Shown here one piece after another: positions 1 through 64,000 of a stretch of 64,000 bases of DNA (positions are counted from its first letter, which is position 1; every line of letters starts with the position of its first letter). The position numbers and the translations under genes were made by a program. The stretch is taken from IMG/VR virus record IMGVR_UViG_3300033156_000775, positions 32,001-96,000 of that record. One strand, given 5' to 3'. The notes beneath the pieces were generated by a model that made no database searches, was not told the origin of the DNA, and saw nothing but the letters and a program-made list of their open reading frames with translations. The stretch is from a virus.

Positions 1-597
1 ATACCATCCAGCTAGCTTCAACGCATCGGCCAAAGGCATCGGAGGAGTATGCTTGCAATTAAAATGTGATTTTTTCCAGTAATCAGAAGTCCTAATCACT
101 TTTTTCCCTGGTTGTTTCCCACTCCACTTCGCTCTAACTGGGAGATAGCAGTGAAATTTTTTGTAAAGATCTATAGCATAATAGTAATTCCAAGATTCTC
201 GTTTTTTCTTTGTCACTGCATAGGGAACAGATCCTCGCTTCCATGCATATACTCTGCCTGGTGAGAGTCCAAGCTCTTTTGCTACTTTATAATCACTCAC
301 TCCTTTCTTTAGCATAGCCATCGCCTTTTCATAGAGAGCTTCTATACTAGGATCTTGTTTAGTTGAAGATGGCAGCTTAGCTAGTACCCTATGATTGGGA
401 GTTACAAGTAAATCAAGATATTCCGTTTTGAAATGAACCATCAACCCATCATAGCTATATCTAAATTTTCTTAAGATAGGCTTAGCTTCGAGTTCTTCAG
501 TTTCTTTATTGAAAGACCAAACTAAGTCTCCTATTTTGACTTCGTTAAATGTCTTAATACCATTCGGAGTTACTAGTCGAGTATCTTCTGAGTAGCA
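1..597 (-). mobile_element. Intein (partial) in the MBL hydrolase, with an HTH insertion
   Basis: Block A CYSEDTRLVTPNGIKTF; block B LDLLVTPNHRV; HTH-like segment GVSDYKVAKELGLSPGRVYAWKRG; LAGLIDADG-like start LKLAGWY at the window edge. Confidence 0.85.
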
Positions 598-1236
598 TCC
601 TAGATGGGTGAATATGCAAACTCTAACATTAGCATCTCTACACCAAGCCAGCTGAGTACGGATATCAGCATGTCCAATAATAGTTCCTTCATCCTCCTTA
701 GCTTTTCTTATCAGACCTCCCTTCTTATGTGTGCTTAAGTCTCCAATGTACACTTGGCATCCTTTCAAGTATTTCTCTCTATCATCCTTTCTAAAAGCAG
801 CTACGTCACTAGCATAGCATATCTTTAGCTTCCCATCACTAATGATCAATGCTACATTTGGAGCTTTAACACTATGATAAATTGGGATTCCAATAGCTGA
901 AAATGTCCCTAGCTTAAACTTCTTGTTTGGAGTAAATTCTTTCAAGCTTAAATGCTCATAGTCCTGAGATTTATAATACTCAGACTTTAGAGTAAGGCTG
1001 GACAAATATACTGGAACTTTGCTGTTCCTTACTTTCTTAAGTCCCCAGAGATGGTCCGGGTGACTGTGTGAGTTGATGACGTAGCTACATTTAGGGAACT
1101 TCTCAGGTTCATATAGATCTCCAAAGTCTATTAGGAGTCTCTCTCCGTTACTCTCAACTAGAAGAGACGATCTGTTCTTATGACTCTTAGAATAAGTTTC
1201 TACGTATCCTCGTGTCCCTAGGAAATTAAGCTTGAT
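1..1236 (-). CDS. Metallo-beta-lactamase-fold hydrolase (RNase Z/PhnP-like) interrupted by an intein; runs off the left edge
   Basis: Not in the ORF track; translated by hand as IKLNFLGTRG..SSLLVESNGERLLIDFG..SHSHPDHLWG (HxHxDH motif)..IFTHLG followed by intein CYSEDT. AGGAGG RBS upstream; the apparent start codon is ATC at 1234-1236. Confidence 0.8.
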   Translation of the reverse strand, partial: MKLNFLGTRGYVETYSKSHKNRSSLLVESNGERLLIDFGDLYEPEKFPKCSYVINSHSHPDHLWGLKKVRNSKVPVYLSSLTLKSEYYKSQDYEHLSLKEFTPNKKFKLGTFSAIGIPIYHSVKAPNVALIISDGKLKICYASDVAAFRKDDREKYLKGCQVYIGDLSTHKKGGLIRKAKEDEGTIIGHADIRTQLAWCRDANVRVCIFTHLGCYSEDTRLVTPNGIKTFNEVKIGDLVWSFNKETEELEAKPILRKFRYSYDGLMVHFKTEYLDLLVTPNHRVLAKLPSSTKQDPSIEALYEKAMAMLKKGVSDYKVAKELGLSPGRVYAWKRGSVPYAVTKKKRESWNYYYAIDLYKKFHCYLPVRAKWSGKQPGKKVIRTSDYWKKSHFNCKHTPPMPLADALKLAGWY

Positions 1237-1275
1237 TGTTTATTCCTCCTAGCTATATGTAGTCCGGACTACACT

Positions 1276-2184
1276 TTAATAGTCAGCTGACATCCTATAT
1301 TTAAAATTAAACCTTATAGCCCTTGAAAGCTTGTTTTCATCTATAACAGCTATAGGTGTGAATCTCCCAGGATCTAAAATCCTAATGTTAGATAGGCTTG
1401 TCCTAGAGCTGAATAGGACTCTGTCACATAGTGAGATTAGATCATCAAGCTCATCTTGATAGAGGCTATAGACCACTATAGCTCCCTGAAGGATATATTC
1501 TGAGTATGATCTGTCTATCCATCTAGAATCAACTCTAGGCCTATCAACAATATCAACTGCAATTCTTGGGTAATTGTGTAAACTCAAATCCATACGGGGG
1601 TACTCACTGTATATCCAACCCCTAACAGCAAAGTTAAAGTACAAATCTACATTCAATGGGCTCCATGTGCCACCTTCTTCCTTGTTATAAGCTGTCCCCA
1701 CAAGATAATGAGTATCTACCGAGTCTCTCCCTATAGAGAAATAATCCACAGTTGAAGCAGTGTTCTTAGGCTCAAATACCAGCCAGTATGAAGTTTTAGA
1801 CCCTAGCATACTTGAAATTTTCAAGCTAGTAGAAACTGTAGATAGGGAAGTTGGTATGCTAGCTGCTGGAATAGATGAACTAGCTAATGTAGATCCAGAT
1901 GGCTGTCCATTAGAATCTGTTTGTAGGCTCACTACGATACCTGTATCTGGGCTTCCATATTTCCTAGCTTTGAATGTTACTGGAATAGTGTAAGAGTATG
2001 GGCTTGCTTTAGAGTAGCATTTAGAGTATGGAGTTATAGATTCAGCAAATGAAACATTAATTGTACTTCCAGCTGAGATAGTGGACATACCTGCCTCTAC
2101 AGTTCCATAGAGACACCTAGAATACAAATGGTCTCTAAGCTCATCTCTAATGATATTCTTTAAGCTGTTAAGGTTAAATGGCAT
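1276..2184 (-). CDS. Putative tail terminator/completion protein with an inserted Ser/Thr-rich beta domain
   Basis: Last gene of the capsid/head-completion run; C-terminal YPRIAV..beta-strand..DELDDL pattern is typical of tail terminators. Confidence 0.55.
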   Translation of the reverse strand: MPFNLNSLKNIIRDELRDHLYSRCLYGTVEAGMSTISAGSTINVSFAESITPYSKCYSKASPYSYTIPVTFKARKYGSPDTGIVVSLQTDSNGQPSGSTLASSSIPAASIPTSLSTVSTSLKISSMLGSKTSYWLVFEPKNTASTVDYFSIGRDSVDTHYLVGTAYNKEEGGTWSPLNVDLYFNFAVRGWIYSEYPRMDLSLHNYPRIAVDIVDRPRVDSRWIDRSYSEYILQGAIVVYSLYQDELDDLISLCDRVLFSSRTSLSNIRILDPGRFTPIAVIDENKLSRAIRFNFKYRMSADY

Positions 2185-2186
2185 AG

Positions 2187-2522
2187 CTATATCCTCTCCA
2201 ATAACCTTAAGATGTTATCTACAATTAAGGACCTAACTTCCTCCTTACTTTCGTATGCTATCTCTTCAAAGATGGAGTATAAAGATACTGGTTTAACCCT
2301 CCTGCCATAAACCCTACCTTGCCTAGAGGATTCTCTGAGTGTTGTCCGTCTAGACCTGATTACACCTCTCCATGGACGTGTCCTACCCTTGACTTCGTGC
2401 CCTATAGTTACATAGTCTGGGCCTCTTCTAACAACCAGGTTTGCATATGGAGGAGCTCTTGCTTCTAGCTTAGGGACTATAATGTTGTTAGCTGCCTCTT
2501 CCATAGCTGTAATCCTAAACAT
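2187..2522 (-). CDS. Putative neck/head-tail completion protein
   Basis: Basic 111-aa protein between the head-closure and terminator genes; call rests on synteny. Confidence 0.45.
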   Translation of the reverse strand: MFRITAMEEAANNIIVPKLEARAPPYANLVVRRGPDYVTIGHEVKGRTRPWRGVIRSRRTTLRESSRQGRVYGRRVKPVSLYSIFEEIAYESKEEVRSLIVDNILRLLERI

Positions 2523-2526
2523 TTCG

Positions 2527-2892
2527 TTACTCCCCTGACGAAATCTTGACTAAAATGGCTTCCCGAATGTCCACTGAATCTTTATGGTAGTGGTTAATTA
2601 TCTCTCTAACCTCAGTCTCAACATTGTCAGGGAGCACTACTCTGTCGTTGACACTTATAGTTACTGTACCAGAAAACAGTGCTGAGTAGTCTCCCTCTAG
2701 TCCTACTCCAAACATATTCCATACTTCACGCATTCCCCTAGTAGGAGTGACCCATGCCTTAGCTCTTAAAGTGTCAGAGTACGAGTCACTGGTAACGATC
2801 CCTTCAGAATCAGTGGACAATGATCTACGGTATATAGTGACATTCTGTCCAAACAGCTCTATCAGCTTCTCAGTTGGATATTGAAGACTCAT
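2527..2892 (-). CDS. Head-closure (head-tail joining) protein
   Basis: 121-aa beta-rich protein (GQNVTIYRR..ISVNDRV..EVREI) downstream of the adaptor gene. Confidence 0.6.
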   Translation of the reverse strand: MSLQYPTEKLIELFGQNVTIYRRSLSTDSEGIVTSDSYSDTLRAKAWVTPTRGMREVWNMFGVGLEGDYSALFSGTVTISVNDRVVLPDNVETEVREIINHYHKDSVDIREAILVKISSGE

Positions 2893-4571
2893 GTCATCAT
2901 ACTCCTTTCTAGAGTCATTTCCTCAGCTGTCTTTCTAACAGCTGATTTCTGCTTTACCAAGCTCATAATATGATAGTACTGGTCTAGATACTCTCTATAT
3001 GGCTTAACATCAAACCGTAATCTGATTGGTCCCCTAGCAATGGATATTGGAATAGCAGTGTACTTCTTAACATAGAACAAGAAAGCAGTTAGATAGGAAC
3101 ATGCTAGCTTAACCAGCTCCCAGTTGATGTTCTCTTCCCAGGTGTAGGAATAGTTACAAGTTATTTTTTCTATAGTTGAAGCTGGAGCTGAAGACAGCAC
3201 TATTTCCCCTAAGTCAGTATAGATTGTGGACACTGGAACCGTAGACCTTGTAGATGGATCTGAGCTGTCAGGCCACTGATAGACTGTGACATCAGATCCA
3301 GTTACAGCTTTGTCTCCATCTATATCAGCTATTGGGTAGTAAGCAGTAGTGAATGTGGTGTTAGTATTTCCACACCATACAGGCTTACCATTTCTAACGA
3401 TGTACATTATATGATTTGGGACAATAGCACAGTAAACTTTGCCTTTATAGTTTTCAATTGTAAACGATCTTGTGGAATTCCTCTTTCTTGGAAACCAATA
3501 AGGATAAAACCATTTGGTTCTAGGTATAATCTCCCAAGTTGTTTCAGTTGCGACAGTCGTACCTCTTGGAGTTCTAATTAAGTCCCCTTTCTTACTAGCA
3601 ATTCTGTAAGATGCAGATCTTCCTAACTTAAGATTTAATTCAATCATCTGGTCTCTTAATCGTCTGGAGCAGGTCCAGAAATGATTGTTAGATTTTTGTC
3701 CATCCCCTAAAATCAAAGCATCATGTAAAATCTGGAGTTGATCCTTATCTAATTGAAGAAATTCATTAGGAATAAAGCGTTCATTTTTTCTACCTAGTTT
3801 CTTAAGGTAATGGTGCAGAGCTTTAGATCTAACTGTAATCTCAAAGGATTCTGTAGCTGGGTTATAATATAGATAAGCCAGTTCCGGGAAACATCTCCTA
3901 GTATCCTCGTACATTTTCTTATATGATTCTTTCTTTTGAATTATTTTGACACTATAGTCATAAGTATTCTCTTCATAATCTAGAGTGCCATCAGTTATGT
4001 AGTACCCTAGAAACTTTAACCAGTCATTCATCGCTAGTTTTAAGTCACCTAATTTAAAGACTTCTATATGTTCACCTTTCCATTTTCCAGTTGTGATGAA
4101 TCTACATCTTTTGTCTTTCATATATTTAGCCTGAATTCGCCTATAGGAAGTGAAATAATCCTTGTTATTTTTCCTTTTTCTAATTTTAACATACATCCAA
4201 TGGTCAGGCGTGACGCATATATCAAGTGTTTTCGTCCTAAAGTGGTACATTTCGCCATTGTAATCTAGTTCTACTAGCTTTAATGGTTTTTGAAACTCTA
4301 TCTCTTGGGTTTCTGGGTTTAATGTGCAGATTTCGTCATCGTAATCAAGATCCTTAAAGAACTTTAATCCAGCCTTGGTTAATACCATAGTCTGGTCATC
4401 GTAGCATCCATCAATATTTCCACTTAGCTGCTCATCATGGACAGATATTGTTAGATCTTCTATAATCATTTGGGTGCTAAGGTCGATAAGGTCGCTAAGA
4501 TCCGAGTCATCAATGTCTGAAGCTGTAATGTCTGTTAACGCCCTAACATCAGGAACTGTACAATATCCCAA
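2889..4571 (-). CDS. Head-tail adaptor/connector protein containing a LAGLIDADG intein
   Basis: N-terminus YCTVPDVRAL and C-terminal VKLACSYLTA are typical of gp6/gp15-like adaptors; immediately follows the capsid gene; intein at aa 56-402. Confidence 0.75.
   Translation of the reverse strand: MGYCTVPDVRALTDITASDIDDSDLSDLIDLSTQMIIEDLTISVHDEQLSGNIDGCYDDQTMVLTKAGLKFFKDLDYDDEICTLNPETQEIEFQKPLKLVELDYNGEMYHFRTKTLDICVTPDHWMYVKIRKRKNNKDYFTSYRRIQAKYMKDKRCRFITTGKWKGEHIEVFKLGDLKLAMNDWLKFLGYYITDGTLDYEENTYDYSVKIIQKKESYKKMYEDTRRCFPELAYLYYNPATESFEITVRSKALHHYLKKLGRKNERFIPNEFLQLDKDQLQILHDALILGDGQKSNNHFWTCSRRLRDQMIELNLKLGRSASYRIASKKGDLIRTPRGTTVATETTWEIIPRTKWFYPYWFPRKRNSTRSFTIENYKGKVYCAIVPNHIMYIVRNGKPVWCGNTNTTFTTAYYPIADIDGDKAVTGSDVTVYQWPDSSDPSTRSTVPVSTIYTDLGEIVLSSAPASTIEKITCNYSYTWEENINWELVKLACSYLTAFLFYVKKYTAIPISIARGPIRLRFDVKPYREYLDQYYHIMSLVKQKSAVRKTAEEMTLERSMMT
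3366..4406 (-). mobile_element. Intein with homing endonuclease in the head-tail adaptor
   Basis: G|CYDDQTMVLT start; ICVTPDHW block B; FLGYYITDG and ALILGDG LAGLIDADG motifs; ends VWCGN followed by Thr(+1). Confidence 0.9.
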
Positions 4572-4681
4572 TTTTATGCACCTTCTAGTGTAGTCCGGAC
4601 TACACCTTGTAAAGAATGAACTTAGCCTCCTACTTGTAGAGGAGACTAGTTCAAGACTACTTATCCTTTAAACTAGGAGCC

Positions 4682-5752
4682 CTAAGCAGCTGGATATGTA
4701 GAGTCACTTGAAGCTGCATTCACAACCAGTGCAACTGCAAGTGTGTCAGCAACACCAAAGTTTCTCTCAGCCCAGAAGTTGTACCAGACTGAGTCGTACT
4801 CAGGCTTGTCCTGCCTGTGTCCCTCAAGGTCTCTCTTGATGACATCGTATCCAAGTCTAGATGAGTCCACAACTATGGCTGCTCCCTCAGGAGCTCTGGT
4901 GCTAAGCAGGACCTTCATACCAAAGATCTTCCCTATCTCACCATTCAGGATGGCTTCCCTGTCCCCATAGGCTGAGGCATCTACAAACTTCAAGTTGGTG
5001 TCAAAGAGCAATGTAGCTAGGTCAACAGGGTTAAGAATAACTATATCTGGGTTTCTCTTTTGTCCAACTACCTTAGCTCTGGCCCTCATAAGATCCTTAG
5101 CTGACAGTGAACCAGCATTGGTAGCAGCAACCCACATGGTGTTCCCTTTCTGCATGTTGGGATACTCAGTCACTACAGTGGCAGCTGCAACTGAACCAGT
5201 TAAGGTAATAGTCCCTGTGTCATACTGAACATTTGCAATGGTAGCTCCACTAACAGATATGATTCTAAGGATTGGGACATTGGTAGCTGCATCAACCGAG
5301 TCATTTGAAATAGCTACAGTTTCTCTCTTCAGGTCCATCATTATGGTCTGAGCCTGGTCATCAACAGCCTCAGCATACTCCAATCCAGCTTCGTAGATGT
5401 GGTCTTTGATCACATCTCTCAAAGCCTGCTCTAGAGCTTCATTAGTGAATTCAAGCTTGATACCTACTTTCTCAACACTTACTGTGACAGCGTCATATGC
5501 AAATGAAGAAGCTGACACTGTGCTCCCTGGAGATACTCCCCAGGTAACAGATATGCCAGTACCCTTCTTTGGGAACTGTATCTGTCTAGGCTTACCAGCT
5601 CCTACAAGGTCTCTGTTAGGCTTGAATAGCTGGGCAAACACACAGGCTCCCCTAGCTACCTCTTCAATAGAGTCTGCAATAGCCTTGCCAGTAATAGCTG
5701 CAACATCAGCAGTTCCTACTCCTAGTTCTTCTAATGTTTTAATCGCATTCAC
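4682..5752 (-). CDS. Major capsid protein (HK97 fold)
   Basis: Motifs ILNPVD..L, ILNGEIGKIFGMKV and KVGIKLEFTNEALE; probable GTG start at 5752 after AGGAGA, rather than the ORF-track start at 5767. Confidence 0.85.
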   Translation of the reverse strand: MNAIKTLEELGVGTADVAAITGKAIADSIEEVARGACVFAQLFKPNRDLVGAGKPRQIQFPKKGTGISVTWGVSPGSTVSASSFAYDAVTVSVEKVGIKLEFTNEALEQALRDVIKDHIYEAGLEYAEAVDDQAQTIMMDLKRETVAISNDSVDAATNVPILRIISVSGATIANVQYDTGTITLTGSVAAATVVTEYPNMQKGNTMWVAATNAGSLSAKDLMRARAKVVGQKRNPDIVILNPVDLATLLFDTNLKFVDASAYGDREAILNGEIGKIFGMKVLLSTRAPEGAAIVVDSSRLGYDVIKRDLEGHRQDKPEYDSVWYNFWAERNFGVADTLAVALVVNAASSDSTYPAA

Positions 5753-5767
5753 TCTCCTACAGCTCAA

Positions 5768-5935
5768 TATTCAAGGTAGAAGGATTATATAAAGCTATAT
5801 CTGCACTACAGTGTAGTCCGGACTACACTTCTCAATGAATAAGCTTATTAACTTCCACCTTACATTCTATAGCTTGACATCCAAGAGGGATGGATGTTCT
5901 GTATTAAAACCTCAAGAGGAGGTTAGGATAAGAGA
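5768..5935. promoter_or_regulatory. Divergent promoter region between the capsid operon and the tail operon, centred on a palindrome copy
   Basis: AT-rich TATA-like boxes (TTATATAAAG near 5785, TTATTAA near 5845) flank AGTGTAGTCCGGACTACACT at 5810-5829. Confidence 0.55.
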
Positions 5936-6886
5936 ATGAGCTACTATACAGACCGCTATGTGAAGTTTGGACAGGAAACTTCATGGGCTACTGCTGTCAC
6001 TCCAGACACATTTAGCAATTACCTGCTTAGGTTTGAAGGTGGATGGACAGATAATAGAGTAGATGAACCTGTAATTGCAGGGGAAAGGGATGCTAAGTCT
6101 AGGACCTATGTCCATAGAGAAGTAGCAGCTGTAATGCAGGTTCAGCCAGTGTCAGCCAGATGGTTTGAGCACTGTCTAGGAAGCCTAGATACTGCTGCTG
6201 GTAACTCTTTACCAGCTACCTTGACTCCTGGGTCTACACTGCCATCTATCACAGCTCAGAGAGTCTATAATCCAGTTCCAGGGGCTGAAGAGAATGCTCT
6301 TAAGCTTTGGGGCTTGAAAGTGGACACTTGGGAGCTTACAATAGAGCAGAGTGAAGACATAGTGCTAGAAATGAACTATGCTGGACATGACGGTACAATT
6401 GAAACTGTATCTTACTCAGCTCCATCAATAGACTATACTATCCCAGCTATGGCCTTCCACAATGCAGTTCTCAAATACAATGGAGACCCAATTAGGTTTA
6501 GGAGACTAGTAATTTCAGGGGACAACAATCTGGAGGCTAGATTCGAATCTGGAGGGACTCTTGGGAACACATTCTGCTGTCAGGAGCTAAGGGAAGGTGG
6601 ATGTGACATTAGTGGAAGGTTACAGCTAGACACTTCCCTAAGTACATACGCAGCTAATGTCCTCTCTAGAAGCGAAGGTACACTTGAATGTTCAATACAG
6701 ACATCAGCAGCTACAGTGGTTATTACATTGAGTAATGTAGCATTTGATGAATATAGAGAACCAATTACAGGGCTAGACGTCATAGAAGTTGAGATTCCAT
6801 TTAGCTGTAGAAGAGTAGATGCTAACACTCCAGCAATCCAGATGGTACAGAAGGGAACTGGACTCTGGACGGCTCTGAAGTACTAG
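5936..6886 (+). CDS. Major tail tube protein
   Basis: N-terminal FGQETSWATAVTP, plus LPSIT, GLKVDTWELTI and DISGRL patterns of siphoviral tail tube proteins; precedes the chaperone and tape measure genes. Confidence 0.8.
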   Translation: MSYYTDRYVKFGQETSWATAVTPDTFSNYLLRFEGGWTDNRVDEPVIAGERDAKSRTYVHREVAAVMQVQPVSARWFEHCLGSLDTAAGNSLPATLTPGSTLPSITAQRVYNPVPGAEENALKLWGLKVDTWELTIEQSEDIVLEMNYAGHDGTIETVSYSAPSIDYTIPAMAFHNAVLKYNGDPIRFRRLVISGDNNLEARFESGGTLGNTFCCQELREGGCDISGRLQLDTSLSTYAANVLSRSEGTLECSIQTSAATVVITLSNVAFDEYREPITGLDVIEVEIPFSCRRVDANTPAIQMVQKGTGLWTALKY

Positions 6887-6905
6887 AATAAAGAGGTGTC
6901 TAAGC

Positions 6906-7313
6906 GTGAACAGCAAATCGAAATATAGGATCAAGCTAGAGGATGTGCTCTTTAACGAGCCATGGGAGGTAGAGGTCCCTGGAGTTGGGACTGTCCTGGT
7001 TAGAGACCCAACTGAAAGGGACAGGATAGAAGCTAGGAAGGCAGCTAGGAAGCATCCTCTATGGGATGAACTGAATGATGTAGAGAAATCAGCTGAGATT
7101 CAGAAGCACCTAGCTAGGATCATGCTGGTTGAACCTAAGATATCTGAGGAGGACTATTTCAAGGCTAACTCAAATGTCATGAATGCTATACTTGACACTG
7201 TCTCCATGGTCTATGTTAAGAAGGTCAATGAGCTAACCAAGAAACGTCAGGAGCTCATAAGGGATTTTTTAGGAGCCCTGAAGGAAGGAAATCTATTGAG
7301 TTCTGGGAGCTAG
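6906..7313 (+). CDS. Tail assembly chaperone (lambda gpG-like)
   Basis: Lies between the tail tube and tape measure genes; slippery heptamer T TTT TTA at 7265-7271 near its 3' end. Confidence 0.75.
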   Translation: MNSKSKYRIKLEDVLFNEPWEVEVPGVGTVLVRDPTERDRIEARKAARKHPLWDELNDVEKSAEIQKHLARIMLVEPKISEEDYFKANSNVMNAILDTVSMVYVKKVNELTKKRQELIRDFLGALKEGNLLSSGS

Positions 7314-7495
7314 TTAAAGCCATGAACTATGACTTCAAGAGGGCTAGGGAGGTGTTCCTTGAGCTCACAGATGTCCAGAGACAGTGGATAGGTATGATGG
7401 TGAAGATAGATCAGATAAGGGCTAAGGATATAGAGGCTAAGCACAAAGTAGAAGCTACAATGAGTAAGGTGTTCAGGAGAGGTAGGTATGTCTGA
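7265..7495 (+). CDS. -1 frameshift extension of the tail chaperone (gpGT-like)
   Basis: The -1 frame is open from the slippery site (FFRSPEGRKSIEFWELVKAMNY..RRGRYV*) to a TGA overlapping the start of the tape measure gene. Confidence 0.7.
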   Translation, partial: FFRSPEGRKSIEFWELVKAMNYDFKRAREVFLELTDVQRQWIGMMVKIDQIRAKDIEAKHKVEATMSKVFRRGRYV

Positions 7496-8810
7496 GATCC
7501 CTATTAAGATACAGCTCCAGCTTGAGGAGACTCCTAGTGACATAGAGGCTAGGCTAGCAGCTATAGACAAGGAGCTGGAGAAGAAGCCTGGAGCTCTCAA
7601 GCAAATGGGTACTGCAACCCGGACTACATCCAGCCTCTTAAAATCATATTCAATAAATGTTGAAGGAGCTATTGAAAGCCAAGCCAAGCTTGGAGATGTC
7701 CTTGCAGATTTCAGAACTAAACAGATTGAGAACATAGCCCTGATGAACAAGTATGCGAGTGGACAGAAGCTGACTAGAAGTGAAATGAAGAAGCTCAATA
7801 GAGTAGTAACAGAAATGGCTAGGGGCCATGTGGCACTTTCTAATATTAATAGGAGAATAGGCCAGGAACTCTTCTGGTTAGGATTAGGAAGCATGTTCAT
7901 TGTAATGTCATATGCTAGATGGAGACGATCATCCCTAACTATAGAGAGTGCCCAGCTTTCTCTACGCAGGGCAGTTATGAGTATGGAGGAAGCTCAGAGA
8001 AGGGCTAGTGAAACCATACGGATGTATGGAGCTAGGAGTAGGGAGGCTAGAGCTGCAATACTGGATGCTGAGGAAGCAGAGCTGTCATATAAGCTAGCTG
8101 TTGATCGGGTTAGAAGCAGCATTGAGCAGCAGAACTATGCTCTCTGGACGTTTATCCTGGGTGCTGTACCAACCGTGATTAGGGCAGTGTTCAGCCTCAC
8201 TAACCTGTATCTTGAGCACTATGCAGCTCAGATTCAAGCTGGAACTGGAATGACCTCACTGTATATAAAGTCCATGCTAGAGACTAAGGGATACTTGATT
8301 AAGATTCCAATTCTAAACCTTACAATCAAGTCCTATTGGGGCATGGTAGCGGCTATGGGGGCAGCTACACTTGGATTGACATTGGTTCTCTCAGCATTAT
8401 CTTACTTCCTAACTGAGATACTAATTGTGAATCCAGCTATGGAGAAAATGAAAAGCAATCTAGAAGGTATAGAGGACTCACTAGTTGGGCATTCCCTAGT
8501 GAACGCTTTAAGAGCTACTAGAGCTGAGACTTCAGAGCTACGTAGAAGCTTTGTAGATCTGGGGCAGGAGGCTTCTAGGCTTCCCTTTAAGACTGGTTCT
8601 CCTCTTGAGGTACGTACAACCTATGGATGGGCAGAGCTAGCTCCTATGGAAAGGCTTGAGCTCCCTAGAGCACAACCAAGTGTGTCTCAGGTGAACATCA
8701 ACATTCAGGGTCCATTCTACATTAGAGAGGAAGCTGACATTTCCAAGTTGGCAGCTAAGATAGGTAGGCTTCAAATGTCCAGGGTTATACGTATGAGGGG
8801 AAGGACATAG
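7488..8810 (+). CDS. Tail tape measure protein
   Basis: 440 aa, helical and Ala/Leu-rich, with hydrophobic segments; C-terminal VNINIQGP; canonical position. Confidence 0.75.
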   Translation: MSEIPIKIQLQLEETPSDIEARLAAIDKELEKKPGALKQMGTATRTTSSLLKSYSINVEGAIESQAKLGDVLADFRTKQIENIALMNKYASGQKLTRSEMKKLNRVVTEMARGHVALSNINRRIGQELFWLGLGSMFIVMSYARWRRSSLTIESAQLSLRRAVMSMEEAQRRASETIRMYGARSREARAAILDAEEAELSYKLAVDRVRSSIEQQNYALWTFILGAVPTVIRAVFSLTNLYLEHYAAQIQAGTGMTSLYIKSMLETKGYLIKIPILNLTIKSYWGMVAAMGAATLGLTLVLSALSYFLTEILIVNPAMEKMKSNLEGIEDSLVGHSLVNALRATRAETSELRRSFVDLGQEASRLPFKTGSPLEVRTTYGWAELAPMERLELPRAQPSVSQVNINIQGPFYIREEADISKLAAKIGRLQMSRVIRMRGRT

Positions 8811-8850
8811 AATGTAGTCCGGACTACACGCAGTGTAGAGGTGAATTGAG

Positions 8851-11520
8851 ATGGCGTATGAGGGAGCTATGGAAGTTAGGTCTCTAGTAGAAGTGTTTAG
8901 AGGAGTAGCCTACAATAACGATGGTATGAGACCCTACGTAGCTGATACTGTACCGTATGGATGGAAGAATCTCACTTCAGGAGCAAACTGGTCTAGTGAT
9001 GGGGACATAGGAAGCGTCTCCTTTACTGCTCTATCTACATTTTCAGCTGTAGCTACAATAACTTCTACATTCTCTACTGATGTTTACTCATATTTGGTAG
9101 CTAGAGGAAGAGGGATAAATGGAGGATCATGGGCTGTAGGCTTCAAGGACCTAGCTGATAACATTTATTGGTCTCCATGGTATGGCAACAGCACTTTTGA
9201 AACTAAAGTGTATTCTCTCCCTTCTGGACACTCAATATCTGAGTATTATCTTAGAGGGACAGGTACATTCCAGGTTGACTATGTAGTCCTGTCATCTATA
9301 AGCCCACTTACAATCACACCAATCAACATGACAGTCAACAGGAACATTACTGGAGAGCTGACTGTTACAAGCTTCCATAAGGTCTTCACTGGAATTGTTG
9401 ATAGAGTAGAGAAGAACATCAGAGGCCATGAACCTAGAAGAATCACATTGAATGCTAGTGACTATGGACAGTACCTTCAACGCAGGAAGGTCAAGAGAGG
9501 ACGAATTTACGATGACTACTTTGACAATGTTGTTGCCCAGATAGTTGACTCACTTGTAGAAAATGGTGAGCTAACCATAGCCAATATTGACACTACAAAC
9601 CTACATTACTCTGTTAGGAAGGAGATCCAGAATGACACTTCAGGCTTTGATCTTCTGTTAAACCTAGCTGAGGAGCAGGATGCTGACTTCTATGTTGACT
9701 TTGGTAAGGACTTACACTACTTTAAACGTGGGACTAGAGAGAGTGGACTGAATATTGCTGCTACTGAAACAACTGAGTTTCCATTTGAAGAGGACATTAC
9801 TTCAATAATAAATGTACAGGAAGTGATAGGGGCTGATGGAGATAGCATTGGAAGTGACACTGAATGGACTGAGAGTTTAAGCAACTGGACTGGGAGTGGA
9901 AGCTTATCACTAGATTCTAATGTATATGATACTGACTCTGAGGGAGCATACTCTATAAAAAATAGAAACGCTACTGGAGGCACAGTCTGGTTTGCTAGGG
10001 ATATGGGTACACTTGACTTGAGCTTAGGAGGAGTGCTATGCTATTCTCTACAGCTAAGAGCTGTGAAAAGCTATACTGGGGGCAGGGCTGAGAAGCTGAT
10101 TACAAGGAACTATTTCATTGGGCCTAATGGAACTTTCTGGGTGGACATTGAAGCTTCAGGTGGCATTGAGTCCAGTCGTTCTCTAAGTAGATATGACGCT
10201 TCACCTTATCCTGAATATACAGAGGGCTATGCATTCTACTATTATCCTATGAGCAAGTTTGAAGTTCCCTTCAACTATAAAGCGAACTACAAGCTAGAGT
10301 CTTCGTTATCTGGTGAGCTAAGCTGGGATCAGATCAATACTATCAAGGTTGAAATTCTCAATCCAATTGTTACTGGATCGGAAGCCATAGCCTGGATAGA
10401 CAATATGCGTATAGAGCAAGTCCACTACTCTGGGACTATAGAAGATGCTGTGTCAATAAGCAAGTATGGTAGGAGAGAGGGGATACCTAGAGGACCGGAC
10501 TACTCACTGGACTCTAAGGAGAAATGTGAGAATATGGCTTCAATAATGGTTGCAGTGTACAAGGACCCTGTGAGAGTAATATCTGATGTAGAGACCATAC
10601 GTAACTTCACCTATGAGCCTGGACACGAATACACCATATCTGTAGAAGAGATGAGCAGTATACCTGTGATTCTAAGGAATATTAGACATGAAGTTGAAGG
10701 GCTAGACCTACATACATACCTGTCATTTTCAGAAAGGTGGATACCTAAGCCAGAGAAGCTGTTTACAACCTTGAAGAACCAGCTTGAGGCTTATGGATGG
10801 AACATAGAGGCATGGAAGAAAGCTAAGCTCCCATCAGCTGTGATACCTACAAGATCTGAGCAGATAGAGTTCTGGGAGTCAGCTATTGAATTTCCAAGGT
10901 ATGTGTTGTTTGACCAGAGATTTGTTACAGCTGTTACCCCCGACCAGAGCCAATATGATATTTCATACTCGTCTGGAGGATCAGGGTCAGTGACATTTGG
11001 ACCTACGTTTCACTTGTTCACTGGGGATGGAGCATTAAAGACAGTTAAGATTATTCCTAAAGCTTCCTCTGGGAAGTTGAAATATGACATTAACTCAGGG
11101 TTCAGAGCTAGAATAATTATTAACGCTGATACAATAGGACCTGATGTTGGAGCTGAGTTCCAAATATCCATTGGAAGTATGAATGTGTCATCTTACTCTT
11201 CTAACTATTATGGGTTCAGATTGAAGGAAGATGGCACTATAAACATTGAGGTAGGGAGCTCAACTGAGAAGTGGTACAATTCAGTAGCTATGGGTACATA
11301 TGCTGTTAACGATACAATAGACCTGTGGGCCATCTACGACAAGGAAAGTTACAAGATGTACTTCTTCAAGGATGGAATTATGAAGTTCATGTTTAGTGAA
11401 GTCACATTGGATACTAACATGTTACCCTTCTATTTATATGCTGTTACAGGAAGCAGTGCCACTGGAGGAATGAGCATAGCTGTTGAGGGACTAAACATCA
11501 TCCAGGGGTGGAAAGCATGA
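8851..11520 (+). CDS. Tail tip/hub protein
   Basis: 889 aa, beta-rich; hub-like motifs VFTGIVDRV..ITLNASDY, DFYVDFGKDLHYF and SISKYGRRE. Confidence 0.7.
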   Translation: MAYEGAMEVRSLVEVFRGVAYNNDGMRPYVADTVPYGWKNLTSGANWSSDGDIGSVSFTALSTFSAVATITSTFSTDVYSYLVARGRGINGGSWAVGFKDLADNIYWSPWYGNSTFETKVYSLPSGHSISEYYLRGTGTFQVDYVVLSSISPLTITPINMTVNRNITGELTVTSFHKVFTGIVDRVEKNIRGHEPRRITLNASDYGQYLQRRKVKRGRIYDDYFDNVVAQIVDSLVENGELTIANIDTTNLHYSVRKEIQNDTSGFDLLLNLAEEQDADFYVDFGKDLHYFKRGTRESGLNIAATETTEFPFEEDITSIINVQEVIGADGDSIGSDTEWTESLSNWTGSGSLSLDSNVYDTDSEGAYSIKNRNATGGTVWFARDMGTLDLSLGGVLCYSLQLRAVKSYTGGRAEKLITRNYFIGPNGTFWVDIEASGGIESSRSLSRYDASPYPEYTEGYAFYYYPMSKFEVPFNYKANYKLESSLSGELSWDQINTIKVEILNPIVTGSEAIAWIDNMRIEQVHYSGTIEDAVSISKYGRREGIPRGPDYSLDSKEKCENMASIMVAVYKDPVRVISDVETIRNFTYEPGHEYTISVEEMSSIPVILRNIRHEVEGLDLHTYLSFSERWIPKPEKLFTTLKNQLEAYGWNIEAWKKAKLPSAVIPTRSEQIEFWESAIEFPRYVLFDQRFVTAVTPDQSQYDISYSSGGSGSVTFGPTFHLFTGDGALKTVKIIPKASSGKLKYDINSGFRARIIINADTIGPDVGAEFQISIGSMNVSSYSSNYYGFRLKEDGTINIEVGSSTEKWYNSVAMGTYAVNDTIDLWAIYDKESYKMYFFKDGIMKFMFSEVTLDTNMLPFYLYAVTGSSATGGMSIAVEGLNIIQGWKA

Positions 11521-11726
11521 AAATAACAATTGAAAGGGTTGATCCTGAGGAAATAATTAGGGAGATAGTAGGGAGTATCCCATATCATGTCAGGAAGTCA
11601 GGTAATAGGATAGAGATCAAAATTGAAGATGCTGACGCTAGAACACTAAGTGTTGTCCGGACTACACTTAGAGACAGGATTAAGAGGAAGCTCCCTAGAG
11701 GATGGAAAGTGAGGATTGATGGGTAA
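11508..11726 (+). CDS. Small hypothetical protein (contains a palindrome copy encoding VVRTT)
   Basis: ORF overlapping the end of the tail tip gene. Confidence 0.5.
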   Translation: MESMKITIERVDPEEIIREIVGSIPYHVRKSGNRIEIKIEDADARTLSVVRTTLRDRIKRKLPRGWKVRIDG

Positions 11727-11877
11727 TGCCTATAACTTCCCCAGTTAGAGTAGTAAACTTTGAAATGCTATTGCTATTATCATCCCTAAATATAGAAGAA
11801 GGGTTCCCTAGCCTGAGTGTTTCAAGCAGGAATATAACTAATCATCAGATACAAACTTTTGGGGAGGTCAATATTGA

Positions 11878-14800
11878 ATGATTGAACTGATACGAAAGCA
11901 TCTTTCTAGTTTCTTAAGACCAATTGTAGAGGAGATTATAACTGAGGGGATTCAAATTGGTACACATACGATTTATTTAAGACCAACCTACATTGACATG
12001 CAAAATAATGCTTTAAAGAAAATTGGAACCTTGACTTTTGGTACTGGTGAAGATACTAATCTTTACAGGTCAGGAGTAGATACACTGAAAACAGATGATA
12101 CCTTCGAGGTAGCTGGAACAATCAAGACTGATATTATTCAGAACTATTCATCTGGTGATATTCTCCTCAAGGCGTTAACATCAGCAGATCTTAGAGTCCA
12201 GAATATGGGAGTAGTACTAGATAACATAGTGTCTATTGGATGGTATAACAATGCGGGTACCAAGATAGAACGTATTATTAGTTTGGATGAATACGACTCA
12301 TTTGTTATCAGAGGAGGATCTCCTGGAATCAGTGACAACTCTGTTAGATATGTTTCATTTGACATGTTAGGGAACACTACCTGGAACCAAATATGGCGTA
12401 TTTGGGATGAGACTCCAGCTGATACAGATTATTCAGATCCAGGAGCTAGTAGTGACTTACCTAGTGCTGGAGCTTCTTATGCAACTGACATAGTTAATAT
12501 CTATAGAGATTATAAGAGAGAAGGAGGAGACTTCTCTACATACATTAAGCTGTTTCCAGCTAAAGCAGAGTCTAAGACATCAGCTCAGATAAGAAAGTCC
12601 CCTCTATTGGTATTTATATCTAGATACTGGGATGGATATCAGAGTCAAGATGCAGAAGCTAAGATGCAATTTGAAGTAACGACTACTAGCCCATTAGCTG
12701 CTAATTTCTATTTGTCTCTATTAGGTACTACTGTTCTAAACATCAATTCAGCTGGTAATCTTACTCCTGGAACTCCTGATTCACAGGATATGGGTAATGA
12801 TGCCAGTAGATGGAGAGACCTATATCTGTCTAGAACTCTGGATATTGAATTAGATAGTTCCATAGGTGACGGAGATGACTATATAAGAGTAAAACGTAAT
12901 GACTTAGCTTCTGATGAGCCTGTGTTCTGGTTACATGAAGAGCAGAAGTCTGGAGGAGGAACTACTGATCAGATAACTCATCTACAGGTAAGAGGTCCGT
13001 TACATGCCTATGTAGCTAAGGATGTATCAGCTGATAGCTTCTTTACTCCGTATATAGATTTAGCTGATGTTAATTGGTCATGGGCTTTGGGACTAGGTGC
13101 TAGTGGTAATACAAGTGGAGATACTACATGGCTATATTTCTCATGGGTATATGGTACTGGTAGCTATCAAGAAATAGCTAGGATAGATAATGCTGGTTTT
13201 CTACAGATACGGAGTGGTATAACGACTCTGTTAGGAGGAACTACTTATGTTCCTACAGATCAAGTGCCATTGTATATAGCAGTTCAGTCTTCTCATGCAG
13301 CTAATTTAGCTGAATTCTGGACTGGTAGTAACAAAGTCTTCTATGTAGCTAACGATGGTAATCCTACGATAAATCATGCATCATCTCCATCTTTGATAAT
13401 GCAAGTAGGTGGGACTGATAAATTTAGACTAACATTTAATGGTACAGATACGCTTCTAGATGCTGTGACTGGAAATATCTATGCTAATGCAAACTTACTC
13501 CCTTATGGTTCTTATAGCTTAGGTTCTTTATCTAGTAAATGGCTTAACGCCTTTCTCAGCGGATACGCTGACATAGGATCTCTAAGAATAAGTGGAACCG
13601 AGGTTTTAACAAGTGGAAGAGTTCTTCAGAACGTTTCTGCTGATGCTGGAATAATTACAAGTGGACTTTTTAATGTAGCAAGGATACCTGACCTAGATGC
13701 TTCAAAGATAGTTTCAGGAGTCTTCGATGTTGATAGAATTCCAAATTTAGATGCTTCTAAGATTACTTCAGGGGTTTTTGACCTAGTTAGGATTCCTTCT
13801 ATCGACTGGACAAGGATGCCTTTCGATGATTGGAATGAATTGCTGGCACAATTAGGCAATACTGTCGGAGACTACTTGAGCCTAAGCTATCTTCAGATAA
13901 ACGGTTCAACTGTTTTAACCAGCGGTAGAGTATTACAGAATATCGCTTCAATAGCTCAGAGTTTACTTTCAGATGGGGATAATACGAGAGATTTGGGCAG
14001 TTTAAGCTATAGATGGCGAAATCTCTACATCGGAACAGATATTTACTTAGGTGGTGATATTCGTGGAGATGGTCAAAATGCTATTATTGATCAAGTAGAT
14101 GGTTCAAATGCCTACTTCCACTTTAGAAGCTATACTGGTTCTGGTAGCTACGTTAATGCAGCTTACTTAAATGCTGGAAAATTTGTCATAGCTGCTTCAG
14201 GAAACATACTTCCAGCTTCAACCCGAACACATAATATTGGGACTCCAGACTTGAGATACTATGATCTGTTTCTAGGTCATTCACTAAACATAGAGCTCAC
14301 AGGATCGATAGGAAATGGTAACAACTACATATCTGTAATAAGATCAGACTTAGCAGCTGATGAACCAGTATTCTGGTTACATGAAGAATCCATAGAAGCT
14401 GGATCTACAGACCAAATCACTCACTTACAAGTAAGAGGACCAGTTCACGCATATATCAACAAGGATGTTAGTGTCAATATTAGCTACACTCCGTATATAG
14501 ATGTAGCAGATGCTAACTGGAGCTGGACAGCTGGTCTAGGAGCTTCAGGTCCATCATCTTCAGATGATACATGGTTGTACTTTAGCTGGGTATACGGTAC
14601 TGGATCATACACTGAAGTAGCTAGATTCGATAAAGATGGATTCTTACAAGTAAAGAGTGGAATAACAACAGTACTTGGTGGTTCAGTAAGTGTACCAACT
14701 AGTGTAGTCCCATTGGATATAGAAGTTCAATCCAGTCATGCAGCTGATATCATGAAAGTAGTTAGAGGAACAAGTACAGTTTTTGAAATAGGTCAGTATG

Positions 14801-15153
14801 GTCATATAATAATGAACACTACGAGTACTTCAGTAATTCCAATCAATGTTAATGCTCCCTCTGGACAGGCAGCTGACTTACTGAAGTTATCAATAAACAA
14901 TGCTCCTATGTTCCAGGTTAGTAAAGCTGGTGACATTACAGTACAGGGACAAATATATGTTCCTAACATGGCTACATCAGACATATTTGATGACATTGAA
15001 ATAATTAAGAACATAAGATCAAAACCAGATGGTACTATAGATCCTGAGTCACTACCAGAGTTCTATAGAACTGGGAATGGAGTTAATCTTGTAAGGCTGG
15101 TAGGTTTATTACTTGGTGCTATTAAACAATTATTGGGGAAGATAGATGTCTGA
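11878..15153 (+). CDS. Tail fibre/receptor-binding protein with an internal duplication
   Basis: Fibre repeats (LG..S.RW..LY; LDASKI.SG.F...RIP x3); two copies of a module of about 190 aa; C-terminus resembles an intramolecular chaperone domain. Confidence 0.8.
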   Translation: MIELIRKHLSSFLRPIVEEIITEGIQIGTHTIYLRPTYIDMQNNALKKIGTLTFGTGEDTNLYRSGVDTLKTDDTFEVAGTIKTDIIQNYSSGDILLKALTSADLRVQNMGVVLDNIVSIGWYNNAGTKIERIISLDEYDSFVIRGGSPGISDNSVRYVSFDMLGNTTWNQIWRIWDETPADTDYSDPGASSDLPSAGASYATDIVNIYRDYKREGGDFSTYIKLFPAKAESKTSAQIRKSPLLVFISRYWDGYQSQDAEAKMQFEVTTTSPLAANFYLSLLGTTVLNINSAGNLTPGTPDSQDMGNDASRWRDLYLSRTLDIELDSSIGDGDDYIRVKRNDLASDEPVFWLHEEQKSGGGTTDQITHLQVRGPLHAYVAKDVSADSFFTPYIDLADVNWSWALGLGASGNTSGDTTWLYFSWVYGTGSYQEIARIDNAGFLQIRSGITTLLGGTTYVPTDQVPLYIAVQSSHAANLAEFWTGSNKVFYVANDGNPTINHASSPSLIMQVGGTDKFRLTFNGTDTLLDAVTGNIYANANLLPYGSYSLGSLSSKWLNAFLSGYADIGSLRISGTEVLTSGRVLQNVSADAGIITSGLFNVARIPDLDASKIVSGVFDVDRIPNLDASKITSGVFDLVRIPSIDWTRMPFDDWNELLAQLGNTVGDYLSLSYLQINGSTVLTSGRVLQNIASIAQSLLSDGDNTRDLGSLSYRWRNLYIGTDIYLGGDIRGDGQNAIIDQVDGSNAYFHFRSYTGSGSYVNAAYLNAGKFVIAASGNILPASTRTHNIGTPDLRYYDLFLGHSLNIELTGSIGNGNNYISVIRSDLAADEPVFWLHEESIEAGSTDQITHLQVRGPVHAYINKDVSVNISYTPYIDVADANWSWTAGLGASGPSSSDDTWLYFSWVYGTGSYTEVARFDKDGFLQVKSGITTVLGGSVSVPTSVVPLDIEVQSSHAADIMKVVRGTSTVFEIGQYGHIIMNTTSTSVIPINVNAPSGQAADLLKLSINNAPMFQVSKAGDITVQGQIYVPNMATSDIFDDIEIIKNIRSKPDGTIDPESLPEFYRTGNGVNLVRLVGLLLGAIKQLLGKIDV

Positions 15154-15724
15154 TACTGAAGTTTATTATTACGTAGCTCAGACAAAATTCATGCAAGTAG
15201 ATCTACTTAAGAATGGTTCTTTCTCAGATGGTACTTTTAACAACTGGGATTACCATAGTAAGTTGGATATCGTTAGTCCTGGTTATGATGACGACTATTG
15301 TGTTGCCAGACAATGGGATTCGTACTATCATTATTACAGATCGTTTCTTATTTATCAATATGTTTCTTATCCTCCTGGTAGCGTATCACAAGTCAAGGTA
15401 AGAACTATTAGGATGAATGCTTGCTATTTCAGAGTATTTTACGAAGATGGTTCTGGAGATCAAGTGACGGTAGGACTTACGAGCTATTGGTCTACAAATA
15501 GTATTGCACCGAATCCAAATAAGAGAATAACGAGAATAGAGCTTTATGGCTATACGAATTCAGATTATCAAGGAAAAGCGGACTTGTTTGAAGTTGTATT
15601 GGAACCTACTGTAATGAAACGGGTACGATGGGCAACTTCTGACTACCACTTATTTTATGCTGATAGTGGAGGAAAATCAGTATCTTACAATGTTAGTGAC
15701 TATCATTTATACAGAGAACCTTAA
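15146..15724 (+). CDS. Putative carbohydrate-binding tail-associated protein
   Basis: LLKNGSFSDG..NNW jelly-roll-type start; Tyr-rich; overlaps the fibre stop codon. Confidence 0.45.
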   Translation: MSDTEVYYYVAQTKFMQVDLLKNGSFSDGTFNNWDYHSKLDIVSPGYDDDYCVARQWDSYYHYYRSFLIYQYVSYPPGSVSQVKVRTIRMNACYFRVFYEDGSGDQVTVGLTSYWSTNSIAPNPNKRITRIELYGYTNSDYQGKADLFEVVLEPTVMKRVRWATSDYHLFYADSGGKSVSYNVSDYHLYREP

Positions 15725-15758
15725 AATAGGAATTTCCTTTATTCTGAAAAGGAGGTGT

Positions 15759-15986
15759 ATGAATATGAGTAGAAGAATACCTCAGGTACGGGTAAATCCC
15801 AACTCAATAGAGTATTGGAAGGAGAAAGTACTTACAAGATCAGTGTCTCTGGACTTAGCTATTAGAGAGTTCTTTGAGGCTCTGAACTCATACATGAGAA
15901 TGGTAGAGGAAGAGCTCACTAAGCTAAAATCTGAAAACATTGAACTAAAGAATAAGCTTAAGGAAAAGGGAAAGAAATCTAGGTAA
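15759..15986 (+). CDS. Small coiled-coil protein
   Basis: GGAGG RBS before the ATG at 15759; heptad-rich C-terminus. Confidence 0.5.
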   Translation: MNMSRRIPQVRVNPNSIEYWKEKVLTRSVSLDLAIREFFEALNSYMRMVEEELTKLKSENIELKNKLKEKGKKSR

Positions 15987-15990
15987 GTGA

Positions 15991-16539
15991 GTGCTGATGG
16001 GAAGGCAATGCAAAGTCTGCTATTCGTTGCATAGGAAGGAGTATGAGGAGCTACGCTTCCAGAAGTACCTGAAGCTGAAGGAGATCCAGGAGTACGCATG
16101 GAACAAGTATAGGGAGAAGCTGTCCATTGGGACTCTTTCTAGACACTTCAGGTTCCATGTTGAAGAGATACTGCATGCTCAGATAGAAGCTTCTAGGCTT
16201 AGGGCTGATGTTCTAAGAGAAGAGATACACAAGGACATTAGAGTGGCTAGGGCACTGAGGGAGAACCTAGAGATTCTAAATGAGCAGCTTAGCAGGGTAA
16301 GTGAGCTTGACAGTCCAGACCAACGTAACGAGGCTAGACAGATCATAGCTAAGATAAACGACACTATTGAGCTGCTTCTAAAGTTCTCTGACAAGATAAA
16401 GCTTGAAGAAGCAGGACCTAGTGAGGATGAGATCTTTGATAGAGTGGTGTATGCATTGGAGCCTCTACCTAATGAATATGTTATAGAGTTTAAAAAGAGA
16501 TGGGACGAATACCCAAAAGTTAAAGGGAAGAAGCAATGA
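15991..16539 (+). CDS. Terminase small subunit (putative)
   Basis: CKVC zinc/HTH-like N-terminus with LSRH; helical; overlaps the start of the terminase large subunit. Confidence 0.65.
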   Translation: MLMGRQCKVCYSLHRKEYEELRFQKYLKLKEIQEYAWNKYREKLSIGTLSRHFRFHVEEILHAQIEASRLRADVLREEIHKDIRVARALRENLEILNEQLSRVSELDSPDQRNEARQIIAKINDTIELLLKFSDKIKLEEAGPSEDEIFDRVVYALEPLPNEYVIEFKKRWDEYPKVKGKKQ

Positions 16540-18840
16540 AAGATGTAGTCCGGACTATATATGAAGTCCCGGGTAGTGTTAAGTTCCAGCTGTTCTTATG
16601 GTACAAGGACCCAGTGCTCTTCTTCAGAGAAGTCTTCAATGTAGAGCCATACAGCTACCAGAAGAGAATCCTCAAGGAGTTTGTGAACTTAAAACGGATG
16701 ATGATCTCAGCTGCCTCAGACACTGGTAAGACACTTCTGCTAAGTGCACTAGCGTTATGGTCAGCTCTGGTAAAGTCCTTCATAGAGGACATCAAGTATC
16801 AAGTTGTGATTCTAAGTGGCTCCAGAGAGCAAGCTGAACGGCTATATCAATACACCAGGGAAGCGTTGATGTCTAGTGAGGTGCTCTACCCACTTGTGGT
16901 TAAGGAAAGAGGTAAGCCTAAGATCCTCAAGAGCTACGTTGAGTTCATCAATGGATCATGGATAAAGACATTTGCCAGGGCACTGACATCAATCCAGGGT
17001 GTACACGCACAGATGGTGATTGTTGATGAGGCAGCTCTTAAGGAGCTGGACTTCTTCATCAAGGATACTCTGAGAATATCCAGAATATGACCCTAAGAAA
17101 TGTCCAGATGGATGGAGGAGATATCACTGGAGTGCCGATGAATGTCCTAGGACCAAGAAAAAGCTAGAAGAGGCTAAGACACTGGATGAGGAGACATTCT
17201 CAATATACTATGAGGGGAAGCCATACAGCAAGGACCCAAACAAGGTTGTACCTATACATCTAATCAGAAGACAGTCTGAAGGTATCAAAAGATTCAAAGT
17301 AGATCCAGCTAACAGAGCTGGACTAATCATCTTCGGGGTCGACTACGGATCATGCTTTTCAGAAGACACTCAAGTCCTGACTAATCATGGATGGAAATAT
17401 TTCTATGAACTAAACCCATCCGACCTAGTTCTAACTTTGAATACTAAAACATTAAAAGCAGAATATCAGAAACCAAAGAAGATTCATTCTAGATTCTATT
17501 CTGGAGAAATGATATGGATTCATTCTAAGAATCTTGACATACTAGTGACTCCACATCATCCTATTCCCTTTCTTGATAGAAACAAGAAGAGACTCCATTG
17601 GCACTTGGCTTTCGAACGGACTACACATGATTATCTAATTAGGAAAGCTCGGTTTTCAGGATATAAACCAGATTTTTGGGAGATTCCTGAATATTATAAT
17701 GAATACTGGTGTGGACATTACCATTCAAGTCATAGAGAATATTTCAAGCCAAAGCTAAAAGTTCCAATTGAAGATTTCCTTAGGTTACTAGGCTGGTATC
17801 TATCAGAAGGTAATATTTTCAAAGAAGGATTTTACATCTCCCAGTCTAAGCTGAAACACCCAAAATATTGTGCTGAAATCAGTGCCTTACTCTCTCGACT
17901 TGGGCTAAATGTTGATTATAATTTCAACAACACTACTAAAGGCGGATACTTCAGAGTTTTCTCGATGCAGTGGAGACAATATTTTGCTCAGTTTGGAGAA
18001 AGTGAAGAACGATTCATCCCAGAAGACATTAAAAATCTAGATGGTTCTCTCCTAGAAATCCTTCTTGAGACCTTGATGAAGGGAGATGGTGCCAAAACTG
18101 GTTTTTACTACTGGACGGATTCAAAACAATTAGCAGATGACCTGCAGGAGATAGCTTTAAAGACTGGTAGATACATCCCTTGGATAAGCTCCAGGATCCG
18201 TAATGGGAAAGTAGAATACTCTGTACATATGAAGCAGACAGACTCTAGCCCTAACAAGAAACATTACGATGAAGTCAAATATTCTGGTAAGATTTGGTAC
18301 ATAGAAACTGAAAATCAAACATTATGTGTACGAAGAAACACTAAACCAGTATTTCTACATAATACAGCTGGGACGATGCTAGCTATTTTGCATAAAGTCG
18401 GTAAAGAATACCATCTCATAGATTTGCTAGAATGGAAAATGCAGAAGTACGATGACGTACAGGACTGGATAGAGTCTGTAACTGAGCTCTATAAACCGGA
18501 CTACATATTTGTAGATGCACTGCCTAAGGGAGAGTCTGAACGCACAGTTGACAGGCTTGGACAGAAGGGGTACACTGTGACTCCAGTGTTCTTCTCTCAA
18601 GAGAAGTCTAGGTACCAGACTAGGATGAGAAGTCTATTTAGCCTTGGACAAATATGGATTCCAGAATCGTTTGTAGACCTTCTAGAAGAGTTAAGAGCGT
18701 ATGAGTGGACTACCAAGAGAGGAGATGATAGAGTAGTAGCTTTGATGCTAGCCCTGATTGACCCTGAACCTTCAGAATCACAGTCGGTATTTGGGATAGC
18801 TGCAAGACCAATCTCCAGACCACTCTCCCATCGACTGTGA
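16536..18840 (+). CDS. terL: Terminase large subunit with an intein; reading frame broken near 17075-17090
   Basis: Walker A AASDTGKT and Walker B VIVDEAA in 16536-17090. A second frame continues YPEYDPKK..FGVDYGS (nuclease Asp), then the intein, then IFVDA..GDDRVVAL nuclease motifs. Confidence 0.85.
17353..18363 (+). mobile_element. Intein with LAGLIDADG endonuclease in the terminase nuclease domain
   Basis: S|CFSEDTQVLT start; ILVTPHH; LLGWYLSEG and TLMKGDG motifs; ends VFLHN followed by Thr(+1). Confidence 0.9.
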
Positions 18841-18990
18841 TGCCCGGACTACACTTCAGCATCTCCACCCCCTTCCTTTACGATACACCAAACATTCCAA
18901 CCCCAATAGAAACTAAACACCATTCATATAATAAGAAGAGAAGGGAGAGAATTCTATTCGTTTAAAAAAAAAGATATGGAGATCCTAAGG

Positions 18991-19404
18991 TTATTCCTTT
19001 TCCCTCCATACATGGATATAGCCGATTAGCTGAGGGTATTCATATAGATCGTTATCGTCAAGCTCTATATCTTCAATGAAGAACTTATCGTTATCCTTAA
19101 TGTCCTTAGGCATCAATGCCTTTAATGCTTCTCTAATGTTATCGTCAGTTAATAGATCAGCTATCTGGTCTTTATCCTGAAGGGTCAAGCTATCATCAAG
19201 CCACTCTATAGGACTCATGCAGTTGTTTATGTCCTCAATGATCAAATCGATAATGTCCCTAACTGTTTCTCTATAGGTCACTGAGACACCGAACCTTATG
19301 CATGCAACCACATTAGGATCTACAAAGCTATGCCCATGGCCACTGTAGAAGTCAGCATATCCCACATAATCGATAACTGCCTCCAAGCTATATCTTCCTC
19401 CCAT
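18991..19404 (-). CDS. Hypothetical acidic protein
   Basis: 137-aa ORF with a GGAGGTGG RBS. Confidence 0.6.
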   Translation of the reverse strand: MGGRYSLEAVIDYVGYADFYSGHGHSFVDPNVVACIRFGVSVTYRETVRDIIDLIIEDINNCMSPIEWLDDSLTLQDKDQIADLLTDDNIREALKALMPKDIKDNDKFFIEDIELDDNDLYEYPQLIGYIHVWREKE

Positions 19405-19511
19405 ATTTCCACCTCCTTATACATTTTATATGAGCCTGTCTACCACCCTTAAGGTTTACACTATCATCAAAATGTGTAGGCTTCCCACAAATCACACACC
19501 TAGCCAATCCC

Positions 19512-20252
19512 CTAATCCTCCTTTATGGTTGATTCTAAGATGAGCTTCTCATGCTGAAGCTCATCTATAACTCTAAGGATCAGCTTAGGGTTATGGTTAT
19601 AATACACTTCACAGACACCTTTAATCAGCTCTAGAACTTCAGAATTATCCAAGCTCATTATTAGATCTAAATTGCAGTACACCCATTTTTTAATGTTCAC
19701 AAATGTCTGTTCAGCTCTAGTGTTATATGGTCTTTTCTGGTTTTTAGGATATACGACTAGAGTTATTCCTATCCTCTCAAGGGCCTTAGCAACCTTCATT
19801 AAAACCCTATCTGAACGTAGATACTTGATATTTTCCCCAGCATCTAGAGCTTTTTGAACCAAGAATAACACTTTAAAGCTATTTTCAACTCTACCGATCC
19901 ATAAATGATACACTACCCGATTAGTCTTAATGTTTCTAATTGTGCCTAAAATTATGCCCTTTAAGACTTTTCTAGAATGATGTTTATCAGCTATCGAACC
20001 GTTAGTTATCGGTCTGGTGAAGTCTAAGACATGAGTTATTTTCTCAATAGGGACATGATCATTCAGCTTCTGTTTCTGATGTGGATTATGCTTATCAAAG
20101 TCTCTTTTAGCTTCATAAGATTCAGCTTTAAGCAACCAATTCTTAATTGTCTGATGTGACACATTGTAACACTTAGCTATAGCCGTTAATCCAAAGTTGA
20201 GCTCATGAAGCATTTTTATCTCATTGATCTTTTCCATTTTTCCAACCCTCAT
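19512..20252 (-). CDS. HTH plus degenerate DDE/integrase-core-like protein
   Basis: N-terminal HTH (LTAIAKCYNVSHQTIKNWL); later VLDFT, YLRSDR and PYNTRAEQTFVNIK resemble the rve-type D, D and N..AE motifs. Confidence 0.45.
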   Translation of the reverse strand: MRVGKMEKINEIKMLHELNFGLTAIAKCYNVSHQTIKNWLLKAESYEAKRDFDKHNPHQKQKLNDHVPIEKITHVLDFTRPITNGSIADKHHSRKVLKGIILGTIRNIKTNRVVYHLWIGRVENSFKVLFLVQKALDAGENIKYLRSDRVLMKVAKALERIGITLVVYPKNQKRPYNTRAEQTFVNIKKWVYCNLDLIMSLDNSEVLELIKGVCEVYYNHNPKLILRVIDELQHEKLILESTIKED

Positions 20253-21396
20253 TTTTTGGTTATTCTATAGAGGAATAACCTAATAAGACTTTATATTATG
20301 CACATATTAGGAAGCTAATATTTTATAACCAACTGGAATATTTCCACATGAGATTATGGCTTTAAGGCTTTACACAAAGCCTTAAAGTATGGGGAGAGCT
20401 CAAGCCCAACCCCCAGCCCCACCTCAAGCTCAAAGCTCTTAAAGAAAAGGAAAAAGTAAACCGCACTACATCCAAAATCTTATATACACCATACGCACAT
20501 AACTAAAAACCACAAAAGAAAAGGAGGAATGAAACAGAAATGGTTTATAAATCGAGAAATCCCCTGTTTAGAGACTTAACCGATGAGGAGGAGAAGGAGT
20601 TTAGAGAATCCGCTGAAAGCTTCTGTCAACATGGCTTTTCGCTGTATAGTGAAGTATTGAAGGCAATTCATCCAGTGGTACGGAAAGAGATCATTAGGGT
20701 TCTGGAAGAGAGTCTTAGAGAGCAAGGGGAATTTTAGGAAGTAAGGAGAAACAGAAATGAACCGTAGAGAAATTAAGGAACGTATAGAGAGGATAAAGGG
20801 GAACATTGAATACCTAGAGAAGAACCGTATCTGTGAAGAAATGAAGAGGCACAACAGAGAACTTTATGAAACATCAGAGGAATTTAGAAACATGGTTAAA
20901 GGGCAAAAACACCTAGAGGATAACGCACTCAAAACCTGGGATTTAGAGATCGAGAGATTAACGGAGATGCTGAAGAAATGAGGAAGCTGGTTAAAGGGAT
21001 ATATCTGATCTCAAACTCCAACAATGAAACGATTATAACTTTGATACCTGAGAATCCCTTTAGCTATGAGAACACCAAGAAGATTCTAGACATGAATAAT
21101 GAGACTTCAATTATTCTCCAACACCACCGTAAAGGCGGTTTACTCTACGAGTACACAAACACAGAACATAAAACCACACCATAGAGAACCTAAGCTTTAT
21201 ACCATATCCCTATTTTTTTCTGTTTACTGTTAGTGTGTGGTTGTGTTGGATGCACTACAGCTTTATTATCAGATTTATAGAAAAACCCTTATGCATCCCA
21301 TATTCCAAAATGTAAAATAAGGGAAAATAACGATAATTAAGGAAAATATTTATATACCCCCATGCCTTTTTCTTTGAGTCAGAGGATCGGGGAGAA

Positions 21397-21771
21397 ATGA
21401 GCGGAAAATTACCGATTCTTATAAACGGTCAAGAACTTGAGTCCCAAGAGGCTCAAGAGACTGTTAGGCTGGAGATCCCCCTTAGCGTACTAGAGAAGTT
21501 TTACAACGATGTTCTTCATATGGAGATGCCTGTCAAACGAGCTACTAACTCAAGAGGCAACACCTATATAACGAATAGGAAAAGCCTCTTAGCACCGTTT
21601 CAAAGCTGGTTATTTGCCACTATTGAAGTGTGGTCTGAAAAGGGAAAAGTAACATTAGCCGTCAGGTCCCCAAAGAAACAAGCTAAACAACCTAAAGAAT
21701 CTAAACAACCTAAACAAGCTGAAGAAGCTGAACAAGCTGAAGAAGCTGAACAGTCCGAATCTAATCAATAA
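21397..21771 (+). CDS. Hypothetical protein with a low-complexity KQP/EQA tail (9-bp tandem repeat)
   Basis: ORF downstream of a TTTATATA box and followed by a poly-T terminator at about 21780-21791. Confidence 0.6.
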   Translation: MSGKLPILINGQELESQEAQETVRLEIPLSVLEKFYNDVLHMEMPVKRATNSRGNTYITNRKSLLAPFQSWLFATIEVWSEKGKVTLAVRSPKKQAKQPKESKQPKQAEEAEQAEEAEQSESNQ

Positions 21772-21814
21772 ATCCCCTCTTTTTTTTTTTTATCCTCTAA
21801 AGTTGTGATGGTTT

Positions 21815-22384
21815 ATGAGCATAATCATTGATGGTAAGGAAGCTGAGTTTATCAAGATGGATAAGGACAAGGTTATGCTCATAATTAAGAAGGATGAAGA
21901 AACAGCCTTAGCCTTTCACTCAACCTTTAAGCGTTTTGACTGTTACAAGTATAAGGACATTTCTGATGTGTTCACTGATGAAGGGTATAGAGCTGGAGCT
22001 ATTCGGATTAAGGTCTTAAGTATGTATCCCTTTATGTGTAAGCTCTACGTTAAGAAGCTCGTAGTTGAGCTTAACCAGTATGATCTTATCAACTTCACAT
22101 ATCACAAGAATAAGAACCTTAACCATGAGTCTATCAAAGTCTTAAACACATTGAGGAATAGACTGGTTGAATATCTTAAACAGGTTAAGGCTCATATAGA
22201 TGTCAAGCCTTTAAGGTTCAAGTATGACCATAAGGATAAGAAACCAGTCTTAACGGTCTATTGTGACAGAGAGGTGTCTTATGTCCCTATTACTAAATGC
22301 CTGTTTTGTGAATATAACCGTAATAGACGCACATCAGTTAGGGATAAGTCTTATGATCCGTTAAAGATCAAGTGTGTCTATTAG
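21815..22384 (+). CDS. Hypothetical protein with a C-terminal Cys cluster
   Basis: 189-aa ORF containing C..CLFC..C. Confidence 0.55.
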   Translation: MSIIIDGKEAEFIKMDKDKVMLIIKKDEETALAFHSTFKRFDCYKYKDISDVFTDEGYRAGAIRIKVLSMYPFMCKLYVKKLVVELNQYDLINFTYHKNKNLNHESIKVLNTLRNRLVEYLKQVKAHIDVKPLRFKYDHKDKKPVLTVYCDREVSYVPITKCLFCEYNRNRRTSVRDKSYDPLKIKCVY

Positions 22385-23732
22385 GATAAGCTTATTTTGA
22401 TTCTAAGCCTGTTTCTAACTCTTTAGGAGGTGACTCTTTTGATTAGAGAAGAGTTTTTCAGGGTACTAGATCAATTCTACAAACTAGTTGGGGAATTTCT
22501 AGAAAAAGGTTATAATGAGAAGGAAGCTGTTAGGAAAGCTGAGCTCGTCCTCTTTAAAGGTTCAAAGTCTAAGGATTAATCTCTTAGAGGCTTTGTTATT
22601 TTGGGTAAGCTTATTTTCTTATTTAGGGAAATTCTAAGAAATGTAGAGTTAGGTCTCTTAGCTGAGGAGCTTATTAAGCAAGGCTACCCAGTTAAAGAAG
22701 CTCTTAGGAAAGCCCAGCTTATGGTCACCCAACCAGCTCGTGCCAACAGAGGAGCTACCCCAGAGGAAAGGGAAACAGCTCAAGGTTGGATAGGGAGGAA
22801 AAGGGTGACAAGCTAAAAATAATTTCTCTATTCCTCCCTATGTAGTCCGGACAACACTTTAAGGAGAAACTAATTTGTCCTCTAGAAAAGATTTATTCCT
22901 CTTGTGTAGAAGGTTAGGAACAGAAAGATGCAAGTACAGAAATTCTTATTGCTGTCTTGTTGGGTATAAGCCAAAGGGAAAGTGTCCAGCTGAAAATGAT
23001 GTGTAGTCCGGACTACACTCTCATGGGTCTAGTCTATCTATATCCTAGATAGACAGATAAACCATGAAAGGAGAAATAAAGATGAAAATTGAACCATACG
23101 TGCTTGATGAGATTGAGAACAGAATAATGCAAGTGATTGAGTCCTTAACTGAGAAGCTTGATGCTGATGATGCTGATATTACTGAGCTTCGTATTTTAAT
23201 AGAACACATCCATGTCTTGAAAAGACATCTTCAGGCTTAACGGGAAGGATGTAGGTTGTCAATTGAGATAAGTGAGGAGGACATATGTAGATTCCTAAAG
23301 CTGAAGATGGGAAGAAGACCGTCCCCTTCAGAAGTCAAGTCCTTCATCAGCTATCTGGAAATAGACATGCCAGAATGGCTGAATGACAACTTCAGAAGCT
23401 GGGAAAAGTGTAGTCCGGACAACACTTGTTAGGGATGAAAATTATGAGTAAAGCTAAGAGAGTAAAGGTTTATCTTGAAATAACTGATAAGAGCTACACA
23501 GCTCTCTACACAGCTTCAGACATAGCTGACATCCTAGAAAAAGCACTATATGAAAATCTGATTGAATACTACATTATTAGAGTAGTGGAAATTTAAAGTT
23601 GTTAGTCTCTTGACAAGAGCTGATGTTTATCTTGTCAATTATAGATCATTTCTTCATAGGATATTTCCTTTCATGCTTCTTCTGGATTGGATACTTGTTA
23701 TATAAATCTAGAAAGAAGAAATAAGCCCTAGA

Positions 23733-23846
23733 CCACAGCTGATATGTAGCTAAGCTGGAAAATGCCAATCTAGAGAGTCTATTACAAAATTGATTGTCTA
23801 CAGGACAACATTCCAGCTTAGCATTCTCCCTGCATGTCAGCTGTGG
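23733..23846 (+). ncRNA. Candidate structured ncRNA (long interrupted hairpin)
   Basis: CCACAGCTGATATGTAG pairs with CTGCATGTCAGCTGTGG (G-U pairs); inner GCTAAGCTGGAA pairs with TTCCAGCTTAGC; TTATATAAAT box about 25-30 nt upstream. Confidence 0.55.
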
Positions 23847-23878
23847 AGGGAGACTTAAAATAAAGGAGGAAAATAAGA

Positions 23879-24451
23879 GTGAGAATTCTAGAATTGGATG
23901 ACAACACCATATACATCGATGACCCCAGCTTCACATGTGAGCTGGACGATGGCAAGAAGGTCTATCTAGGTCTAGTGTGTGAAGCTTTTGACCTAAGGGA
24001 AATAGACGATAGACATGATGACGATCCCTACCCGGTGGTAGTGGAAACTCAAGTAACAGTGGCCCCTAGATCCTTAGACAGCAGCTACCTCAAAGTAGCT
24101 AATGAAGGAGAAGGTCTTGATCTTAACAATGATGGGATTAAAGTCTATGTGTCCTACCGTTATTCTGGAGGAGTCCCTGTAAACATGGAGTCTATCAAGG
24201 GATCTGTAAAGTCTAGTGTAGACTCTGAGGTTAGGACAATCAATCATAGGCTGTATGGAGAAATAAAGACTAGACATTTTAGAACTGTAGAGGATGCCTT
24301 ATCCTATGCTAGGAAAGTCTATGCCCATAACTGTAAAGCTCTATTTGGGCTGATAGGGTTCTACTTAGACAGGACACTGAACTTAGCTGGTACAACTGGA
24401 TGGGACATCATACAGCTCCAAGCCTTGAACAAGGACTACAAAGTTTTCTAG
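23879..24451 (+). CDS. Hypothetical protein
   Basis: 190-aa ORF with AGGAGG RBS. Confidence 0.6.
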   Translation: MRILELDDNTIYIDDPSFTCELDDGKKVYLGLVCEAFDLREIDDRHDDDPYPVVVETQVTVAPRSLDSSYLKVANEGEGLDLNNDGIKVYVSYRYSGGVPVNMESIKGSVKSSVDSEVRTINHRLYGEIKTRHFRTVEDALSYARKVYAHNCKALFGLIGFYLDRTLNLAGTTGWDIIQLQALNKDYKVF

Positions 24452-25100
24452 GATTGTGAAGCAATGTCCATAAAGTGGAAAGTGTATGATTCACTAGGAA
24501 ACCTAGTAGGCTACTTCTATAAGGAAAATGATAAAGTAGCTCTTGAGGACTTATCTGGAAAAGTCCAACATGTAAGGAAAGATCTGACATTAAAGCAAGC
24601 TGTAAGGATTCTTCTTAGCGAAGAATAGATCTTAAGCTAAATAGAGGAACGAAAAGAATGAAGCAGCTAACATTCTATGACTTTGAAGGGTTTAGAGAGC
24701 TATGTCACTTCTTTGATGAAGTGCATGAGGAGCTAGCTGACATGTATGAGGCATTGAAGAAACCTAGAGCATATATCAAGGTTGAGCTGACAGGATACAC
24801 TGGAGATAAAAGAGATGTTCTGGAGATCAAGATCCCTAATAGTGTAGTCCGGACTACACTCTAGGAAAGGTCTAAAATGAATAGTGGAAAAGCTAAAGTC
24901 CATTTTAGAGATGTCTACTCTCTAGAGAGACACAGAACTAGGCTGATAAGGATAGGGATAGATCCTAGAGAGCTAGAGGTAAAGTATGACGTAACAACTG
25001 GGAAGCTATTCCTACTTGTTCCCTCAACAGTCCCTGTACGCCTTAAAGCTCAGATTACAATGAAGAAGTAGCCCCTGAAATCCTTCTATTTTTTAGGAAG

Positions 25101-25162
25101 CCAGCTGAAGCAATAGAAGCGTCTAAGTCCTGGCTTCTACCTACATTTGTAGGCTCAGCTGG
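25101..25162 (+). promoter_or_regulatory. Three-way-junction RNA structure in the leader of the ubiquitin-like operon
   Basis: CCAGCTGA/TCAGCTGG closing stem encloses TAGAAGC/GCTTCTA and CCTAC/GTAGG hairpins. Confidence 0.45.
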
Positions 25163-25193
25163 AGGCATCTAGACTGAAAGAGGTATGTGAACA

Positions 25194-25451
25194 ATGTCTG
25201 ATGAAGGAAACGTTTGGACCACTCCAGAGCCTAAGGTGCCTCCTACCATACAGGTAGGGGACAAAGAATTCAAGGTTGAGCTAGAGAGTGACTTTGTGTC
25301 CACTATACTTGGGATCGTAAGATCCCTAGGTATAGGTAGGTTCCTAGTGAAGTACAATGGCTCAGTGATCACACCAGCTGAAGCACCAGACACATTCGAG
25401 GACTATGCTGGAAAAACAATCGTAATAGAGCCAGTTGATGAAGCTGGATAA
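25194..25451 (+). CDS. Ubiquitin-like (beta-grasp) protein
   Basis: 85 aa with a beta-grasp-like pattern, ending IVIEPVDEAG (C-terminal Gly); first gene of an operon with E2, E1 and JAB genes. Confidence 0.7.
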   Translation: MSDEGNVWTTPEPKVPPTIQVGDKEFKVELESDFVSTILGIVRSLGIGRFLVKYNGSVITPAEAPDTFEDYAGKTIVIEPVDEAG

Positions 25452-25483
25452 GAGCTTCTACACACTGGCTCACTTTTTTTTTC

Positions 25484-26635
25484 ATGGAGGATGTTTATAT
25501 GAGGCTTGTTTTCAAGAAGGATGGTGAAAGGCCTCCCAACTTCTATATTGAAATTTCCTATGAAGAGAAAGACCTGATTAACAATTATATCTATGAGAGT
25601 GGAGTTTACTATATCAGTGACAAGATCTACCTGACCAATGCCACTGTGGCTAGAGCTCTAGGTCTCTCATCCAGATATTTGGACTATCATCCATTTATGA
25701 GTAGTTTTACTTCTAGGGAGCTCTTAAGTGCAGCCAAGATAGACATTGAAGATCCTGATGAAAGACAAAAGCTCATCTCTTCAGTGTACAAATACCTGAA
25801 AAACAGGCTTGAGATAGCCATGTCCAAGACTGTTAGGGATGAACGTTCTATTCCCCTAGACATATCTCCATCCCTAGGAGAAATGAATGTAAGCCTAGAG
25901 GAAGTAGGAAAGATAGGGACACCTTTCCTCATCTCTATCGGGGACAAGGTGTTTGAGGCTAAGCTAGTAAAGGAGATTGACAGCTTCAGAGACTACATGC
26001 AGAGAAGGCTGAAGCAGATAGTGGGGGCATATAGAAACCACATTACAGCTACTCTCAGTGCCCTACGTGACGAGTATGATAGGAAACTAGAGGAAATAGA
26101 AAAAACCAGGGAAACAATGATCCCAATGCCTAACATCACTCTTAGTGACTTAGCTACTGGCATGAGAATATGTAGGAACAACCAGTACCTAGAGGTTTAT
26201 CTGCCAGTGAAGGTAGAGATCAAAAGAGTCTTTTACAACAAGAAATCTTTTACATTGAAAAAGGAGTACTGGTGTACTCTCAGAGGACTAGCTGGACTAG
26301 CACTGGATCGTGATCTTACAATAGTGTCAACCAAGTTTGTGAGGTCTAAGAGGGCAAGTAGGGGAGTTAGGCATCCTAACGTGAATGATGATGGAATGGT
26401 GTGTCTTGGCTATACTAGACAGATCCTAGGTAGGAGGCTAAACGACATACATGATGCTTACACATGGATATATTCAGTGGTTGATTTGCTGTCCGTACCT
26501 AACTTCGATGATGCATACGATGTCCATGTTTCACAATGGGCTAGGGAGGTCTTTGATGCTCTGGAAAGTGGCCACTCAAGTGAGGTAGTAGAGGAAGTGG
26601 CTACTCTTCCTTCAGAAGTAGTGTGGAGGACATAA
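25484..26635 (+). CDS. E2 ubiquitin-conjugating-like protein with an N-terminal coiled-coil extension
   Basis: HPNVNDDGMVCLG matches the E2 HPN..G.(I/V)CL catalytic motif, and downstream LLSVPNFDDAY matches the E2 LL..PN..D motif. Confidence 0.8.
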   Translation: MEDVYMRLVFKKDGERPPNFYIEISYEEKDLINNYIYESGVYYISDKIYLTNATVARALGLSSRYLDYHPFMSSFTSRELLSAAKIDIEDPDERQKLISSVYKYLKNRLEIAMSKTVRDERSIPLDISPSLGEMNVSLEEVGKIGTPFLISIGDKVFEAKLVKEIDSFRDYMQRRLKQIVGAYRNHITATLSALRDEYDRKLEEIEKTRETMIPMPNITLSDLATGMRICRNNQYLEVYLPVKVEIKRVFYNKKSFTLKKEYWCTLRGLAGLALDRDLTIVSTKFVRSKRASRGVRHPNVNDDGMVCLGYTRQILGRRLNDIHDAYTWIYSVVDLLSVPNFDDAYDVHVSQWAREVFDALESGHSSEVVEEVATLPSEVVWRT

Positions 26636-26638
26636 CTA

Positions 26639-27277
26639 TTGTACGCTAGGCAGTCTAGTTTAAATCTCCATATTCCAAGTGACATTGGGATCATCGGGTG
26701 TGGAGGCATAGGCTCATGGGTAGCCATCTACTCTGCTATGGGAGGAGTAAGGACAATCAGCTTGTTTGACCCTGACATCCTAGAGATCCATAACCTGAAT
26801 AGACTTCCATATCCTGAGAGTGCTGTGGGCATGAAGAAAGTAGATGTCCTTAGAGAATACCTAGTCCACATTAGGCCTCAGAGTGAGGTATTTGCCTACG
26901 ATAGACGTATTTCAAGGGACAATGCAACCCTACTTCACAAGTGTAAAATAGTCTTTGACTGTACAGATAGCACCAGAGCCCATAGGTTGATAGAGGGCTT
27001 ATGGGTCAAGAAGAGCTTTACTGATCTGATTAGAGCCTCATATGATGGTGACCATTACACCTTGTCCAAGAACCTTCGTTTAGAGAGCATGTCTTGGGGA
27101 AATGAAACCTCTGGGTACCAGATTGTCCCCAGCTGGGTCATCCCAGCATCGTTCATAGCCCAGATTGCATGTTGGTTGGCATATGCTGAGGATGCCCCTG
27201 AAAGATACTTTCTTTCTAACAGTTTAAGGAATACTGTTAACCGTTTCATTTATGGAGGTAAGACCACAATTGACTAG
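26639..27277 (+). CDS. E1/ThiF-family adenylyltransferase
   Basis: YARQ, IIGCGGIGS, DPDILEIHNLNR, KVD and FDCTDS motifs. Confidence 0.9.
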   Translation: MYARQSSLNLHIPSDIGIIGCGGIGSWVAIYSAMGGVRTISLFDPDILEIHNLNRLPYPESAVGMKKVDVLREYLVHIRPQSEVFAYDRRISRDNATLLHKCKIVFDCTDSTRAHRLIEGLWVKKSFTDLIRASYDGDHYTLSKNLRLESMSWGNETSGYQIVPSWVIPASFIAQIACWLAYAEDAPERYFLSNSLRNTVNRFIYGGKTTID

Positions 27278-27379
27278 AAGGAGGAGAAAAAAGAAGAGGA
27301 AAGCTACAGAGGAAACAGGTGGCATACTAGTAGTAGTGGATGATAGGGATAGGAGCAGTGAATTGTCATACCATATCCG

Positions 27380-27907
27380 TTGATTGCCAGGATCTCCAGC
27401 CTAGTTTCTAGACTTCATACTGAGTGGCTAGGTTACTTGGACTATGAACAGGTTGAGGACAATGGTAGACTTGTGTACAGAGCTACAGAGATTACTATCC
27501 CAGATCAGGAGGTCACATACTCATCGGTAAACGTTAACGATCCTGCTATAGGGATAGGTAAAGGAGTCATCCACTGTCATCCCTGGAAGGGATATTCATC
27601 TCATTCTAACACTGATGAGGACTACGTTGATAGGAATCATCCCTTCAGCATAGTTGTAAACAAGGACTTGGACTTCTCTGTAAAAGCTGTAGTAGACGTC
27701 CCATGTGGGTCTAGGATACTAGTAGATGGGGAAGTAGAAATTGAATATCCAGATGTGGATACCAAGTCCTTCCTAGAGGAGGCTAAGAGCAAAATCAAGG
27801 AGAAGAAGTATGTCTACAGATACTCTGCATCTAGGAAAAAGTCATCAGGGATAACTGCTATGGAGTATGGGTACCTAGATCCATACTCATATTCCTGGAT
27901 GCCGTAG
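27380..27907 (+). CDS. JAB/MPN (JAMM) metalloprotease, putative Ubl deconjugase; 5' end possibly frameshifted
   Basis: EWLGYL Glu, IPDQEV, HCHP..SHSNTD (HxH..S..D). Confidence 0.85.
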   Translation: MIARISSLVSRLHTEWLGYLDYEQVEDNGRLVYRATEITIPDQEVTYSSVNVNDPAIGIGKGVIHCHPWKGYSSHSNTDEDYVDRNHPFSIVVNKDLDFSVKAVVDVPCGSRILVDGEVEIEYPDVDTKSFLEEAKSKIKEKKYVYRYSASRKKSSGITAMEYGYLDPYSYSWMP

Positions 27908-28061
27908 TCCGGTCTACATCTAGAGAATGATAGACTATGCCTCTAGCTCTTCTAATCATATCGTTAGTTGTATGGATAGTTGACTTTATACGTAGACCTA
28001 ATCTATGGGAGCATTTACCCCTATCTGAGCGTTACAGACAGAAGTTTATACGGGACTGTCC

Positions 28062-28358
28062 ATGACCCAGTATAGAGATCTCCCTAACCTATTGCCAGAT
28101 CCTTTGAAAAGAGTCCAGCATAGGTTGGTTATGGCTAAGCTTGTGCTTGCCATTCAGTCCTTGTCCAATGACACATTCACTATACATGACCTGATACCTC
28201 TTGTTAGGATTGGAAACAGACGCTTACTCTCCAAATACCTTCTATACCTCTATAGAGAGGGCTATCTGTCCCTTGTTGGAAAGGCAAATTACAGGAGACT
28301 GTCTGTTTACTCTAGAGAGGAAAAGATCTTCACTGTCTTTGATACTGGGATGAAATGA
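28062..28358 (+). CDS. Winged-helix DNA-binding protein (putative)
   Basis: FTIHDL..LSKYLLYLYREGYLSLVG pattern. Confidence 0.5.
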   Translation: MTQYRDLPNLLPDPLKRVQHRLVMAKLVLAIQSLSNDTFTIHDLIPLVRIGNRRLLSKYLLYLYREGYLSLVGKANYRRLSVYSREEKIFTVFDTGMK

Positions 28359-28605
28359 TGAGAGCTAAGAGGTTAACATGTAAGATGGCAGATAAGGTAG
28401 TTACAATTTGGGAAATCGTTATCTATAGAGATGGATGGGAAAGGACAGGGATAATAGCACTTGACTCATATCCACATACAGCTTCTCATGCATGTAAAGA
28501 GGCAGGACTACTAGCTGACAGGTTTGGGATCTTTAAAGAGATTTATAGTTATCCTTACACAGCAACATGGCTGAGGACAATTAAACTTGAATAGGAGATA
28601 GGTCT

Positions 28606-29841
28606 ATGGAAAGCTCTATGGAATGGATACCATCTGAAATACTGTCATCAATTAGAGAGGAGCTCAAGGGAGCTAGAAGTATCCAGGATATCAGGAGTAT
28701 TGTAGTCCAAGCTACAAGATGTAAGCCTGGTGACATTAAAGATTTCCATTACAAGCTTGGAGGACATGACTGGAAAGGGGTGATCTATACTAAACGGAAC
28801 ACTCTTATGGGATCAGTATTCTCACTGTTTGACAGTAAACCCTTTGTAGTTAGAGGCTATCCTAAGATCAGATATGCATTAGATTCTAAACTCTTAGGAA
28901 AGGAAGTAACTGTACAGATGAAGTATGACGGGACTAACATTGGACTTTTCCTCCTACCTAATGGAGAGATCATGGGAAAGACTAGGCTGATGCCTAGATG
29001 GGATGTCCAGTCTTTACAGGCTATGAAGAGACAGGTTTCTCATTGGAAAGAGCTCTTTACGAAGATAGATGATGGCTATCTCCTTAAGCAAGTCAAGTAT
29101 CTAGCTGAAGATGACTACATGATATTTGGAGAGCTCTATGGATATCTAAATCCTGGAGAATTCATTAAATATTCAATTCCAATAGCCTTCAAAGCTTTCG
29201 ATATAGTTGACACTAGGACACTAAAGTTTCTTAGCTCTAAAGACATGGAGGATCTATGCTATGAGCTGGACATTCCATATGTAGAGGAGCTATGGCATGG
29301 TATCCTAACTAGGAAAGAGGTTGAACGAATAGAGTACGAAGCTAAACAGTATGTAAGAGAGGATGGCTATGAGGGATTTGTAGCTAAGCATTTCTCCCCT
29401 ATAGATAACGACATGCACTTCTGCAAGCTTAAATGTGAAGAGATAAAGGAGAAAGCCTGGAAGCTTAGACCTACTGGAATCCCAATTTCTATTATTCGTA
29501 AAGCCATACGAAAGGCTATGGAAAGCTACCCATACTATGACAAAGTAGATCAGCTATATCCAGTAGTTAGAGAGGAGCTCCTAGAAGAAGTAGAGCCCTC
29601 ATTGGTAGATGAATCAGAGAACAAGATAAGATCTGTTATTAGAAGAGTACTGTCTCCTACACCTGAGGAGCTAAAGAAGTCCATAAGGGAAATTATGCTT
29701 GAGCTTAGGGAGAGAGGTATGGACTTGAACAAGAAGGGAGAAGTGCTCCCAGCTCTAGCTCATCGTCTAGGAGACATATCAGGAAAAATGCTTTACAGAC
29801 TTTACACTCAAGTCTTATTTGAGATGGAAAGTGAAGTGTAG
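28606..29841 (+). CDS. ATP-dependent RNA ligase (Rnl family)
   Basis: RGYPKI, motif I KYDGTN, FGELYG, AFDI, EGFVAK and KLK motifs; no OB domain; helical C-terminus. Confidence 0.8.
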   Translation: MESSMEWIPSEILSSIREELKGARSIQDIRSIVVQATRCKPGDIKDFHYKLGGHDWKGVIYTKRNTLMGSVFSLFDSKPFVVRGYPKIRYALDSKLLGKEVTVQMKYDGTNIGLFLLPNGEIMGKTRLMPRWDVQSLQAMKRQVSHWKELFTKIDDGYLLKQVKYLAEDDYMIFGELYGYLNPGEFIKYSIPIAFKAFDIVDTRTLKFLSSKDMEDLCYELDIPYVEELWHGILTRKEVERIEYEAKQYVREDGYEGFVAKHFSPIDNDMHFCKLKCEEIKEKAWKLRPTGIPISIIRKAIRKAMESYPYYDKVDQLYPVVREELLEEVEPSLVDESENKIRSVIRRVLSPTPEELKKSIREIMLELRERGMDLNKKGEVLPALAHRLGDISGKMLYRLYTQVLFEMESEV

Positions 29842-30095
29842 TCCGGACTACATTCTTAAGGAGAGTTTCCTAATGAGAGAAGAATGTATAAAGGAAATTC
29901 TAAAGTCCTACTATAAGTGGAAAGCTGTAGGTGTAGCTGGTATCTGGATAGGAGCTGGAGTGGCCTGTTTATCCTCTACAGGAGATATCCCAGCATTAAT
30001 CATATTCCTAGCTATGTTCTCATCTCTGCTCTATACTATGATAGGTGCTCCTGACTTCTATGCTAAGTGGATAAGGAAGAAAGGAGACTAGCTCA

Positions 30096-30635
30096 GTGAA
30101 AACGTGGTTTACAGCTGACACTCACTTTGGACATTCTAATATTATCAAGTACTGTAACAGACCATTCAAGTCAGTAGATCATATGGATATGAGGCTTATC
30201 CAGCTATGGAACTCTAGGGTTAAGAAGCATGACATAGTTATCCATCTAGGGGACTTTATGTTTAAGGACATCAATAAGAGGGAATACTATCTAGACCAGC
30301 TTAATGGACACATTACCTTCATAAGGGGAAACCATGACCATAGCAATTCTCTCAATACCAAGATTAGCTACCTAGTGGTTCACATATCCAACATGGATGT
30401 TTACTGTACTCATAGACCTGAGGACTTTAATTCCTCCTATCCTATCAACCTTGTAGGTCATGTCCATGAGAAATGGAAGGTAAAGAAGATCTACAACACT
30501 TATCTGGTCAATGTGGGAGTGGATGTCTGGAACTATCATCCTGTAGATATCAATGAGATCCTAAAGGCTATTAATGATTACAAGCTCTTCTGGGAGAAGA
30601 TAGGGAAGACAGGCCAGGTAGGTTTAACTGAATGA
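30096..30635 (+). CDS. Calcineurin-like metallophosphoesterase
   Basis: DTHFGH, LGD, GNHD, GHVH and NVGVD motifs. Confidence 0.9.
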   Translation: MKTWFTADTHFGHSNIIKYCNRPFKSVDHMDMRLIQLWNSRVKKHDIVIHLGDFMFKDINKREYYLDQLNGHITFIRGNHDHSNSLNTKISYLVVHISNMDVYCTHRPEDFNSSYPINLVGHVHEKWKVKKIYNTYLVNVGVDVWNYHPVDINEILKAINDYKLFWEKIGKTGQVGLTE

Positions 30636-30713
30636 AGAGACTTCAAAGAAAGAGGACTAAAGGCTGGAGAATGCCTCCTAACACTTATATAGGAATGCTC
30701 CGAATTATAGTGT

Positions 30714-31184
30714 ATGCCCTGGTCTAAAAGAGTTTCGAAAACAAAAGTTGTCTGCCTTTCTTGCGGTCGTAGTATCTATCTTAAGCCTTTACCGAGCTGT
30801 GCTGAACCTGCTCACTTGGCATATTATGAAAAAAGAAAGAAACGAAATAATGAATACAGGAGAAAACGCCGTGAGGAAGCTAGAAGACGAGGTGAAGTGT
30901 ATCGTTCTGAAAGACCTGAAACAAGAAGAGCAAGAGAAAGGAGGAAATACAGAAAGGTTAGAGAGGCTTTGCTCCAAAAATTGGGAGGAAAATGTGTGCG
31001 ATGTGGTTTCTCAGATATTAGGGCATTGCATATCCATCATATAAATGGAGATGGAGGGAAAGAACGTAAAAAACTTGGATGGAAATATCTTAAGATTCTC
31101 TCAGAAATGCCAGAAAAAGAACTTAGAGAACAATATGAAGTCCTCTGTGCGAATTGCCATGAAATCCTCCATCACACCAGTTAG
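30714..31184 (+). CDS. HNH endonuclease (free-standing, putative homing)
   Basis: CVRCG..LHIHHING..VLCANCH; Arg-rich linker. Confidence 0.8.
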   Translation: MPWSKRVSKTKVVCLSCGRSIYLKPLPSCAEPAHLAYYEKRKKRNNEYRRKRREEARRRGEVYRSERPETRRARERRKYRKVREALLQKLGGKCVRCGFSDIRALHIHHINGDGGKERKKLGWKYLKILSEMPEKELREQYEVLCANCHEILHHTS

Positions 31185-31479
31185 GGTTCAGAGAAAGAGA
31201 ACTAAAGGTTTCAGACTTCAAGATGCTAGTCCTAACGGGCTTCCTGTAGTCTATGTTGGACGTCCATCTAAATGGGCAAACCCATTTAGAATAGGTATTG
31301 ACGGAGACAGGGAAGCTGTAGTTAGGAAATTTAGAGAATATGCTATGAAAAAGTTGAAAGAAGATCCTAACTGGCTAGAACCTTTAAGAGGTAAGGATCT
31401 GGCATGCTGGTGTCCTCTAGATAAGCCTTGTCATGCTGATGTCTTGATAGAGCTTCTAAGAAAGGAGGCTGGTAAATGA
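31159..31479 (+). CDS. DUF4326-like protein
   Basis: RVQRKRTKG..VYVGRPSKWANPF..LRGKDLACWCP..CHADVL. Confidence 0.8.
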   Translation: MKSSITPVRVQRKRTKGFRLQDASPNGLPVVYVGRPSKWANPFRIGIDGDREAVVRKFREYAMKKLKEDPNWLEPLRGKDLACWCPLDKPCHADVLIELLRKEAGK

Positions 31480-31633
31480 TAAGGATTGACAACATACATG
31501 CATGTAAAATTAAGCTAACAGAGGATGGTTGGAAATTCTATTTCTTCAGTAGAGAATGTGACTTTGAGGTAACTGTCCTTAGGGACCATAGCCTACGAAT
31601 TAGACAGGAAAAGCCATTAGTATCAGAGGACAA

Positions 31634-32389
31634 ATGACAATGGATCTACTTATAGAGCCCGATCTAAAAGAGTTTATCAGTCGTTTACCAGATATTAGTC
31701 TTGACCCTCCAAGCGTCCATCTAGTTATGCTAGCTATAAGAAGTAGGAAGGCTAAGCAGATCCTAGGGATAAAGATCAAGGACTTGGTTGTAGAGAGAAG
31801 GATTATTAGGCCTTCTAAATGGAGAGAGAAATACTTCAAGACTGTGTATAACCTAGCTCTCCTACAGCATCATGGACTCTACTACTATAAGGGGTTAGAG
31901 ATACCTCTACAAGCTAAAGCCATCTACGCTACGTTGACTCCAAGAAATGTATATCATGCCATAGCTGACCTGATGAAGGAGAACATATCCTATCTATTTC
32001 AGGGAGATGACTCAGCTAGGTATCAGCTTACAAAGCAGGATATCCGTTTCTTTGGATGCTTACATAGACACAAAATGAGGACTAACAACTTTGTCACTCT
32101 AGATCTTGATAACAATGATGAAAAGATCCTGAAAGAGATCCTAGACTATGTTTCAGTCCTACCTCTATTCTTGGTCACTGAAACGTCCAGAGGCTATCAT
32201 ATAGTGTTGGATTTATCCAAGTCTGATGATGCTAGAGCCTTCTATGGACAGGAAAAGATAATGCAGAAGCTAGGACTGAAATTTGCAGATAAGGGATTAG
32301 AGTTTCAAAGAGATAGTCAGGAGCCTGTTCCAGGGACTTTATATTTCAAGGAGAATGGGTCTCCTCATTATGTTAAGATTTTATATTAG
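31634..32389 (+). CDS. Putative archaeo-eukaryotic primase (AEP) superfamily nucleotidyltransferase
   Basis: hhhDxD (VTLDLD) and T..GYH (ETSRGYHIV) motifs, plus a downstream PVPGT. Confidence 0.5.
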   Translation: MTMDLLIEPDLKEFISRLPDISLDPPSVHLVMLAIRSRKAKQILGIKIKDLVVERRIIRPSKWREKYFKTVYNLALLQHHGLYYYKGLEIPLQAKAIYATLTPRNVYHAIADLMKENISYLFQGDDSARYQLTKQDIRFFGCLHRHKMRTNNFVTLDLDNNDEKILKEILDYVSVLPLFLVTETSRGYHIVLDLSKSDDARAFYGQEKIMQKLGLKFADKGLEFQRDSQEPVPGTLYFKENGSPHYVKILY

Positions 32390-32998
32390 CATTTTAGGGT
32401 GATGAAGCTTAAATAAAGAGGAAATAGAAAGGATGCTAGGTATTCCAGAAGCCCAAGCAGAGGTGCTATTCGATATAATACAGCTTTGCAACAAGCATGG
32501 AATTGACATTGTTGATCTTGAGGGTTATCTACAAGATCTCATATGGATTGAGGATCTTACAAGAGCTTCAGGGAAAGGTGTAGTCCGGACTACACTTAGA
32601 GAAGCTCTGGAAAGACTAGGCACTACAGATTGAAAGAGAGAAGCTTATGGACTAATGGACTAATATTTACAAATTTATTTCTGTTTAGGAAACAAATAAT
32701 GTAGTCCGGACTACATCTTAACTTAATCATTGGAAATTTATCTGGTACTTTAGGTGAAGGAAATGAATGAGATATTGTTTAAACTAGGACATAGGATAGA
32801 TGAGCTTGAAGAGAAACTGAACCTAGTCATTGCAGCTAATCAATATCCACATCTAAGAAACCAGATCCTAAGGAGAATCTTGAGTAATAGTGCCCGTTCT
32901 TAGTACTCCTACCACTACAAATTATCTCTATTTCCACAATATTTATATTTGAAAGGGCTATCTTGAGTCCTTCACTGGTAAACGAATAATGAAACGTG

Positions 32999-33057
32999 AT
33001 GTGACAATGATGGAGCTTACAAACACGGAGTCTGTTGAGCTCCATTAGCTCTCACAT
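32999..33057 (+). ncRNA. Y-RNA-like unit 1 (minimal; short hairpin cargo)
   Basis: Outer helix ATGTGA/TCACAT; inner TGATGGAGCT-TACA..AGCTCCATTA; cargo AACA..TGTT hairpin. Confidence 0.75.
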
Positions 33058-33067
33058 AAGTTGATTG

Positions 33068-33199
33068 GTGTGACTTGGACAGGAGCTTACAGGTCTAAAG
33101 CGTCACCCTGCTAAGGTGAAGATCTAGGTTCAAGTCCTAGCATGTCCACCATACTGGGCATGTGGCTGAAGTGGTTTAGAGCTCCTGTCACCTTCACAC
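33068..33199 (+). ncRNA. Y-RNA-like unit 2 carrying a circularly permuted tRNA mimic (anticodon GCT)
   Basis: GTGTGA/TCACAC; GACAGGAGCT-TACA..AGCTCCTGTC. Cargo: anticodon arm TCACC-CTGCTAA-GGTGA, T arm CTAGG-TTCAAGT-CCTAG, CATGTCC-A-CCA linked to GGGCATG-TG-GCTGAAGTGG. Confidence 0.85.
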
Positions 33200-33209
33200 A
33201 GATTAAGTG

Positions 33210-33301
33210 ATGTGCCTAGCTAGGAGCTTACAAACTGTGGCTATGGATACACGGTTAAGCTGGTAGGTCCAGCTGGTTAGAAGCTCCTAGCACTTGCACA
33301 T
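33210..33301 (+). ncRNA. Y-RNA-like unit 3 (two-hairpin cargo)
   Basis: ATGTGC/GCACAT; GCTAGGAGCT-TACA..AGCTCCTAGC; cargo AACTGTG/CACGGTT and AGCTGG/CCAGCT hairpins. Confidence 0.8.
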
Positions 33302-33308
33302 ATCTAAG

Positions 33309-33392
33309 ATGTCCCATAGACAGGAGCTTACAAACTGCCCCAACCAAACTAAAGCTGGCAACTCTAGAAGAAAGCTCCTGTCACCTGGACAT
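33309..33392 (+). ncRNA. Y-RNA-like unit 4
   Basis: ATGTCC/GGACAT; GACAGGAGCT-TACA..AGCTCCTGTC-ACCT; cargo TGCC/GGCA hairpin. Confidence 0.8.
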
Positions 33393-33421
33393 ATCCTGTA
33401 AACACACTGGAGGATGATGAA

Positions 33422-33619
33422 ATGTCTATACTTAGGGTGGTAGTTGGACAGGACATTCAGGAGCTAGAAGTATCTGAGAACATGGCTAGACTGTCAGATG
33501 AGGAGATACTTAGCTTTGTAAGGGAAGCTACAAATAGACCTGTAGATCCAGAGGACTTTGTAGTGGATAGGACAGAAAACAACAACATAGTGGTTAGGCC
33601 TAGAGCTGTCTATGGATAG
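33422..33619 (+). CDS. Putative ubiquitin-like protein of the TROVE/vWA locus
   Basis: 65 aa with a beta-alpha-beta pattern, ending VVRPRAVYG (C-terminal Gly); GGAGG RBS; embedded in the RNA array. Confidence 0.6.
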   Translation: MSILRVVVGQDIQELEVSENMARLSDEEILSFVREATNRPVDPEDFVVDRTENNNIVVRPRAVYG

Positions 33620-33762
33620 TGACAATATTGGATGAGATATTATCCATTCCAGATCCTAGTGGCCCTAGAAATTTCATTAAGAGGAATCTCAGGGTAGGAA
33701 AGGCTATAGATCAATACGGACATATCTATCCTACTTATATATCTAAAGCTATCTATGGATAA
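33619..33762 (+). CDS. 47-aa peptide ending KAIYG
   Basis: GTG start overlaps the stop of the previous gene; MTILDEILS..YISKAIYG*; below the ORF-track cutoff. Confidence 0.4.
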   Translation: MTILDEILSIPDPSGPRNFIKRNLRVGKAIDQYGHIYPTYISKAIYG

Positions 33763-33927
33763 GGGCTGAACATTGACTGATAATTCTAAACACATATTAA
33801 CACCGAAGAAACTATTAGAGAAGTTTCTTAAAGTGTCTCTTCCTGCCTATATAATTGGGCTAGAGATATTCCCTGAATCTGGAGCTATATGGATAATCAA
33901 AGAAGATAATATGGATGTCCATTGAAG

Positions 33928-34056
33928 GTGTGCTTTATGGATAGGAGCTTACAGCACACAGGGCTACCAGATCCTGTAGTATGGGTTCAAGTCCCGTCAT
34001 AAGCAGCAGCTTGGCTATGTAGTGCAACTGGACAAGAGCTCCTATCACCTGCACAC
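33928..34056 (+). ncRNA. Y-RNA-like unit 5 carrying a circularly permuted tRNA mimic (Trp-like 8-nt anticodon loop)
   Basis: GTGTGC/GCACAC; GATAGGAGCT-TACA..AGCTCCTATC-ACCT. Cargo: GCAC-A-CAGGG-CTACCAGA-TCCTG, ATGGG-TTCAAGT-CCCGT, CATAAGC..GCTATG-TA-GTGC-AACTGG. Confidence 0.85.
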
Positions 34057-34097
34057 AATAGCTTAGCGGGTCCTCACTTTCCTGTCTAAGTTACCTG

Positions 34098-34228
34098 GTG
34101 TACCATGATGAGAGCTTACAAACCCAGTGTCGGTGGGAGAGATGTGGGTTCAAGTCCCACTATCCCTACATGGGATATGGTCTAACTGGCTGAGGACGCT
34201 TAATGTATAGCTCTCATCTCCTGTACAC
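34098..34228 (+). ncRNA. Y-RNA-like unit 6 with a YrlA-type tRNA elbow mimic
   Basis: GTGTAC/GTACAC; GATGAGAGCT-TACA..AGCTCTCATC. Cargo: T arm GTGGG-TTCAAGT-CCCAC, closed acceptor TATCCC-TACAT-GGGATA, D arm GTC-TAACTGGCTGAG-GAC. Confidence 0.85.
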
Positions 34229-34445
34229 TTTAATCCTCGTAGCGAAGTTAGAACGGATATGAGTTGATCTAATTTGCCAATCGATGTAAATCCATCTGAG
34301 CGTTGTATCTTTACTGAATTACCAGTTAAATGTAGAATTAGAGCTGAGTTTAATCCAAAACCTGAGCTCTTAGTCAAGTTCTGTAGTATTTGTCCTGTTT
34401 TGATGGTGATAAAAAATAATATGAAATGAAAAGGAGAAATAGGTT

Positions 34446-35900
34446 ATGTCAGTAGATGAAAGAATACCCATATATCAAGAGCTCTTCCAGTCTATACTAG
34501 ATTGTCCACATGGAAACCTAGAGGAGACATTCAGAGTCCATAAGGAAGTCCTAGAGAAGAACCCACTGTTCTATATGAAGATGGCTGCTTGGTACATGAA
34601 GAATGGGATGGTTAGAGACCACAAAGTTGCTTTTGTAAAGACATTGATGGAGGCTGATGATCCTACTTTGAGGGATGAGGGATGGGCTCTTATTCAGAGG
34701 CTGCCCATACACTTGTTAGCTCAGGTAGTCCGGTCTACAAAGAAGACTAAGGCACTACGGTCAGCCGTGAAGCACAAGCTAGCTGAAATGCCATATAACA
34801 GGCTAGTGTCTGAGATCCTTAGATCATCTAAAGACCTTAAGAGCATGGTTGTTGCTCTACACATACCTACAACCAAGTCTTCAAACTTGAACTTTGAGAC
34901 TATAGGAACTGAATTGTTCACTAAGAATCGTCCAATAAGGAGAGTCTTTGCTCAGCTAAGGAATGAGGAAGACCCAGATAAAGTAGCTGTCTTGCTTGAG
35001 AAGCTACCTATCCCATCCTACATTGCCATGACCTCTATCAAGGTACGTACACCTGAAATAGTGAGAGTGCTAGTCAAACGTATGACTCCTAATGAGCTTA
35101 TACAGTCTCTTAACATGCTGGGTAGGTTGAGAGCTATCAAGCCTAACATGGACATTATTAGGGGGAAGCTAGATAAGCTTGTATCTGACCCTAGAGTGAA
35201 CGCTATGAGAGTCCTCAACATCCTACAGCATCTAGAGCCAGCTCTAGTTCCCTATGAAGTGTTTGAGGTACTTGAGAGAGCTGTGTCCAGAAAAGCAAAG
35301 AGCATAAGCAAGATAGATGCTAGGGTCTCCCTCCACATTGACACTTCAGGTAGCATGGAGCCTGCTATTGAGATAGGGAAGATGCTGGCTACATCACTAT
35401 CCATTGCATGTAAAGAGCCTCCTACGGTATACAGTGTGTCTAGCACTCCATTCAAGGTTCAGCCTAGTAGCTACACTCCCTCAGGATGGAAGGAATCTTT
35501 CAGTCTACTGAGAGCTAATGGTGCTACCCCTCTTGGAGCAGGAATATCCCTAATGAAGCAGCATGGAGACACATGTGATGTCATCATACTGGTCACCGAC
35601 ACAGGGGAGAACTCATTCCCCAAGTTTGCTGATGAGTACCAGACATTAGGCAACAAGCCTAGAGTGATAATCCTCAATGTCAGCAGACACCCTGATAGAG
35701 GGTTCTTAGGGTCCCTCAGAAGAGCTAATGTATCCTTTGAAATGCTACAGGTTAGAAGAGTAGATCAATACTCAGTGGACCAAGTGGTTACCCTTATAGG
35801 AGAAAGTAGCCCCTTCAAGACCATAATGGAGATAATGAACACTGATGTCCCATTGAGACCTACATGGACTAAGAAGCCCCAGTACTGGCTGAAGAAATAG
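34446..35900 (+). CDS. TROVE/Ro60 (Rsr)-like helical RNA-binding protein with a C-terminal vWA domain
   Basis: Helical N-terminal region (PLFYMKMAAWY..G.VRDHK); vWA MIDAS motif HIDTSGSM, GATPLG and LVTDTGEN; 484 aa; adjacent to Y-RNA-like genes. Confidence 0.75.
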   Translation: MSVDERIPIYQELFQSILDCPHGNLEETFRVHKEVLEKNPLFYMKMAAWYMKNGMVRDHKVAFVKTLMEADDPTLRDEGWALIQRLPIHLLAQVVRSTKKTKALRSAVKHKLAEMPYNRLVSEILRSSKDLKSMVVALHIPTTKSSNLNFETIGTELFTKNRPIRRVFAQLRNEEDPDKVAVLLEKLPIPSYIAMTSIKVRTPEIVRVLVKRMTPNELIQSLNMLGRLRAIKPNMDIIRGKLDKLVSDPRVNAMRVLNILQHLEPALVPYEVFEVLERAVSRKAKSISKIDARVSLHIDTSGSMEPAIEIGKMLATSLSIACKEPPTVYSVSSTPFKVQPSSYTPSGWKESFSLLRANGATPLGAGISLMKQHGDTCDVIILVTDTGENSFPKFADEYQTLGNKPRVIILNVSRHPDRGFLGSLRRANVSFEMLQVRRVDQYSVDQVVTLIGESSPFKTIMEIMNTDVPLRPTWTKKPQYWLKK

Positions 35901-35943
35901 ACAAGTGTAGCCCGGACTACATTTTGAGGGAGGATACTTAGCG

Positions 35944-36315
35944 ATGGCTAATGATGAGCCTTTGACATTAGATCAAGTTATCTCTCTAGTCAGAGTCACA
36001 ATGAAATCTATAGATCCAGTTAGGCTCTTCTATGAGCTAAAGAAGAAGAGAGTCAAGTTCTTAAGAGAAAGGTCAGTGGAAATAGCAAGAGCTGCAATAT
36101 CCCTCCATATTCTTGGACTTCCAATAAACACCACTTTCCTCTCGTGCATACTAGATATTGATCCGCAAATAATACGTACAGTTATGCATACTCTAGGAGA
36201 CAAGCATGTCTTTACCCTTAAGCGTGAAGGGTTTGGGAGTAAGGGATATGGATATGAGTGGACACCTAATCCAGCTATTCTAGGAGACTTTATAAATTGT
36301 CTAGAGGAAGAGTAG
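35944..36315 (+). CDS. Hypothetical winged-helix-like protein
   Basis: 123-aa ORF; INTTFLSCILDIDPQIIRTVMHTLGDK helix-turn-helix pattern. Confidence 0.45.
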   Translation: MANDEPLTLDQVISLVRVTMKSIDPVRLFYELKKKRVKFLRERSVEIARAAISLHILGLPINTTFLSCILDIDPQIIRTVMHTLGDKHVFTLKREGFGSKGYGYEWTPNPAILGDFINCLEEE

Positions 36316-37112
36316 GCACATTTGTGTCAGCTGTTCTACCTAAAACTAGAAAGGTAACTAGAGTGACTGATCTTGGAGTCAGAGAGTACTTGGTTACTAG
36401 GAAGGTCCCTCCTAACATCTATGTCTTCAGGTCTAGAGGGATATATGCTGAGCCACTAGCCATAGCTGCTGACATGGCTGATCGAATGGAATACTTTGAG
36501 AGCTTATGTCTACCAAGAGTCTATGTGTTCCCTGTAGTCCGGACTACACATTGGCTAGCTGTCCCACTAGCAAGGGAGCACTATAAGAAACATGTAAAGT
36601 ATTCAGCCCCTTTACCTCTAATCTTTACTCCTAATAATCTAAGTCCGTTAGACCCTGTAATGGCTAGGGTCTATAAGGGCAAACGCACATACTTGATGTT
36701 TGAGGATTACCACTACAAATATGATCCAGAATTGGTTGAGAGAGCTAGGGACTATTTAATCTCACTGAGAGCTTCCTCTTATAGGAAAGACACTATGATT
36801 GATGCTCTTAAGCTGCCAGCTGAGCTTAGGGAGGCAGTTAAGATAATTGCTGACAGCATTACTCCTCCCCTAGAAAGAATGGTTAAGCATTCCCTTAGCC
36901 TTGTAAATGCTGAGTTTGTTTCTTTACAGGATATGGGAGCTGGAAGGTATAGAGTCACTTATCTTTACAAGGGAATTAAGGATTATATTGACATAGATGA
37001 CTCCCTGTTCTGTCTAAATATCGGGATATGTGTGGATGGACATGATAGGGATTTTGACTTAGCTAGTGGAATCCTAGTTAAGCATGAAAGAGATGATTAC
37101 GTTTATGACTAG
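36297..37112 (+). CDS. Hypothetical protein of the TROVE/vWA-Ubl locus; candidate divergent E2-like
   Basis: C-terminal GICVDGHDRDFDLAS motif with a Cys; I recall similar proteins beside vWA and ThiF genes in bacteria (unverified). Confidence 0.5.
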   Translation: MSRGRVGTFVSAVLPKTRKVTRVTDLGVREYLVTRKVPPNIYVFRSRGIYAEPLAIAADMADRMEYFESLCLPRVYVFPVVRTTHWLAVPLAREHYKKHVKYSAPLPLIFTPNNLSPLDPVMARVYKGKRTYLMFEDYHYKYDPELVERARDYLISLRASSYRKDTMIDALKLPAELREAVKIIADSITPPLERMVKHSLSLVNAEFVSLQDMGAGRYRVTYLYKGIKDYIDIDDSLFCLNIGICVDGHDRDFDLASGILVKHERDDYVYD

Positions 37113-37911
37113 AATGAAAGAGTGGACTTGGGAGCTAGACCTGCAACATGAGAAAGCTGAAACAAAGCAGGAAGCTCTTAAGAACGTTAAAGCATTTTTC
37201 AAGTACCTATCAAATCTTCCAGTAGACCAGCTTGAAGAGTACATTACTATTTGGTCAGATGATGTTAGAGAGGAATAGATAATTGTTATCCCTTAAAAAA
37301 AAAAAGAGGTGAGTAAATGTGTCGTTAGATCTTAAACCTATAGATAGCCCTCCTTCCCTACGTAGAAATAAGTATAAAAATCTCTTAGAGAAATTCCTAG
37401 AAGACTCGGATGTTAAATATGCAGAAGTGGTTTTTCAGGACATTAGTCCACTTTCTGTAGTTCAAAGTCTCAACAAAGCCATTAAGTCTTCAGAGAGATA
37501 CAGTAAAATCCAAGCGAGGAGAGCTGGAGGCAAGGTTTACTTAATAAAGGAGGATAGTTGAAAAAAAAATGGACATAGGACAAGTTGAAAATAAAAGGAG
37601 GAATGATAAGGTATGGAGAAATTAGCAAAGTATACTCTGATAGCTACAGCAATAATATTTCCGTTGATGACTCTAGTTGCTTTCTACATTGACACAAGCT
37701 ACTACTACGACTATATCTTCATATCCAATAACTATCCTGAGCTACTGGACTATCACACTCGTATACTGAAATACGCTATCAATGCCATTGAACATACAAG
37801 CATTCTGTCTAGGATTTCCATCTACTTAGCCTTCCTAATCTTTGCTGGTATCCTAAGTCTACTCGCATGGTTATTTCTAAAGGATATGTTCTAAAATAGG
37901 GGAATTAGACT

Positions 37912-38904
37912 ATGAGTATAGACCCTGAATTGTTGAAGCAAATAGTATCTGAAGCTGTCAAAGCAGCTCAGTCCGAAGCTAAGAAAGAACCAGAGTTAGA
38001 CCAGTGGGCACTAGCTGAAGCTCCATTAGAAGAGGAGATAGACCTAAGCAAGCCTGAATATGAAGAGATGATCCTACAGCCCAGTGACATATCAGAGAAG
38101 AAGGAGCTATCAGGCTTCAAGACACATACATTTCTAGATCTGTTATTCATGGATGAAAAGAACAATTGTCTTAATGGAGTGCCTCATGGGGTCCAGCTTG
38201 GGATTGTAGGTACAAGTGGCTCAGGGAAATCTATCTTAATAGAAGAGATTGCTGTCCGGGTAGCTAGTGAAGGTAAGAAAGTACTCTTGGCTTCTAGTGA
38301 AGATGTTTTTATCTCTGACACTCCTAGATTCGATCTACAATCTAGATTAATGCAGAAAGCAAAGATACTAGACCTAGACTGGGATACTATAAAGGAGAAC
38401 TTATATGTCCTAGATGCTATTAGCAATCCTAGACTTAGAGAGTGGGACTTCTTTGCTGAGATATATAGATATGCATATGAGACTAGAGAGTTTGAATTAG
38501 CCCTTATAGACTCTATAACTATGCTAGAGTCCTACAGGGGAGCTCTTAAGTATCGTTTGATGGAGCTTTCCAGATACAACCAAGTTAGAGGAATAACAGC
38601 TATCTATGTGAACCAAAGGGCTTCAGAGGATTTTGACAAGCTATCCATTGCTGGAGGAATAGGATTAGCTCATGGTCTAGATGCTAACATAATCATTGAT
38701 GTAGGCCGGACATACTTCAGTGACCAGACAGCCTATCTAGGGAAGAGAGGCACTATAGTGAATATGTGTAGGGTTACTGATTGTAGGCTATGCTCCTTTA
38801 TTCGAGAGCATATTCCCTTAACAATAACCAATCAAGGACTCTTAAAGTTGACAGATACAGGTGTAGAGATGATAAAGCAGTTCTACTCTCAAAAAGCAGA
38901 ATAA
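37912..38904 (+). CDS. KaiC/RadA-like RecA-superfamily ATPase
   Basis: Walker A GTSGSGKS; Walker B ALIDSIT; NQR; AGGIGLAHGLD; DCRLC. Confidence 0.85.
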   Translation: MSIDPELLKQIVSEAVKAAQSEAKKEPELDQWALAEAPLEEEIDLSKPEYEEMILQPSDISEKKELSGFKTHTFLDLLFMDEKNNCLNGVPHGVQLGIVGTSGSGKSILIEEIAVRVASEGKKVLLASSEDVFISDTPRFDLQSRLMQKAKILDLDWDTIKENLYVLDAISNPRLREWDFFAEIYRYAYETREFELALIDSITMLESYRGALKYRLMELSRYNQVRGITAIYVNQRASEDFDKLSIAGGIGLAHGLDANIIIDVGRTYFSDQTAYLGKRGTIVNMCRVTDCRLCSFIREHIPLTITNQGLLKLTDTGVEMIKQFYSQKAE

Positions 38905-41568
38905 GGAAGATGAAGACAGTGAAATATGGTGATGGAAAGGGCAGAGTATTTATGTTGATGCCTGTTGGAAGGCTACGCTTTGTTCTGCCCTGGTATCTAG
39001 CTAACGACAGCACCTTCCATATTTCTGTTCCATTGGACTATAAAGACCTAGAATTCCTATCTAGAGAGCTAGGCTTGCCAATTGAGTCCTCTGTCAATGG
39101 TAGGAAACTTCTAGCTATTAAAGAGGGAGACTTAGAAATCATTTTCATAGGTAGATAGAAATGAGAAGGTCTAAAGCTAAGAAAGAAATGTCTGAGCTAA
39201 TTGACTCCTTAGAAGAGGAGATAATTAAGCATAAGAAGCTAACCTGGATTAGAGTGCCATTGAAAGACAAGAAGGATACTCCTAGATTCAGACGCCTAAC
39301 ATTTAACGATGAGAATGGAGAGTTCAGTCCAGACAGGGTTAAGAGCTTCGTAGAGTTCCTTAGAGATATCACTAGTCAGGTAATAGATCAGGCCTACAAA
39401 GATAAGGTTGACATCAAAGATAGATCATCCTTGATTTATTTGCTAGGTCTAATTGTGGATCAGACATTTGAGGATTTAAGTTCAGATTAAACAGGAGGAA
39501 TAACTATGCTATGGATCTCAGTCCTTACTGGAATCCTAATTGGAATAGTAGTTGGATCTGTCTATTCCTTTTCTAGGAAATTATTCTTGGTAGGTGTCAT
39601 AGGGGCTTCTGGTGTATTTGCCTTATTACTCTCTGTAGCTCCCTACCCATTCCTTCTAACTCTACAGGAAGAGATAGTTTCCTGGAATAGCCTGTTGAAG
39701 TTAACAGGCTTCCTATTTGGACTGTATCCTGGTAATGATTTAGGACGGATCTTAAGAGAAGAGGTGAAATAGGAAATGGAAATAATATACCATGACAGAT
39801 GGAGTCAGGAAGCAACTAGCTATGGATTAGTAATAATAGAGGATGAGTCCTTCCTAGATGAGTATGGAGGACGATTCCTAGTAGTAGCTCTAGTCGGAAG
39901 CTATGGTACAACATACTTCTACAATAAGGGATACAAGCATCCAAGCTATGTGAAGGAGAAGCATTCCAATCTAACGTGGAGAGATGCTGAGATCATTGCT
40001 GAAAGGCTAAACGAGGTAATAGGATAAATGTCCATTAGATGTGATCTACTGGACAATGCGAACAGAGCCATAGAATACTTACAGGACAGAATAGACACTC
40101 TAGTCTCAGATAGGGATAATGATGTCCAGCTAGCATCAGATGATATATTTTCTATCGTTGACCAATGGATAGAGGACTTACGTAAAGTCCTAAGCATCCT
40201 TACAGGAGAGGAATAAGGTAATGTCTGGTAAAGGTCTTATCCTTGAATGTCCATGTAACAACTGTAAGTATTCCTATGATGGTTGTGAGTTTGGATGCTC
40301 TAAACTTCTAGAATGGTTCTTTAAGTATCAGAAGCTTACAGGAGATGGGTCAGTAATTGTCAAGCTACAGGGATGACATACTAGAACGGTACATGGAATT
40401 CTGGAACAAATGTGGGACACATGGGCTAAGTAACAAGGACAAGTTGAAGGTACTGAAGAGGCTAGTGGATTTTGAATCTAAATGTAGCTACATCAGCTTC
40501 TCCTACAAAGACAAGTATAAAGAAAAGACATTGACTGAGCTGTTCCCTGAGCTAGTGCCAGCTAACTTATGTAAAGTCCACAGACACTCAGCTAGGCTTA
40601 ATGGCCTCATGCTCTATACCTTCAAGATTTGTCTAGAGAATGAACTTGAATCTTTAACTCTGGAGAGGAAGAGTGATGTCTCTTAGGCTATCCAAGTTTA
40701 TCTGGGCACTATATATTGACAAACAATTCATAGAGTACTTTGACACTCACCAGTCAGCTATAGACTTTGGTAAGAAATACTATCCTAATTTCAGCTTCAT
40801 AGTTAAGCCAATAACAGTATTCACGTTTGTAGGGGACAAGAAGCTTGAATGAAGGAGGATTTTAATGTCCTATGGTTCTGAATCATTTGGTCTGTTTGCT
40901 CTTAGGTCACAAATGGAAGAGTCTGTTTGAGGAATGGTCTATCAAGAATCTAGGAAATGGTCTAGTAGAAGAGACAGAAGTCTTTGTTTGTACTAGATGT
41001 GGTAAACGATGGACATTGAAAGGTATAATTGATTGCAAGGACCAGTCAGCTTTCCTAATGGAATGGAGGAATTAAACTGTGTCCGTAATAAGAACTGTCA
41101 AGGAAGAGCCATGTTCTCAGTGTGGTAGACTAACAAACGCATACGATATGCTGATGGGTAGGCTATGTCCAGAATGTATAGCTAAACGAGCTATTACTTT
41201 TGCTAGGAACATTAGGAATCTATATGGAATCGATGAGCCTGAAGAGTTAGACCCTTATTATTACAAATTAGCTACTTTGCCCCTGATAGATCATAGCAAT
41301 GACATTGATGCTCATTTACATTCCATAACAAACTATAGAGATCCTAAGAGGATACCAATAATCCTTAAGCGTTTAGAGAATATCTGGAGAAGGTTTCCAG
41401 ACCTTAGACTAGGACAGCTTATAGAAAATGTCTTCCCTAACAGAGGGATAGCTGGACATAGTGAATCAGCATATTATCTGGAAGATGAAGAGTTTATTGA
41501 ACGAATAGAGAAATTTTATAGCAATATAAAGTCTGAAAAAGAGATAGACCATACCAAGCTAATAAGAG

Positions 41569-42240
41569 ATGAAGAGAATGTCCAAAATAGATAGGCAATT
41601 CCTACATGAGTTTCTTTACAGAGGAAAAGAGCTAGAATCCCTAGAAGATAAACAAGTTACGCTGTGTGGGTGTGGAGCTCTAGGGACTTGGACAGCTGTG
41701 TTCCTAGCTAGGAGTGGACTTAGACATTTCAGGCTGATAGATATGGATAAGGTTGAGATACACAACACTTCTACTCAAGCATTCTTCCTAGAGAACCTTA
41801 ACCAATACAAGGCTACTGCTCTGTCCAGAATCCTCTACAGAATCAACAGAGCTAGATCCTCAATCTACAATGAGGAGCTAACAGCTGACAATGTGTCCCT
41901 AGCTTTCGATGACACAGACTTGGTTATTTGTACATTTGACAACTATAAATCTAGAAAGCTGGTTAGGGACAAGGCCCTAGAGCTAGACTTTCCAACAGTG
42001 TTTGCAGGTATGAATGGAAGCCTAAACTATGGGGAGGTAGCTTGGGCTGAGGATTACAATCCTCCTAGAGATCCTAAATCTAGAGATATAGACCCATGCA
42101 ATTATCCATTAGCAACAACTTTAGTGGTGTTGACTTCAGCTGTACTAGCTGAGGTCTCTCTAAACTATCTCCTTAAAGGATTCAAGTTCTATAAGCCATT
42201 TGGCTTTTCATTTAGCTCTTTCCAGGTAATTTCAAAATAA
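41569..42240 (+). CDS. Second E1/ThiF-family protein
   Basis: HEFLYRG, LCGCGALG, DMDKVEIHN, CTFDN; candidate catalytic Cys in DPCNYPLA. Confidence 0.85.
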   Translation: MKRMSKIDRQFLHEFLYRGKELESLEDKQVTLCGCGALGTWTAVFLARSGLRHFRLIDMDKVEIHNTSTQAFFLENLNQYKATALSRILYRINRARSSIYNEELTADNVSLAFDDTDLVICTFDNYKSRKLVRDKALELDFPTVFAGMNGSLNYGEVAWAEDYNPPRDPKSRDIDPCNYPLATTLVVLTSAVLAEVSLNYLLKGFKFYKPFGFSFSSFQVISK

Positions 42241-43383
42241 GAGCTCTAGCATTATTTGTAGTCCGGACTACATAGAGGTGAAAGATGAATGAGAGTTCCT
42301 AACCCCAAAGAGAAGAAATATTGGTATAAGAGAATAGGTTCTAAGTTCTCTAGAGAGTTTGATATTAATCGATATCTGCAAGATTTCAATGAATGGGAAA
42401 ACAAATTACTTCATTTTGTAGGATCTGTATTAGGGACATTCTTGGCCTTAATGAGGAGGCTCAATTGAGTGATGAAGGGAACAGAACTTTATGAACAAGC
42501 AATAAGGAAAGCTACAAGATGGAATCATGGAAGGCTGCCAGACACAGGAATGCAGCTCATCTTTGTCTATAATGAGCTGAAAGACAAGATTGTTATCGAG
42601 AAATAATTTAGGAGACATAGAAGCATAAGTATACATCGGAGATGGAGGGATGAGTGGTAGATTTGCTCTCTTAAACAAAGAGTGGCAGAGAACTGAGAGG
42701 GAAATAATGGAGCTAATTAGGCAATTTAGATTTGGACTTGATCAAATAAAGAATAGATATCCAGATGCAGGTATTGGAGATACAGAGACAGATGAGCTTA
42801 TTGTTGAGGAGATCTATAATCAAATTCACTAATTGGAGGTAGGTTCAATAATGGCTGATTTCAGTCCCTATTCTGATAAAGTGTCAGACAGGGACAAGAT
42901 ACGAGTCCTAGAAAGGATACTTCAGAACATTCTAGGATGGCTAGGTGCAGAGAAGGAAATCTCTTACCACAGAATGGGAGACACAGTATTTATCAGGATA
43001 GAAGTAGACCCTGACAAGATAGCTAAGTGGATCAGTGACCTTGCATATGATGACATAGATGTGTCATTCACCAACTACGTTAGGATGACAGAGATTATTC
43101 CTGGTGAGGGGAAAGAGCCAGAGGCATATACTGTAGCTGAGATAGCTGTCCATCCTAGATACTGGGAAGTAGCTGATAATCTAAAGAAGGAGCTTAAGAA
43201 GTTTAAAGCTGAAAACTCTAAGTTGAAACGGAAGCTAAAGAAGCTTGAAAAGACAGTTAGCTCTACGGAGAAGTAGAGTCCGATGATGGATAGGGTTCTT
43301 AGGCTCCTTAAGGAATGTTCAGAGTCCCTTTACTACGTCTATAAAGCTGGAGATCCTAAACGCTTCAACCTAGAGGAACTAGA

Positions 43384-44039
43384 ATGAACTATCTAATTAT
43401 CAATGGAGATTGCTTATCCACACTTCCAAAGCTAAAGAGGGGATTCTTTGATCTAGTGTTCACTTCCCCTCCATACTGGCAGCTAATGGAGTATGGTAAG
43501 CTCTCAGGTGAGTTTGATCCAGACGTGTAGATGGATTCATTCCGTTCAGTGGGTTTGAATATATCTCTATAGCTAGGAAGGCAGGATTCAAGCTTGTAGA
43601 CACAATAATATGGAGAGGAGCTCTTAAGAGAAACATAGGGTCTCCTAGATTCCTAGAGCATATGTATGAGCCTATAATGATATTTGCTAAGACTGATAGC
43701 TATCATTATCAGAAGGAAGCATTGAACTCTACTGGATTCCTATCTGACTTATGGAGCATATACTATGACGATCCCTATGACAGGTCTGGAATAGCTACGT
43801 ATCCAGTAAGCCTAGCTGTAAACATCATTAGATTGTGTTCTCCTCTTCATGGTAATGTGTTAGATCCCTTTCTAGGTTCAGGGTCAACAATAGACGCCTG
43901 CATACGGGCTAGACGTAATTGCGTAGGTATAGAGATTAATCCTGAATACAGTAAGAAAGCAAATGAGAGATGTAAGAGTATTCTGTTTGACAATGATATC
44001 TTATCCTTAAGAGATGAACAAAGCAGTAGGAGAAACTAG
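43384..44039 (+). pseudogene. N4C/N6A DNA methyltransferase, disrupted (or misassembled)
   Basis: 5' part MNYLIINGDCL..DLVFTSPPYW ends in a stop; 3' part (43662-44039) has VLDPFLGSGST and GIEINPEY. Confidence 0.75.
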
Positions 44040-44130
44040 ACTTGGACGTTTATGCGTTGCTGGTAGGGATAATTCTAGGATTCTCACTAGGAGCCTGTGT
44101 TATTGCATACTTTATAGTTAGGAGAGATAA

Positions 44131-44742
44131 ATGGATATGAGTAGTGAAGTCCTTAAATTCGTAAGAGAACACTGGGTTAAACAAGTAAACAATGGTTCAT
44201 CTTGTATACAAGAGCTTAAGTCCCTCAGGGACCTCTATCAAAAGGGTGGGTACTTCAAGAAAGCTTCGCAAATCCAACACCAAATACACGAGATACAGGT
44301 CCAAATAGAGCTAGAGAGGCTAAGGAAGGACTATATCATCTTGAAAAAGCCTAGATTTGAAAGTATCCTGGTAGATGTGCCAAGGAAATATAGGTCATAC
44401 TGGGATGAGAAATGGAAGTATTCTGGATACAAGTTGTCCAGTAAATTCTCCATCAGGACAAAATACCTGTTTGAAATAGACCCCAGTAACTACAAGGGGC
44501 ATATACCTCTCAAGCTAGTTGAAGAAACAATTAAAGCTAGAGAGTCCGGATTCAAACCTATGATATGGGCCATAGCTACTGAAAGTGAAATCATAGAGCT
44601 GTCTGTAGGTGAGGAGCTTAGAAAATATGACCCACTTCTAGTAGGCTATATTCCAGAGATACCTGGTTACGTGGTACTCTTGGGAATATGGGGTAAGGAC
44701 ATTGAGGACCTAGACAAGATATTCTCAAGTATGATTGATTAG
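44131..44742 (+). CDS. Hypothetical protein
   Basis: 203-aa ORF with RBS; C-terminal DPLLVG..LGIW. Confidence 0.55.
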   Translation: MDMSSEVLKFVREHWVKQVNNGSSCIQELKSLRDLYQKGGYFKKASQIQHQIHEIQVQIELERLRKDYIILKKPRFESILVDVPRKYRSYWDEKWKYSGYKLSSKFSIRTKYLFEIDPSNYKGHIPLKLVEETIKARESGFKPMIWAIATESEIIELSVGEELRKYDPLLVGYIPEIPGYVVLLGIWGKDIEDLDKIFSSMID

Positions 44743-44950
44743 GAATGGAGGAGGTAGTACAGGCTATGAGTGAATACGATTATCATAAATGCTGGCTAAA
44801 CGGAGAAGATTGTCTACCCATGTGAAAAGCATATGACCCTGATACTGGTGATTGCAGGATACTAAGGGCAATAGAAAAGGCAGTTAGCTCTCTAGATGTT
44901 TTCAACAAAATATTTGCTTTCAAGTCTTAGGGAATGTCTAGGGAAGATAA

Positions 44951-46594
44951 ATGAGCGTCGTAAAGATTCCTAGTTCAAAAGAACTGGTTAAGGATCTGGG
45001 ACTAGAGAAGGCTATAAATCTACTATCAAAGACTAAACCACTAAGCGTCATAGCTAGAGATCTCAATATTCCATATTTCAGAGTAATGTTGTATTCAAAG
45101 GGAGTTAAGATAAACTCTACATTGAAGTTTAATGAAGTAGCTGATATCTACAACAGAATATCCCTTATGTCCTCCATTAAAGGTAAGACATCAGAGATGG
45201 AATCTTTATTGTCCCTACCTATTTCCTATGAACAGAAGATTAGGCTGTTACTAGGTAGAATAGCTGATGTCCCTTTGGGAGTGGGAGATGACACTGTATT
45301 AGAATCGCTAAGGCTAGCCTACAATATCTCTAAGGTAGAGATGTCCAAGCTTAGAGAGAAGTATGGTGATGTAGGGGACATAACCTATAAGAAGGTGATG
45401 TTCCTAGCTTCGATCTTTAAGATAGCTACTAATGATGAAGCAAAGTACATAGCTAGGCTATGTAGGAGATCCCTCAACCTCCATATCCCTTCACAGAGCA
45501 TTGTAGCTTTAATCTCTAGGAAGCTGAGAGTTAGACCTGATCTGTTGAGAGAGGCTACTCTTACTAGAGGTTTGTTAGGAGGCCTTCTATTAGCTTCTAA
45601 AGGAAATAGAGCTTTATTGAAGGCTAAGCTCTCACCATCTAAGTTTCTAGAGCCTCAGCTAGCAATTATGTTTGATAGATCCAAGATAGTCTTCCCAGTT
45701 AGAGTAGAAGTAAAGTATGATGGTGTACGATGTCAGGTCCATAAAATCAAGGATAGGGTATTCTTATTTTCTAGAGCTGGTAACCTTAAGAATAATAGCT
45801 ATCCATCAATCGTAAATGATGCAGTCCGGACTACATTAAGTGCTGAAAGCTGCATACTTGATTCTGAGATTGTAGGAGTAAAGAATGGTAATATAATTCC
45901 CTTCTATGAAGGTATCCAGTCCCAGGACAAGTGTGAACTAACTATACGTTTCTTTGATGTTCTTTATTACAATGGGATTAACCTGTTAGGTAGACCATTA
46001 AAGGATAGACTATCTATTCTCTACAAGATTGTCCCTGAGGACTTAATAGCTTCTGGATTCACAGTTTCATCATATGAAGCTTTAATGTCTAAGTATGATG
46101 AGATAGTTTCTATGGGACATGAAGGGATAATGGTTAAGTCCCTATCTGAGAGGTACCATCCTGGAAGGAGACATAGGAGCTGGATGAAGCTAAAGAAATC
46201 TAGAGACACACTGGATGTGGTGCTGGTTAAGGCTAACTATGGCTCTGGAGAGCTAGGAGGCTTGTATTCCAGCTTCAGGATGGCTGTTAAGCACCCATCT
46301 AAGATGTTACTATATGAGATAGGGAATCTAGGAGGAATAGAGAGGGATACATTACAGCTACTATCAGAAATGGCTGATCAATATTCTCTAGATAGAAGAG
46401 ATAAGGAAGGTGTTTACCTGTTACCTAGAATAGTTGTAGAAGTGTCTTTCTATGAGGTCATAAGATCCAGTAAATATCCTTCTGGATTTAGCTTGAGGTC
46501 TCCAAACTTGGTTAGGATTAGATATGATAAGACACCTAATCAGATAGACACAATAAGCAAGGTAAGAAAACTTTATTCTTTAAAGAATCTTTAA
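44951..46594 (+). CDS. lig: ATP-dependent DNA ligase
   Basis: EVKYDGVRCQVH, ILDSEIV, FFDVLY, EGIMVK and WMKLKK motifs; OB domain (SLRSP..RIRYDK). Confidence 0.92.
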   Translation: MSVVKIPSSKELVKDLGLEKAINLLSKTKPLSVIARDLNIPYFRVMLYSKGVKINSTLKFNEVADIYNRISLMSSIKGKTSEMESLLSLPISYEQKIRLLLGRIADVPLGVGDDTVLESLRLAYNISKVEMSKLREKYGDVGDITYKKVMFLASIFKIATNDEAKYIARLCRRSLNLHIPSQSIVALISRKLRVRPDLLREATLTRGLLGGLLLASKGNRALLKAKLSPSKFLEPQLAIMFDRSKIVFPVRVEVKYDGVRCQVHKIKDRVFLFSRAGNLKNNSYPSIVNDAVRTTLSAESCILDSEIVGVKNGNIIPFYEGIQSQDKCELTIRFFDVLYYNGINLLGRPLKDRLSILYKIVPEDLIASGFTVSSYEALMSKYDEIVSMGHEGIMVKSLSERYHPGRRHRSWMKLKKSRDTLDVVLVKANYGSGELGGLYSSFRMAVKHPSKMLLYEIGNLGGIERDTLQLLSEMADQYSLDRRDKEGVYLLPRIVVEVSFYEVIRSSKYPSGFSLRSPNLVRIRYDKTPNQIDTISKVRKLYSLKNL

Positions 46595-46597
46595 GAG

Positions 46598-46972
46598 GTG
46601 GAATTGTTTATGAGGATAAGAGACTTGGAGTTAGTCCTAGTTATACTGGGACTAATAATTGTAGTAGGCTCATATCCCATATATGCTGTCTGCTACTATC
46701 AGACTGCAACTACAAAGATAGTTACAGTGAAGGAGAAATGGATAAAAGCTGCTCCAGGATCAGACACCATGATATATCTGTTCTCTGACACAGAGGGCAA
46801 TGTATACGCTGTTGCTGATGAGCTGCTGCTATGGAAGTGGGATGCATCAGACAGATGGGCCAAGCTAGAGGAAGGTAAGACCTATAGAATCACCTTCTAT
46901 GGTTGGAGGATACACATCCTGTCCTGGTATCCCAATGCCATAGAGATAGAGGAGATAGAAAGAGATGGCTAG
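46598..46972 (+). CDS. Membrane-anchored protein with an OB-like domain
   Basis: N-terminal TM helix; GWRIHILSWYPNAI C-terminal motif seen in viral membrane proteins. Confidence 0.5.
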   Translation: MELFMRIRDLELVLVILGLIIVVGSYPIYAVCYYQTATTKIVTVKEKWIKAAPGSDTMIYLFSDTEGNVYAVADELLLWKWDASDRWAKLEEGKTYRITFYGWRIHILSWYPNAIEIEEIERDG

Positions 46973-47542
46973 ATGCATATCGTGTGGACTGTACTTGAAC
47001 GATAAGGCTGTTTGTTTAGAATGTTATAATGAGCTACTCTATGAGAGAGATCAGCTTGCTAGTGAAGTCGATAAGCTGCATAGATTAATAGCTGATCTGG
47101 AGAATAAGCTAGCAGACTTAGAATATGAGCTTTCATGTGCTAGGGAAGATATAGAGTACTGGAAAGAACGCTATCACAGGCTACTACCAGATGCTTTTAT
47201 GGGAGAATAAGTAGTCCGGGTAAGCAATCTTTAAGTGATAGAACCATGAATCGTAGCATGTCTAAACGGGATGCAGGAATGATTCTAGAATGTCCATCAT
47301 GTCTGAAGGATACGTTATTGAAGATGTGTTTAGATCTAAGCGTACTAGAAGAGGATACTCAAGATCTGACATTATGATCTACTGTAAGCTGGAGGATGTG
47401 TCTATAGATCCAGTAGGGAACTTGGTGTTATTCCTTTCTAAGGAGAACAAGTCATATTTGTCCTTTCTTCTTAGACTGTTACAAAGCCATAGAGGTAAGG
47501 GATGTAGCATTTCGATACGGATAAAGGAACAGGAACGGGACA

Positions 47543-48358
47543 ATGAGCATAGAAGATAGTTTCTATTTAAAGGATAAGACTCAGGAGTTCTTATCATTCC
47601 TATTTCCAGGAGTGGACATTATAGCTAGCCCACCCAAGACCAGCTACAGGACCAATGCTATAAGGATTAAGAATATAGTGCTATTTGGACAGATGAGTAA
47701 GGGGAAGACAGAGCTTGTAAGGAAGATAGCTGAGGAGGCAGTTAGCTTCTATGGTGAGAGCAATGTCCATGCTGTACATTCTGAGGAGGGAGATCTGGAA
47801 GCAGTAATGGAATCTATTGTTTCTAACGATGAGCTAGTTCAATTAGCGTTTATAGACAATTTCACTCTTAAGGAAGTGCCTAAATCCTTGATCTCCAAAT
47901 ACTTCAATATCAGAGGAGACTGGATGGACAGTACTGGTAGGAACTATGGATACATAATCTCCATATTTGGCCTACACAGGTTTGAAAGCACATATCCTGA
48001 GTTCAAGTCCAACTTTGATGGAGCTATAGTTAAGAGTGCTCCTGGATTCAGTAGATATGACAAGTCTGTAGTAAGGTCTTTTATTGGAGATAAGGGACTA
48101 CATGACCTCTTAATTATAGAGGAGAAGAGAGATCAGGATCCAGAGTACATGAGCTACTCAGTGTTTGGAATATATGGTGGACTTAAGACCGGACTCCTAA
48201 AACTAGACATGGCTAGTAAGAACTATCTTGAAAGTGTAGTCCGGACTACATATTCTAATGAATATAACGATCAGGAAGAGATGCTTCTTAAGTATCCTTA
48301 CTTGGACAGGGCATTAGTATCTGCCCTGCTTGGACGTACTATTAAGCGTTTAAGGTAA
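47543..48358 (+). CDS. P-loop NTPase (putative)
   Basis: IVLFGQMSKGKT Walker A-like; LAFIDN Walker B-like. Confidence 0.55.
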   Translation: MSIEDSFYLKDKTQEFLSFLFPGVDIIASPPKTSYRTNAIRIKNIVLFGQMSKGKTELVRKIAEEAVSFYGESNVHAVHSEEGDLEAVMESIVSNDELVQLAFIDNFTLKEVPKSLISKYFNIRGDWMDSTGRNYGYIISIFGLHRFESTYPEFKSNFDGAIVKSAPGFSRYDKSVVRSFIGDKGLHDLLIIEEKRDQDPEYMSYSVFGIYGGLKTGLLKLDMASKNYLESVVRTTYSNEYNDQEEMLLKYPYLDRALVSALLGRTIKRLR

Positions 48359-48408
48359 GAAGTCAAGTCAAGCATAGCTCCGTACTAGGTAAAGGAGAAA
48401 AGGAGAAG

Positions 48409-48867
48409 TTGAAGATAGCATTCGATATTGATGGAGTCCTTAGAAGGAAGGACCTTGGATTCTTAAGGTTATGTCTGGATCTAGGAATAGAGAAGACTAG
48501 AGAAGCATTAAGGATGTACGATTATGCTGAGACTGAGCCTATACTAAATCCAATGCTCTTTGCTACTGCTGATGACGAGATATATGTGATCACCAACTGT
48601 ATGAGTAAGGAGAGTGCTGAGGTCAAGAGAAGATGGATCAGACATTTCTATGGAGATAGAATCAAGTTTCTATATGTCAGTGTAGCTACAACTGGTTGGG
48701 GCAAGGAGTATGTTGATGCTGTAGCTAAAGCTAAGGTTAACGTTATGCTTCGGGAAGGTATAGAAGTATACTTTGACAATGACCCAGCTATAATTAAAGT
48801 TATGAGGTCTTTAACAGACAAGATAAAGTTCATAAAGTATGGTCCTTGGATAGAGGAGTACTATTAG
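48409..48867 (+). CDS. HAD-superfamily phosphatase/nucleotidase
   Basis: IAFDIDGVL, YVIT, K and YFDND motifs. Confidence 0.8.
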   Translation: MKIAFDIDGVLRRKDLGFLRLCLDLGIEKTREALRMYDYAETEPILNPMLFATADDEIYVITNCMSKESAEVKRRWIRHFYGDRIKFLYVSVATTGWGKEYVDAVAKAKVNVMLREGIEVYFDNDPAIIKVMRSLTDKIKFIKYGPWIEEYY

Positions 48868-48868
48868 G

Positions 48869-49495
48869 ATGATGAAGTGTCCTATATGTGGAAAGGACTT
48901 TGATGATTACCTACCATTAAAGAGTAAAGACGATATTTACCTATGCATGGAACATGGCCTGTTCAGCTTACATGATGGGAAGCTAGTACCTGCTAAGTTC
49001 CCCTGTCCAAAGTGCCATGGTAATTACAAAGTCCCTAAGTACTATGATGGCACATGGGCAGTATGTGAATGTGAGATACATGGAGAGTGGAGAGTGAGCT
49101 TTCTAAGATCCTTTAAATTCAGAAAGCTATGTAGTATAGTAGCTTCTAAACCAAACAAGTCTCCTGAATATTATACTCCACCAGAGCTGAAGGTTAAGCA
49201 AATTCTGGACAAGCTTGGATTAAAGTATGAGCATAATAAACGATTCAGAGATGAGGAGCATAACACATACTACTATCCGGACTTTGTAGTATATCTCAAT
49301 CCATTAACTTTGATAATAGGAGTATCTCCCTCCATATGGCATGAACGTTGGAATCGTATTAAGTCCGAAAAGCGTAAGAAAGAATACTTCAGGAAGCTAG
49401 GCTATCCATATATTGAGCTTACAGAGAAAAATGAGAAAGAATGGGAAAATATCATACGAGACGTTTATAGGAGAGCCTCTAAGAATGGGAAATAA
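48869..49495 (+). CDS. Zn-finger plus PD-(D/E)XK (Vsr/DUF559-like) nuclease
   Basis: CPIC and CPKC fingers; TPPE..YYPDF..WH..LGY. Confidence 0.65.
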   Translation: MMKCPICGKDFDDYLPLKSKDDIYLCMEHGLFSLHDGKLVPAKFPCPKCHGNYKVPKYYDGTWAVCECEIHGEWRVSFLRSFKFRKLCSIVASKPNKSPEYYTPPELKVKQILDKLGLKYEHNKRFRDEEHNTYYYPDFVVYLNPLTLIIGVSPSIWHERWNRIKSEKRKKEYFRKLGYPYIELTEKNEKEWENIIRDVYRRASKNGK

Positions 49496-50759
49496 GACTT
49501 ACTATGGGAAGATCTGTGACAGATGTGGATCATGGGTTTATGAGACTATTCCCTACAATAATCAAAGTCTTTGTGACTCTTGCTATCTAGACGTAAAGAG
49601 AAAGAGAGGAAGGAGAAAGAGGAGATAGAAATTGGGGCCATCTAGTTTAAATCATATAAAAACTGGGGAATACACTATTAGAGCTAACATAGAGAAAGTG
49701 GAGAAAGCTACCCCACATATAGTAGAGCCATATAACTTAGAGAGGGAAAAGGAGCTTGCAGAGAAGATCTTGGAGGCTCTACGTCCAATATCCAGGGGAT
49801 ACACCTTTCCAGAGTTAATTGTTGCATGCTACCAAGTTATATTCACCTTAGTGTGGGAGAAAGCACATAAGGAGAATTCTGAAGAATGAATGAGTAAAAG
49901 TTAAAAATAGAATTAGGGGAGGATGAGCGATGCGAATAGGAATATATGAGAAAGATGGGAGAGTTCACATAGTCCTTGATGGAGAGAATAATGTTATGTT
50001 GCAAAGTAAACCTGCTGTTTCGACGTTTGTCATAGATGAATCAATACTAGATAACCCAAAATATGAAGTGGTGGTGCTAAATAACTACATAGACTTTCTA
50101 GAGCCCGATGTTATGAGGAAAATAAGACAAGGAATTGCAGAGGGCAAGCACATTAAAGATGTGGTATTTGAAGGAAGACCATCCTCCTTCAAGAGTACTT
50201 TCGGAATAACTAAGATTCGATGCTCATGTGGAAAAATAATAGAGGTCCCTAACAAAACAACATTCAGATGTCCCGGTTGTGGTGTGGAATATTAGCTTAT
50301 AGGAGACGAATCTCTGTGATTCAGGAGAAAGAAATTGACGAAGCAATAAAAAAGATAAGAGTGATTCTGCTTGCAGTGAAAACGTCTAGAAATGTACAGG
50401 AAGCAGAAAGATGGGTTAAAGAAGAGATTGAAGAAAACAGGTTGTGAGTCCTTATGATGGATTGTGAAGCATATGTGAGCCCCTATGGAATAAGCTTGGA
50501 GCTTACGGATAGAGTTATGATAGATAACATCCGGACTATATGCAGCATAGAAGGATGCAATAATGTTGCCGATAAATACCTTGTTGTAGGAGACGAGCTA
50601 TTTTACAAGGCTTATCTGAGGATGAAGCATCGTGAATTCATCGAGTCTCACGGTTTTCCTGTTGTGATATTGGGAGTATGTAGGAAACACTATGAAGAAA
50701 TTATAAGAGCCAATCAAACTTGATCCTATGGGATTTATGGGAAGACAAGGTAGGTTAAA

Positions 50760-51065
50760 GTGTCTAAGCGGACTAGACTAGAAATCGAGACGTATATACT
50801 CCACTTAATCAGGACACACTATACTCCTCCATATGCCATGGAGAAATATCAGGGTACATTAGGTACCCATATAGCTCAGAAGGCTAATCTAACGTGGAAG
50901 CAGCTACAGGAAATACTGGAACGCTTTAAGCAGCTAGGCTTGATCAGAGAGGTTAAGGAGATATCATCCAAGCCTAAATGCTCTTATGTAATCACTGAAA
51001 AGGGGAAACTAGCACTGGACACCTACAAGTACTTGAAGTATTTACTTGGCCATGCAATGGTGTAG
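50760..51065 (+). CDS. Winged-helix transcription regulator
   Basis: KRTRLEI..THIAQKANL..YVITEKGK archaeal wHTH pattern. Confidence 0.7.
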   Translation: MSKRTRLEIETYILHLIRTHYTPPYAMEKYQGTLGTHIAQKANLTWKQLQEILERFKQLGLIREVKEISSKPKCSYVITEKGKLALDTYKYLKYLLGHAMV

Positions 51066-51328
51066 TCCGGACTACATTTAAATTCACCTAAATGGAGAGA
51101 GAACATCCATGTATGGAAGGAGAAAACTAATTGTAATAGAAAGGAAAGATGAGAATGGAGATATCCTGCCCATATGGAACTGTCCATACTGTAATGGAAG
51201 CCTAGAAATAGTTCATAAGGAGGAATGTTCAAGTCTGGATATTTACAAGCAATGTACTAAATGTGGAAGAGTCTACAAAGAGACTTATGTGATAGAGCAG
51301 ATTGAATTAGTGGAGGACAGAATATACG

Positions 51329-51899
51329 TTGACTTTAACACTGAAAGAACGAATAGTGAACTACAAGAAGCAGTTTCCCAGATACACCCATGAGCTTGGA
51401 GTGTCATGGCGTATCTATGGGATATGGCAGATAGGAAACTACTATAGACGTAGACATGGGTACTATGGAGAGTATCCTCCATCCTATCTTAAACGAGTAT
51501 ATGCACTGTTCCCTGACAAGAATAGGATTCTACATTTATTCTCTGGTACAGTAAAGGATAGGGGAGTTACTTTTGACATTAATCCAGATCTGAATCCTGA
51601 TGTTGTTGGTGACGTAAGAGAGATCAGGAAGCACTTTTCAGATGGCCAGTTTAACCTAATAATAGCTGACCCTCCATACGAGAGAAAGGACTTTGAAAGA
51701 TATGGGGTACAAGCCATTTTCTAAGCAGAGGGTGGTTAGAGACCTGTGGTACATCACTGAGAAGGGAGGGTTCCTAGTATGGTTAGATGTCATTGTACCA
51801 ATCTACTCAAAGGAGCAGTGGAGCTTAAGGGGAAATATATTGTTGCTAACTGGTACAAATAGACGAGTTAGAGTAGTTACCATATGGGAACGAGTCTAG
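51329..51899 (+). CDS. Putative amino-methyltransferase split by a single-base frameshift in a G run near 51705
   Basis: LHLFSG (SAM binding) and IIADPPY catalytic motif; the second frame continues YKPFSK..GGFLVWLD. Confidence 0.65.
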
Positions 51900-51973
51900 C
51901 TTTAGTAGTTCACCTCTAAAGCTTAAATAATTGCTCTGTAGGAAAGCTGAGTTATCCATTTTAGACTGGAAGG

Positions 51974-53773
51974 ATGAGCATGGGTAACTCAGCTAGATCT
52001 AGGAAAAGAAGGAATAGAGCACCTATAGATGAATACTTAGGGAACAATTCCTGGAGACTTAAAGAGAATGCTAATTTCAACAGGTCATTTAGTGGATTAT
52101 TGTCTTACATAGCTGATAAGGAAATGGCCAGGTATGTCCTTTCCAGGATGCCTAAAGAGGCAGCTAAAGCTCATGTAAATGGGGACATTCACATCCACAA
52201 CTTGAGTAGAGGAATAATTCCCTATTGTCATGGAGGAAGCTTGCTATCTCTACTTGAAAAAGGACTGTTCTCCGGAGCTGTACATTCAAGGCCAGCTAGG
52301 CACTTTGACACAGCTATAGATCATATATCTAATTATTTTCTTATGGCCCAACAGGAGTTTGCTGGTGCCTTAGCCTTCAGCTCATTTAACACTCTCATAG
52401 CTCCATTTGTCCATTATGACAAGCTGTCCAGGAGAGAGGTTAAGCAAGGTGTTCAAAGGCTAATATACAATGCCAACTTCACTGTTAGAGCTGCTTTCCA
52501 GACTTTATTCACTAACTTGACTTTTGATGCTAGATGTCCACGTATGTTTAGAGATATCCCTGTAATGGTAGGAGGTAAGCCACAAGAGGACACATATGGG
52601 GACTTTGAGGAGGAAGCTAGGCTAATACTAGAAGTGTTCTCTGAAGTATTGTTAGAGAAAGATCCCAATGGAGTTCCATTTACCTTTCCTATTCCAACAA
52701 TCAACATCGGAAAGGACTTCAGATGGGACTTTAGATGTACAAGGAAGCTGGTTGAGTGCTCAGCTAAGCTTGGATCATGGTACTACATGAACTTTAGAGG
52801 CAGCAACATAGATGAGGACTCAGTCAGGGCTTTATGTTGTCATTTGAACTTAGATATCAAGAACCTACCTTCTAGAGGAGGATTCTGGAACTTTACTGAT
52901 GGAACTGGAAGCTACGGTGTATGTACAATTAATCTTCCAAGACTAGGCTACATATCTAAAGATGAGTCTCACTTTTATGAGAGGCTAGACAATATCCTGG
53001 ACATTGTAAAGGCTCAGCTTATATGGAAGAGGGAAATGATCATTAGGACAATGAAGGCTGGACTTATGCCATTCATGGATTTCTATGACTTTACACTGGA
53101 CAGATATTTTGCTACTATAGGTCTCATAGGCATAAATGAGATGGTCCTTAACCTTACAGGTGAGGATGTCTTGGAGAATAGACGACTAGTTAGGGATGTT
53201 GTCCAGTATGTTAAGGATAGGGCTAGGGAGTTCATGGATGAGACTGGAATGCTATGGAACGTGGAGCTAATACCTGGAGAGGGATCTAGCTATAGATTGG
53301 CCTTCATAGATAGGAAGAAGTACAGGAACATAGTTACTCTAGGCACTAGGGAAGCTCCATACTATAGTGCCTTGCTTGTTCCTCCAAGCTACAATGTAGA
53401 CTTGATGGACAAGGTGATCTTTGAAGAGGAGATATTGCCTCTATTTGATGGAGGAGCTGTGTCTAGAACGTTCCTAGGAGAGACACCTGAAGCTGACATG
53501 GCTGCTAAGCTCCTGAGAATGCTGAGTAGCACTAAGCTACCGTACTTTGACCTTACACCTACATTCAGCATATGTCCAGTAGACGGTACGTTCCATCAGG
53601 GAGTAGTGGAGAAGTGTAGGGTATGTGGACATGAGAATGACATATACTCTAGGGTTGTGGGGTACTATAGGCCTTTCAAGAAGTATAATGTAGGCAAGCT
53701 GCAGGAAGCTAAGGAAAGAGTCCTGTACACCAGTGACACCCTTACAAGTGTAGTCCGGACTACACCCACCTGA
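51974..53773 (+). CDS. nrdD: Anaerobic (class III) ribonucleoside-triphosphate reductase
   Basis: HIHNL..PYC, FTFPIPT, ALCC, TINLPR, PGEG..YRLA, CPVDG..CRVCG and the glycyl-radical motif YSRVVGYY. Confidence 0.95.
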   Translation: MSMGNSARSRKRRNRAPIDEYLGNNSWRLKENANFNRSFSGLLSYIADKEMARYVLSRMPKEAAKAHVNGDIHIHNLSRGIIPYCHGGSLLSLLEKGLFSGAVHSRPARHFDTAIDHISNYFLMAQQEFAGALAFSSFNTLIAPFVHYDKLSRREVKQGVQRLIYNANFTVRAAFQTLFTNLTFDARCPRMFRDIPVMVGGKPQEDTYGDFEEEARLILEVFSEVLLEKDPNGVPFTFPIPTINIGKDFRWDFRCTRKLVECSAKLGSWYYMNFRGSNIDEDSVRALCCHLNLDIKNLPSRGGFWNFTDGTGSYGVCTINLPRLGYISKDESHFYERLDNILDIVKAQLIWKREMIIRTMKAGLMPFMDFYDFTLDRYFATIGLIGINEMVLNLTGEDVLENRRLVRDVVQYVKDRAREFMDETGMLWNVELIPGEGSSYRLAFIDRKKYRNIVTLGTREAPYYSALLVPPSYNVDLMDKVIFEEEILPLFDGGAVSRTFLGETPEADMAAKLLRMLSSTKLPYFDLTPTFSICPVDGTFHQGVVEKCRVCGHENDIYSRVVGYYRPFKKYNVGKLQEAKERVLYTSDTLTSVVRTTPT

Positions 53774-53793
53774 AACACATAAGGTAGCTAGCA

Positions 53794-54123
53794 ATGAATT
53801 TGACAGTCCTGGGGATGGTCATTGGAGCCTTGATATGTGCAGTGTGGAGAGTGAAATTCAGCAGCATTGAAGCTCTTTACATATTGAGGACTCTACTTAA
53901 GGCTCTTGAACACTACCATCATGGACTCCTTCTAGTCATCGTTTCTAGCTTTGTTGCTTCTCCCAGCCTGTCATCCTTCATATTTGGCCTAGGGTCTTAC
54001 CTGATTATTGATGAGGCCAATCAGGATACTCCATTTGCATATGGGAAGGACACCTTTAAGGCTTCCACATCCATAGGAGTCATACTTGTAGTTATTTGGA
54101 TAGTGTGTCTCTTTATAGTTTAA
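53794..54123 (+). CDS. Membrane protein
   Basis: Several hydrophobic helices; EHYHHG motif. Confidence 0.55.
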   Translation: MNLTVLGMVIGALICAVWRVKFSSIEALYILRTLLKALEHYHHGLLLVIVSSFVASPSLSSFIFGLGSYLIIDEANQDTPFAYGKDTFKASTSIGVILVVIWIVCLFIV

Positions 54124-54160
54124 ACTTATTAATCTTCTACTTCAGGAGAAGTGATATGCT

Positions 54161-54940
54161 TTGAAACTATTTTATTATTTGATGCAGGGAGATTGCTCAG
54201 AAGCTCTCTCTAAGATTGATGATGACTCAGTAAACCTGGCAGTTACAAGTCCTCCATACAACGTAGGCATAGATTATGGAGTCTACAAGGACAATCTAGA
54301 ATGGGAAGAGTATTATGACTGGTGTGAGAAATGGATGAGGGAGATTTATAGAGTTCTCAGACCGGATGGAAGATTCTGCTTAAATCACTATCTCAGCTTA
54401 GGTACTAGCAAAGCAAGGTCAAGTCCAATTTTAGAGCTCCACTGCCTATCTAGGAGAATAGGCTTTAAACACCATGCATTGGTGATATGGGAAGAAAGAA
54501 CGAGATCGAAATACACAGCTTGGGGAAGCTGGCTAAGTGCTTCTGCCCCATACATTAACTCTCCATATGAAGGCATACTAGTTCTGTACAAGGATCAATG
54601 GAAAAGAGCTGATAAAGGTAAGAGCACAATTTCTAAGGAAGAGTTTCTTGAAGGAGTTTCAGGAGTATGGAAACTAGGACCAGATAAGCTACGTTTGACT
54701 CCAGCTACCTTTCCAGAATCTCTACCTAAGAGATGTATAAGCCTATTGACTTTTGAAGGTGATGTTGTTTTAGATCCGTTTATGGGATCTGGCACTACAA
54801 TGAAAGCTGCTCAGGATCTTAAACGGAGCTGCATTGGGATTGAAATAAACCCGGAATATTGCAAGGTCATTAGGAGAAGGTGCTTCGGTAAGCTGTTTCT
54901 GGACTACGAGGCTGAATATAAATTCGAGATCTTTAAATGA
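54161..54940 (+). CDS. N4C/N6A DNA methyltransferase (beta class)
   Basis: VTSPPYN precedes VLDPFMGSGTT; GIEINPEY. Confidence 0.9.
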   Translation: MKLFYYLMQGDCSEALSKIDDDSVNLAVTSPPYNVGIDYGVYKDNLEWEEYYDWCEKWMREIYRVLRPDGRFCLNHYLSLGTSKARSSPILELHCLSRRIGFKHHALVIWEERTRSKYTAWGSWLSASAPYINSPYEGILVLYKDQWKRADKGKSTISKEEFLEGVSGVWKLGPDKLRLTPATFPESLPKRCISLLTFEGDVVLDPFMGSGTTMKAAQDLKRSCIGIEINPEYCKVIRRRCFGKLFLDYEAEYKFEIFK

Positions 54941-55885
54941 AAGAGAAAGTTCTAGATCTGTAAAGAGCTAACATGGAAGTTGAAGTATGAGATATTACTA
55001 CAGACCAAAAGTTAGATGCTCCATATGTGGAAACATAGATGAGGGTACCTGCTAGAGATTGACCTATGGATCTTTACACTGGAAAGAGGACTATGTGAAT
55101 CCTGTCTTTAGCAGAATGTTTAAGGGACTACATAAGAAGCTAAAGAAATAATATTTCACTCTTGAGTGAAGATCCTTATCCTTGGAAGTGAAAGCTTTCA
55201 CTATACAGCACTTCTTTGGAGGTATTCTCATGGAAATATTAGAGGAGTATAATCCTAGAACTATATGGTCAGCTAGACAGGACAATCCAGAGCTTATAGT
55301 ACAGGACCTCAAGAAGGCCTTTGACTTAAATGAGGAGCAATGTGAAATAGTCAGGAAGATACTTTTATACAGAGGGGTCAACAAGTGGTTCTATGCTAGG
55401 AGACTATTTATCAAGCTAAAGCATGAGGTAAAGGAGATGCTAAAGGCAGATCCTAGAAACAAGACGCTACAGTATATAAATGAGAAGATGCAGAACATAG
55501 CTAAGCTACCTAGATGGGTTGAGTTTCCACATACCACCACTCATAACTGGAGAAACATTGAGAAGCAAATAGTAATCAAGGGTAAACACTGCTAAGATCA
55601 CTTGTGGACTGGTAGATCAGTCTGGAATGATCAAATTCCCTGAGTCCATATATTAATTCCAGACTTTGGAAACACAAAGCTTTATGTAGGAAGCTATGAG
55701 AAAAGAATAGATTGATATAGGATGCTTAGAGAACGTTGTGCTAATCCATTTAAGAGATCTAAATGTGGGAATAGTGACATAGTCCTCTACATCTGGTATA
55801 AGGGGAGACGATACCCTATTTGTAGTAAATGTTGGGAGAAGATAGCTAAATCTAAGATTGAATGGAGCTATGAGAGGTCATAAAT

Positions 55886-56563
55886 TTGGAGATTGCTTAT
55901 ATCCAGTCTATCAGCCTAATAGATTTCCCAGATACATTATCAGCTATAGTCTTCACTCAGGGATGCAATTTTTACTGTCCCTATTGTCAAAATCCTGATC
56001 TCATAAGAATCTCTAGAGGTAAGTTGTCAGGAATTGATGCTCTCAAGTACTTATCTAGGATCTCAGATAAGATAGAGGGAGTTTCAATCACTGGAGGAGA
56101 GCCTACCATACAGAAAGACCTTATCAGCTTCTGTAGAGCTATTAAAGACCTAGGTTTGAAGGTTAAGATCGATACTAATGGAAGCAATCCTAAGATGATT
56201 AGAGAGCTTCTTGATAGAGATATATTAGATTATATTGCTATGGACTTTAAAGCTCCATTATCTAAGTATCAGGAAGTCACTAGGTCAAATGTTAAGCCAG
56301 ATAGAATTCTAGAGTCAGCTAGAGCCATAATGGACTTTAGCATCCCATATGAGTTTAGAACTACAGTTGCTAAGGAGCTCCTCACCTTAGACGACATAGT
56401 TGAAATCTCCAAAATCTTAAAAGGTGCTAGACTATATGTAGTCCAGAAGGTACGATCCATCAAGACTCTTAGTCATATTCCATTCACTCCATACTCTGAC
56501 AGTGAGATCGAATCGATCAGGGATACTGTTCTCAATTATGTAAAGTCTTTCCTAGTTAGGTGA
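55886..56563 (+). CDS. nrdG: Anaerobic RNR activating radical-SAM protein
   Basis: GCNFYCPYCQNP (CxxxCxxC), ITGGEPT, KIDTNGS and EFRTT motifs; near nrdD. Confidence 0.92.
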   Translation: MEIAYIQSISLIDFPDTLSAIVFTQGCNFYCPYCQNPDLIRISRGKLSGIDALKYLSRISDKIEGVSITGGEPTIQKDLISFCRAIKDLGLKVKIDTNGSNPKMIRELLDRDILDYIAMDFKAPLSKYQEVTRSNVKPDRILESARAIMDFSIPYEFRTTVAKELLTLDDIVEISKILKGARLYVVQKVRSIKTLSHIPFTPYSDSEIESIRDTVLNYVKSFLVR

Positions 56564-56877
56564 AAGTGTAGTGTAGTCCGGACTACACATATTAAGCTTT
56601 AAATTTCAGATTGCTTCCTCTCTTATCATGGTGTATCAACATTGTCTGATGATAGGGGAAATGATCCTGACCTAACATTGGAAATTGTACAGAGGCTTTC
56701 AAGAGTAGAGACAAAGGTAGATGTGCTGTGCCAGGACTTCAAGGACTTTAAGAATTCATATAGATCCTTTAAGTCTGAGCGGCTATTGCAGTTGCCCTTA
56801 TCTCGTCCGTTGGACTTGTGATTCAAAAGATCATAGAGATTATACCTGTATTAATATAAAGTGTAGTCCGGACTACA

Positions 56878-57285
56878 TTGAGAGAGGTGAAACACTTGGG
56901 AACAAAGGATCTAGTTTATCAATACTTAAAATCTAAAGGATGCTCCTTCATTTCTGAAATTAAGAGGGATCTTTCTCTTCCATCTTATATGATATTTAAA
57001 GCTCTAAAAAGTCTTGAAAGAGACGGACTTGTACAGAAGTTTCCAGTAAACTTTTCTAAAGCTAGACACATAGGCCAGATTAGGTTATTTGGTAGAAGAA
57101 TTGGAAAGTACCTTTACTATACAGACAGAGAGAGCTTAATTTCTTTCCTCTCTAGGAATTTAAACCCCAAAGTATTTAGGCCCAAAGTCTCTCCAAAGCT
57201 ATTCTTTCCTGCCTTGACACTTGAAGAGTCAAGGACAATACATTATTATATTAAATCTCTAAGAAGTTTAGAATGCATTTCGTAA
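56878..57285 (+). CDS. Winged-helix protein
   Basis: FISEIKRDLSL..ALKSLERDGLV; a palindrome copy lies immediately upstream. Confidence 0.6.
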   Translation: MREVKHLGTKDLVYQYLKSKGCSFISEIKRDLSLPSYMIFKALKSLERDGLVQKFPVNFSKARHIGQIRLFGRRIGKYLYYTDRESLISFLSRNLNPKVFRPKVSPKLFFPALTLEESRTIHYYIKSLRSLECIS

Positions 57286-57342
57286 TACTTAAAAAATAGA
57301 CTGCTTTCTCAGCTCCAAACTAGAAAAAAGAGTTGACATGGT

Positions 57343-58344
57343 TTGGAGCGTACATCTATATTTACTTCTCTAGGTAAGACAGTTGATGAGATCAAGTCCA
57401 TTATAGAGGACAAGCAACCTTTGCAGGTGATATACCATGATGATGCTGATGGCCTAGCTTCAATAGCTCTTATAAGGTCGATATTTGATGTAGAGGAGTC
57501 TAGCAAGTTCCCCTATAGCCCAGAGATATTTGGAGCTTACAAGGAAGGAGACCTAGCTGTAGACATTGGACAGCCATTGTTCAAGGAATATTCAGGTGTG
57601 GTAATAGACCACCATGACCATCCTAATCCCTGGTACCCATTAATTTGGAGTTCAGTACCAACTGGTCTAATAATCTACAGGGTCTTTAAGGACAGGATAC
57701 CAGATGACAAGGTGTTCCTAGTTGTCCTGAGCTGTCAGGGAGATGGACAGCCAGAGCTAATTCCTGATGAGATATGGGACAAGCTATGGGACACATTATG
57801 GGAACACAGAGGAAGCCTGTATAAGGAGAGGTATGGCAGAGGACTTAATGTCTATTCCTACCCATTATTTTCTCTAGTAGCTAGTCCGGTTAACAGCCTA
57901 TGTAGGACAGGTCATGTCACAGATGCATATAAGCTTGTGACAAGAGCTAGGAGTCTCCATGATATTGTTAACAGTGCTCTAGGGGAAACTGAACGTCAAG
58001 CTGTGCAGGAGGAAGAAAGCAGAACATTGGATCCACGTAGCCCACTGAAGATACAGGTAGTGGACGATGTGTTTGGTCTAGTCATGTTTAGGAGTAGATA
58101 TAACATTGGGAGCAGAATAGCTGCTAGTGTTCTTAGTAAGAATCCATATCTGACTGTCCTAGCTCTCAACTTGACAACCAACTCAATGAGCATCAGAGGT
58201 ATACTTGCCAAGTACGTGGCCAACAAGTTGAGGAAGCTAGGCTTCCATGCTGGGGGACATGCAGGATACTGTGGAGGTGTACTTCTTAAAGGACAAACTC
58301 CAGATCACCTCCTAGAGGCACTACGCAAGATTAGAAGGGTATGA
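57343..58344 (+). CDS. DHH-family phosphoesterase (RecJ/GAN-like)
   Basis: YHDDADG, AVD, IDHH and C-terminal GGHAGYCG motifs. Confidence 0.85.
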   Translation: MERTSIFTSLGKTVDEIKSIIEDKQPLQVIYHDDADGLASIALIRSIFDVEESSKFPYSPEIFGAYKEGDLAVDIGQPLFKEYSGVVIDHHDHPNPWYPLIWSSVPTGLIIYRVFKDRIPDDKVFLVVLSCQGDGQPELIPDEIWDKLWDTLWEHRGSLYKERYGRGLNVYSYPLFSLVASPVNSLCRTGHVTDAYKLVTRARSLHDIVNSALGETERQAVQEEESRTLDPRSPLKIQVVDDVFGLVMFRSRYNIGSRIAASVLSKNPYLTVLALNLTTNSMSIRGILAKYVANKLRKLGFHAGGHAGYCGGVLLKGQTPDHLLEALRKIRRV

Positions 58345-58506
58345 TGAGGATGGAATTTGTAAGTGAAAGGAAAGTGTATTGTCCAAGGTGTGGTAGGTCC
58401 AGAGGAGTTGTCTTGTGGAAAGAGACTATTAAAGACTCTACCTGGTACTATATCACCTGTAAGCATTGTCACTTGATATTTAGGATAGTAAATCTGGGAG
58501 TGTGGA

Positions 58507-59529
58507 GTGGATATGTCTGAATGGAAGAACTTGGCTATTCCCTCAGAAGAAATTGAGGATGTAGCGTACTTTGTATATAGGAAGGGAACTAGAGTAGTCA
58601 AGAACATAGCTCTCAAGACCACTAGAGAAGTTATATTTCTTAACAGCCAGAGAGCTAGGAGACAGTTCCTTAACCATCTGGGTCTACCATTCCTGGACAC
58701 TGAGCGTATCTATGACTATAGAGAGAGAAACAGAGTTGTTAAGGAGGCCATAGAGAAGAGGTCTCGTCTTGAACGCTCAGGTAGAGCTTCAAAGCTGCTG
58801 TTTAGATGTAGGGAGCATCCTAGGTATGGTCTCCAAGCCTGGAGTGTAGTTACTGAGGAGTATGTTGAGATCCCAGTACCTGAAGCTAGGGACATGGCAT
58901 TCAACATCCTAGAGAAGGTGGTTGGAGGATACAAGCTTGAGCATTCATGGGACTCAGGGTCAGCATGGTACTACAGGGTTATCCTATACAAGGAAGATAA
59001 GCCATTAAAGGTAGGGGATATAGCCATCTGTGGGCTAGTATTCAAAATAGGATACTCAGGAGATAAGTCCCTAGCAGTGTATCCATACTGGAAGATCCTG
59101 TCATGTCTAAATGGACTGATGTCCCACCATTCAATTCAGATCTATAGGGGAATACATAGAGGAGATAAAGAGAAGATACTGTCAAGGTTTAGATATGCCA
59201 TCTATGAGGCTCTGGACAAGCTAATGGAGCTAGCTCCAATAATCGATAAGGCTAAGTCTCCAATTTCTGAAGCTGAAGAACGAGCTATGCTAGAGAAAGT
59301 GCTACGTAAGTACCCCCAGCATGTTCAGGAAAAAATATGGTATTTACTACGTTCAAAGTATAGGGATGAGACTGGAGTGTACAAGCTGTCACAAGCATTG
59401 TCTGATGTAGCCTCACATGGAATAGGGATTACTGATAGATATGCTCAGGAGCTGTCTAAAGATGCCTATAGACTTATAACCCGGTGTAGTCCGGACTACA
59501 CAGAAATAAAAGGAAATGGTAGAGAATGA
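58507..59529 (+). CDS. DUF932-like protein
   Basis: SVVTEEY..; G..SL.V....ILSCLNGL..H motif. Confidence 0.6.
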   Translation: MDMSEWKNLAIPSEEIEDVAYFVYRKGTRVVKNIALKTTREVIFLNSQRARRQFLNHLGLPFLDTERIYDYRERNRVVKEAIEKRSRLERSGRASKLLFRCREHPRYGLQAWSVVTEEYVEIPVPEARDMAFNILEKVVGGYKLEHSWDSGSAWYYRVILYKEDKPLKVGDIAICGLVFKIGYSGDKSLAVYPYWKILSCLNGLMSHHSIQIYRGIHRGDKEKILSRFRYAIYEALDKLMELAPIIDKAKSPISEAEERAMLEKVLRKYPQHVQEKIWYLLRSKYRDETGVYKLSQALSDVASHGIGITDRYAQELSKDAYRLITRCSPDYTEIKGNGRE

Positions 59530-60383
59530 GTAACGATACAGTTTGGGTAGTCCTTGAAGCTAAAGACACTAGTTCTCTTCTATATGAAATAGAAGGAAAG
59601 GAGCTTGAATGGCACCAGAAGTATGGACGGGACAAGTGTAAGTTTGGCAGTCAATGTGTCCACTGTTGTCCGATTTGCTGTTGCATAATCGAAGATATCA
59701 AGGATGAAGAAGGGAGGCTAATCGGCTTTAGACTTATGGGAATGAGGTTTGAACCGAAGAAGGAGGAGAAATAATGCTGATTACTAGCAGAGAAGTCTCA
59801 GTAGATGTAGAGGGAGACAGTGTACAGGAGTGTATAAGGAACTTCTTTAGGCCAGATGGACAGGTAATTCCCTTCAGAATAGTTCCTAGCTTGTATAATT
59901 TAGGACTAATAAATGGGCAGGTTGCCGTAGCCAATCTGCTTAGGACAATATTTGGATCTGACACTCCAATAGGATCAGCCATAATTGAGGCTAGATCTAT
60001 CCTTAAGCAGTTAGCTGAAGAGGACAGATGGATGACAGACTGGAATAGGAAGTGAGAACATGGATATGGAGAACAAAAGCTTTGATATCCTTGTTCCAAT
60101 TAATGTGGAAAGGTCTAAGCATATTATAATTACCCTGCTTCCAGAAGCTGTAAAAGATATCTTTGATGAAATTGTTAAGATGAGAACTAGAGGGCTAGAT
60201 GTTACTGGAGTCATAGTAAATGAAAAAGCATTTACCACTAAGTCCTCATATGCTGATTTCCATAGGGTGCTGGAAAGGTTCAATCAGAGAATGATAGGTA
60301 CAATATTTGGATGCAAAGTATTCCTGTACTTGGGAGCTCCAAGGGTATTTGCAATTGGAGAATAAAATGGAGGACATTATAGC

Positions 60384-61067
60384 TTGACAATTATTATGGA
60401 TAGCAATGAAGCTTCAGAAGCTCCAGCAATAAAGCAGAAGCTTAGGGAAAGAGGGATTAGAGTAGAAGTCCAGCATCTAGAGGTAGGAGACTACATTATT
60501 GGAGGACTATGTGTAGAGAGAAAGGACATTGATGACTTCATAGCTTCAGTGAATGACAGGAACAACCGTTACTGGAACCAGCTGTATAATATGAAGCTTA
60601 ATTATGACAGGAGAATTCTATATGTGGTTGGACAGTATCCTAGAAGGGTACCTAAGTATAAGAACAGACCATTCCTCCTACATGACTTCATGGTTTGGGT
60701 GTCATGTACATCATACTATTCATATCAGGTTCCTGTAATCCATGTCTTTACTTTAGATGAGTTCATAGACCATCTAGTCTGCTACCACAACAGATATGGC
60801 AAACTAGGTAAGTCTATTAGACCACTAAGAGCTAAGAAGGTTAAGCGGACTACATTTCAGATCTGCAGTGACATATATTCCATGTTCCCTGGTATTGGAA
60901 GACAGGTAGCTGATGAGCTTGCTAGGGAATATTCACTACATAAGTTTTTTAATATGGACAGAGATCTAATGTCCAAAGTCAAAGTTGGGAAGCGTAGGTT
61001 AGGCATTAGGGGAGAACGTATGTATGACATTATCCATTACGATCATAAATTAGAAGAGGTGAAGTGA
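60384..61067 (+). CDS. ERCC4/XPF-family structure-specific nuclease
   Basis: MDSNE, LEVGDYII and VERKDIDDF motifs; HhH FPGIG. Confidence 0.88.
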   Translation: MTIIMDSNEASEAPAIKQKLRERGIRVEVQHLEVGDYIIGGLCVERKDIDDFIASVNDRNNRYWNQLYNMKLNYDRRILYVVGQYPRRVPKYKNRPFLLHDFMVWVSCTSYYSYQVPVIHVFTLDEFIDHLVCYHNRYGKLGKSIRPLRAKKVKRTTFQICSDIYSMFPGIGRQVADELAREYSLHKFFNMDRDLMSKVKVGKRRLGIRGERMYDIIHYDHKLEEVK

Positions 61068-61413
61068 AATTGGATTTGGAAAAGTCTGAAGTAAGTAGAT
61101 CTGAAAAAGAACCAGTCCTAAGAGACTCGTTTACAAATCTACTAGAAATGTTAGACATCATAGACGATATTTGGGAAAGGATAGATCTCCTCCATGCTAT
61201 GATGGATGTTAGCTTTGAGGAGTGGGAGCCTAAACCGTCAGCTAGACCTGTCCATGAAAAGAACTTTAGATTTGGAATGTACAGTCTATCTAACTTCATA
61301 CAATGTCAACTTGTAGAGATAAAGCTGAGTCTGGACAATCTGATCTCTAAATTTGTTACAGAAAAACCTCAGGCACATGAATCATGTTAACAAAAATAAA
61401 GGAGGAATGAGAC

Positions 61414-62406
61414 ATGAGTAATGTTCCGAATGAATATGTAGAGAAAATAAGGAAGTGGGCTGAGAAATACGCTATACCGTTAGGAGAGCTGGAAACAGAG
61501 CTTACTGAGAACTATGCTAGTGTCACAGAGGAGCATCCTAGCTACTCTGATGGTAGAAAGTGGAAAATAGCCTACAAGAGGCTAAGGGCTAGGATAATCA
61601 GTGAAGAGGAAGCTCCATTCAGTCCAGCTGTCATGTACACAGCCATGTTCTGTGGAGCTGAGAAGCTTAAGAACTCTATAGACCAGAAGAAAGCCAGGAT
61701 ACTAAGAATGTCCAAGGCAGATCAGCTAAGATACCATCCGGACGAGGACACATGGATAGATCCTAACACTGGAGAGGCCATAGATGACAGCACACCAGTA
61801 TGGGTAAGGACATTCTATGGTATAGGTAATGCAGGTGGAGACCTAGATCCGGCTAGAGCTGCATTCCTAAAGCTAGAGGCATGGAGAGACCAAGCACAAT
61901 CAATTGAATATGATCCATATACTGTCTATAAGTTCAGAGCTGTAAGTAAAGCTCAGAAGGCATCTAAGGATTGGTATTTAGGGGCTACCACAGCCACCAA
62001 GCTAAGACCCCATTCTAAACAGCTAGGTGAAGAAGAGCTAGTAGATTTCCTAACAAAGCTAGTGGAGAACCGTCAGCTGAAGCTCTTCAAGAGCAAAAGG
62101 GACATATTGACACTAGCTAAGACATGGGAAGGCTTCCAGGATCCAGTGTTCATTGAAGCTGAGGTTGGAAGGATAAGGATGAGGGAGAACAGTGACTCCA
62201 ATGTGGTGGATCTACTGGACATTGATGAGGAGGGAGGAGCCATTATGCAGGCATATGTACCTAAGTATCTGGAGATAGACTTCACTGAGGGACAGGATGT
62301 GCTGTTCCTAGCTACATTTGGAGAGATAACATTCCGTACTGGGAGGTCTAGGCTAGCAGCGTTTGTACGTGGATTCATCAGTCTACCAGAGGGAATTGAG
62401 ATATAG
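61414..62406 (+). CDS. Putative OB-fold ssDNA-binding protein
   Basis: Helical N-terminus followed by beta-rich OB-like repeats; acidic; located in the replication region. Confidence 0.4.
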   Translation: MSNVPNEYVEKIRKWAEKYAIPLGELETELTENYASVTEEHPSYSDGRKWKIAYKRLRARIISEEEAPFSPAVMYTAMFCGAEKLKNSIDQKKARILRMSKADQLRYHPDEDTWIDPNTGEAIDDSTPVWVRTFYGIGNAGGDLDPARAAFLKLEAWRDQAQSIEYDPYTVYKFRAVSKAQKASKDWYLGATTATKLRPHSKQLGEEELVDFLTKLVENRQLKLFKSKRDILTLAKTWEGFQDPVFIEAEVGRIRMRENSDSNVVDLLDIDEEGGAIMQAYVPKYLEIDFTEGQDVLFLATFGEITFRTGRSRLAAFVRGFISLPEGIEI

Positions 62407-62622
62407 TGTAGTCCGGACTACACAATATGGAGGAGAGATGTTGAGTACACCTGAAAAATGTCCACTGATCAAAACATGTAAAGAGAAGGTACCCAAAGAC
62501 ATCTTTGAAGACATATGTATGACTCCTGGATGGATTTACTGTGAAAGTGCAGTTGAGGAAGCTAAGAAACACTTCAAGCTCCCTAGAGAATGGATGAAAG
62601 AGTATGAGGAGGAGATGGAGTA

Positions 62623-63681
62623 ATGGAAGTGAAGGATATATTAAGTGATCTTATCACTGAAGTTACATTGTACTTTGGAGAGCCCTGGAGATACAAGAAC
62701 ACTGAGGGAGTTATCCTCCCAATAATAGCTAGGGCTTCATGGGAAAGGAACTATGTCCTACTTTCGGAGGTACAGGACCAGGTTAAGATAACTGACACTG
62801 GAAGCATCAGTAAGCTAAATGTAGAGAACAGCTCTGACAAGAATGTCCTCATTAGAACTGGAGAAATGTTAAAAGGGGCTTCAACTCAGCCAAGGACATT
62901 CCAGCGTTCAGCTGTCATAGCTCCTAACAAGAAGAGCCTCATAGACGTAAGATGTATTCAAGCTTCACACCCAATATTGCCTAGTAGCAGATTCACAGCT
63001 ACTGGATGGTATACTCCTAAAGAGGTCAATGAAGTCCTACTGTCTTCTTATTATACTCATAATAGGCAGGGTGCTGTATGGCAATGCATCAACAGTATCA
63101 GCACTACATATCATGCATTAGTGTCAGCATCAAGTCCAGAGCTAGCTACTTCTCTTAGCTACACAGATTCTCTGATAGATGCTCAGAGGACTTTGGAGTC
63201 TGGACTCAAAGTGCTAAGTGAAATGATTAGCCATGTCCCCATACATTCCAAGCAGGTAGGAGCTGTATTCTTCAAGGGAAACAAACTACTAGGGCTAGAG
63301 ATGTTTGACAGTCCAGATTCATGGAATGCTTCGTATGAAGCTGCTATCAAGAAGTATGGTTACAACCTAACAAGCCCAGTGGATGAGTCAGTGCTAGATG
63401 TCAAAGTTAGAGCTGAAGTTGTAAAGAAGAAGGCTAAGGAGTTCATTAGGAAAATCATTGAATCCAAGATACATGACAAGGTAGAAACTGGGCTCTATGA
63501 GTCCGCAATATTGGAGAGCAAGGATATAGTTGGTGAATATGTAAGGATGGACGACAGAGTAATCTATTTAGTGGCATTAGCAAAGGATCCTAGCCAAAAG
63601 CCTCCTAGCACCAGGACTTTTCCATCAACACAGACAATTACGTTTCCTGATGTGACATTCACAGGCTGGAGTGTGGAATGA
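62623..63681 (+). CDS. ARPP-1/DUF6569-like protein
   Basis: L.VEN....VLI..GEMLKGA..Q.R....S..I......IDVRCI; QGAVW; QVG......GLEMFDSP. Confidence 0.6.
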   Translation: MEVKDILSDLITEVTLYFGEPWRYKNTEGVILPIIARASWERNYVLLSEVQDQVKITDTGSISKLNVENSSDKNVLIRTGEMLKGASTQPRTFQRSAVIAPNKKSLIDVRCIQASHPILPSSRFTATGWYTPKEVNEVLLSSYYTHNRQGAVWQCINSISTTYHALVSASSPELATSLSYTDSLIDAQRTLESGLKVLSEMISHVPIHSKQVGAVFFKGNKLLGLEMFDSPDSWNASYEAAIKKYGYNLTSPVDESVLDVKVRAEVVKKKAKEFIRKIIESKIHDKVETGLYESAILESKDIVGEYVRMDDRVIYLVALAKDPSQKPPSTRTFPSTQTITFPDVTFTGWSVE

Positions 63682-64000
63682 AATTGGTTGACTTTAGGGA
63701 AAGGTTGAAATGGGTTACACCTGGAGAATGGGAGCTAATAAAGATCCCAGTAGAGGACATCAGGGGAATATCAAAGTTTAATGTTAGACAGATAGCTCCT
63801 GAGATGGAGATAGACATTCTAGCTAAATCCCTTAAAGTATCTGGGATCAACATAGTCCCAGTTGTCCTTGATGAGAACAATGAGGTCATAGCTGGTGGAC
63901 GTAGATACATGGCTGCTAAACGTGCAGGGATAAAGGAGCTATTTGCCATTAGGAAACCTATGAATGAGAAGGAAAAGCTAGTATACTCGATGATTGAGAA
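63678..64000 (+). CDS. ParB/Srx-family N-terminal domain protein (truncated by the window edge)
   Basis: Not in the ORF track; translated by hand as MKLVDF..KFNVRQ..LAKSLKVSGINIVPVVLDENNEVIAGGRRYMAAKRAGIKE..YSMIE, with the ParB GxxR box. Confidence 0.85.
   Translation, partial: MKLVDFRERLKWVTPGEWELIKIPVEDIRGISKFNVRQIAPEMEIDILAKSLKVSGINIVPVVLDENNEVIAGGRRYMAAKRAGIKELFAIRKPMNEKEKLVYSMIE

Follow-up and report, generated by a model that had tools for sequence, protein, structure and literature searches.

An evenly dispersed 16-bp palindrome in the genome of a tailed virus, with an orphan ParB/Noc-type protein as a candidate binder

Described systems with dispersed recognition sites

Dispersed palindromes of this kind are already known from Cluster O mycobacteriophages, which carry a 17-bp dyad-symmetric repeat (5'-TGTTCGGNNNCCGAACA) that occurs in 34 copies in Corndog (PMC4351075). 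The viral motif described here (TGTAGTCCGGACTACA) shares several features with this repeat: one invariant palindrome is present in more than 30 copies throughout the genome of a tailed virus, is mainly found in intergenic regions and at gene ends with about one third of the copies in coding sequence, lies mainly off promoters, and has a dimeric protein as its predicted binder. Each of the genomes codes for a protein with a ParB-like domain and lacks parA. The repeats differ in sequence and in architecture (a 3-bp spacer in Cluster O, none here), and the Cluster O phages have an actinobacterial host. Whereas the ParB-like gp90 of Corndog consists of ParB_N with no detectable HTH, the virus analysed here encodes a full ParB/Noc-type DNA-binding domain.

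Noc of Bacillus subtilis is, like the viral ParB, an orphan, i.e. a ParB paralogue that lacks a ParA partner (PMC8429893, PMC7383237). Its binding sites are numerous, dispersed 16-bp palindromes that have no spacer and contain CCGG at the centre, a pattern shared by the predicted viral sites. The palindromes parS and NBS each span 16 bp without a spacer and carry CG at the centre (PMC7383237), which is also the format of the viral motif; its half-site matches parS and NBS (TATTTCCC-GGGAAATA) at 4/8 positions each, and 5/8 positions match either of them (P ~0.06). Noc itself is cellular and found in Firmicutes, where its tethering of DNA to the membrane serves to block division; the virus described here probably has an archaeal host.

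On the IncP-1 plasmid RK2, KorB has IncC as its ParA-type partner and about 12 OB sites, the core of which is a 13-bp odd-length palindrome. This nucleotide-dependent clamp of the ParB family silences distant promoters from dispersed OB palindromes, the mechanism inferred here, and acts together with KorA, which locks the clamp (PMC11790492). Noc and KorB thus both act through many dispersed sites (PMC8429893; PMC11790492). In contrast to this plasmid system, the virus shows neither a Pfam match to the KorB domain nor ParA, its palindrome is 16 bp long and even, and binding to its ~48 sites is predicted. The stoperators of Cluster A phages (L5 gp71 family) are distributed genome-wide as more than 20 repressor sites at promoters and within short gaps between genes (PMC9283540), with a density of about one per 2 kb like that of the viral motif. 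They are, however, 13-bp asymmetric sites that follow the direction of transcription and are each recognised by a monomer, whereas the viral motif is a perfect palindrome with symmetric flanks.

Copy number, symmetry and placement of the palindrome

The window (the whole stretch of 64,000 nucleotides analysed) is part of a virus record of 107,029 bp with a 114-bp terminal repeat (CheckV 100%), derived from an uncultured virus. The original prediction of at least 18 exact and about 8 near-exact copies was borne out: the window harbors 18 exact copies, 6 with one mismatch and 2 with two, to which 4 with three mismatches are added, yielding 30 copies at up to three mismatches versus 0.23 expected. 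Exact copies were absent from 100 dinucleotide-preserving shuffles of the window. Over the complete record, 29 exact and 19 near copies were counted (48 with up to three mismatches versus 0 expected from shuffles), approximately one per 2 kb along the entire genome. The copies in the window are:

1258..1273, exact, intergenic, 2 nt from the stop end of minus-strand gene 1276-2184, within a 270-nt spacer
4589..4604, exact, intergenic, 17 nt ahead of the start of minus-strand gene 2889-4571 and 77 nt past capsid-like gene 4682-5767
5812..5827, exact, in the divergent intergenic region 5768-5935 between the capsid-like gene (-) and the tail-tube gene (+), 17 nt from TATA-like ATTATATAAAG
7613..7628, three mismatches, within gene 7488-8810, one perfect half-site and the centre retained
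8813..8828, exact, gene junction, 2 nt past the stop of 7488-8810 and 22 nt ahead of the start of 8851
11651..11666, one mismatch, between genes 8851-11520 and 11878-15153
16544..16559, one mismatch, junction, 4 nt past the stop of 15991-16539, at the N-terminus of the TerL ATPase part (MKDVVRTI in 16536-17090)
18490..18505, three mismatches, within TerL nuclease-part gene 17437-18840
18838..18853, three mismatches, overlapping the stop of 17437-18840
22841..22856, one mismatch, intergenic, small-ORF region
23002..23017, exact, overlapping a small-ORF stop
23409..23424, one mismatch, small-ORF end
24843..24858, exact, small-ORF end
27903..27918, two mismatches, providing the stop of gene 27380-27907
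28701..28716, three mismatches, within the RNA-ligase gene
29837..29852, exact, providing the TAG stop of RNA-ligase gene 28606-29841
32579..32594, exact, first of a pair spaced 121 bp
32700..32715, exact, intergenic, second of this pair
34724..34739, two mismatches, within gene 34446-35900, reading VVRST
35906..35921, one mismatch, gene junction, 5 nt past the stop of 34446-35900 and 22 nt ahead of the start at 35944
36533..36548, exact, in frame within gene 36297-37112, reading VVRTT
42257..42272, exact, gene junction, 16 nt past the stop of 41569-42240, followed by SD and start within 16 nt
45820..45835, one mismatch, in frame in the ATP-dependent DNA ligase, reading AVRTT
48235..48250, exact, in frame in P-loop gene 47543-48358, reading VVRTT
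51061..51076, exact, providing the TAG stop of the HTH_45 winged-helix gene and adjoining TATA-like ATTTAAAT, ~26 nt ahead of the next ATG
53749..53764, exact, in the last 8 codons of NrdD
56572..56587, exact, 8 nt past the stop of radical-SAM gene 55886-56563, first of a pair flanking a 314-nt spacer
56862..56877, exact, flanked by TATA-like TTAATATAAA on one side and by the TrmB-like gene's SD/start on the other, in operator-like geometry
59485..59500, exact, near the C-terminus of gene 58507-59529, reading CSPDY
62407..62422, exact, directly past the TAG stop of gene 61414-62406; 18/18 bp conserved in contig L029 (~90% identical DNA)

The consensus is an 18-bp palindrome, G-core-C, whose symmetry spans the centre and one flanking base per side (20/29 copies have G at -1, 19/29 have C at +1). 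Conservation past 1-2 nt on either side, copy-specific stem extension in the flanks and target duplications were not found around the copies. The motif centre is a CpG, in a genome with a CpG observed/expected ratio of 0.25. No other IMG/VR contig contains the motif, and across 185,579 prokaryote genomes it turned up only as singletons; it is therefore regarded as virus-specific. The possibility of an assembly artefact, considered in the original prediction, is dismissed because the motif recurs at the orthologous place in L029, an independent metagenome contig.

Gene ends are strongly preferred: 52% of the exact copies have a stop codon no more than 25 nt away, versus 5% at random, and one is located in a convergent junction. 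Four exact copies supply the TAG stop themselves, including those at 29837 and 51061, for which an overlap with stop codons had been proposed. Gene-junction spacers measure 46 nt with the motif versus a median of 3 nt without it. About one third of the copies reside inside coding sequence, where the anticipated VVRTT-like and CSPDY-like peptides are encountered in both in-frame readings; the third frame, containing TAG, is never used. The TROVE label formerly given to the gene at 34446 was not confirmed (no Pfam match at E<=0.001), leaving the motif unaffected. The spacing of the copies is more even than chance (CV 0.68), both against uniform (P=0.0024) and junction-sampled placement (P 0.0002).

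The ParB/Noc-type gene and the sites of related viruses

One ParB gene is present in the virus genome, and its 5' part lies at the end of the window:

63678..64000, plus strand, orphan ParB/Noc-like gene, 5' part (290 aa; ends 550 nt past the window)

The start at 63678 agrees with the original prediction, and the full protein indeed contains an HTH domain (residues 123-171) in addition to ParB_N (residues 20-109), with no Pfam match to the KorB domain. Its N-terminal domain is NTPase-like. The best solved relatives are Noc and Spo0J, aligned across the N-terminal and DNA-binding domains, with a profile match to Noc 7NG0 (E 2.7e-12 over residues 25-209); the closest cellular relatives are Noc proteins, and the boxes GGRRYMA and ENVVR align with GERRxRA and ENxxR of Noc. 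Given a poor AlphaFold model (mean pLDDT 55), the C-terminal dimerisation domain is regarded as putative; a membrane helix is only a guess. Large viruses commonly carry ParB-like genes, and the presence of this gene alone is therefore weak evidence. The proposed parS/Noc-type system holds insofar as the genome-wide site is real and behaves like a target of a dimeric DNA-binding protein, and a full ParB/Noc protein is present; classical parS/partition is unsupported because a ParA-type ATPase was not found in the virus genome and the half-site agrees only partially with parS or NBS.

In relatives with ~90% identical DNA, 3/3 checkable sites are kept. The P-loop site (48235..48250) retains VVRTT in a 94% relative and reads VSRTT and VRRTS in 80% and 79% relatives, without indels. 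Relatives with ~77-80% identical DNA encode a ParB that is 83% identical and has an identical recognition helix; the orthologous junction site is absent there, 6.3 kb of their sequence containing neither a copy nor a CCGG. Absence of the motif in relatives that keep ParB, named beforehand as an observation against the ParB link, weakens this link and does not refute it because the sample is small (two sites). Indels or rearrangements mapping to comparable sites were not found between relatives. Indels are likewise absent against homologues: the ligase copy aligns to archaeal ligases without insertion (AVKAS in 3rr5), and neither it nor the P-loop copy shows indels. The coding copies therefore arose by substitution and not by insertion, which decides between the two origins initially considered.

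Candidate readings of the array

The palindromes very probably constitute an array of ~48 sites for one virus-encoded, dimeric, sequence-specific dsDNA-binding protein, selected by point substitution. Substitution under selection would make and maintain sites wherever 16 fixed bases are tolerated, i.e. at gene junctions, gene ends and a few places tolerant of VVRTT or CSPDY, spaced evenly enough for coverage of the whole chromosome. The pattern does not fit an RNA hairpin, a terminator, a mobile element or an artefact. An intercistronic or mRNA 3'-end hairpin, acting in processing, 3'-end stabilisation, uncoupling of translation or termination, is quite improbable: the stop-codon association, the long junction spacers, the identical hairpin from both strands and the folding energy of the 20-nt version (-8.3 kcal/mol) would suit it, but the 16-mer hairpin is weak (-4.0 kcal/mol), its CCGG loop is itself palindromic, stems are not extended, compensatory double mismatches amount to 0/5 and wobble-compatible single mismatches to 1/9, and a T5 tract follows only 2/43 copies. 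Least credible is a tiny mobile palindromic element spread by insertion, like REP or Rickettsia palindromic elements. Identical copies, many of them in spacers ~40 nt longer than usual, are compatible with it; this reading is largely refuted by the lack of a RAYT/Y1 transposase in the genome, of insertions relative to homologues and of target duplications, and the missing conservation past 1-2 nt on either side, together with the absence of the motif from all other viral contigs and its singleton occurrence in cellular genomes, also speaks against it.

Two winged-helix genes encode rival candidate binders:

50760..51065, plus strand, HTH_45 winged-helix gene (Pfam PF14947, E 3.5e-10)
56878..57285, plus strand, TrmB-like winged-helix gene (Pfam PF01978, E 9.1e-5, under the curated cut-off)

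A global operator or roadblock network read by a dimer of one of these proteins, the alternative named at the outset, is still alive, albeit rather unlikely. At sites overlapping TATA/TSS elements, such a protein would act as a promoter repressor, and junction sites would block elongating RNA polymerase in both directions, as a palindromic version of mycobacteriophage stoperators. The copy at 56862 has autoregulatory geometry ahead of the TrmB-like gene, the one at 51061 terminates the HTH_45 gene next to a TATA-like box, and another (5812) occupies the main divergent intergenic region; the abundance of copies at stop codons, the copy in the convergent junction, the Cluster A repressor sites in short intergenic spaces (PMC9283540) and a mild enrichment of A/T-rich tracts near sites (42% versus 24% at random positions and 30% at control junctions) point in the same direction. 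However, the majority of copies have no promoter-like neighbour, about a third are buried in coding sequence, genome-wide even spacing is not expected of operators, and the TrmB match is subthreshold. More doubtful still is another sequence-specific viral protein or enzyme, serving nicking/recombination, genome organisation/packaging or modification of the CCGG core. About 100 viral ORFs lack a Pfam match, genes for an ERCC4 nuclease and three N6/N4 DNA methylases are present, and the similar Cluster O repeat has no assigned binder or function (PMC4351075); yet no specific candidate is tied to the motif, a recognition site of 16-18 bp is long for a methylase, and comparable sites show neither indels nor rearrangements between relatives.

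Among the candidate binders, the partner-less ParB/Noc-type protein is inferred to be the most likely, and its identification as a clamp-loading binder is offered tentatively. Each site would load nucleotide-dependent ParB clamps that slide over the adjacent 1-2 kb, and the whole viral genome would therefore be coated. Rather than serving ParA-driven partition, such a coat could silence, organise, tether or mark the viral genome, in roles modelled on KorB of plasmid RK2 or Noc on the Bacillus chromosome.

Number, symmetry and placement of the palindrome

The virus record spans 107,029 bp, carries a 114-bp terminal repeat and is rated complete; the window covers its bases 32001-96000. The 16-bp palindrome TGTAGTCCGGACTACA is found in 18 exact copies in the window, compared with none in 100 shuffles, and in 30 copies if up to three mismatches are allowed (0.23 expected). 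In the whole genome, 29 exact copies are accompanied by 19 imperfect ones (9 with a single mismatch, 5 with two, 5 with three), and the genome-wide distribution claimed in the original prediction was thereby borne out. Mismatches are mostly located at the outer half-site positions 3, 4 and 6 and seldom in the CCGG centre; all copies with three mismatches retain one perfect half-site and an intact centre. The motif was not found in any other IMG/VR contig, and in 185,579 prokaryote genomes it was seen only as scattered singletons, so that it belongs to this virus lineage rather than to a host genome or a sequencing adapter. The motif is also present at the orthologous place of L029, a metagenome contig of independent origin with approximately 90% DNA identity, and an artefact is excluded. 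A search for a second palindrome family in this genome found none. CpG is strongly depleted across the whole genome (observed/expected 0.25) and 46 of the 77 CCGG occurrences lie within motif copies, which underlines selection on the motif.

Further tetranucleotides deviate from expectation. GCGC and CGCG are absent from the 107 kb (about 184 expected from base composition, 3-10 under a second-order model), AGCT (1358 vs. 387) and CTAG (853 vs. 387) are over-represented genome-wide, and just 31 CCGG are left outside the motif copies.

The consensus extends by one base on each side, with G at -1 in 20/29 and C at +1 in 19/29 copies, and 14 copies form perfect 18-bp palindromes; beyond these positions, flank complementarity is at background level. 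Judged by this pattern, the conserved feature is a sequence with two-fold symmetry rather than pairing, the signature expected if a protein dimer binds double-stranded DNA. An RNA hairpin, with predicted energies of -4.0 kcal/mol for the 16-mer (weak) and -8.3 kcal/mol for the 20-mer, is a very improbable reading, since neither copy-specific stem extensions in the flanks nor compensatory changes (0/5 double-mismatch copies) were found. Of the nine single mismatches, just one would permit a wobble pair, and the CCGG centre, which would form the loop, is palindromic itself. Intrinsic terminators, defined by a GC-rich hairpin and a T tract, were rejected on these energies and on the presence of a T5 tract 3' of only 2/43 copies.

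The copies are associated with stop codons. For 52% of the exact copies, an ORF of at least 80 aa ends no more than 25 nt away, compared with 5% for random positions (maximum 21% in 2000 trials). Motif bases 3-5 supply the TAG stop in four exact copies, five further copies begin 0-2 nt past a stop, and the usual order is stop, palindrome, 5-8 nt, Shine-Dalgarno sequence and start. Co-directional junctions show a median spacer of 46.5 nt with a copy and 3 nt without. Within genes, a TAG in one of the three frames leaves two that can be read through; copies occur in both and yield VVRTT-like and CSPDY-like peptides. The spacing of the copies (CV 0.68) is more even than uniform placement (P=0.0024) or random choice among gene junctions (P=0.0002) would give, which suggests that the whole genome has to be covered.

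Intragenic copies also allow a view on how the sites arose, for which the original prediction had left the choice between insertion and point mutation. The copy in the DNA ligase gene (AVRTT) aligns without insertion to AVKAS of an archaeal ligase. The VVRTT copy of the P-loop protein (47543-48358) lies in an alignment to relatives without indels, with VVRTT in the 94% relative, VSRTT in the 80% and VRRTS in the 79% relative. As no Y1/RAYT transposase (PF01797) was matched in the genome and no conserved flanks surround the copies, the sites were written by point substitution under selection and not by mobile spread. A REP/RAYT or other mobile palindromic element is extremely unlikely and was rejected, as neither the Y1 transposase that would go with it nor traces of insertion were seen. 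A homologue search with the 2008-aa protein carrying two copies retrieved itself only. Most probably, the palindromes were selected as sites where a dimeric DNA-binding protein of the virus attaches, in a role that extends over the genome.

The ParB/Noc-type protein and its relatives

Pfam scans of about 80 further ORFs for DNA-binding candidates yielded two besides the ParB gene; they are listed with the spacer upstream of one of them:

63678 to beyond the window end, + strand: orphan ParB/Noc-like gene, 290 aa
50760-51065, + strand: HTH_45 winged-helix gene, stop codon supplied by the motif copy at 51061
56878-57285, + strand: TrmB-like winged-helix gene, Pfam match below cut-off
56564-56877: spacer of 314 nt flanked by the exact copies 56572 and 56862

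The ParB protein consists of a ParB_N domain (residues 20-109; PF02195, E 5.6e-11), an HTH (residues 123-171), to which only generic Pfam models (HTH_23 and others) and not PF17762 were assigned, and a part predicted to be helical (residues 172-290), the putative C-terminal dimerisation region, with AlphaFold2 pLDDT below 50. Since the AlphaFold2 model was too poor for a fold search (mean pLDDT 55), sequence-profile matching to the PDB was used. A profile of four viral ParBs matches Noc (7NG0/7NFU) at residues 25-209 (E 2.7e-12) and also Spo0J (1VZ0). The 25-209 alignment spans both the N-terminal and the DNA-binding domain, so that a central ParB-type DNA-binding domain, on which the proposed role of the protein depended, is present by profile match. 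The boxes with which Noc binds nucleotides, GERRWRA and ENLQR, have aligned counterparts in GGRRYMA and ENVVR of the viral protein; its nucleotide binding is uncertain, as Met replaces the third Arg of the first box. By sequence, Noc proteins (31% identity) are its closest cellular relatives, a language-model atlas places it nearest to clusters of archaeal ParBs, and tblastn against GenBank phages gave distant or host-like matches only.

This is the only ParB_N gene of the genome. A ParA-type ATPase with a deviant Walker A motif was not found, neither as a PF13614 match in six frames nor as a KGGxGK-type motif in any ORF, which excludes the classical parS/partition variant of the original prediction and leaves the protein as an orphan like Noc. 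The part of the ParB N-terminus shown in the alignment also has no LG(R/K)GL ParA-interaction motif.

The co-occurrence of motif and ParB was followed in relatives, with ParB proteins found at 94%, 83% and 76% identity and DNA compared on six short metagenome contigs (1.5-6.4 kb). Relatives of about 90% DNA identity keep 3/3 checkable sites, with all 18 bp retained at 62407, the first 10 bases of the following site retained up to the contig end, and the VVRTT peptide kept. A 16-mer is expected to survive neutrally in approximately 18% of cases at 90% identity, and this conservation therefore supports purifying selection. In the lineage of about 77-80% identity, with ParB 83% identical and its recognition helix identical, 0/2 comparable sites are kept. 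The deaminase/PolB junction has no copy there, its spacer being 6 nt shorter with just CTACA left, and 6.3 kb contain no copies, half-sites or CCGG, where the orthologous stretch of this genome has one copy only. No replacement palindrome was found in this lineage. In this small sample, the motif is kept at the sites compared in the closer relatives and is missing from those compared in the more distant lineage. ParB without the motif is the outcome named beforehand as speaking against the prediction, and it lowers the confidence in ParB as the reader.

Some observations concern the ParB locus and more distant ParBs. The ENVVR-box codons (genome 95995-96005, just past the window) spell the motif half-site TGTAGTCCG, which is kept in L029 and not in another contig (L026); this is possibly a coincidence. 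An ARPP-1 domain gene (PF20208, 62623-63681) extends into the start of ParB, and the gene after ParB is dCMP deaminase-like; motif copies at 62407 and genome position 96966 bracket the trio, and a literature search on ARPP-1 found no ParB link. In IMG/VR scans, a 34%-identical ParB was encoded on two short contigs only and no relative of PolB was found; a GTDB genome scan gave no close relative. These two contigs carry different perfect 16-bp palindromes, TGTTAAATATTTAACA and AAGCGATTAATCGCTT (L024:1842, 4756; L025:1456), one of which lies approximately 250 bp upstream of the ParB match.

Candidate readers and known systems

A network of operators or roadblocks for one of the winged-helix proteins is suggested by two copies in operator-like positions. 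Copy 51061 adjoins the TATA-like ATTTAAAT, about 26 nt ahead of the next ATG, and copy 56862 is situated exactly between TTAATATAAA and the Shine-Dalgarno/start of the TrmB-like gene, where an operator of an archaeal promoter would be expected. One copy lies in the main divergent intergenic region, and A/T-rich tracts are mildly enriched close to the sites (42% vs. 30% at control junctions). Most copies have no promoter-like neighbor, and such a network is regarded as possible and rather doubtful. That another protein or enzyme reads the sites is unlikely. Loading of a ParB/Noc-type clamp, tentatively, is the single most likely mechanism for the putative sites, the DNA-binding domain arguing for it and the ~77-80% lineage against it. 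The spacer upstream of the TrmB-like gene (56564-56877), with the TATA-like CTTTAAATT inside and a doubtful 66-aa minus-strand ORF as its sole ORF, may have a regulatory function or encode a small RNA.

The viral sites were compared with described systems. Bacterial parS (TGTTTCAC-GTGAAACA) and NBS (TATTTCCC-GGGAAATA) are palindromes of 16 bp that have no spacer and carry CG at the centre (PMC7383237). The viral site shares this format, as the original prediction noted for parS, whereas its sequence does not follow either consensus: the half-site agrees at 4/8 positions with each and at 5/8 with either (P ~0.06). KorB of RK2 is a ParB-family clamp that loads at dispersed palindromes and silences genes at a distance (PMC11790492). 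In Cluster A mycobacteriophages, short intergenic spaces contain more than 20 repressor sites of asymmetric sequence, known as stoperators (PMC9283540). This virus also has many sites in short intergenic spaces and sites at promoters; in contrast to stoperators, they are perfect palindromes with a symmetric flank consensus and are not asymmetric or oriented with transcription. The 17-bp dyad repeat of Cluster O mycobacteriophages (34 copies, intergenic and coding, mostly off promoters) has no assigned protein or function, and the genome encodes a ParB-like protein and no parA (PMC4351075). More than 30 dyad-symmetric copies genome-wide, in intergenic and coding positions and mostly not at promoters, are likewise present here, while the repeat sequences are unrelated except for the TGT...ACA ends. 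The ParB parallel with Corndog of this cluster is not relied upon, since an HTH was not detectable in a scan of its ParB-like gp90. The feature is a fresh variant among known but unexplained viral genome features.

Under the ParB/Noc-type reading, an orphan nucleotide-switch clamp might use approximately 48 evenly spaced loading sites in a probably archaeal tailed virus, a picture put forward with reserve. The function of the clamp would be to coat, silence, tether or self-mark the 107-kb chromosome over its whole length, and the array would be the whole-genome viral counterpart of KorB/OB or Noc/NBS. With a 16-18-bp site that is clearly selected, spaced at even intervals and present even within genes, and with few candidate readers (one orphan ParB/Noc-type and two winged-helix proteins), the pairing of site and protein is clean and testable. 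With ParB as the reader, the management of whole viral chromosomes by CTP-switch clamps would be demonstrated, possibly in archaea, a domain with scant knowledge of ParB biology. With a winged-helix protein as the reader, a new virus group would have a silencing network of palindromic, stoperator-like sites. Either outcome would help to account for similar motifs in other viruses and would illustrate how a signal in the DNA restricts protein sequence, as in the VVRTT and CSPDY peptides.

Host and further genome features

The host is probably archaeal, as the best solved matches of the ligase and the nearest ParB clusters are archaeal, the regulators are of HTH_45/TrmB type and TATA-like boxes occur at archaeal spacing. 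The large terminase is apparently split into an ATPase part (16536-17090, 184 aa) and a nuclease part (17437-18840, 467 aa, Terminase_6C) with 346 nt between the two ORFs, which could reflect a frameshift, an intron or what is left of an intein. A LAGLIDADG domain that looks like an intein interrupts an N6/N4 DNA methylase of 843 aa outside the window (genome 103879-106410; L007:13879-16407 in a genome piece). Two more N6_N4 methylase ORFs are located in the window, at 54161-54940 and at 43662-44039, the latter comprising only the C-terminal part of the domain. A large sugar-modification block (genome 4724-13349, genome piece L005), also outside the window, encodes several glycosyltransferases, three NAD-dependent epimerase/dehydratases, a UbiA prenyltransferase, a radical SAM/SPASM protein and a dual-specificity phosphatase domain fused to a glycosyltransferase.

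Follow-up and report, generated by a model that had tools for sequence, protein, structure and literature searches.

The bacterial Bil systems (BilABCD, types I and II) are ISG15-like anti-phage systems (10.1101/2023.09.26.559546; 10.1101/2023.09.04.556158). The viral cassette described here lies in a window of 64,000 nucleotides, positions 32,001 to 96,000 of the IMG/VR record IMGVR_UViG_3300033156_000775. It resembles Bil in that a ubiquitin-like protein (Ubl) whose C-terminal Gly is reactive, a separate Cys E2, an E1, and a JAB peptidase are encoded in one operon, with no E3 detected. However, the genes are ordered Ubl-E2-DUB-E1 in Bil and Ubl-E2-E1-JAB in the virus. The E1 of Bil, BilD, is large and pseudo-dimeric (IAD, AAD, and a helical CYS domain, with a Zn site and the catalytic Cys417), whereas the viral E1 has 212 aa, a single adenylation domain, no catalytic Cys, and no Zn motif. 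The classical His is missing from the E2s of the Bil type (classes 6d and CEHH), while the viral E2 retains the HPN motif. The Ubl of type II Bil requires processing by the JAB peptidase, whereas the viral one is encoded ready for use. Finally, Bil is a cellular defence and the viral cassette is virus-borne.

In the Bub pathway, the E1 forms an oxyester on an invariant Tyr of its crossover loop (10.1101/2024.11.21.623953). The viral E1 is similar in being a minimal enzyme of the homodimer type, in lacking a crossover-loop Cys, and in having an invariant loop Tyr (here Y160, whose catalytic role is putative). Bub type I also includes a JAB/JAMM peptidase, as does the viral cassette. Yet, the Bub E2 has a catalytic Ser and makes only oxyesters, whereas the viral E2 has an invariant Cys. 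Moreover, Bub has a fusion of JAB with the E1 and produces its Ubl within a BubAB pre-protein, whereas the viral cassette consists of four separate genes. Canonical conjugating E1s such as Uba1, Uba5, Atg7, BilD, and Cap2 have their catalytic Cys in the crossover loop or inserted into it (10.1101/2024.11.21.623953); the viral E1 differs from them in lacking a loop Cys in all 8 sequences. We found in the literature no characterised precedent for a Cys-less E1 that feeds a Cys-type E2. What distinguishes the viral cassette is that its minimal E1, devoid of the Cys, is associated with a classical E2 of the Cys type, a combination of which we found no description. In type II CBASS (Cap2/Cap3), a fused E2-E1 protein acts on the CD-NTase, whereas the viral E2 and E1 are encoded by separate genes.

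The eukaryote-like ubiquitin operons of Archaea (Caldiarchaeum subterraneum; PMC5654768, PMC3082918) and the Asgard systems share with the viral cassette a classical E2 of the HPN type, which is encoded together with a modifier of the ubiquitin fold, an E1, and a JAMM/Rpn11-like peptidase. The archaeal operons also carry a small RING E3, whereas a six-frame scan of the viral genome with a single RING model (zf-RING_2) gave no match; the small ORFs near the cassette are devoid of Cys/His patterns. In addition, we detected no relation between the viral Ubl and archaeal ubiquitin at the sequence level, and the viral E2 has an additional N-terminal region of ~220 aa.

Two groups of tailed viruses offer further points of comparison. 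The Nidhogg viruses of Helarchaeota were described from complete genomes of deep-sea hydrothermal sediment, in a study whose genomes range from ~21.9 to 117.5 kb (Rambo et al., 10.1101/2021.07.29.454249). Their gene set is found in the genome studied here: Caudovirales-like structural genes, a Ro60 locus (TROVE and vWA), an RNA ligase, an ATP-dependent DNA ligase, and several ThiF/E1 homologues. Rambo et al. report three E1 homologues, which they propose to exploit the Ubl and E2 of the host (10.1101/2021.07.29.454249). That paper says nothing of a viral E2, Ubl, or JAB, whereas all three are viral here, next to two ThiF genes detected in the genome. In lambdoid and T1-like phages, TAPI, a Ubl whose C-terminal Gly is conserved, adjoins TAPK, a fusion of JAB and NlpC/P60 (PMC1779556), so that these are also tailed viruses with a Ubl and a JAB. 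However, the TAPI/TAPK pairs lack E1 and E2 and lie within the tail module, whereas the viral cassette includes the two enzymes and is located away from the structural module. Taking together the results presented below, we think it likely that the locus is best explained as a genuine, vertically inherited, virus-owned cassette for Ubl protein conjugation, working by the mechanism that we propose.

The virus and its cassette

The viral record is a complete genome of 107,029 bp with direct terminal repeats, which encodes a capsid protein, a terminase, NrdD, and the ligases mentioned above. No deposited phage has a terminase more than 27% identical to that of the virus. We found no relatives in IMG/VR, in the GTDB species genomes, or among deposited phage genomes. 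The virus belongs to a lineage of tailed viruses of ~100 kb whose sources are sediment or hydrothermal metagenomes. There is indirect support for an archaeal host, probably living in deep-sea sediments and possibly of the Asgard or Bathyarchaeia type.

The ORF map of positions 25194-27907 contains four consecutive ORFs on the + strand, encoding Ubl, E2, E1, and JAB in this order, in line with the original prediction (Table 1). The latter had described the operon as complete. All four functions are indeed represented, but the JAB gene, whose product has about 230 aa when intact, is split here by a frameshifting deletion. The same order is found in 7 of 7 related metagenome contigs, as far as each contig extends. 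The ORFs are real and not the product of chance, and all four are under purifying selection (dN/dS of 0.06-0.19 across the cassette genes, in comparisons that leave out E2 against the related contig L005). The dN of the Ubl is 3-6 times below that of the cassette enzymes. Both the cassette and the flanking viral genes are syntenic across the two clades. Since this synteny is kept even in relatives whose E2 is only ~40% identical, the cassette has long resided in these genomes as a block and was not acquired recently. The completeness of the genome, its terminal repeats, the capsid and terminase genes, and the synteny with flanking viral genes all uphold the earlier claim that the virus owns the conjugation machinery.

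Table 1. Features of the conjugation cassette (positions within the window)
Feature	Position	Strand	Description
Structured RNA leader	25101..25168	+	Y-shaped three-way junction
Ubl	25194..25451	+	85 aa; predicted beta-grasp core; free C-terminal Gly85 (...IEPVDEAG then stop)
Terminator- or attenuator-like signal	25452..25482	+	Short GAGC...GCTC hairpin, then T9 (25474-25482)
E2	25499..26635	+	378 aa from the most likely start; ~220-aa N-terminal region and C-terminal UBC-like core
E1	26639..27277	+	212 aa; minimal adenylating enzyme of the ThiF/MoeB type
JAB 5' fragment	27252..27383	+	43-aa ORF with a Lys/Arg-rich tract, ended by the frameshift
JAB/JAMM catalytic part (putative)	27380..27907	+	175-aa ORF from TTG 27380

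As the cassette is located among early and nucleic-acid-metabolism genes, outside the virion/structural module, we favour for it a role during infection, in the remodelling of proteins of the host or of the virus. The same biochemistry could also serve a Bil-like antiviral cargo, which would tag the virion proteins of competitors (superinfection exclusion) instead of acting in host takeover. Such cargo would fit with the characterised bacterial Bil operons, which are anti-phage and conjugate Ubl to a phage tail protein, and with the Bub operons, which reside on mobile elements (10.1101/2024.11.21.623953). It would also fit with the evolution of the E2, whose divergence far outpaces that of its neighbours (40% identity with L005, against 79% for the RNA ligase), as expected of an arms-race recognition module. 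However, the cassette forms a stable core block that is syntenic in both clades, and is not a variable island, it differs from Bil in the order of its genes and in the types of its E1 and E2, and our searches of cellular genomes revealed no homologue of the cassette that could have been borrowed. We therefore regard the antiviral role as unlikely and retain the remodelling of host or viral proteins as the preferred one.

The ubiquitin-like protein

The original prediction had been tied in advance to a beta-grasp fold of the 85-aa protein. The check was run, and all the top matches of the predicted model are ubiquitin, SUMO, ISG15, and UBL domains. The model has a pLDDT of 86 and a pTM of 0.71, and includes an N-terminal tail of 17 residues that is conserved and probably disordered. 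Its best Foldseek matches in the PDB are ubiquitin, SUMO, and BAG6-UBL (probability 1.00), and the ubiquitin of Caldiarchaeum comes at rank 44. The best Z scores given by VIA range from 9.1 to 8.0, with ISG15 among the top structural matches and a Z of 8.4 for SUMO1 (rmsd 2.7 over 70 residues). The 50 VIA matches listed all appear to be ubiquitin-superfold modules, i.e. modifiers, UBL/UBX/RBD domains, and Ub/SUMO fusion tags. Neither ThiS nor MoaD is among the top matches listed in the Foldseek and VIA searches. We are thus confident that the model depicts a ubiquitin/SUMO-type beta-grasp fold. At the level of profiles, Pfam ubiquitin (PF00240) and ThiS (PF02597) match neither the Ubl protein nor the six-frame translation of the genome.

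The family is 78-98% identical in sequence (dN/dS of 0.10-0.16) and its C-terminus is invariant. The free Gly85 announced for this protein is confirmed, with ...DEAG followed immediately by a stop codon in 9 of 9 Ubl sequences.

The E2 protein

The E2 gene can be read from an upstream ATG at 25484, giving an ORF of 383 aa (25484-26635), or from the ATG at 25499, which is preceded by GGAGGA 7 nt upstream and occupies a start position common to all homologues. The second is most likely the true start, judging from these features. The N-terminal extension would then have about 220 aa, not the roughly 250 given previously. The coiled coil placed in this region is reduced to a predicted helix of ~50 residues (about 164-214), in a low-confidence model. 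The N-terminal region is family-specific and fast-evolving. The two E2 signatures pointed out earlier, HPNVNDDGMVCLG and LLSVPNFDD, are present in the ORF. The active-site segment is the best-conserved stretch of the protein: H297-P-N299 and C307 are invariant in 9 sequences, with the canonical HPN-x7-Cys spacing. C307 is the sole invariant Cys of the family, and two His are invariant too.

The similarity to known E2s is low. Pfam UQ_con (PF00179) matches residues 295-351 with an E-value of 0.0038, and its scores for the E2 (17.3-18.4 bits) are below the gathering cut-off of 27. It matches 4 of the 9 family members (best E-value 3.6e-4), and the E2 is its only match in the genome (E-value 8.9e-5 at genome scale). 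When the E2 is searched against PDB sequences, 35 of the 38 matches are UBC E2s, including the top 23, and the alignments are ungapped over HPN..C, as exemplified by UBE2C. The family profile performed less well than the single sequence in this comparison (E-value 0.23 for PDB E2s). The atlas clusters nearest to the E2 are Prok-E2_D, a family whose profile (PF14460) has no match in the six-frame scan of the genome. A phmmer search of the C-terminal domain against 1.8 billion representatives retrieved the family itself and two long repetitive proteins, which we regard as spurious.

Structure prediction was of little help for this protein. The full-length model is poor (pLDDT of 49, with the active-site region below 50), its Foldseek search gave only weak E2 matches (E-values of 0.25-0.75, none significant), and VIA aligned only the long helix. 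The invariant catalytic motif and the consistent sub-cut-off matches nevertheless support the identification of the protein as an E2.

The E1 protein

The sequence of the third protein solidly places it in the ThiF family. It matches Pfam ThiF (PF00899) with 94.9 bits (E-value 5.6e-27, cut-off of 28.1) and has an N-terminal Y-x-R-Q motif followed by GCGGIGS and FDCTD, the last two being conserved. Its best sequence matches in the PDB are Uba4, TcdA, ThiF, and MoeB. It scores under every NCBIfam equivalog cut-off, and the E1-E2 models of PADLOC match its adenylation domain only. The absence of a CxxC zinc motif and of a crossover-loop Cys, initially noticed in this one protein, holds across the family, since neither a loop Cys nor a CxxC pair was found in any of the 8 cassette E1s. 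Y160, in the crossover loop, is invariant across the same 8 sequences. The predicted complex of the E1 with the Ubl had a median score of 0.14, for a mark of 0.32.

These features of the E1 could evoke a sulfur-carrier system, in which proteins similar to ThiS/MoaD and ThiF/MoeB would serve cofactor or RNA thiolation and the putative E2 and JAB would be accessory proteins unrelated to tagging. The best matches of the E1 (ThiF, MoeB, Uba4, TcdA) go in this direction, as do the lack of the catalytic Cys typical of conjugating E1s and the richness of the virus in RNA-related genes (RNA ligase, Ro60 locus). This explanation is nonetheless highly improbable given the other components. The best matches of the Ubl model are ubiquitin, SUMO, and ISG15, neither ThiS nor MoaD appears among the top matches listed, and the ThiS profile has no match in the genome. 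ThiS and MoaD end in -GG, whereas the viral Ubl ends in -AG. Furthermore, we saw no sulfurtransferase partner, the adjoining gene retains an invariant HPN...Cys centre, and the JAMM peptidase is retained. Protein conjugation is thus the reading that we follow.

The putative JAB peptidase and the apparent deletion in its gene

The JAMM protease motif on which the original assignment rested is present in full: all 9 sequences share E15, H65-x-H67, S76, and D79, with a motif spacing of x8 here and x7 in distant relatives. Prok-JAB (PF14464) and JAB/MPN (PF01398) match neither the protein of the window nor the six-frame scan of the genome. In the distant relatives P0015-P0017, Prok-JAB matches the HxH..S..D segment with 16.8-21.5 bits, for a cut-off of 25. 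The nearest atlas clusters are viral, and one of them has Prok-JAB on 31% of its members. The family profile found no peptidase among PDB sequences. Overall, the invariant motif and the sub-cut-off matches in relatives support the assignment of the protein to the JAB/JAMM metallopeptidases. The dN/dS of the gene is about 0.10.

In the relatives, JAB is a single ORF of 222-243 aa. In the window, the 43-aa ORF corresponds to the N-terminus of P0010, an intact homologue, and a DNA alignment showed that 52 bp present in contigs L003 and L004 are missing between positions 27362 and 27363. As 52 is not a multiple of 3, the resulting frameshift splits the gene, and the cassette may be impaired in this genome. 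If the deletion is real, JAB could be unmade or mis-regulated, leaving a cassette without deconjugation or heading for loss. Such a degeneration is suggested by the position of the lesion in a gene that is intact in two close relatives, by the conservation of JAB as one ORF in all eight homologue clusters, and by the loss, with the missing segment, of a conserved Trp and a C-P motif. Yet, the ORF of the catalytic domain is intact, with a TTG start right after the lesion, and has kept every JAMM residue. The genes of Ubl, E2, and E1 are also intact, and the gap of 52 bp may be an assembly error. We find it rather unlikely that the cassette is degenerating.

The leader RNA and other signals

A cassette-specific, covarying structured RNA precedes the Ubl gene, with its 3' end 26 nt upstream of the start codon. 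Its three helices are P1 (CCAGCUGAA/UUCAGCUGG), the hairpin P2, which has a near-invariant loop of 12 nt, and the hairpin P3. The mean column identity of the leader across both clades is 88%, which exceeds that of the coding genes. The same fold was obtained for three sequences, with z of -4.1 (L005), -4.3 (L003), and -1.7 (window). Pairing is observed in 98.5% of the cells, against 19-45% in slid controls, and there are 4 compensatory pairs, this covariation being drawn from two clades. The leader is single-copy in the 107-kb genome (86.8 bits) and has no match in Rfam.

Immediately after the Ubl gene, a hairpin and a T run are found at the same site in 6 of the 6 loci containing this junction. 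They may work as a terminator or an attenuator. Scans for sigma-70 promoters and intrinsic terminators gave results at chance level.

Proposed mechanism

We propose that the minimal E1, which would form a homodimer as MoeB and ThiF do, would use ATP to adenylate Gly85 of the Ubl. As the latter is made with a free C-terminal Gly, it would need no processing. Since the E1 lacks a loop Cys, the acyl-adenylate would be resolved by one of two routes. In the first, Cys307 of the E2 would attack the Ubl adenylate directly, a transfer that we consider plausible. In the second, a transient oxyester would form on the invariant Tyr160 of the E1, as in the Bub pathway. The E2~Ubl thioester would then be discharged onto lysines of the targets in the absence of a separate E3, with the substrates being selected by the fast-evolving N-terminal region of the E2 itself. 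The JAB peptidase could trim the conjugates or reverse them. The targets suggested earlier, host defence proteins and competing viruses, are speculative candidates, as is a coiled coil that would select them. Expression may be tuned by the structured leader before the Ubl gene and by the hairpin and T9 that follow it, which would provide an excess of Ubl over the enzymes.

A more specific proposal is that archaeal tailed viruses, possibly of Asgard or Bathyarchaeia hosts, run a self-contained and E3-free pathway, in which a Cys-less minimal E1 charges an HPN-Cys E2, directly or via a Tyr oxyester, under the control of its own RNA leader. We put it forward as a tentative possibility. Such a pathway, if true, would occupy an intermediate position in mechanism, between sulfur-carrier adenylases and the cascades of the eukaryotic type.

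Significance

The cassette shows that a virus can supply every part of a conjugation system itself, contrary to the assumption, made for apparently related viruses, that the Ubl and the E2 are borrowed from the host. While the characterised prokaryotic Ubl-E1-E2-JAB operons are antiviral, the one studied here is a stable core block of a viral genome, which may mean that the arms race runs here in the opposite direction. Its four proteins provide a compact system for asking whether an E1 thioester is required at all, and the cassette-specific leader RNA is a testable regulatory handle. If the host is an Asgard or a related archaeon, these results would bear on how ubiquitin machinery of the eukaryotic type passed between viruses and the archaea from which eukaryotes descend.

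Viral context and conservation of the cassette

The four co-oriented open reading frames are present where the original prediction had placed them, and the claim of a complete Ubl-E2-E1-JAB operon holds as far as these ORFs go, but JAB is interrupted by a 52-bp gap. The machinery was also said to be owned by the virus, and this is supported by the terminal repeats, the capsid and terminase genes, and the synteny of the cassette with flanking viral genes in relatives. The window spans bases 32001-96000 of a 107,029-bp record, complete by estimate, with direct terminal repeats. Among the genes of the record are those for a phage-type capsid protein, NrdD, a large terminase, an RNA ligase, and an ATP-dependent DNA ligase. 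None of the deposited phage genomes is close to this virus, the terminase being at most 27% identical to any of theirs.

Features of the cassette and its surroundings (window coordinates)
Feature	Position	Strand
Y-shaped RNA leader (conservation, folding, covariation)	25101-25168	+
Ubl	25194-25451	+
Ubl residues 1-17	25194-25244	+
E2	25499-26635	+
E1	26639-27277	+
Separate 43-aa ORF	27252-27383	
JAB	27380-27907	+
42-aa hydrophobic ORF	27937-28065	+
Stand-alone ThiF-family gene	41569-42240	+
Palindrome GTAGTCCGGACTAC, example copies	24844-24857, 27904-27917, 29838-29851	

A metagenome scan gave seven contigs, and over the part of the cassette that each contig covers, the genes always run Ubl-E2-E1-JAB. 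Flanking viral genes are also kept in related contigs, among them the RNA ligase and two ORFs of 190 and 64 aa. Between the distant clade and the window, Ubl is 78-83% identical, E1 and JAB are 58-63% identical, and E2 is 38-43% identical. The dN/dS ratio is 0.06-0.19 across all four genes, and the dN of Ubl (about 0.10) is 3-6 times below that of the enzymes. The cassette genes are real, constrained, and long resident in the virus lineage. Two members of the JAB cluster lie on short deposited contigs binned to 'Candidatus Bathyarchaeota' MAGs, and the setting of the cassette is probably a virus of archaea.

Two further features were observed around the cassette. The 14-bp palindrome GTAGTCCGGACTAC has 26 copies with at most one mismatch across the window, where none is expected by chance; from 24858 to 27903, a stretch that includes the cassette, there is no copy, and one near-copy provides the JAB stop codon (TAG 27905-27907). 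The hydrophobic ORF directly 3' of JAB has a counterpart at that place in three loci of the distant clade, L005, L008, and L009 (61% identity), and was not found in the related locus L003; it may encode a small membrane partner or be unrelated.

Ubl and E1

The Ubl ORF had no match in sequence-profile searches, including genome scans with ubiquitin and ThiS. Its AlphaFold2 model, built from a nine-sequence alignment, has a pLDDT of 86 (core above 90) and a beta-beta-alpha-beta...beta topology. Searched with Foldseek against the PDB, it matches ubiquitin, SUMO, NEDD8, ISG15, Ufm1, and UBL domains with probability 1.00. Among the matches listed by a second, independent structure aligner, all appear to hold the ubiquitin-superfold module (SUMO1: Z 8.4, rmsd 2.7 over 70 residues). 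A search of a viral library gave giant-virus ubiquitin and SUMO-like proteins. The 85-aa protein is thus beta-grasp in its predicted structure, as originally proposed. All copies end in ...IEPVDEAG immediately before the stop codon, and Ubl therefore needs no processing. The model shows the first 17 residues (…NVWTTPEP…PP) as disordered, with a pLDDT of about 53, although they are almost invariant across both clades, which suggests a putative binding motif.

Sequence profiles give a secure assignment for one cassette gene only, E1 (ThiF, 94.9 bits, E 5.6e-27). It is a minimal adenylation domain of 212 aa with the motifs Y-x-R-Q, GCGGIGS, and FDCTD, nearest to Uba4, TcdA, ThiF, and MoeB, and it scores under every NCBIfam equivalog cut-off. 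The absence of a CxxC pair and of a Cys in the crossover-loop region, first noticed in this E1, extends to all eight cassette E1s, in which the crossover-loop Y160 is invariant. Another ThiF-family gene of the virus (223 aa, 94.9 bits) stands alone, with no visible E2, JAB, or Ubl in its neighbourhood. It shares about 21% identity with the cassette E1 and differs from it in having a Cys within the crossover-loop region (DIDPCNYP).

E2 and JAB

The E2 ORF matches UQ_con over residues 295-351 below threshold (E 0.0038); 4 of the 9 family members match this profile (best E 3.6e-4). In six-frame scans of the whole genome, it was the only match to UQ_con (E 8.9e-5), while Prok-E2_D matched nothing, the E2 ORF included. 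The family comprises only nine 90%-identity clusters among 5.8 billion proteins, all metagenomic and none with a Pfam annotation, and an exhaustive HMMER search with the C-terminal domain found no further members. In the predicted signature, H297-P-N299 and C307, the sole invariant Cys of the family, are invariant at the canonical eight-residue spacing, in the best-conserved segment of the protein (56% identity versus 25-46% elsewhere). UBC E2s make up 35 of the 38 PDB sequence matches, including the top 23, ungapped across HPN...C...PN. A language-model atlas places the domain nearest to Prok-E2_D clusters, many of them viral. The full-length model is poor (pLDDT 49), and structure searches from it were uninformative. 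The N-terminal extension is family-specific and spans about 220 aa rather than 250, taking 25499 as the likely start codon. It contains a long helix, predicted at about 50 residues; the coiled coil proposed in this extension is putative.

The JAB ORF of the window has no profile match. Across nine sequences, E15, H65-x-H67, S76, and D79 are invariant, and Prok-JAB matches the distant homologues P0015-P0017 over exactly this segment with 17-21 bits (cut-off 25 bits). In the atlas, the clusters closest to it are viral, and in one of these 31% of the members carry Prok-JAB. Every homologue is encoded by one uninterrupted ORF, of 209-270 aa overall and 222-243 aa in the closer ones, and the Lys/Arg-rich N-terminus of these proteins corresponds to the separate 43-aa ORF of the window. 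Here the gene lacks 52 bp found in the related loci L003 and L004 (gap between 27362 and 27363), which shifts the frame and removes a conserved W...C-P segment, the catalytic domain being intact 3' of TTG 27380. The gap may reflect a genuine lesion or a fault in the assembly. One homologue, P0014, has a TFIIB-type zinc ribbon at its C-terminus (E 0.0012, under the cut-off), indicating that JAB accessory domains vary within the family.

Regulatory anatomy

The leader RNA (about 68 nt, one copy in the genome) ends 26 nt upstream of the Ubl start codon and has no match in Rfam. Its identity across both clades (88%) exceeds that of the coding genes. Three representatives fold into the same three-way junction (z -1.7 for the window copy, -4.1 and -4.3 for the other two), and 98.5% of alignment cells pair, versus 19-45% in slid controls. 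Compensatory substitutions occur at four pairs, few independent covariation events, since only two clades were sampled. A short hairpin followed by T8-T9 lies directly 3' of the Ubl stop codon in 6/6 loci and might dampen read-through into the genes for the enzymes. Every gene downstream of Ubl has its own GGAGG-type site.

Comparison with known conjugation systems

Iyer et al. 2006 (PMC1779556) catalogued bacterial Ubl/E1/E2/JAB operons and Ubl and JAB tail proteins of lambdoid phages; we found no description in the literature of a prokaryotic virus that carries a full conjugation cassette. Complete Nidhogg genomes, tied to Helarchaeota via CRISPR spacers, encode Ro60 (TROVE + vWA), an RNA ligase, an ATP-dependent DNA ligase, and three ThiF/E1 homologues proposed to hijack host Ubl and E2, with no viral E2, Ubl, or JAB mentioned (Rambo et al., bioRxiv 10.1101/2021.07.29.454249). 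The virus studied here likewise has a Ro60 locus, both ligases, and ThiF genes, although two of the latter are detectable rather than three. In Bub, a Cys-less E1 uses an invariant loop Tyr as oxyester intermediate, and the E2 has a Ser (bioRxiv 10.1101/2024.11.21.623953). This is a precedent for the Cys-less cassette E1 with its Y160, whereas the cassette E2 has a Cys. BilD is large, combines IAD, AAD, and CYS domains, and has a Zn site (bioRxiv 10.1101/2023.09.26.559546, 10.1101/2023.09.04.556158), in contrast with the minimal cassette E1 and its Cys-less loop.

Support for the biochemical reading is good for Ubl and E1 and reasonable for E2 and JAB. The cassette is best filed as belonging to the known Ubl-E1-E2-JAB kind. 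As read from sequence, it is set apart by the pairing of its Cys-less minimal E1 with a predicted classical HPN-Cys E2 whose N-terminal module is large, and it is further distinguished by its different gene order, its dedicated RNA leader, and a setting that is viral and probably archaeal.

Follow-up and report, generated by a model that had tools for sequence, protein, structure and literature searches.

tRNA-shaped modules opened at the D loop in a candidate Y RNA array beside a viral Ro60-like gene

To our knowledge, the tRNA-mimicking Y RNAs have been known in a single topology, that of YrlA, which does without an anticodon loop. YrlA has been described as a circularly permuted tRNA mimic that is bound by Ro60 and carries a YUAY motif, and an origin from tandem tRNAs has been proposed for it (PMC4201824; 10.1101/312249). 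In Mycobacterium smegmatis, YrlA has a 7-bp acceptor, is cut by RNase P and has CCA added, and the structure of Deinococcus radiodurans Yrn1 can be depicted as having a T arm plus a closed "anticodon arm" with a 5-bp stem (PMC4201824). Bacterial rsr and yrlA belong to an RNA-repair operon, and damaged tRNA induces this operon (PMC7790460). The complete genomes of the "Nidhogg" viruses of Asgard archaea encode Ro60 (TROVE plus vWA), an RNA ligase and three E1-like genes; in the paper describing them a Y RNA partner was only speculated on, tRNA is not mentioned in the text and no RNA array is described (10.1101/2021.07.29.454249).

Here we analyze a 64,000-nucleotide stretch of the IMG/VR virus record IMGVR_UViG_3300033156_000775 (positions 32,001 to 96,000; the window). 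It holds six RNA units upstream of a Ro60-like gene, and units 2 and 5 contain a tRNA-like order opened at the D loop. The best reading of these units is that of a new topological variant of YrlA-type tRNA mimicry, which extends the known ways in which Y RNAs imitate tRNA.

The array and its genomic setting

The gene downstream of the array (Table 1) encodes a protein with a MIDAS motif, DTSGSM, at residues 299-304, and DxSGSM is invariant across 30 homologs. When the AF2 model of this protein (pLDDT 86) was compared with the PDB using Foldseek, the 12 best matches were all Ro60/TROVE structures, covered at full length with E ~1e-10, TM 0.56-0.65 and probability 1.00; the Ro60 of a Thermus phage is among the best matches. 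As modelled, the protein carries the Ro60 fold. Pfam TROVE (PF05731) gave no match in the protein, nor in the six-frame translated genome at E up to 10, and tblastn with the protein recovered a single uncultured phage (595 kb, 26% identity). The end of the array lies 218 nt ahead of the gene, within the distance of less than about 4 kb from a Ro60 ortholog by which YrlA is recognized. We consider it likely that the six upstream units are Y-RNA-like partner RNAs of this divergent Ro60-like protein.

All units share one closing stem, which we call the handle. It consists of a 6-bp outer helix, an internal loop of about 4x4 nt with ACCU on the 3' side, and a 10-bp inner helix that terminates in GGAGCU/AGCUCC, and is followed by UACA. 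All six units repeat the motif GAGCTTACA on the 5' side and AGCTC(C/T) on the 3' side, and the stems differ between units in a compensatory manner (ACAGG/CCTGT, CTAGG/CCTAG, ATAGG/CCTAT, ATGAG/CTCAT). By inspection, the 5' strands (GTGTGACTTGGACAGGAGCT and similar) lack the YrlA motif GNCGAA(N)G, which has been implicated in Rsr binding. The Rfam YrlA model RF02553 (gathering score 69 bits) found no match at E up to 10 in 32800-34500, and a native-order tRNA in unit 2 was the only Rfam model above gathering score in the window. The handle was also considered as a bulge-helix-bulge (BHB) motif. This was rejected by inspection: there are no staggered 3-nt bulges 4 bp apart, and the termini form 6 bp, a symmetric 4x4 (or 6x4) internal loop and 10 bp. 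Occurrences of GGAGCTTACA at 6331 and 57532 were judged to be chance matches, as inspection found no matching 3' strand nearby. Scanning for 8-bp stems before TACA, a noisy detector, gave an excess of 169 matches on the gene strand versus 74-102 in three controls, and blastn of the array against GenBank phages gave no match.

An RNA-repair-type neighborhood precedes the array, with the RNA ligase gene about 3 kb upstream. The ligase matches TIGR01209 weakly, a family that we take to comprise archaeal Pab1020-type, RNA-circularizing ligases, and had no match among PDB sequences. Ligase and phosphoesterase genes are syntenic with the array; in the related locus L037 the phosphoesterase gene ends 88 nt before it. 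The 65-aa ORF within the array gave no match in Pfam, PHROG or NCBIfam. Two ThiF genes are also encoded in the window, the source of which is a probable archaeal virus.

Table 1. Positions of the RNA units, their structural elements and neighboring genes (window coordinates)
Feature	Position	Strand	Details
RNA ligase	28606-29841	+	PF09414; RNA-repair-type neighborhood 28606-30635
90-aa ORF	within 28606-30635	+	between RNA ligase and metallophosphoesterase
Metallophosphoesterase	30096-30635	+	PF12850
Unit 1	33001-33057	+	handle and short hairpin cargo; inner stem ATGGAGCT/AGCTCCAT inside outer stem, then UACA; sequence, MFE fold; ortholog in L040
Unit 2	33068-33199	+	handle and D-loop-opened tRNA mimic
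Unit 2 outer stem	33068-33073/33194-33199	+	4x4 internal loop CUUG/ACCU
Unit 2 inner stem	33078-33087/33180-33189	+	UACA 33088-33091
Unit 2 native-order reading "tRNA-Ser GCT"	33077-33151	+	ARAGORN; Rfam RF00005, 53.3 bits
Unit 2 D-stem 3' strand	33099-33101	+	AGC, in trans with GCT 33165-33167
Unit 2 anticodon arm	33103-33119	+	TCACC / CTGCTAA / GGTGA; loop 33108-33114, anticodon GCT 33110-33112
Unit 2 T arm	33124-33140	+	CTAGG TTCAAGT CCTAG; two compensatory pair changes among orthologs
Unit 2 closed acceptor hairpin	33141-33162	+	CATGTCC 33141-33147, loop ACCATACT, CCA 33149-33151, GGGCATG 33156-33162
Unit 2 after acceptor	33163-33168	+	U8-G9 33163-33164; D 5' strand GCTG 33165-33168
Unit 3	33207-33300	+	handle and two-hairpin cargo, not tRNA-like
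Unit 4	33309-33392	+	handle and short cargo, not tRNA-like
65-aa ORF	33422-33619	+	C-terminus RPRAVYG; conserved in L008, L036, L037, L040
Unit 5	33928-34056	+	handle and D-loop-opened tRNA mimic
Unit 5 inner stem	33940-33949/34037-34046	+	UACA 33950-33953
Unit 5 D 3' strand	33954-33957	+	GCAC, in trans with GTGC 34022-34025
Unit 5 anticodon arm	33959-33976	+	8-nt loop CTACCAGA at 33964-33971
Unit 5 T arm	33981-33997	+	
Unit 5 acceptor hairpin	33998-34019	+	4-nt bulge in window genome
Unit 5 U8-A9	34020-34021	+	
Unit 5 D loop	34026-34036	+	AACTGGACAAG
Unit 6	34096-34228	+	handle and YrlA-like module; UACA 34117-34120
Unit 6 hairpin ahead of T arm	34123-34137	+	4 bp, 7-nt loop
Unit 6 T arm	34144-34160	+	
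Unit 6 closed acceptor	34161-34177	+	6 bp
Unit 6 local D hairpin	34180-34197	+	
Ro60-like protein	34446-35900	+	divergent; helical ring and vWA domain; presumed partner of array

Rotated tRNA order in units 2 and 5

The handle of units 2 and 5 encloses, in its entirety, a rotated tRNA order: the D 3' strand, the anticodon arm, the T arm, a loop-closed 7-bp acceptor, U8-N9 and the D 5' strand. The linkers have exactly the lengths found in tRNA, 2 nt after the acceptor strand and 1 nt before the anticodon stem. The initial annotation had proposed that both units are whole tRNAs permuted at the D loop, and all coordinates it gave for them are correct. We rotated the cargos so that their ends fall in the acceptor loop and ran ARAGORN at its default threshold. 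All six re-permuted cargos (both units from the window and from the orthologous arrays L040 and L037) were called, compared with 0 of 1,800 dinucleotide shuffles, and only rotations ending within the acceptor loop gave calls. ARAGORN is lenient on D arms: it accepts many ways of joining the ends, and the D arm varies with the join that is used. In folding, the handle with a D-stem-closed cloverleaf was the MFE or at most 2.6 kcal/mol above it in both units and their orthologs (0.2-2.6 kcal/mol from the MFE for unit 5). The calls, the folds and the trans D stems bear out complete permuted cloverleaves with a break in the D loop, and the anticodon arm, the conservation of which had been proposed as a test, is kept in homologous units. 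Both units thereby show the arrangement used to define circularly permuted pre-tRNAs, namely 3' half, acceptor linker and 5' half that give a cloverleaf after re-permutation.

The proposed fold of unit 2 consists of standard pairs throughout (36/36) in all three orthologs, including seven of seven acceptor pairs with an invariant GGGCATG strand. The orthologous anticodon loops are ATGCTAG and TTGCTAA, and U33, GCU and A37 are kept. The ACCA that had been noted behind the 3' acceptor strand is encoded in the window and in L037; L040 has lost the CCA. A GG at 33092-33093 precedes the D 3' strand and is kept in 3/3 orthologs. The D stem itself comprises only 3 bp in the window and L037 and 4 bp in L040; it is present in the MFE folds of the L040 and L037 orthologs and is rivalled by a local GCT...AGC hairpin, for which the handle provides the AGC. 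The junction is nearly duplicated, with GGTCTAAAGC at 33092 and GGTTTAGAGC at 33173 (8/10 bases identical).

Among the three orthologs, only the T stems and, in unit 5, the acceptor show covariation. Neither the handle nor the trans D stem varies, and the unit 2 trans D stem therefore gains no covariation support. The three orthologs are few and too similar for covariation statistics (mean column identity 90-93%), and 50-59 of 500 shuffles equalled the observed value. Between the paralogs, the trans D stem differs compensatorily (AGC/GCT in unit 2 versus GCAC/GTGC in unit 5). The handle exits before G18-G19 in unit 2 and after G18-G19 in unit 5.

Unit 5 encodes no CCA, and in native order it reaches only 15.6 bits with the Rfam tRNA model. 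Its loop had been described as Trp CCA-like; we rejected this label, since the orthologs carry different loops (CTACCAGA, CTATCAGA and CTGAAGA; 8 nt in 2/3). For unit 6, the YrlA order that had been assigned to it (T arm, closed acceptor, D arm) is correct, while the hairpin ahead of its T arm had been overlooked. ARAGORN called none of the unit 6 rotations, and in L040 and L036 this slot of the array is occupied by a 33-nt hairpin cargo.

Topological variety among relatives

A metagenome scan revealed orthologous arrays in L040, L037, L036 and L008, and about 110 related viral loci contain handle RNAs with subsequent UACA. More distant loci with a Ro-like gene show the same stem and UACA around varied cargos: YrlA-like modules, tRNAs in natural order, full cloverleaves with the opening in the variable region, and D-loop-opened modules. 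Brute-force rotation with ARAGORN over all closed-acceptor modules was too permissive, and explicit arm-by-arm rules were used instead. By these rules, the 82 distinct closed-acceptor modules include 38 YrlA-like ones, 15 variable-region-opened cloverleaves, 11 that combine an upstream anticodon arm with a local D hairpin, and 6 that are D-open. Beyond units 2 and 5, the D-open order was found at L029:3144, L070:3180 and L115:3277, with the trans D stem in the MFE of the latter two; ARAGORN called no native-order tRNA over any of these three modules. The intact anticodon arm noted in units 2 and 5 is not special to them, as at least 15 relatives form a full cloverleaf opened in the variable region.

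In an unconstrained loop search, all 21 five-bp hairpins had T at loop position 2, and each of the 20 with a 7-nt loop had a purine at position 6. The anticodon itself can differ between near-identical cargos (GTG in L045 versus TCA in L046). A distant relative, L013, matched the YrlA model with 26.2 bits over model positions 30-81 (gathering score 69). Searching viral contigs for the pattern GGAGCTTACAG...GGTTCRAGTCC yielded no additional orthologs.

Competing readings and comparison with known systems

Unit 2 also contains a tRNA in native order, which the initial annotation had overlooked. This reading uses the handle strand GGACAGG on the 5' side as 5' acceptor strand. In Rfam RF00005 it scores 53.3 bits in the window, 56.5 in L037 and 37.8 in L040, above the gathering score of 29 in 3/3 orthologs, and ARAGORN calls it in the window and L037, not in L040. 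Unit 2 might then be a plain native-order viral tRNA gene followed by the remnant 5' half of a tandem copy, its permuted look being a functionless relic; the duplicated junction would suit such a tandem origin. However, a G-A mismatch interrupts the native-order acceptor in every ortholog, and in the Rfam alignment a single nt, without U8, separates acceptor and D stem. A G-to-T change in L040 disrupts the native-order 1-72 pair and, as read from the sequence, adds a U-A pair to the inner stem of the handle. Within the full unit, the handle folds reach -51.4, -51.6 and -53.9 kcal/mol in the three orthologs (the MFE or at most 0.8 kcal/mol off), and the best folds containing the native-order tRNA reach -36.1, -32.8 and -40.3 kcal/mol, 14-19 kcal/mol worse. 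The native-order reading also leaves the invariant, fully paired second acceptor strand GGGCATG unexplained, and it is impossible for unit 5 and for the L070 and L115 modules, which are permuted in the same way. A relic of this kind is highly improbable. Alternatively, units 2 and 5 could be permuted pre-tRNA genes, from which the handle is excised, the D-loop ends are ligated by the viral RNA ligase or host RtcB, and the acceptor loop is opened by RNase P/Z to release working tRNAs. Their order (3' part, acceptor loop, 5' part) is that of the permuted tRNA genes of Cyanidioschyzon and Thermofilum (10.1101/312249). The ARAGORN scores of the re-permuted sequences, the encoded ACCA of unit 2 and the nearby ligase gene are in line with this, and the host, probably an archaeon to judge from the Asgard viruses and from TATA-like boxes, would possess a splicing endonuclease (10.1101/2021.07.29.454249). 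Against this stands the closing stem, where a symmetric 4x4 loop in place of a BHB weakens the route through a circular pre-tRNA. The same handle also surrounds YrlA-like cargos and those of units 1, 3 and 4, and accompanies a Ro-like gene. A GCT anticodon with a 4-5-nt variable region, as in unit 2, is unsuited to SerRS, and unit 5 has an 8-nt loop with a sequence that shifts between close relatives, plus a bulged acceptor in the window. We regard this route as very unlikely.

A further explanation sees the displayed anticodon loops as baits or sensors for host anticodon nucleases, with the Ro-like ring, ligase and phosphoesterase handling the damage. The U33 and purine-37 signature is kept across the loops of the family, anticodons vary widely between units and close relatives such as L045 and L046, the two repair genes are syntenic with the array, and the bacterial rsr/yrlA operon responds to damaged tRNA (PMC7790460). 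Yet in 38 of the 82 closed-acceptor modules neither side has an anticodon hairpin, so the system can do without a displayed loop. In two of the three orthologs the unit 5 loop is 8 nt long, and we know of no anticodon nuclease in the presumed host. Taken together, bait or sensor function appears rather unlikely.

We return to tRNA mimicry as the best reading of the units. By analogy with the Y RNA stems on Ro60, the handle would be the protein-docking part and would display a variable cargo. In the predicted folds of units 2 and 5 this cargo is a whole tRNA-shaped module, made of the closed 7-bp acceptor, the T arm, the trans D stem and an anticodon arm that has U33 and, at position 37, a purine; the D stem closes the four-way junction, so that the handle exits through the D loop. 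As in YrlA, the module probably acts as a stable mimic of tRNA, either recruiting a tRNA-binding factor or keeping it occupied, and the adjacent RNA ligase and phosphoesterase may point to tRNA damage or repair. The D-loop exit, the other exit points in relatives and the U33/purine-37 signature suggest that the whole tRNA shape, including the anticodon end, is what the Ro system needs. In its most extended form, which we hold to be unlikely, the proposal is that the handle system puts one stem on complete tRNA mimics wherever the chosen face stays free, with exits at the acceptor, the variable region, position 26 or the D loop. Since the D-open forms expose a genuine anticodon loop together with a 7-bp acceptor that could be opened by RNase P, they would be surrogate tRNAs on a tether, possibly ending in CCA, and would either intercept the anticodon nucleases of the host or supply the ligase and phosphoesterase, as viral counter-defence on a Ro particle. 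This surrogate-tRNA proposal places the divergent Ro60 system in archaeal viruses, huge phages and other phages.

A conserved, putative protein-binding handle can exit a full cloverleaf via the D loop in at least four lineages, and relatives exit elsewhere. Should the whole tRNA shape be needed, the search for the partner of YrlA-type RNAs would narrow to tRNA-binding enzymes. As small natural constructs, the units lend themselves to assays of binding, structure and RNase P or nuclease action.

Several traits are shared with YrlA: the array directly precedes a Ro60-type gene and shares its strand, with several RNAs per locus, the RNA 5' and 3' ends form a long stem, a YUAY-like UUAC directly follows the 5' strand of this stem, and the cargo has the T arm, then the loop-closed acceptor, then D-arm elements. 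In contrast, YrlA is opened at the anticodon, and its anticodon stem runs into the Ro stem without an anticodon loop, whereas units 2 and 5 retain a closed anticodon arm upstream of the T arm, a trans D stem and a stem exit in the D loop. The handle sequence also lacks GNCGAA(N)G, RF02553 has no match in the window, and the protein partner is too divergent for Pfam TROVE. Compared with M. smegmatis YrlA, unit 2 likewise has a 7-bp closed acceptor, and ACCA directly follows the 3' strand in 2/3 orthologs. A two-piece, CCA-ended, handle-held unit 2 is therefore conceivable, although CCA is missing in unit 2 of L040 and in unit 5. D. radiodurans Yrn1 is a precedent for a Y RNA that bears an anticodon-like hairpin, but has a 6-nt loop, an incomplete D arm and the natural order in place of a D-loop-opened one. 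With the permuted pre-tRNA genes of Cyanidioschyzon merolae and Thermofilum pendens, the units share the leading 3' half, acceptor-joined halves and paired termini, and D-loop breakpoints are among those reported for such genes. The known genes, however, depend on a BHB and yield mature decoders; here there is no BHB, the loops are irregular and the closing stem is a family-wide handle that is also found on non-tRNA-like cargos. Finally, the Ro60-like gene, the RNA ligase and the two ThiF genes resemble the gene content of the "Nidhogg" viruses, and on these grounds the window probably derives from a virus of this kind. For the Ro60 gene that was reported from viruses of Asgard archaea, the locus supplies the missing candidate RNA partner.

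Frame and surroundings of the array

The six units lie on the + strand at 33001-34228, within an IMG/VR virus record of 107,029 bp that carries direct terminal repeats and whose bases 32001-96000 make up the window, and all are built on one frame. A conserved closing stem, here called the handle, encloses a variable cargo in each unit (see table). Compensatory differences between the units were found in the upper inner helix (ACAGG/CCTGT, CTAGG/CCTAG, ATAGG/CCTAT and ATGAG/CTCAT). The coordinates of the initial annotation were all confirmed on re-check. Units 1-4 are spaced ~10 nt apart, with one TATA-like box ahead of them at ~32940. In the final array slot the handle is retained, with a YrlA-like tRNA module as cargo in the window versus a 33-nt hairpin in L040 (2884-2955) and L036 (429-500), two related loci (Ro-like proteins 90-91% identical); here, the cargo has been exchanged inside a fixed handle. 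The small ORF, which had no family match, is kept within the array in all close relatives (L008 3727-3937, L037 855-1073, L040 2364-2672 region). The stretch that follows it suggests a local duplication or insertion, since part of it nearly copies the end of the ORF.

Features of the window and elements of the units
Feature	Position	Size	Sequence or remark
UBC-like match, weak	25484-26635		region 25484-27907
ThiF/E1-like gene	26639-27277
HNH endonuclease	30714-31184
DUF4326 protein	31045-31479
Unit 2	33068-33199
Native-order reading of unit 2	33077-33151		5' acceptor strand = handle strand GGACAGG; D arm GCUU-ACAGGUCUA-AAGC
Small ORF	33422-33619	65 codons	between units 4 and 5; C-terminus RPRAVYG
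Stretch from small ORF to unit 5	33620-33927	~300 nt	absent from L040 and L037
Near-copy of final 19 nt of small ORF (33600-33618)	33743-33761
Unit 5	33928-34056		order as in unit 2; D strands GCAC and GUGC; UA at positions 8-9; GG in 3' part of D loop
Anticodon loop of unit 5	33964-33971	8 nt
Unit 6	34096-34228		YrlA-like
Ro60-like gene	34446-35900	484 aa	218 nt downstream of array
ThiF/E1-like gene	41569-42240
Outer helix		6 bp	example GTGTGA/TCACAC
Internal loop		about 4x4 nt	3' side ACCU or ACUU
Inner helix		9-10 bp	end always GGAGCU/AGCUCC; unit 6, GAGAGCU/AGCUCUC
Tetranucleotide			UACA after inner helix, then cargo
Unit 2, start			UACA-GGUCUA, AAGC (D 3' strand), G26
Unit 2, anticodon arm			UCACC-CUGCUAA-GGUGA, then AGAU
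Unit 2, T arm			CUAGG-UUCAAGU-CCUAG
Unit 2, closed acceptor			CAUGUCC-ACCAUACU-GGGCAUG, then UG
Unit 2, end			GCUG (D 5' strand), AAGUGGUUUAG, handle 3' strand

The protein encoded downstream of the array had no match in Pfam, PHROG or NCBIfam, and TROVE was not found anywhere in the genome. Its AlphaFold model (pLDDT 86) matched Ro60 structures across the full length; the best 12 PDB matches were all Ro60/TROVE (E ~1e-10) and included D. radiodurans Rsr and a Thermus phage Ro60. The protein carries an invariant MIDAS motif (DxSGSM), and its homologs comprise one viral clade and many cyanobacterial 'vWA domain' proteins. An RNA ligase (PF09414; weak TIGR01209 match) and a metallophosphoesterase are encoded 3-5 kb upstream of the array. 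Between phosphoesterase and array (30714-32633), the window holds the HNH endonuclease, the DUF4326 protein and two unknown ORFs. The HNH and DUF4326 stretch is probably a mobile insertion, since in L037 the array starts 88 nt after the end of the phosphoesterase gene.

With its Ro60-like gene, RNA ligase, two ThiF/E1 genes and E2-like gene, the window fits the 'Nidhogg' viruses of Helarchaeota, for which a Y RNA partner was predicted and none described (10.1101/2021.07.29.454249). These viruses are reported to carry ubiquitin-like systems, with which the ThiF/E1-like genes and the weak UBC-like match agree. The gene content of the window, together with TATA-like boxes that precede units in relatives by ~25 nt, suggests an archaeal host.

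Permuted order of units 2 and 5

The initial annotation had described units 2 and 5 as tRNAs permuted at the D loop. Indeed, the permuted arm order can be read from the sequence, and the rotated cargos are recognized as tRNAs. Using ARAGORN with default settings, units 2 and 5 rotated to put their ends in the acceptor loop were called in all three arrays (the window and its orthologs L040 and L037). Unit 2 was assigned Ser-GCT in all three orthologs, and unit 5 received two four-base 'anticodons' and Phe-GAA. Calls were limited to rotations whose ends fell inside the acceptor loop or beside it, and none of 1,800 dinucleotide shuffles of the cargos was called. Two independent lineages with tRNA-like cargos inside the handle, that of unit 5 and that of L041 (2670-2746, - strand), have 8-nt loops at the 'anticodon' position; ARAGORN assigns them the four-base anticodons acca/atca and cttc.

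In this arrangement the D stem forms in trans and the handle leaves the cloverleaf via the D loop (D-open). The trans D stem is supported by its exact tRNA register, a compensatory difference between paralogs (AGC/GCU versus GCAC/GUGC), folding energy and recurrence elsewhere. Compensatory changes among the three close orthologs are confined to the T stems and the acceptor hairpin of unit 5; among them neither the handle nor the trans D stem varies, and shuffle controls were not significant. The unit 2 stem comprises no more than 3 bp in the window and in L037, against 4 bp in L040, and a local hairpin that makes use of the handle's AGC competes with it. The D-stem-closed cloverleaf of unit 5 lies 0.2-2.6 kcal/mol above the MFE.

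Cargo types among related loci

Two scans with the Ro-like protein yielded about 110 distinct loci. Closer relatives share the frame and, in addition to the unit types described above, carry short-hairpin cargos (L008, L042, L043, L055) and natural-order tRNA-like cargos that start directly after UACA (L041, L045-L051), some with 5-bp acceptors and some with a full acceptor and ACCA. Between the near-identical natural-order cargos of L045 (4493-4610) and L046 (5762-5879), every base of the anticodon is changed (GTG versus TCA) along with only one other base; their fast-evolving part is apparently the anticodon. The TCA anticodon would read the UGA stop codon. Single handle RNAs are preceded, ~25 nt upstream of their first base, by TTTATA-type boxes with GAAAA before them (L042 ~640-680, L043 ~2290-2335, L044 ~2715-2760, L055 ~960-1000, L046 ~1440-1490). 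These boxes look like archaeal BRE/TATA promoters, and the arrangement suggests that each of these RNAs is a transcript of its own.

In a set reaching into more distant loci, all modules whose T arm runs straight into a loop-closed acceptor were classed by explicit rules; 82 of them were distinct. YrlA-like modules (T, acceptor, D) account for 38 of the 82, and 15 are full cloverleaves in which the D arm precedes the anticodon arm and the handle takes the place of the variable arm (examples were folded). In another 11 the anticodon arm lies upstream and the D hairpin is local; unit 2 falls into this class in the window and in L037 owing to its local hairpin. The remaining modules are D-open (6) or of other types (12). 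Beyond the orthologs of units 2 and 5 in L040 and L037, three modules are D-open (L029:3144, L070:3180 and L115:3277). All three re-permute to tRNAs, and the trans D stem is present in the MFE folds of L070 and L115. Unit 2, L070 and L115 share the form UACA-(U)GG-UYWA-D3', and therefore the handle enters before G18-G19. In unit 5 and L029 the GG lies on the opposite side of the handle entry, which thus follows G19. Among 5-bp hairpins found without loop-sequence constraint, loop position 2 was T in 21/21 and, in 7-nt loops, position 6 was a purine in 20/20, corresponding to the U33/R37 signature that marks anticodon loops.

Full mimics of huge-phage relatives most often place the handle where the variable arm would be (order UACA, T arm, closed acceptor, D arm, anticodon arm; L013 2640-2770, L033 3530-3729, L026 147-346, and L024, L025, L021 and L031). 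The anticodons of this form include CTA (amber-reading), CAT, TTT, GAA and TCG.

Competing readings and known Y RNAs

A native-order tRNA within unit 2 is also called by ARAGORN and Rfam (53.3 bits), and unit 2 might accordingly be a plain tRNA. This reading is the weaker of the two, because the best full-unit fold containing it reaches -36.1 (window), -32.8 (L040) and -40.3 (L037) kcal/mol, versus -51.4, -51.6 and -53.9 kcal/mol for the handle with the D-stem-closed cloverleaf, which is the MFE or at most 0.8 kcal/mol off. Moreover, it has a 1-nt instead of a two-nt linker between acceptor and D stem and an acceptor G-A mismatch in every ortholog. In L040 its first base is T, which breaks the 1-72 pair, lowers the Rfam score to 37.8 bits and abolishes the ARAGORN call; the same change adds a U-A pair to the inner helix. 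It also leaves unexplained the invariant GGGCAUG, which pairs 7/7 with CAUGUCC in the unit 2 orthologs, and it has no counterpart in unit 5 (Rfam 15.6 bits, E = 7.7) or in the D-open modules of L070 and L115. We regard a plain tRNA as the least probable of the readings considered here.

That units 2 and 5 are permuted pre-tRNAs is very unlikely, given that the bulge-helix-bulge motif is absent, the loops are irregular and the handle is common to cargos that are not tRNA-like. The anticodon loops might act as a putative decoy or sensor, with which the U33/R37 signature, the anticodon turnover and the repair-type neighbour genes are compatible, but many family members have no anticodon loop and we consider this role unlikely. 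Most likely, the array RNAs act as partners of the Ro60-like ring, on which they would dock through the handle. The tRNA-shaped cargo would serve as an adaptor or protective module, as proposed for YrlA.

YrlA genes adjoin Ro60, and the RNAs combine a T arm, a closed acceptor and a D arm with a variable region starting YUAY; they have already been likened to circularly permuted tRNAs (PMC4201824; 10.1101/312249). The array RNAs resemble them in having a Ro60-type neighbour, in following the T-acceptor-D order and in carrying UUAC in the position of the YUAY. In M. smegmatis, YrlA has a 7-bp acceptor; RNase P cleaves this RNA, and CCA is added to it. A structure with an anticodon-like hairpin can be drawn for Yrn1 (PMC4201824). 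However, the array RNAs fail the Rfam model of YrlA and have no GNCGAA(N)G. In YrlA the anticodon stem is formed by the two ends of the RNA, without an anticodon loop (PMC4201824; 10.1101/312249), whereas units 2 and 5 keep a closed anticodon arm and their stem exits via the D loop. No description of such an exit with a closed anticodon arm was found in the literature searched, and we therefore rate the D-loop-opened topology of units 2 and 5 as new, within a tRNA mimicry by Y RNAs that is already known from YrlA.

What the first reader, a model, noticed from the sequence alone, without database searches (positions are those of the whole stretch)
33422..42240. A second, distinct Ubl pathway physically tied to the Ro/Y-RNA locus
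Seen: a 65-aa gene ending RPRAVYG sits inside the ncRNA array. A Cys-motif protein (GICVDGHDRDFDLAS, 36297-37112) lies two genes after the vWA gene. A second, divergent ThiF/E1 with a candidate catalytic Cys (DPCNYPLA) lies at 41569-42240. I recall this combination (vWA protein, small ..RPEAVYG protein, ..GICLSG.DRDFDL protein and HE.LYR-type ThiF) from bacterial gene neighbourhoods, but cannot verify it here. Inference: this is an RNA-associated ubiquitin-like ligation system in which the Ro-Y RNP could act as the substrate adaptor. A protein that binds the tRNA-mimic bait would be tagged by Ubl conjugation. This would explain why different payloads share one handle.
Basis: inference. Interest (0 to 1): 0.8.

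Follow-up and report, generated by a model that had tools for sequence, protein, structure and literature searches.

The report
Ubiquitin-like cascade wired to Ro60-like RNA particle
This 107-kb phage carries a conserved four-gene set with matching small RNAs, also found in over 100 bacterial and phage loci, that joins a Ro60-type RNA-binding protein to a small glycine-ended protein, its activating enzyme and a new cysteine protein; I found no paper describing this link between RNA particles and protein tagging.

Summary

**The module (four genes, one strand):**
- U (33422-33619): 65 aa, ends RPRAVYG.
- V (34446-35900): a divergent Ro60/TROVE+vWA protein.
- C (36297-37112): a new family whose only invariant residue is the Cys of GICxxGxDRxFDL.
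- T (41569-42240): a ThiF/E1 enzyme with an invariant Cys in D.C.YPLA.

**Conservation:**
- All four lie in this order on one strand in 113 fetched loci: cyanobacteria, Acidobacteriota, Armatimonadota, proteobacterial MAGs and phages.
- In 151 sampled cyanobacterial genomes, C and strong V matches occur in exactly the same 11.
- Small RNAs with a shared stem ending AGCUUACA, often carrying a tRNA-like insert, flank U and occur nowhere else in those loci. The window has six, with U between the fourth and fifth.

**Reading:**
- T is distinct from the phage's other E1 (26639).
- C is not a recognisable E2. It has two OB/cold-shock-like barrels and a small Cys domain of inconclusive fold.
- That U is activated by T, passed to C, and aimed through the RNA particle is inference only. 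U's fold was not modelled.

Earlier follow-ups of this scan reported the same module on other DNA. No paper found describes it. This window holds the version without a JAB peptidase.

The parts
33008..33047 (+). handle RNA unit 1 (short; inner stem ending AGCUUACA, 1 mismatch)
   Evidence: pattern scan; repeat family D4
33078..33189 (+). handle RNA unit 2; payload is a tRNA-like domain (33077-33151)
   Evidence: Rfam tRNA 53.3 bits; ARAGORN; fold -55.4 kcal/mol, z -3.2
33219..33291 (+). handle RNA unit 3
   Evidence: fold z -4.3 with outer and inner closing stems
33319..33382 (+). handle RNA unit 4
   Evidence: fold z -4.6; inverted repeat I3
33422..33619 (+). U: 65-aa protein ending RPRAVYG; candidate ubiquitin-like modifier
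   Evidence: ORF; GGAGG 9 nt upstream; family alignment with invariant R5, D49, R59, P60, A62, V63 and terminal G65; found in 113 complete loci
33940..34046 (+). handle RNA unit 5 (payload with T-arm-like GGTTCAAGTCC)
34107..34218 (+). handle RNA unit 6 (inner stem carries compensatory changes relative to unit 2)
34446..35900 (+). V: divergent Ro60/TROVE ring plus vWA domain with complete MIDAS
   Evidence: family profile hits Ro60 9nen 8.4e-12, phage TROVE 9l5y/9kop 8e-9, Rsr 2nvo 2e-6; invariant D299, S301, S303, T361, D385
36297..37112 (+). C: new-family protein with two OB/cold-shock-like barrels, a helical linker and a small alpha/beta domain bearing invariant Cys245
   Evidence: alignment of 31 sequences in which only Cys245 is invariant; model pLDDT 88.5; OB matches at Z 6.2-6.8; no Pfam or PDB sequence match
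41569..42240 (+). T: minimal E1-like adenylating enzyme with invariant Cys177 (D.C.YPLA); cognate to U and C
   Evidence: Pfam ThiF 3.2e-27; 38% identity to the Nostoc module ThiF, against 27% for the phage's other ThiF; invariant residues; PDB E1 hits down to 6e-22

Best explanation
U, V, C, T and the handle RNAs are one functional module. It couples a Ro60-like ribonucleoprotein to a ubiquitin-like activation and transfer cascade.

Shown here: the four protein families and the RNAs are inherited together, in fixed order, across phyla and phages. V is a Ro60/TROVE+vWA relative with an intact MIDAS. T is an E1-type adenylating enzyme. U keeps an invariant C-terminal Gly. C keeps one invariant Cys and has OB-type barrels.

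Inferred: T adenylates the terminal Gly of U and holds it on Cys177. U then passes to Cys245 of C, whose gene is usually translationally coupled to that of T. C (through its OB folds) and V (through its ring) sit on the handle RNAs, whose variable inserts mimic tRNA and other translation RNAs. U would then be attached to a protein on that particle: a protein captured by the RNA insert, or V or C itself.

The phage copy is a fast-evolving version without a JAB peptidase. It works independently of the phage's other Ubl-E2-E1 operon at 25194-27907.
For: Synteny: all four families occur in the order U-V-C-T on one strand in 113 loci, and they are the only protein families common to those loci. Of 141 V-subfamily loci with at least 6 kb downstream, 116 have C and T. 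Of 145 with at least 3.5 kb upstream, 136 have U. None of 25 more distant viral TROVE-vWA loci has C or T. The C-to-T gap has a median of 25 nt, and 83 of 123 gaps are 50 nt or less.

Genome level: where C was not near V, each of 5 genomes still had exactly one C elsewhere. In 151 sampled cyanobacteria, C occurs in 11 genomes and strong V matches occur in the same 11. In one genome both V and C carry in-frame stops.

Fusion: in L100 a U-like domain ending RPDSVLG is fused to the N-terminus of V.

Peptidase: in huge-phage versions a Prok-JAB gene lies between C and T, and two U proteins there carry two extra residues after the Gly.

RNAs: 195 ARAGORN hits lie just upstream of U or between U and V, all on the same strand, in 107 of 113 loci. 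A strict handle pattern occurs 102 times there and never elsewhere on either strand of the same loci. Phage and Nostoc units fold into the same two-part stem.

Chemistry: T keeps GxGxxG, D58, D60, N66, Q70, K81, D124, R129 and C177. C keeps only Cys245, with near-invariant G243 and D250. U keeps RP.AV[YFW]G.
Against: No biochemical step was tested. U shows no profile similarity to ThiS/MoaD (hhalign probability 0.3%) or to any Pfam or PDB family, and its fold was not modelled. The Cys domain of C gave only weak, tied fold matches (best Z 5.3; Cap2 E2 domain Z 4.3), and it lacks an HPN motif. No conserved target, E3 or peptidase is present in this window. In the window C and T are 4.4 kb apart with unrelated genes between them. 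In some bacteria the U-V and C-T halves lie far apart. Binding of the RNAs to V or C is inferred from position only; the best Rfam YrlA score is 21.8 bits against a threshold of 69.
Confidence: 0.55

Rival explanations
1. V itself, or C, is the substrate. U is attached to, or released from, the Ro-like protein to switch the particle on or off. The RNAs are then ordinary Y-RNA-type regulators rather than baits for foreign proteins.
For: A U-V fusion with the Gly kept at the junction exists in L100. U and V are always adjacent, while C-T can lie elsewhere in the genome. The MIDAS of V is invariant, and MIDAS sites bind acidic ligands. U has an invariant Asp49.
Against: No conserved Lys was identified as an acceptor. 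The diversity of RNA inserts (tRNA-like, tmRNA-like, 23S-like) is not explained by simple self-regulation.
Confidence: 0.17
2. U and T form a sulphur-carrier pair of the ThiS/MoaD/TtuB type. U would become a thiocarboxylate, Cys245 of C would relay a persulphide, and the tRNA-like RNAs would be thiolated.
For: The best NCBIfam matches of T are ThiS adenylyltransferase models, all below their cut-offs. T is a bare adenylation domain like ThiF/MoeB. tRNA-like RNAs lie in the module.
Against: U ends in a single Gly after an aromatic residue, not in GG. It has no profile similarity to ThiS/MoaD. No rhodanese, cysteine desulphurase or PP-loop ATPase is among the conserved families. T lacks the Zn CxxC pairs. 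JAB peptidases, capped U proteins and the U-V fusion in relatives fit a conjugation and deconjugation cycle.
Confidence: 0.1
3. T acts on RNA, or joins U to RNA. T might modify a base of the tRNA-like inserts as TcdA does. Alternatively, after adenylation, it might pass U onto an RNA 3' end or nucleotide, as aminoacyl-tRNA synthetases or MccB do.
For: TcdA structures score as well as true E1s against the T profile (2.7e-20), and MccB scores 1.9e-16. The RNAs flank U in nearly every locus.
Against: Invariant cysteines in both T and C point to a thioester relay. The handle RNAs are heterogeneous, and several lack a tRNA-like acceptor end.
Confidence: 0.08
4. The genes are unrelated neighbours in a phage genome, and the small ORF is not a real gene.
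For: In this window C and T are separated by 14 unrelated ORFs. U is only 65 aa and matches no known family.
Against: The order is fixed in 113 loci across phyla, co-occurrence is perfect in 151 genomes, and U has an invariant C-terminal motif.
Confidence: 0.01

Closest known systems
Bacterial and phage Ro60 (Rsr) with Y RNAs: Deinococcus Rsr-Y RNA-PNPase, Salmonella/Mycobacterium Rsr-YrlA, Thermus phage phiLo Ro60 (PMC4201824; 10.1101/312249; PMC12135203)
   Same: A TROVE ring plus a vWA domain with MIDAS. Small RNAs are encoded beside the gene and combine a closing stem with a tRNA-like module. Occurs in phages and in bacteria.
   Different: V is a separate, very divergent subfamily: no Pfam TROVE hit, 100/100 split from other viral TROVE-vWA proteins. 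The RNAs do not reach the Rfam Y RNA or YrlA thresholds. The module always carries U, C and T, which the papers I read on Ro60 do not mention.
Bacterial ubiquitin-like conjugation operons: Bil (BilA-D), Bub, and CBASS Cap2/Cap3 (10.1101/2023.09.04.556158; 10.1101/2023.09.26.559546; PMC11601596)
   Same: A small Gly-ended protein, an E1-type adenylating enzyme and a Cys-bearing partner. Relatives also have a JAB peptidase between C and T. PADLOC E1-E2 models match the E1 part of T.
   Different: No UBC-fold E2 is recognisable. C is a new family with OB folds. A Ro60-like protein and structured RNAs are integral parts. This window and the cyanobacterial versions lack the peptidase.
Non-canonical eukaryotic cascades with single-Gly modifiers (Atg12/Atg8 with Atg7; UFM1 with UBA5); comparison from general knowledge
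   Same: The modifier ends in an aromatic or aliphatic residue followed by a single Gly. The E1 is a compact adenylation domain that may carry its Cys in the core rather than in a separate Cys domain.
   Different: No sequence relationship was shown. The position of Cys177 in the fold of T was not tested.
[quoted passage not shown]
   Same: Several module loci abut arrays of up to about 40 tRNA genes (L183, L120, L086, L087, L090). The species shown in that paper's Figure 6 include Acaryochloris marina MBIC11017 and Nostoc carneum NIES-2107, which are among my loci.
   Different: That paper discusses HNH endonuclease, RtcB and DpsA neighbours. Its text has no match for Willebrand, Ro60, TROVE, ubiquitin or adenylyltransferase.

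Membership tests
E1-like adenylating enzymes (ThiF/MoeB/UBA superfamily), for T | Rossmann-type nucleotide-binding fold with GxGxxG and the Asp/Asn/Lys/Arg residues of the adenylation site | tested here: met
   Pfam ThiF 3.2e-27, above the cut-off. Invariant G34, G36, G39, D58, D60, N66, Q70, K81, D124 and R129. PDB E1 hits at 6e-22 to 1e-15.
E1-like adenylating enzymes, for T | Catalytic Cys able to form a thioester with the modifier | tested here: inconclusive
   Cys177 is invariant in 17 diverse members. Its place in the fold (crossover loop or not) was not modelled.
MoeB/ThiF sulphur-carrier activating enzymes, for T | Zn-binding CxxC pairs and/or a rhodanese domain; partner protein ending in GG | tested here: not met
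   The alignment has no CxxC pairs and no extra domain. U ends in [YFW]G. All NCBIfam ThiF/MoeB scores are below their cut-offs.
Ubiquitin-like beta-grasp modifiers, for U | Exposed C-terminal Gly conserved across the family and genetically linked to an E1 | tested here: met
   G65 is invariant, within the motif RP.AV[YFW]G. U is linked to T in 113 loci.
Ubiquitin-like beta-grasp modifiers, for U | Beta-grasp fold | not tested
The best PDB profile hit was FAT10 at E 0.11, not significant.
E2 / UBC-fold conjugating enzymes, for C | UBC fold (helix, four-stranded meander, Cys loop, helices) | tested here: inconclusive
   The model of residues 172-271 (pLDDT 85.8) has helix, four strands, Cys loop and helix. 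Matches are weak and tied: Cap2 E2 domain Z 4.3, Bub complex Z 4.0, Tsg101 UEV Z 3.7, all among unrelated folds; best Z 5.3.
E2 / UBC-fold conjugating enzymes, for C | Conserved catalytic Cys, with an HPN-type motif upstream | tested here: inconclusive
   Cys245 is the only invariant residue. No HPN motif is present. No UQ_con or Prok-E2 Pfam hit was found even at E up to 10. C is therefore not filed as an E2.
Ro60 / TROVE proteins, for V | TROVE helical ring followed by a vWA domain with MIDAS | tested here: met
   The family profile hits Ro60 across residues 143-499 (8.4e-12), phage TROVE proteins 63-340 (8e-9) and Rsr (2e-6). The DxSxS..T..D residues are invariant. The single sequence has no Pfam TROVE hit.
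Ro60 / TROVE proteins, for V | Bound Y RNA partner | not testable with these tools
   The RNAs are adjacent and module-specific, but binding was not tested. The Rfam YrlA score in L068 is 21.8 bits against a threshold of 69, and the window has no hit.
Bil / Bub / CBASS-type defence Ubl operons | A set of Ubl, E1, UBC-type E2 and JAB peptidase recognised by defence-system models | tested here: not met
   PADLOC models match only the E1 part of T; U, V and C have no hit. No Prok-JAB match is present in the whole phage genome at E up to 0.1.

The most novel reading that the evidence does not exclude
The handle RNAs are decoys of translation parts. The phage has tRNA-like inserts; Nostoc also has a tmRNA-like piece and a 23S rRNA fragment beside an L7/L12 paralogue. 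The RNAs would be held on a Ro60-like ring. A protein that binds or attacks a decoy, such as a tRNA nuclease or a ribosome-targeting toxin, would be covalently tagged with U by the RNA-bound Cys protein C. Bacteria would use this as an RNA-guided defence or quality-control tagging system, and phages would use it as a counter-defence. That would be RNA-programmed substrate choice for a ubiquitin-like ligase.
Probability: 0.2. Interest if true: 0.95.

Novelty: new variant of a known kind. Interest (0 to 1): 0.8.

Why it matters
Ro60/Y RNA particles and ubiquitin-like tagging are each well studied, but I found no description of the two coupled. A conserved, horizontally mobile module joins them to a new OB-fold cysteine protein and to modular RNAs that imitate tRNA and other translation RNAs. 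This suggests a way of choosing targets for protein tagging through RNA. It could also explain what the long-puzzling MIDAS of Ro60 and bacterial Y-RNA-like decoys are for. The module sits beside stress-induced tRNA arrays in cyanobacteria and inside phages, so it is likely to matter for conflicts over the translation machinery. All parts are small and soluble, which makes the hypothesis directly testable in vitro.

Tried and rejected
- **Complex prediction:** Complex prediction on T+U+C with C as partner returned no verdict (score 0.00), so it says nothing either way.
- I took neighbourhoods from the search for related loci and the genome search instead.
- **Blank searches for close relatives:** megablast of the region against GenBank phages found nothing. 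A viral-contig scan with the close C alignment found nothing.
- **Family libraries:** Pfam, PHROGs, NCBIfam and PADLOC gave nothing for U or C. PDB sequence profiles for U and C gave nothing significant.
- **ESM Atlas:** no usable hit for C; only unnamed clusters for U.
- **Fold searches of C:** Foldseek, VIA wide and VIA second look on the Cys domain gave no clear fold. C as a cysteine protease was rejected because no His is conserved.
- **U against ThiS/MoaD:** hhalign gave no similarity.
- **Neighbouring ORFs:** the 123-aa ORF 35944-36315, the KaiC-like ATPase 37912-38904 and the other ORFs between C and T have no counterparts in related loci, so I excluded them from the module.
- **Sequencing runs:** no RNA holder was listed; only partial DNA shares in hydrothermal-vent metagenomes, which I did not lay.
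- **Literature:** the Burroughs and Aravind 2016 RNA-repair paper could not be read.

Full report
**What the window is.** It is bases 32001-96000 of a complete 107,029-bp virus record with direct terminal repeats. Genes in the region run on the + strand.

**Checking the observation.**
- U (33422-33619) is 65 aa and ends RPRAVYG. A GGAGG lies 9 nt upstream of its start.
- V (34446-35900) is 484 aa with a DTSGSM MIDAS motif.
- A 123-aa ORF follows V, then C (36297-37112), 271 aa, with GICVDGHDRDFDLAS.
- T (41569-42240) is 223 aa, starts FLHEFLYR and contains DPCNYPLA. It matches Pfam ThiF at 3.2e-27.
- The other ThiF, at 26639-27277, scores 5.6e-27.
- The C start may be TTG 36297 or GTG 36321.

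**The RNA array around U.**
- Repeat finding and folding show six units, each with the same two-part closing stem. An outer stem and an internal loop lead to an inner stem that ends in AGCUUACA on its 5' side.
- Four units lie before U and two after it.
- Unit 2 carries a tRNA-like insert (Rfam 53.3 bits; ARAGORN).
- Units 2 and 6 differ in the inner stem by compensatory changes.

**What the proteins are.**
- *V.* The single sequence has no Pfam hit. A profile of 27 relatives matches human Ro60 (8.4e-12, across ring and vWA), the Thermus phage TROVE protein (8e-9) and Deinococcus Rsr (2e-6). All MIDAS residues are invariant. V is therefore a divergent Ro60-type protein.
- *T.* It is a bare E1 adenylation domain. 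The nucleotide-site residues are conserved and Cys177 is invariant. Solved E1s, TcdA, MoeB, ThiF and MccB all match its first 150 residues.
- *U.* It has no family match anywhere. Its relatives keep R5, D49 and the tail RP.AV[YFW]G with an invariant terminal Gly.
- *C, family.* The word-based search found only four close relatives. A full profile search of 1.84 billion representatives found 35. In an alignment of 31 sequences the sole invariant residue is Cys245. W86, P90, G243 and D250 are nearly invariant.
- *C, fold.* The AlphaFold model (pLDDT 88.5) shows two beta-barrels. The second matches cold-shock, S1 and IF1-type OB folds at Z 6.2-6.8 with rmsd 2.2-2.8 Å over about 60 residues. A helical linker follows, then a C-terminal unit of helix, four-stranded meander, Cys loop and helix.
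- *C, Cys domain.* Modelled alone (pLDDT 85.8), that unit gave no clear fold match. E2-type folds appear only among many unrelated ties: Cap2 E2 domain Z 4.3, a Bub complex chain Z 4.0, Tsg101 UEV Z 3.7. I therefore do not call C an E2.

**Do the genes co-occur?** Yes, and strongly.
Pairwise comparisons confirm homology: C at 3e-11, the U tail at 55% identity, T at 38% identity (4e-41), V at about 30%. The phage's other ThiF is only 27% identical to the Nostoc T.
- Across all fetched loci, 113 carry U, V, C and T in that order on one strand. Clustering of every ORF in those regions shows these are the only universal families.
- Of 141 loci with enough downstream sequence, 116 have C and T. Of 145 with enough upstream sequence, 136 have U.
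- The 25 more distant viral TROVE-vWA loci have neither C nor T.
- C and T are usually translationally coupled: the median gap is 25 nt.
- Five genomes lacked C near V. Each has exactly one C elsewhere. T is beside it in two of them, and a second U is upstream in one.
- In an even sample of 151 cyanobacterial genomes, C is present in 11, and strong V matches (E below 1e-200) are in the same 11.
- Hosts include Nostocales, Oscillatoriales, Acaryochloris, Acidobacteriota, Chthonomonadaceae, Chloroflexia and proteobacterial MAGs, plus IMG/VR viral contigs of 50-390 kb.

**The RNAs are part of the module.**
- ARAGORN finds 92 tRNA-like hits just upstream of U and 103 between U and V, all on the coding strand, in 107 of 113 loci. 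Only one lies between V and C.
- A strict handle pattern (six bases, AGCTTACA, then the complementary arm within 300 nt) occurs 102 times in the U-flanking region. It occurs zero times elsewhere on either strand of the same loci.
- The Nostoc and phage units fold alike.
- In Nostoc the locus also holds a tmRNA-like piece, a fragment matching 23S rRNA model positions 1093-1148 (51.7 bits) and a full L7/L12 paralogue.

**Variants of the module.**
- In huge phages a Prok-JAB peptidase gene lies between C and T. Two U proteins there carry two residues after the Gly.
- In L100 a U-like domain is fused to V with the Gly kept at the junction.
- The window, its nearest relative L083 and the bacterial loci lack the peptidase, and their U ends at the Gly.
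- A tree of V places the window in a long-branched clade of roughly 100-kb phage contigs inside the U/C/T-linked subfamily. That subfamily is separated with 100/100 support from other viral TROVE-vWA proteins.

**Mechanism.**
- The shown facts are the co-inheritance, the family assignments of V and T, and the conserved Gly and Cys residues.
- From established E1 chemistry, I infer that T adenylates the Gly of U and that the two invariant cysteines form a thioester relay from T to C.
- From the OB folds of C and the Ro60-like ring of V, I infer that both sit on the handle RNAs.
- What receives U is unknown. A self-regulatory role with V as the target is a serious rival because of the U-V fusion.
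- A sulphur-carrier reading is weakened by three points: the single-Gly tail, the missing sulphur-transfer partners, and the peptidases and capped or fused U proteins in relatives.
- The multimer prediction gave no verdict.

**Comparison with what is known.**
- Full-text searches that combined Ro60/TROVE with ubiquitin-like, E1/ThiF, tRNA-like and phage terms found no paper describing the link.
- The jumbo-phage survey mentions TROVE only as an RNA-repair scaffold.
- The phiLo Ro60 structure paper mentions neither ubiquitin nor ThiF, and says the role of MIDAS is unclear.
- The cyanobacterial tRNA-array paper shows neighbourhoods of two of my loci, but its text has no match for Willebrand, Ro60, TROVE, ubiquitin or adenylyltransferase.
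- The 2016 RNA-repair survey could not be read, so prior mention there cannot be excluded.
- Earlier follow-up notes of this scan describe the same module on other genomes, mostly the five-gene version with JAB. One of those notes is marked as partly fallen on a later check, without saying which part. I treated the notes as leads and re-tested the co-occurrence, the fusion and the peptidase-less variant myself.

**Verdict.** The window holds a peptidase-less, fast-evolving phage member of a conserved, apparently unpublished module that couples a Ro60-like RNA particle to a ubiquitin-like cascade. It is independent of the phage's first Ubl operon.

Noticed in passing
L068:10351-10406, L068:7383-7763, L068:5315-5398: The Nostoc module holds a fragment matching bacterial 23S rRNA model positions 1093-1148 (51.7 bits) between V and C. 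It also holds a complete L7/L12 paralogue (Pfam 1.1e-24 plus the N-terminal dimerisation domain) and a tmRNA-like piece. The RNA inserts may therefore imitate more than tRNA.
   Followed up: partly
window 33619-33762: A 47-aa ORF starts on the U stop codon and ends SKAIYG. Its last 19 nt repeat the 3' end of U at 89% identity (33600-33618 against 33743-33761). It does not match the U profile, and L083 has no room for a counterpart because its U and V are 33 nt apart. It is probably a partial duplication remnant.
   Followed up: partly
L100:9770-11743: A U-like domain (residues 18-76, ending RPDSVLG) is fused directly to the N-terminus of the Ro60-like protein in a 73-kb viral contig.
   Followed up: yes
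L086, L089, L091, L098 (between C and T): A Prok-JAB peptidase gene lies between C and T in huge-phage versions. The U proteins of L089 and L091 carry two residues after the conserved Gly. The window's genome has no Prok-JAB match at all.
   Followed up: yes
window 34725, 35907, 36534, 42258 (26 copies across the window): The palindrome GTAGTCCGGACTAC (26 copies at up to one mismatch, none expected by chance) punctuates the module. Copies lie inside V, just after the V stop, inside C (where it encodes VVRTT) and just after the T stop.
   Followed up: partly
genome handles G112 and G061: In one cyanobacterial genome both V (TGA) and C (TAA) carry in-frame stops, which may be joint decay of the module. 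Another genome has a TAA inside C.
   Followed up: no
proteins P0081, P0106, P0114, P0118, P0120: Some V relatives are about 800 aa long, with a 300-residue helical N-terminal extension that matches no Pfam family.
   Followed up: partly
L183:2916-6770, L120, L086, L087, L090: The module often abuts long tRNA gene arrays of up to about 40 genes. These resemble the stress-induced L-arrays described in cyanobacteria (PMC8421152).
   Followed up: partly
window 41079-41594: A 171-aa ORF with an N-terminal CxxC...CxxC zinc-ribbon-like motif overlaps the start of T by 26 nt. It has no counterpart in related loci.
   Followed up: no
window 25194-27907: This is the phage's first Ubl-like operon: an 85-aa ORF, a 383-aa protein with a weak UQ_con hit, a ThiF and a 175-aa ORF. 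The putative JAB at 27380-27907 matches neither Pfam Prok-JAB nor any other Pfam family.
   Followed up: partly
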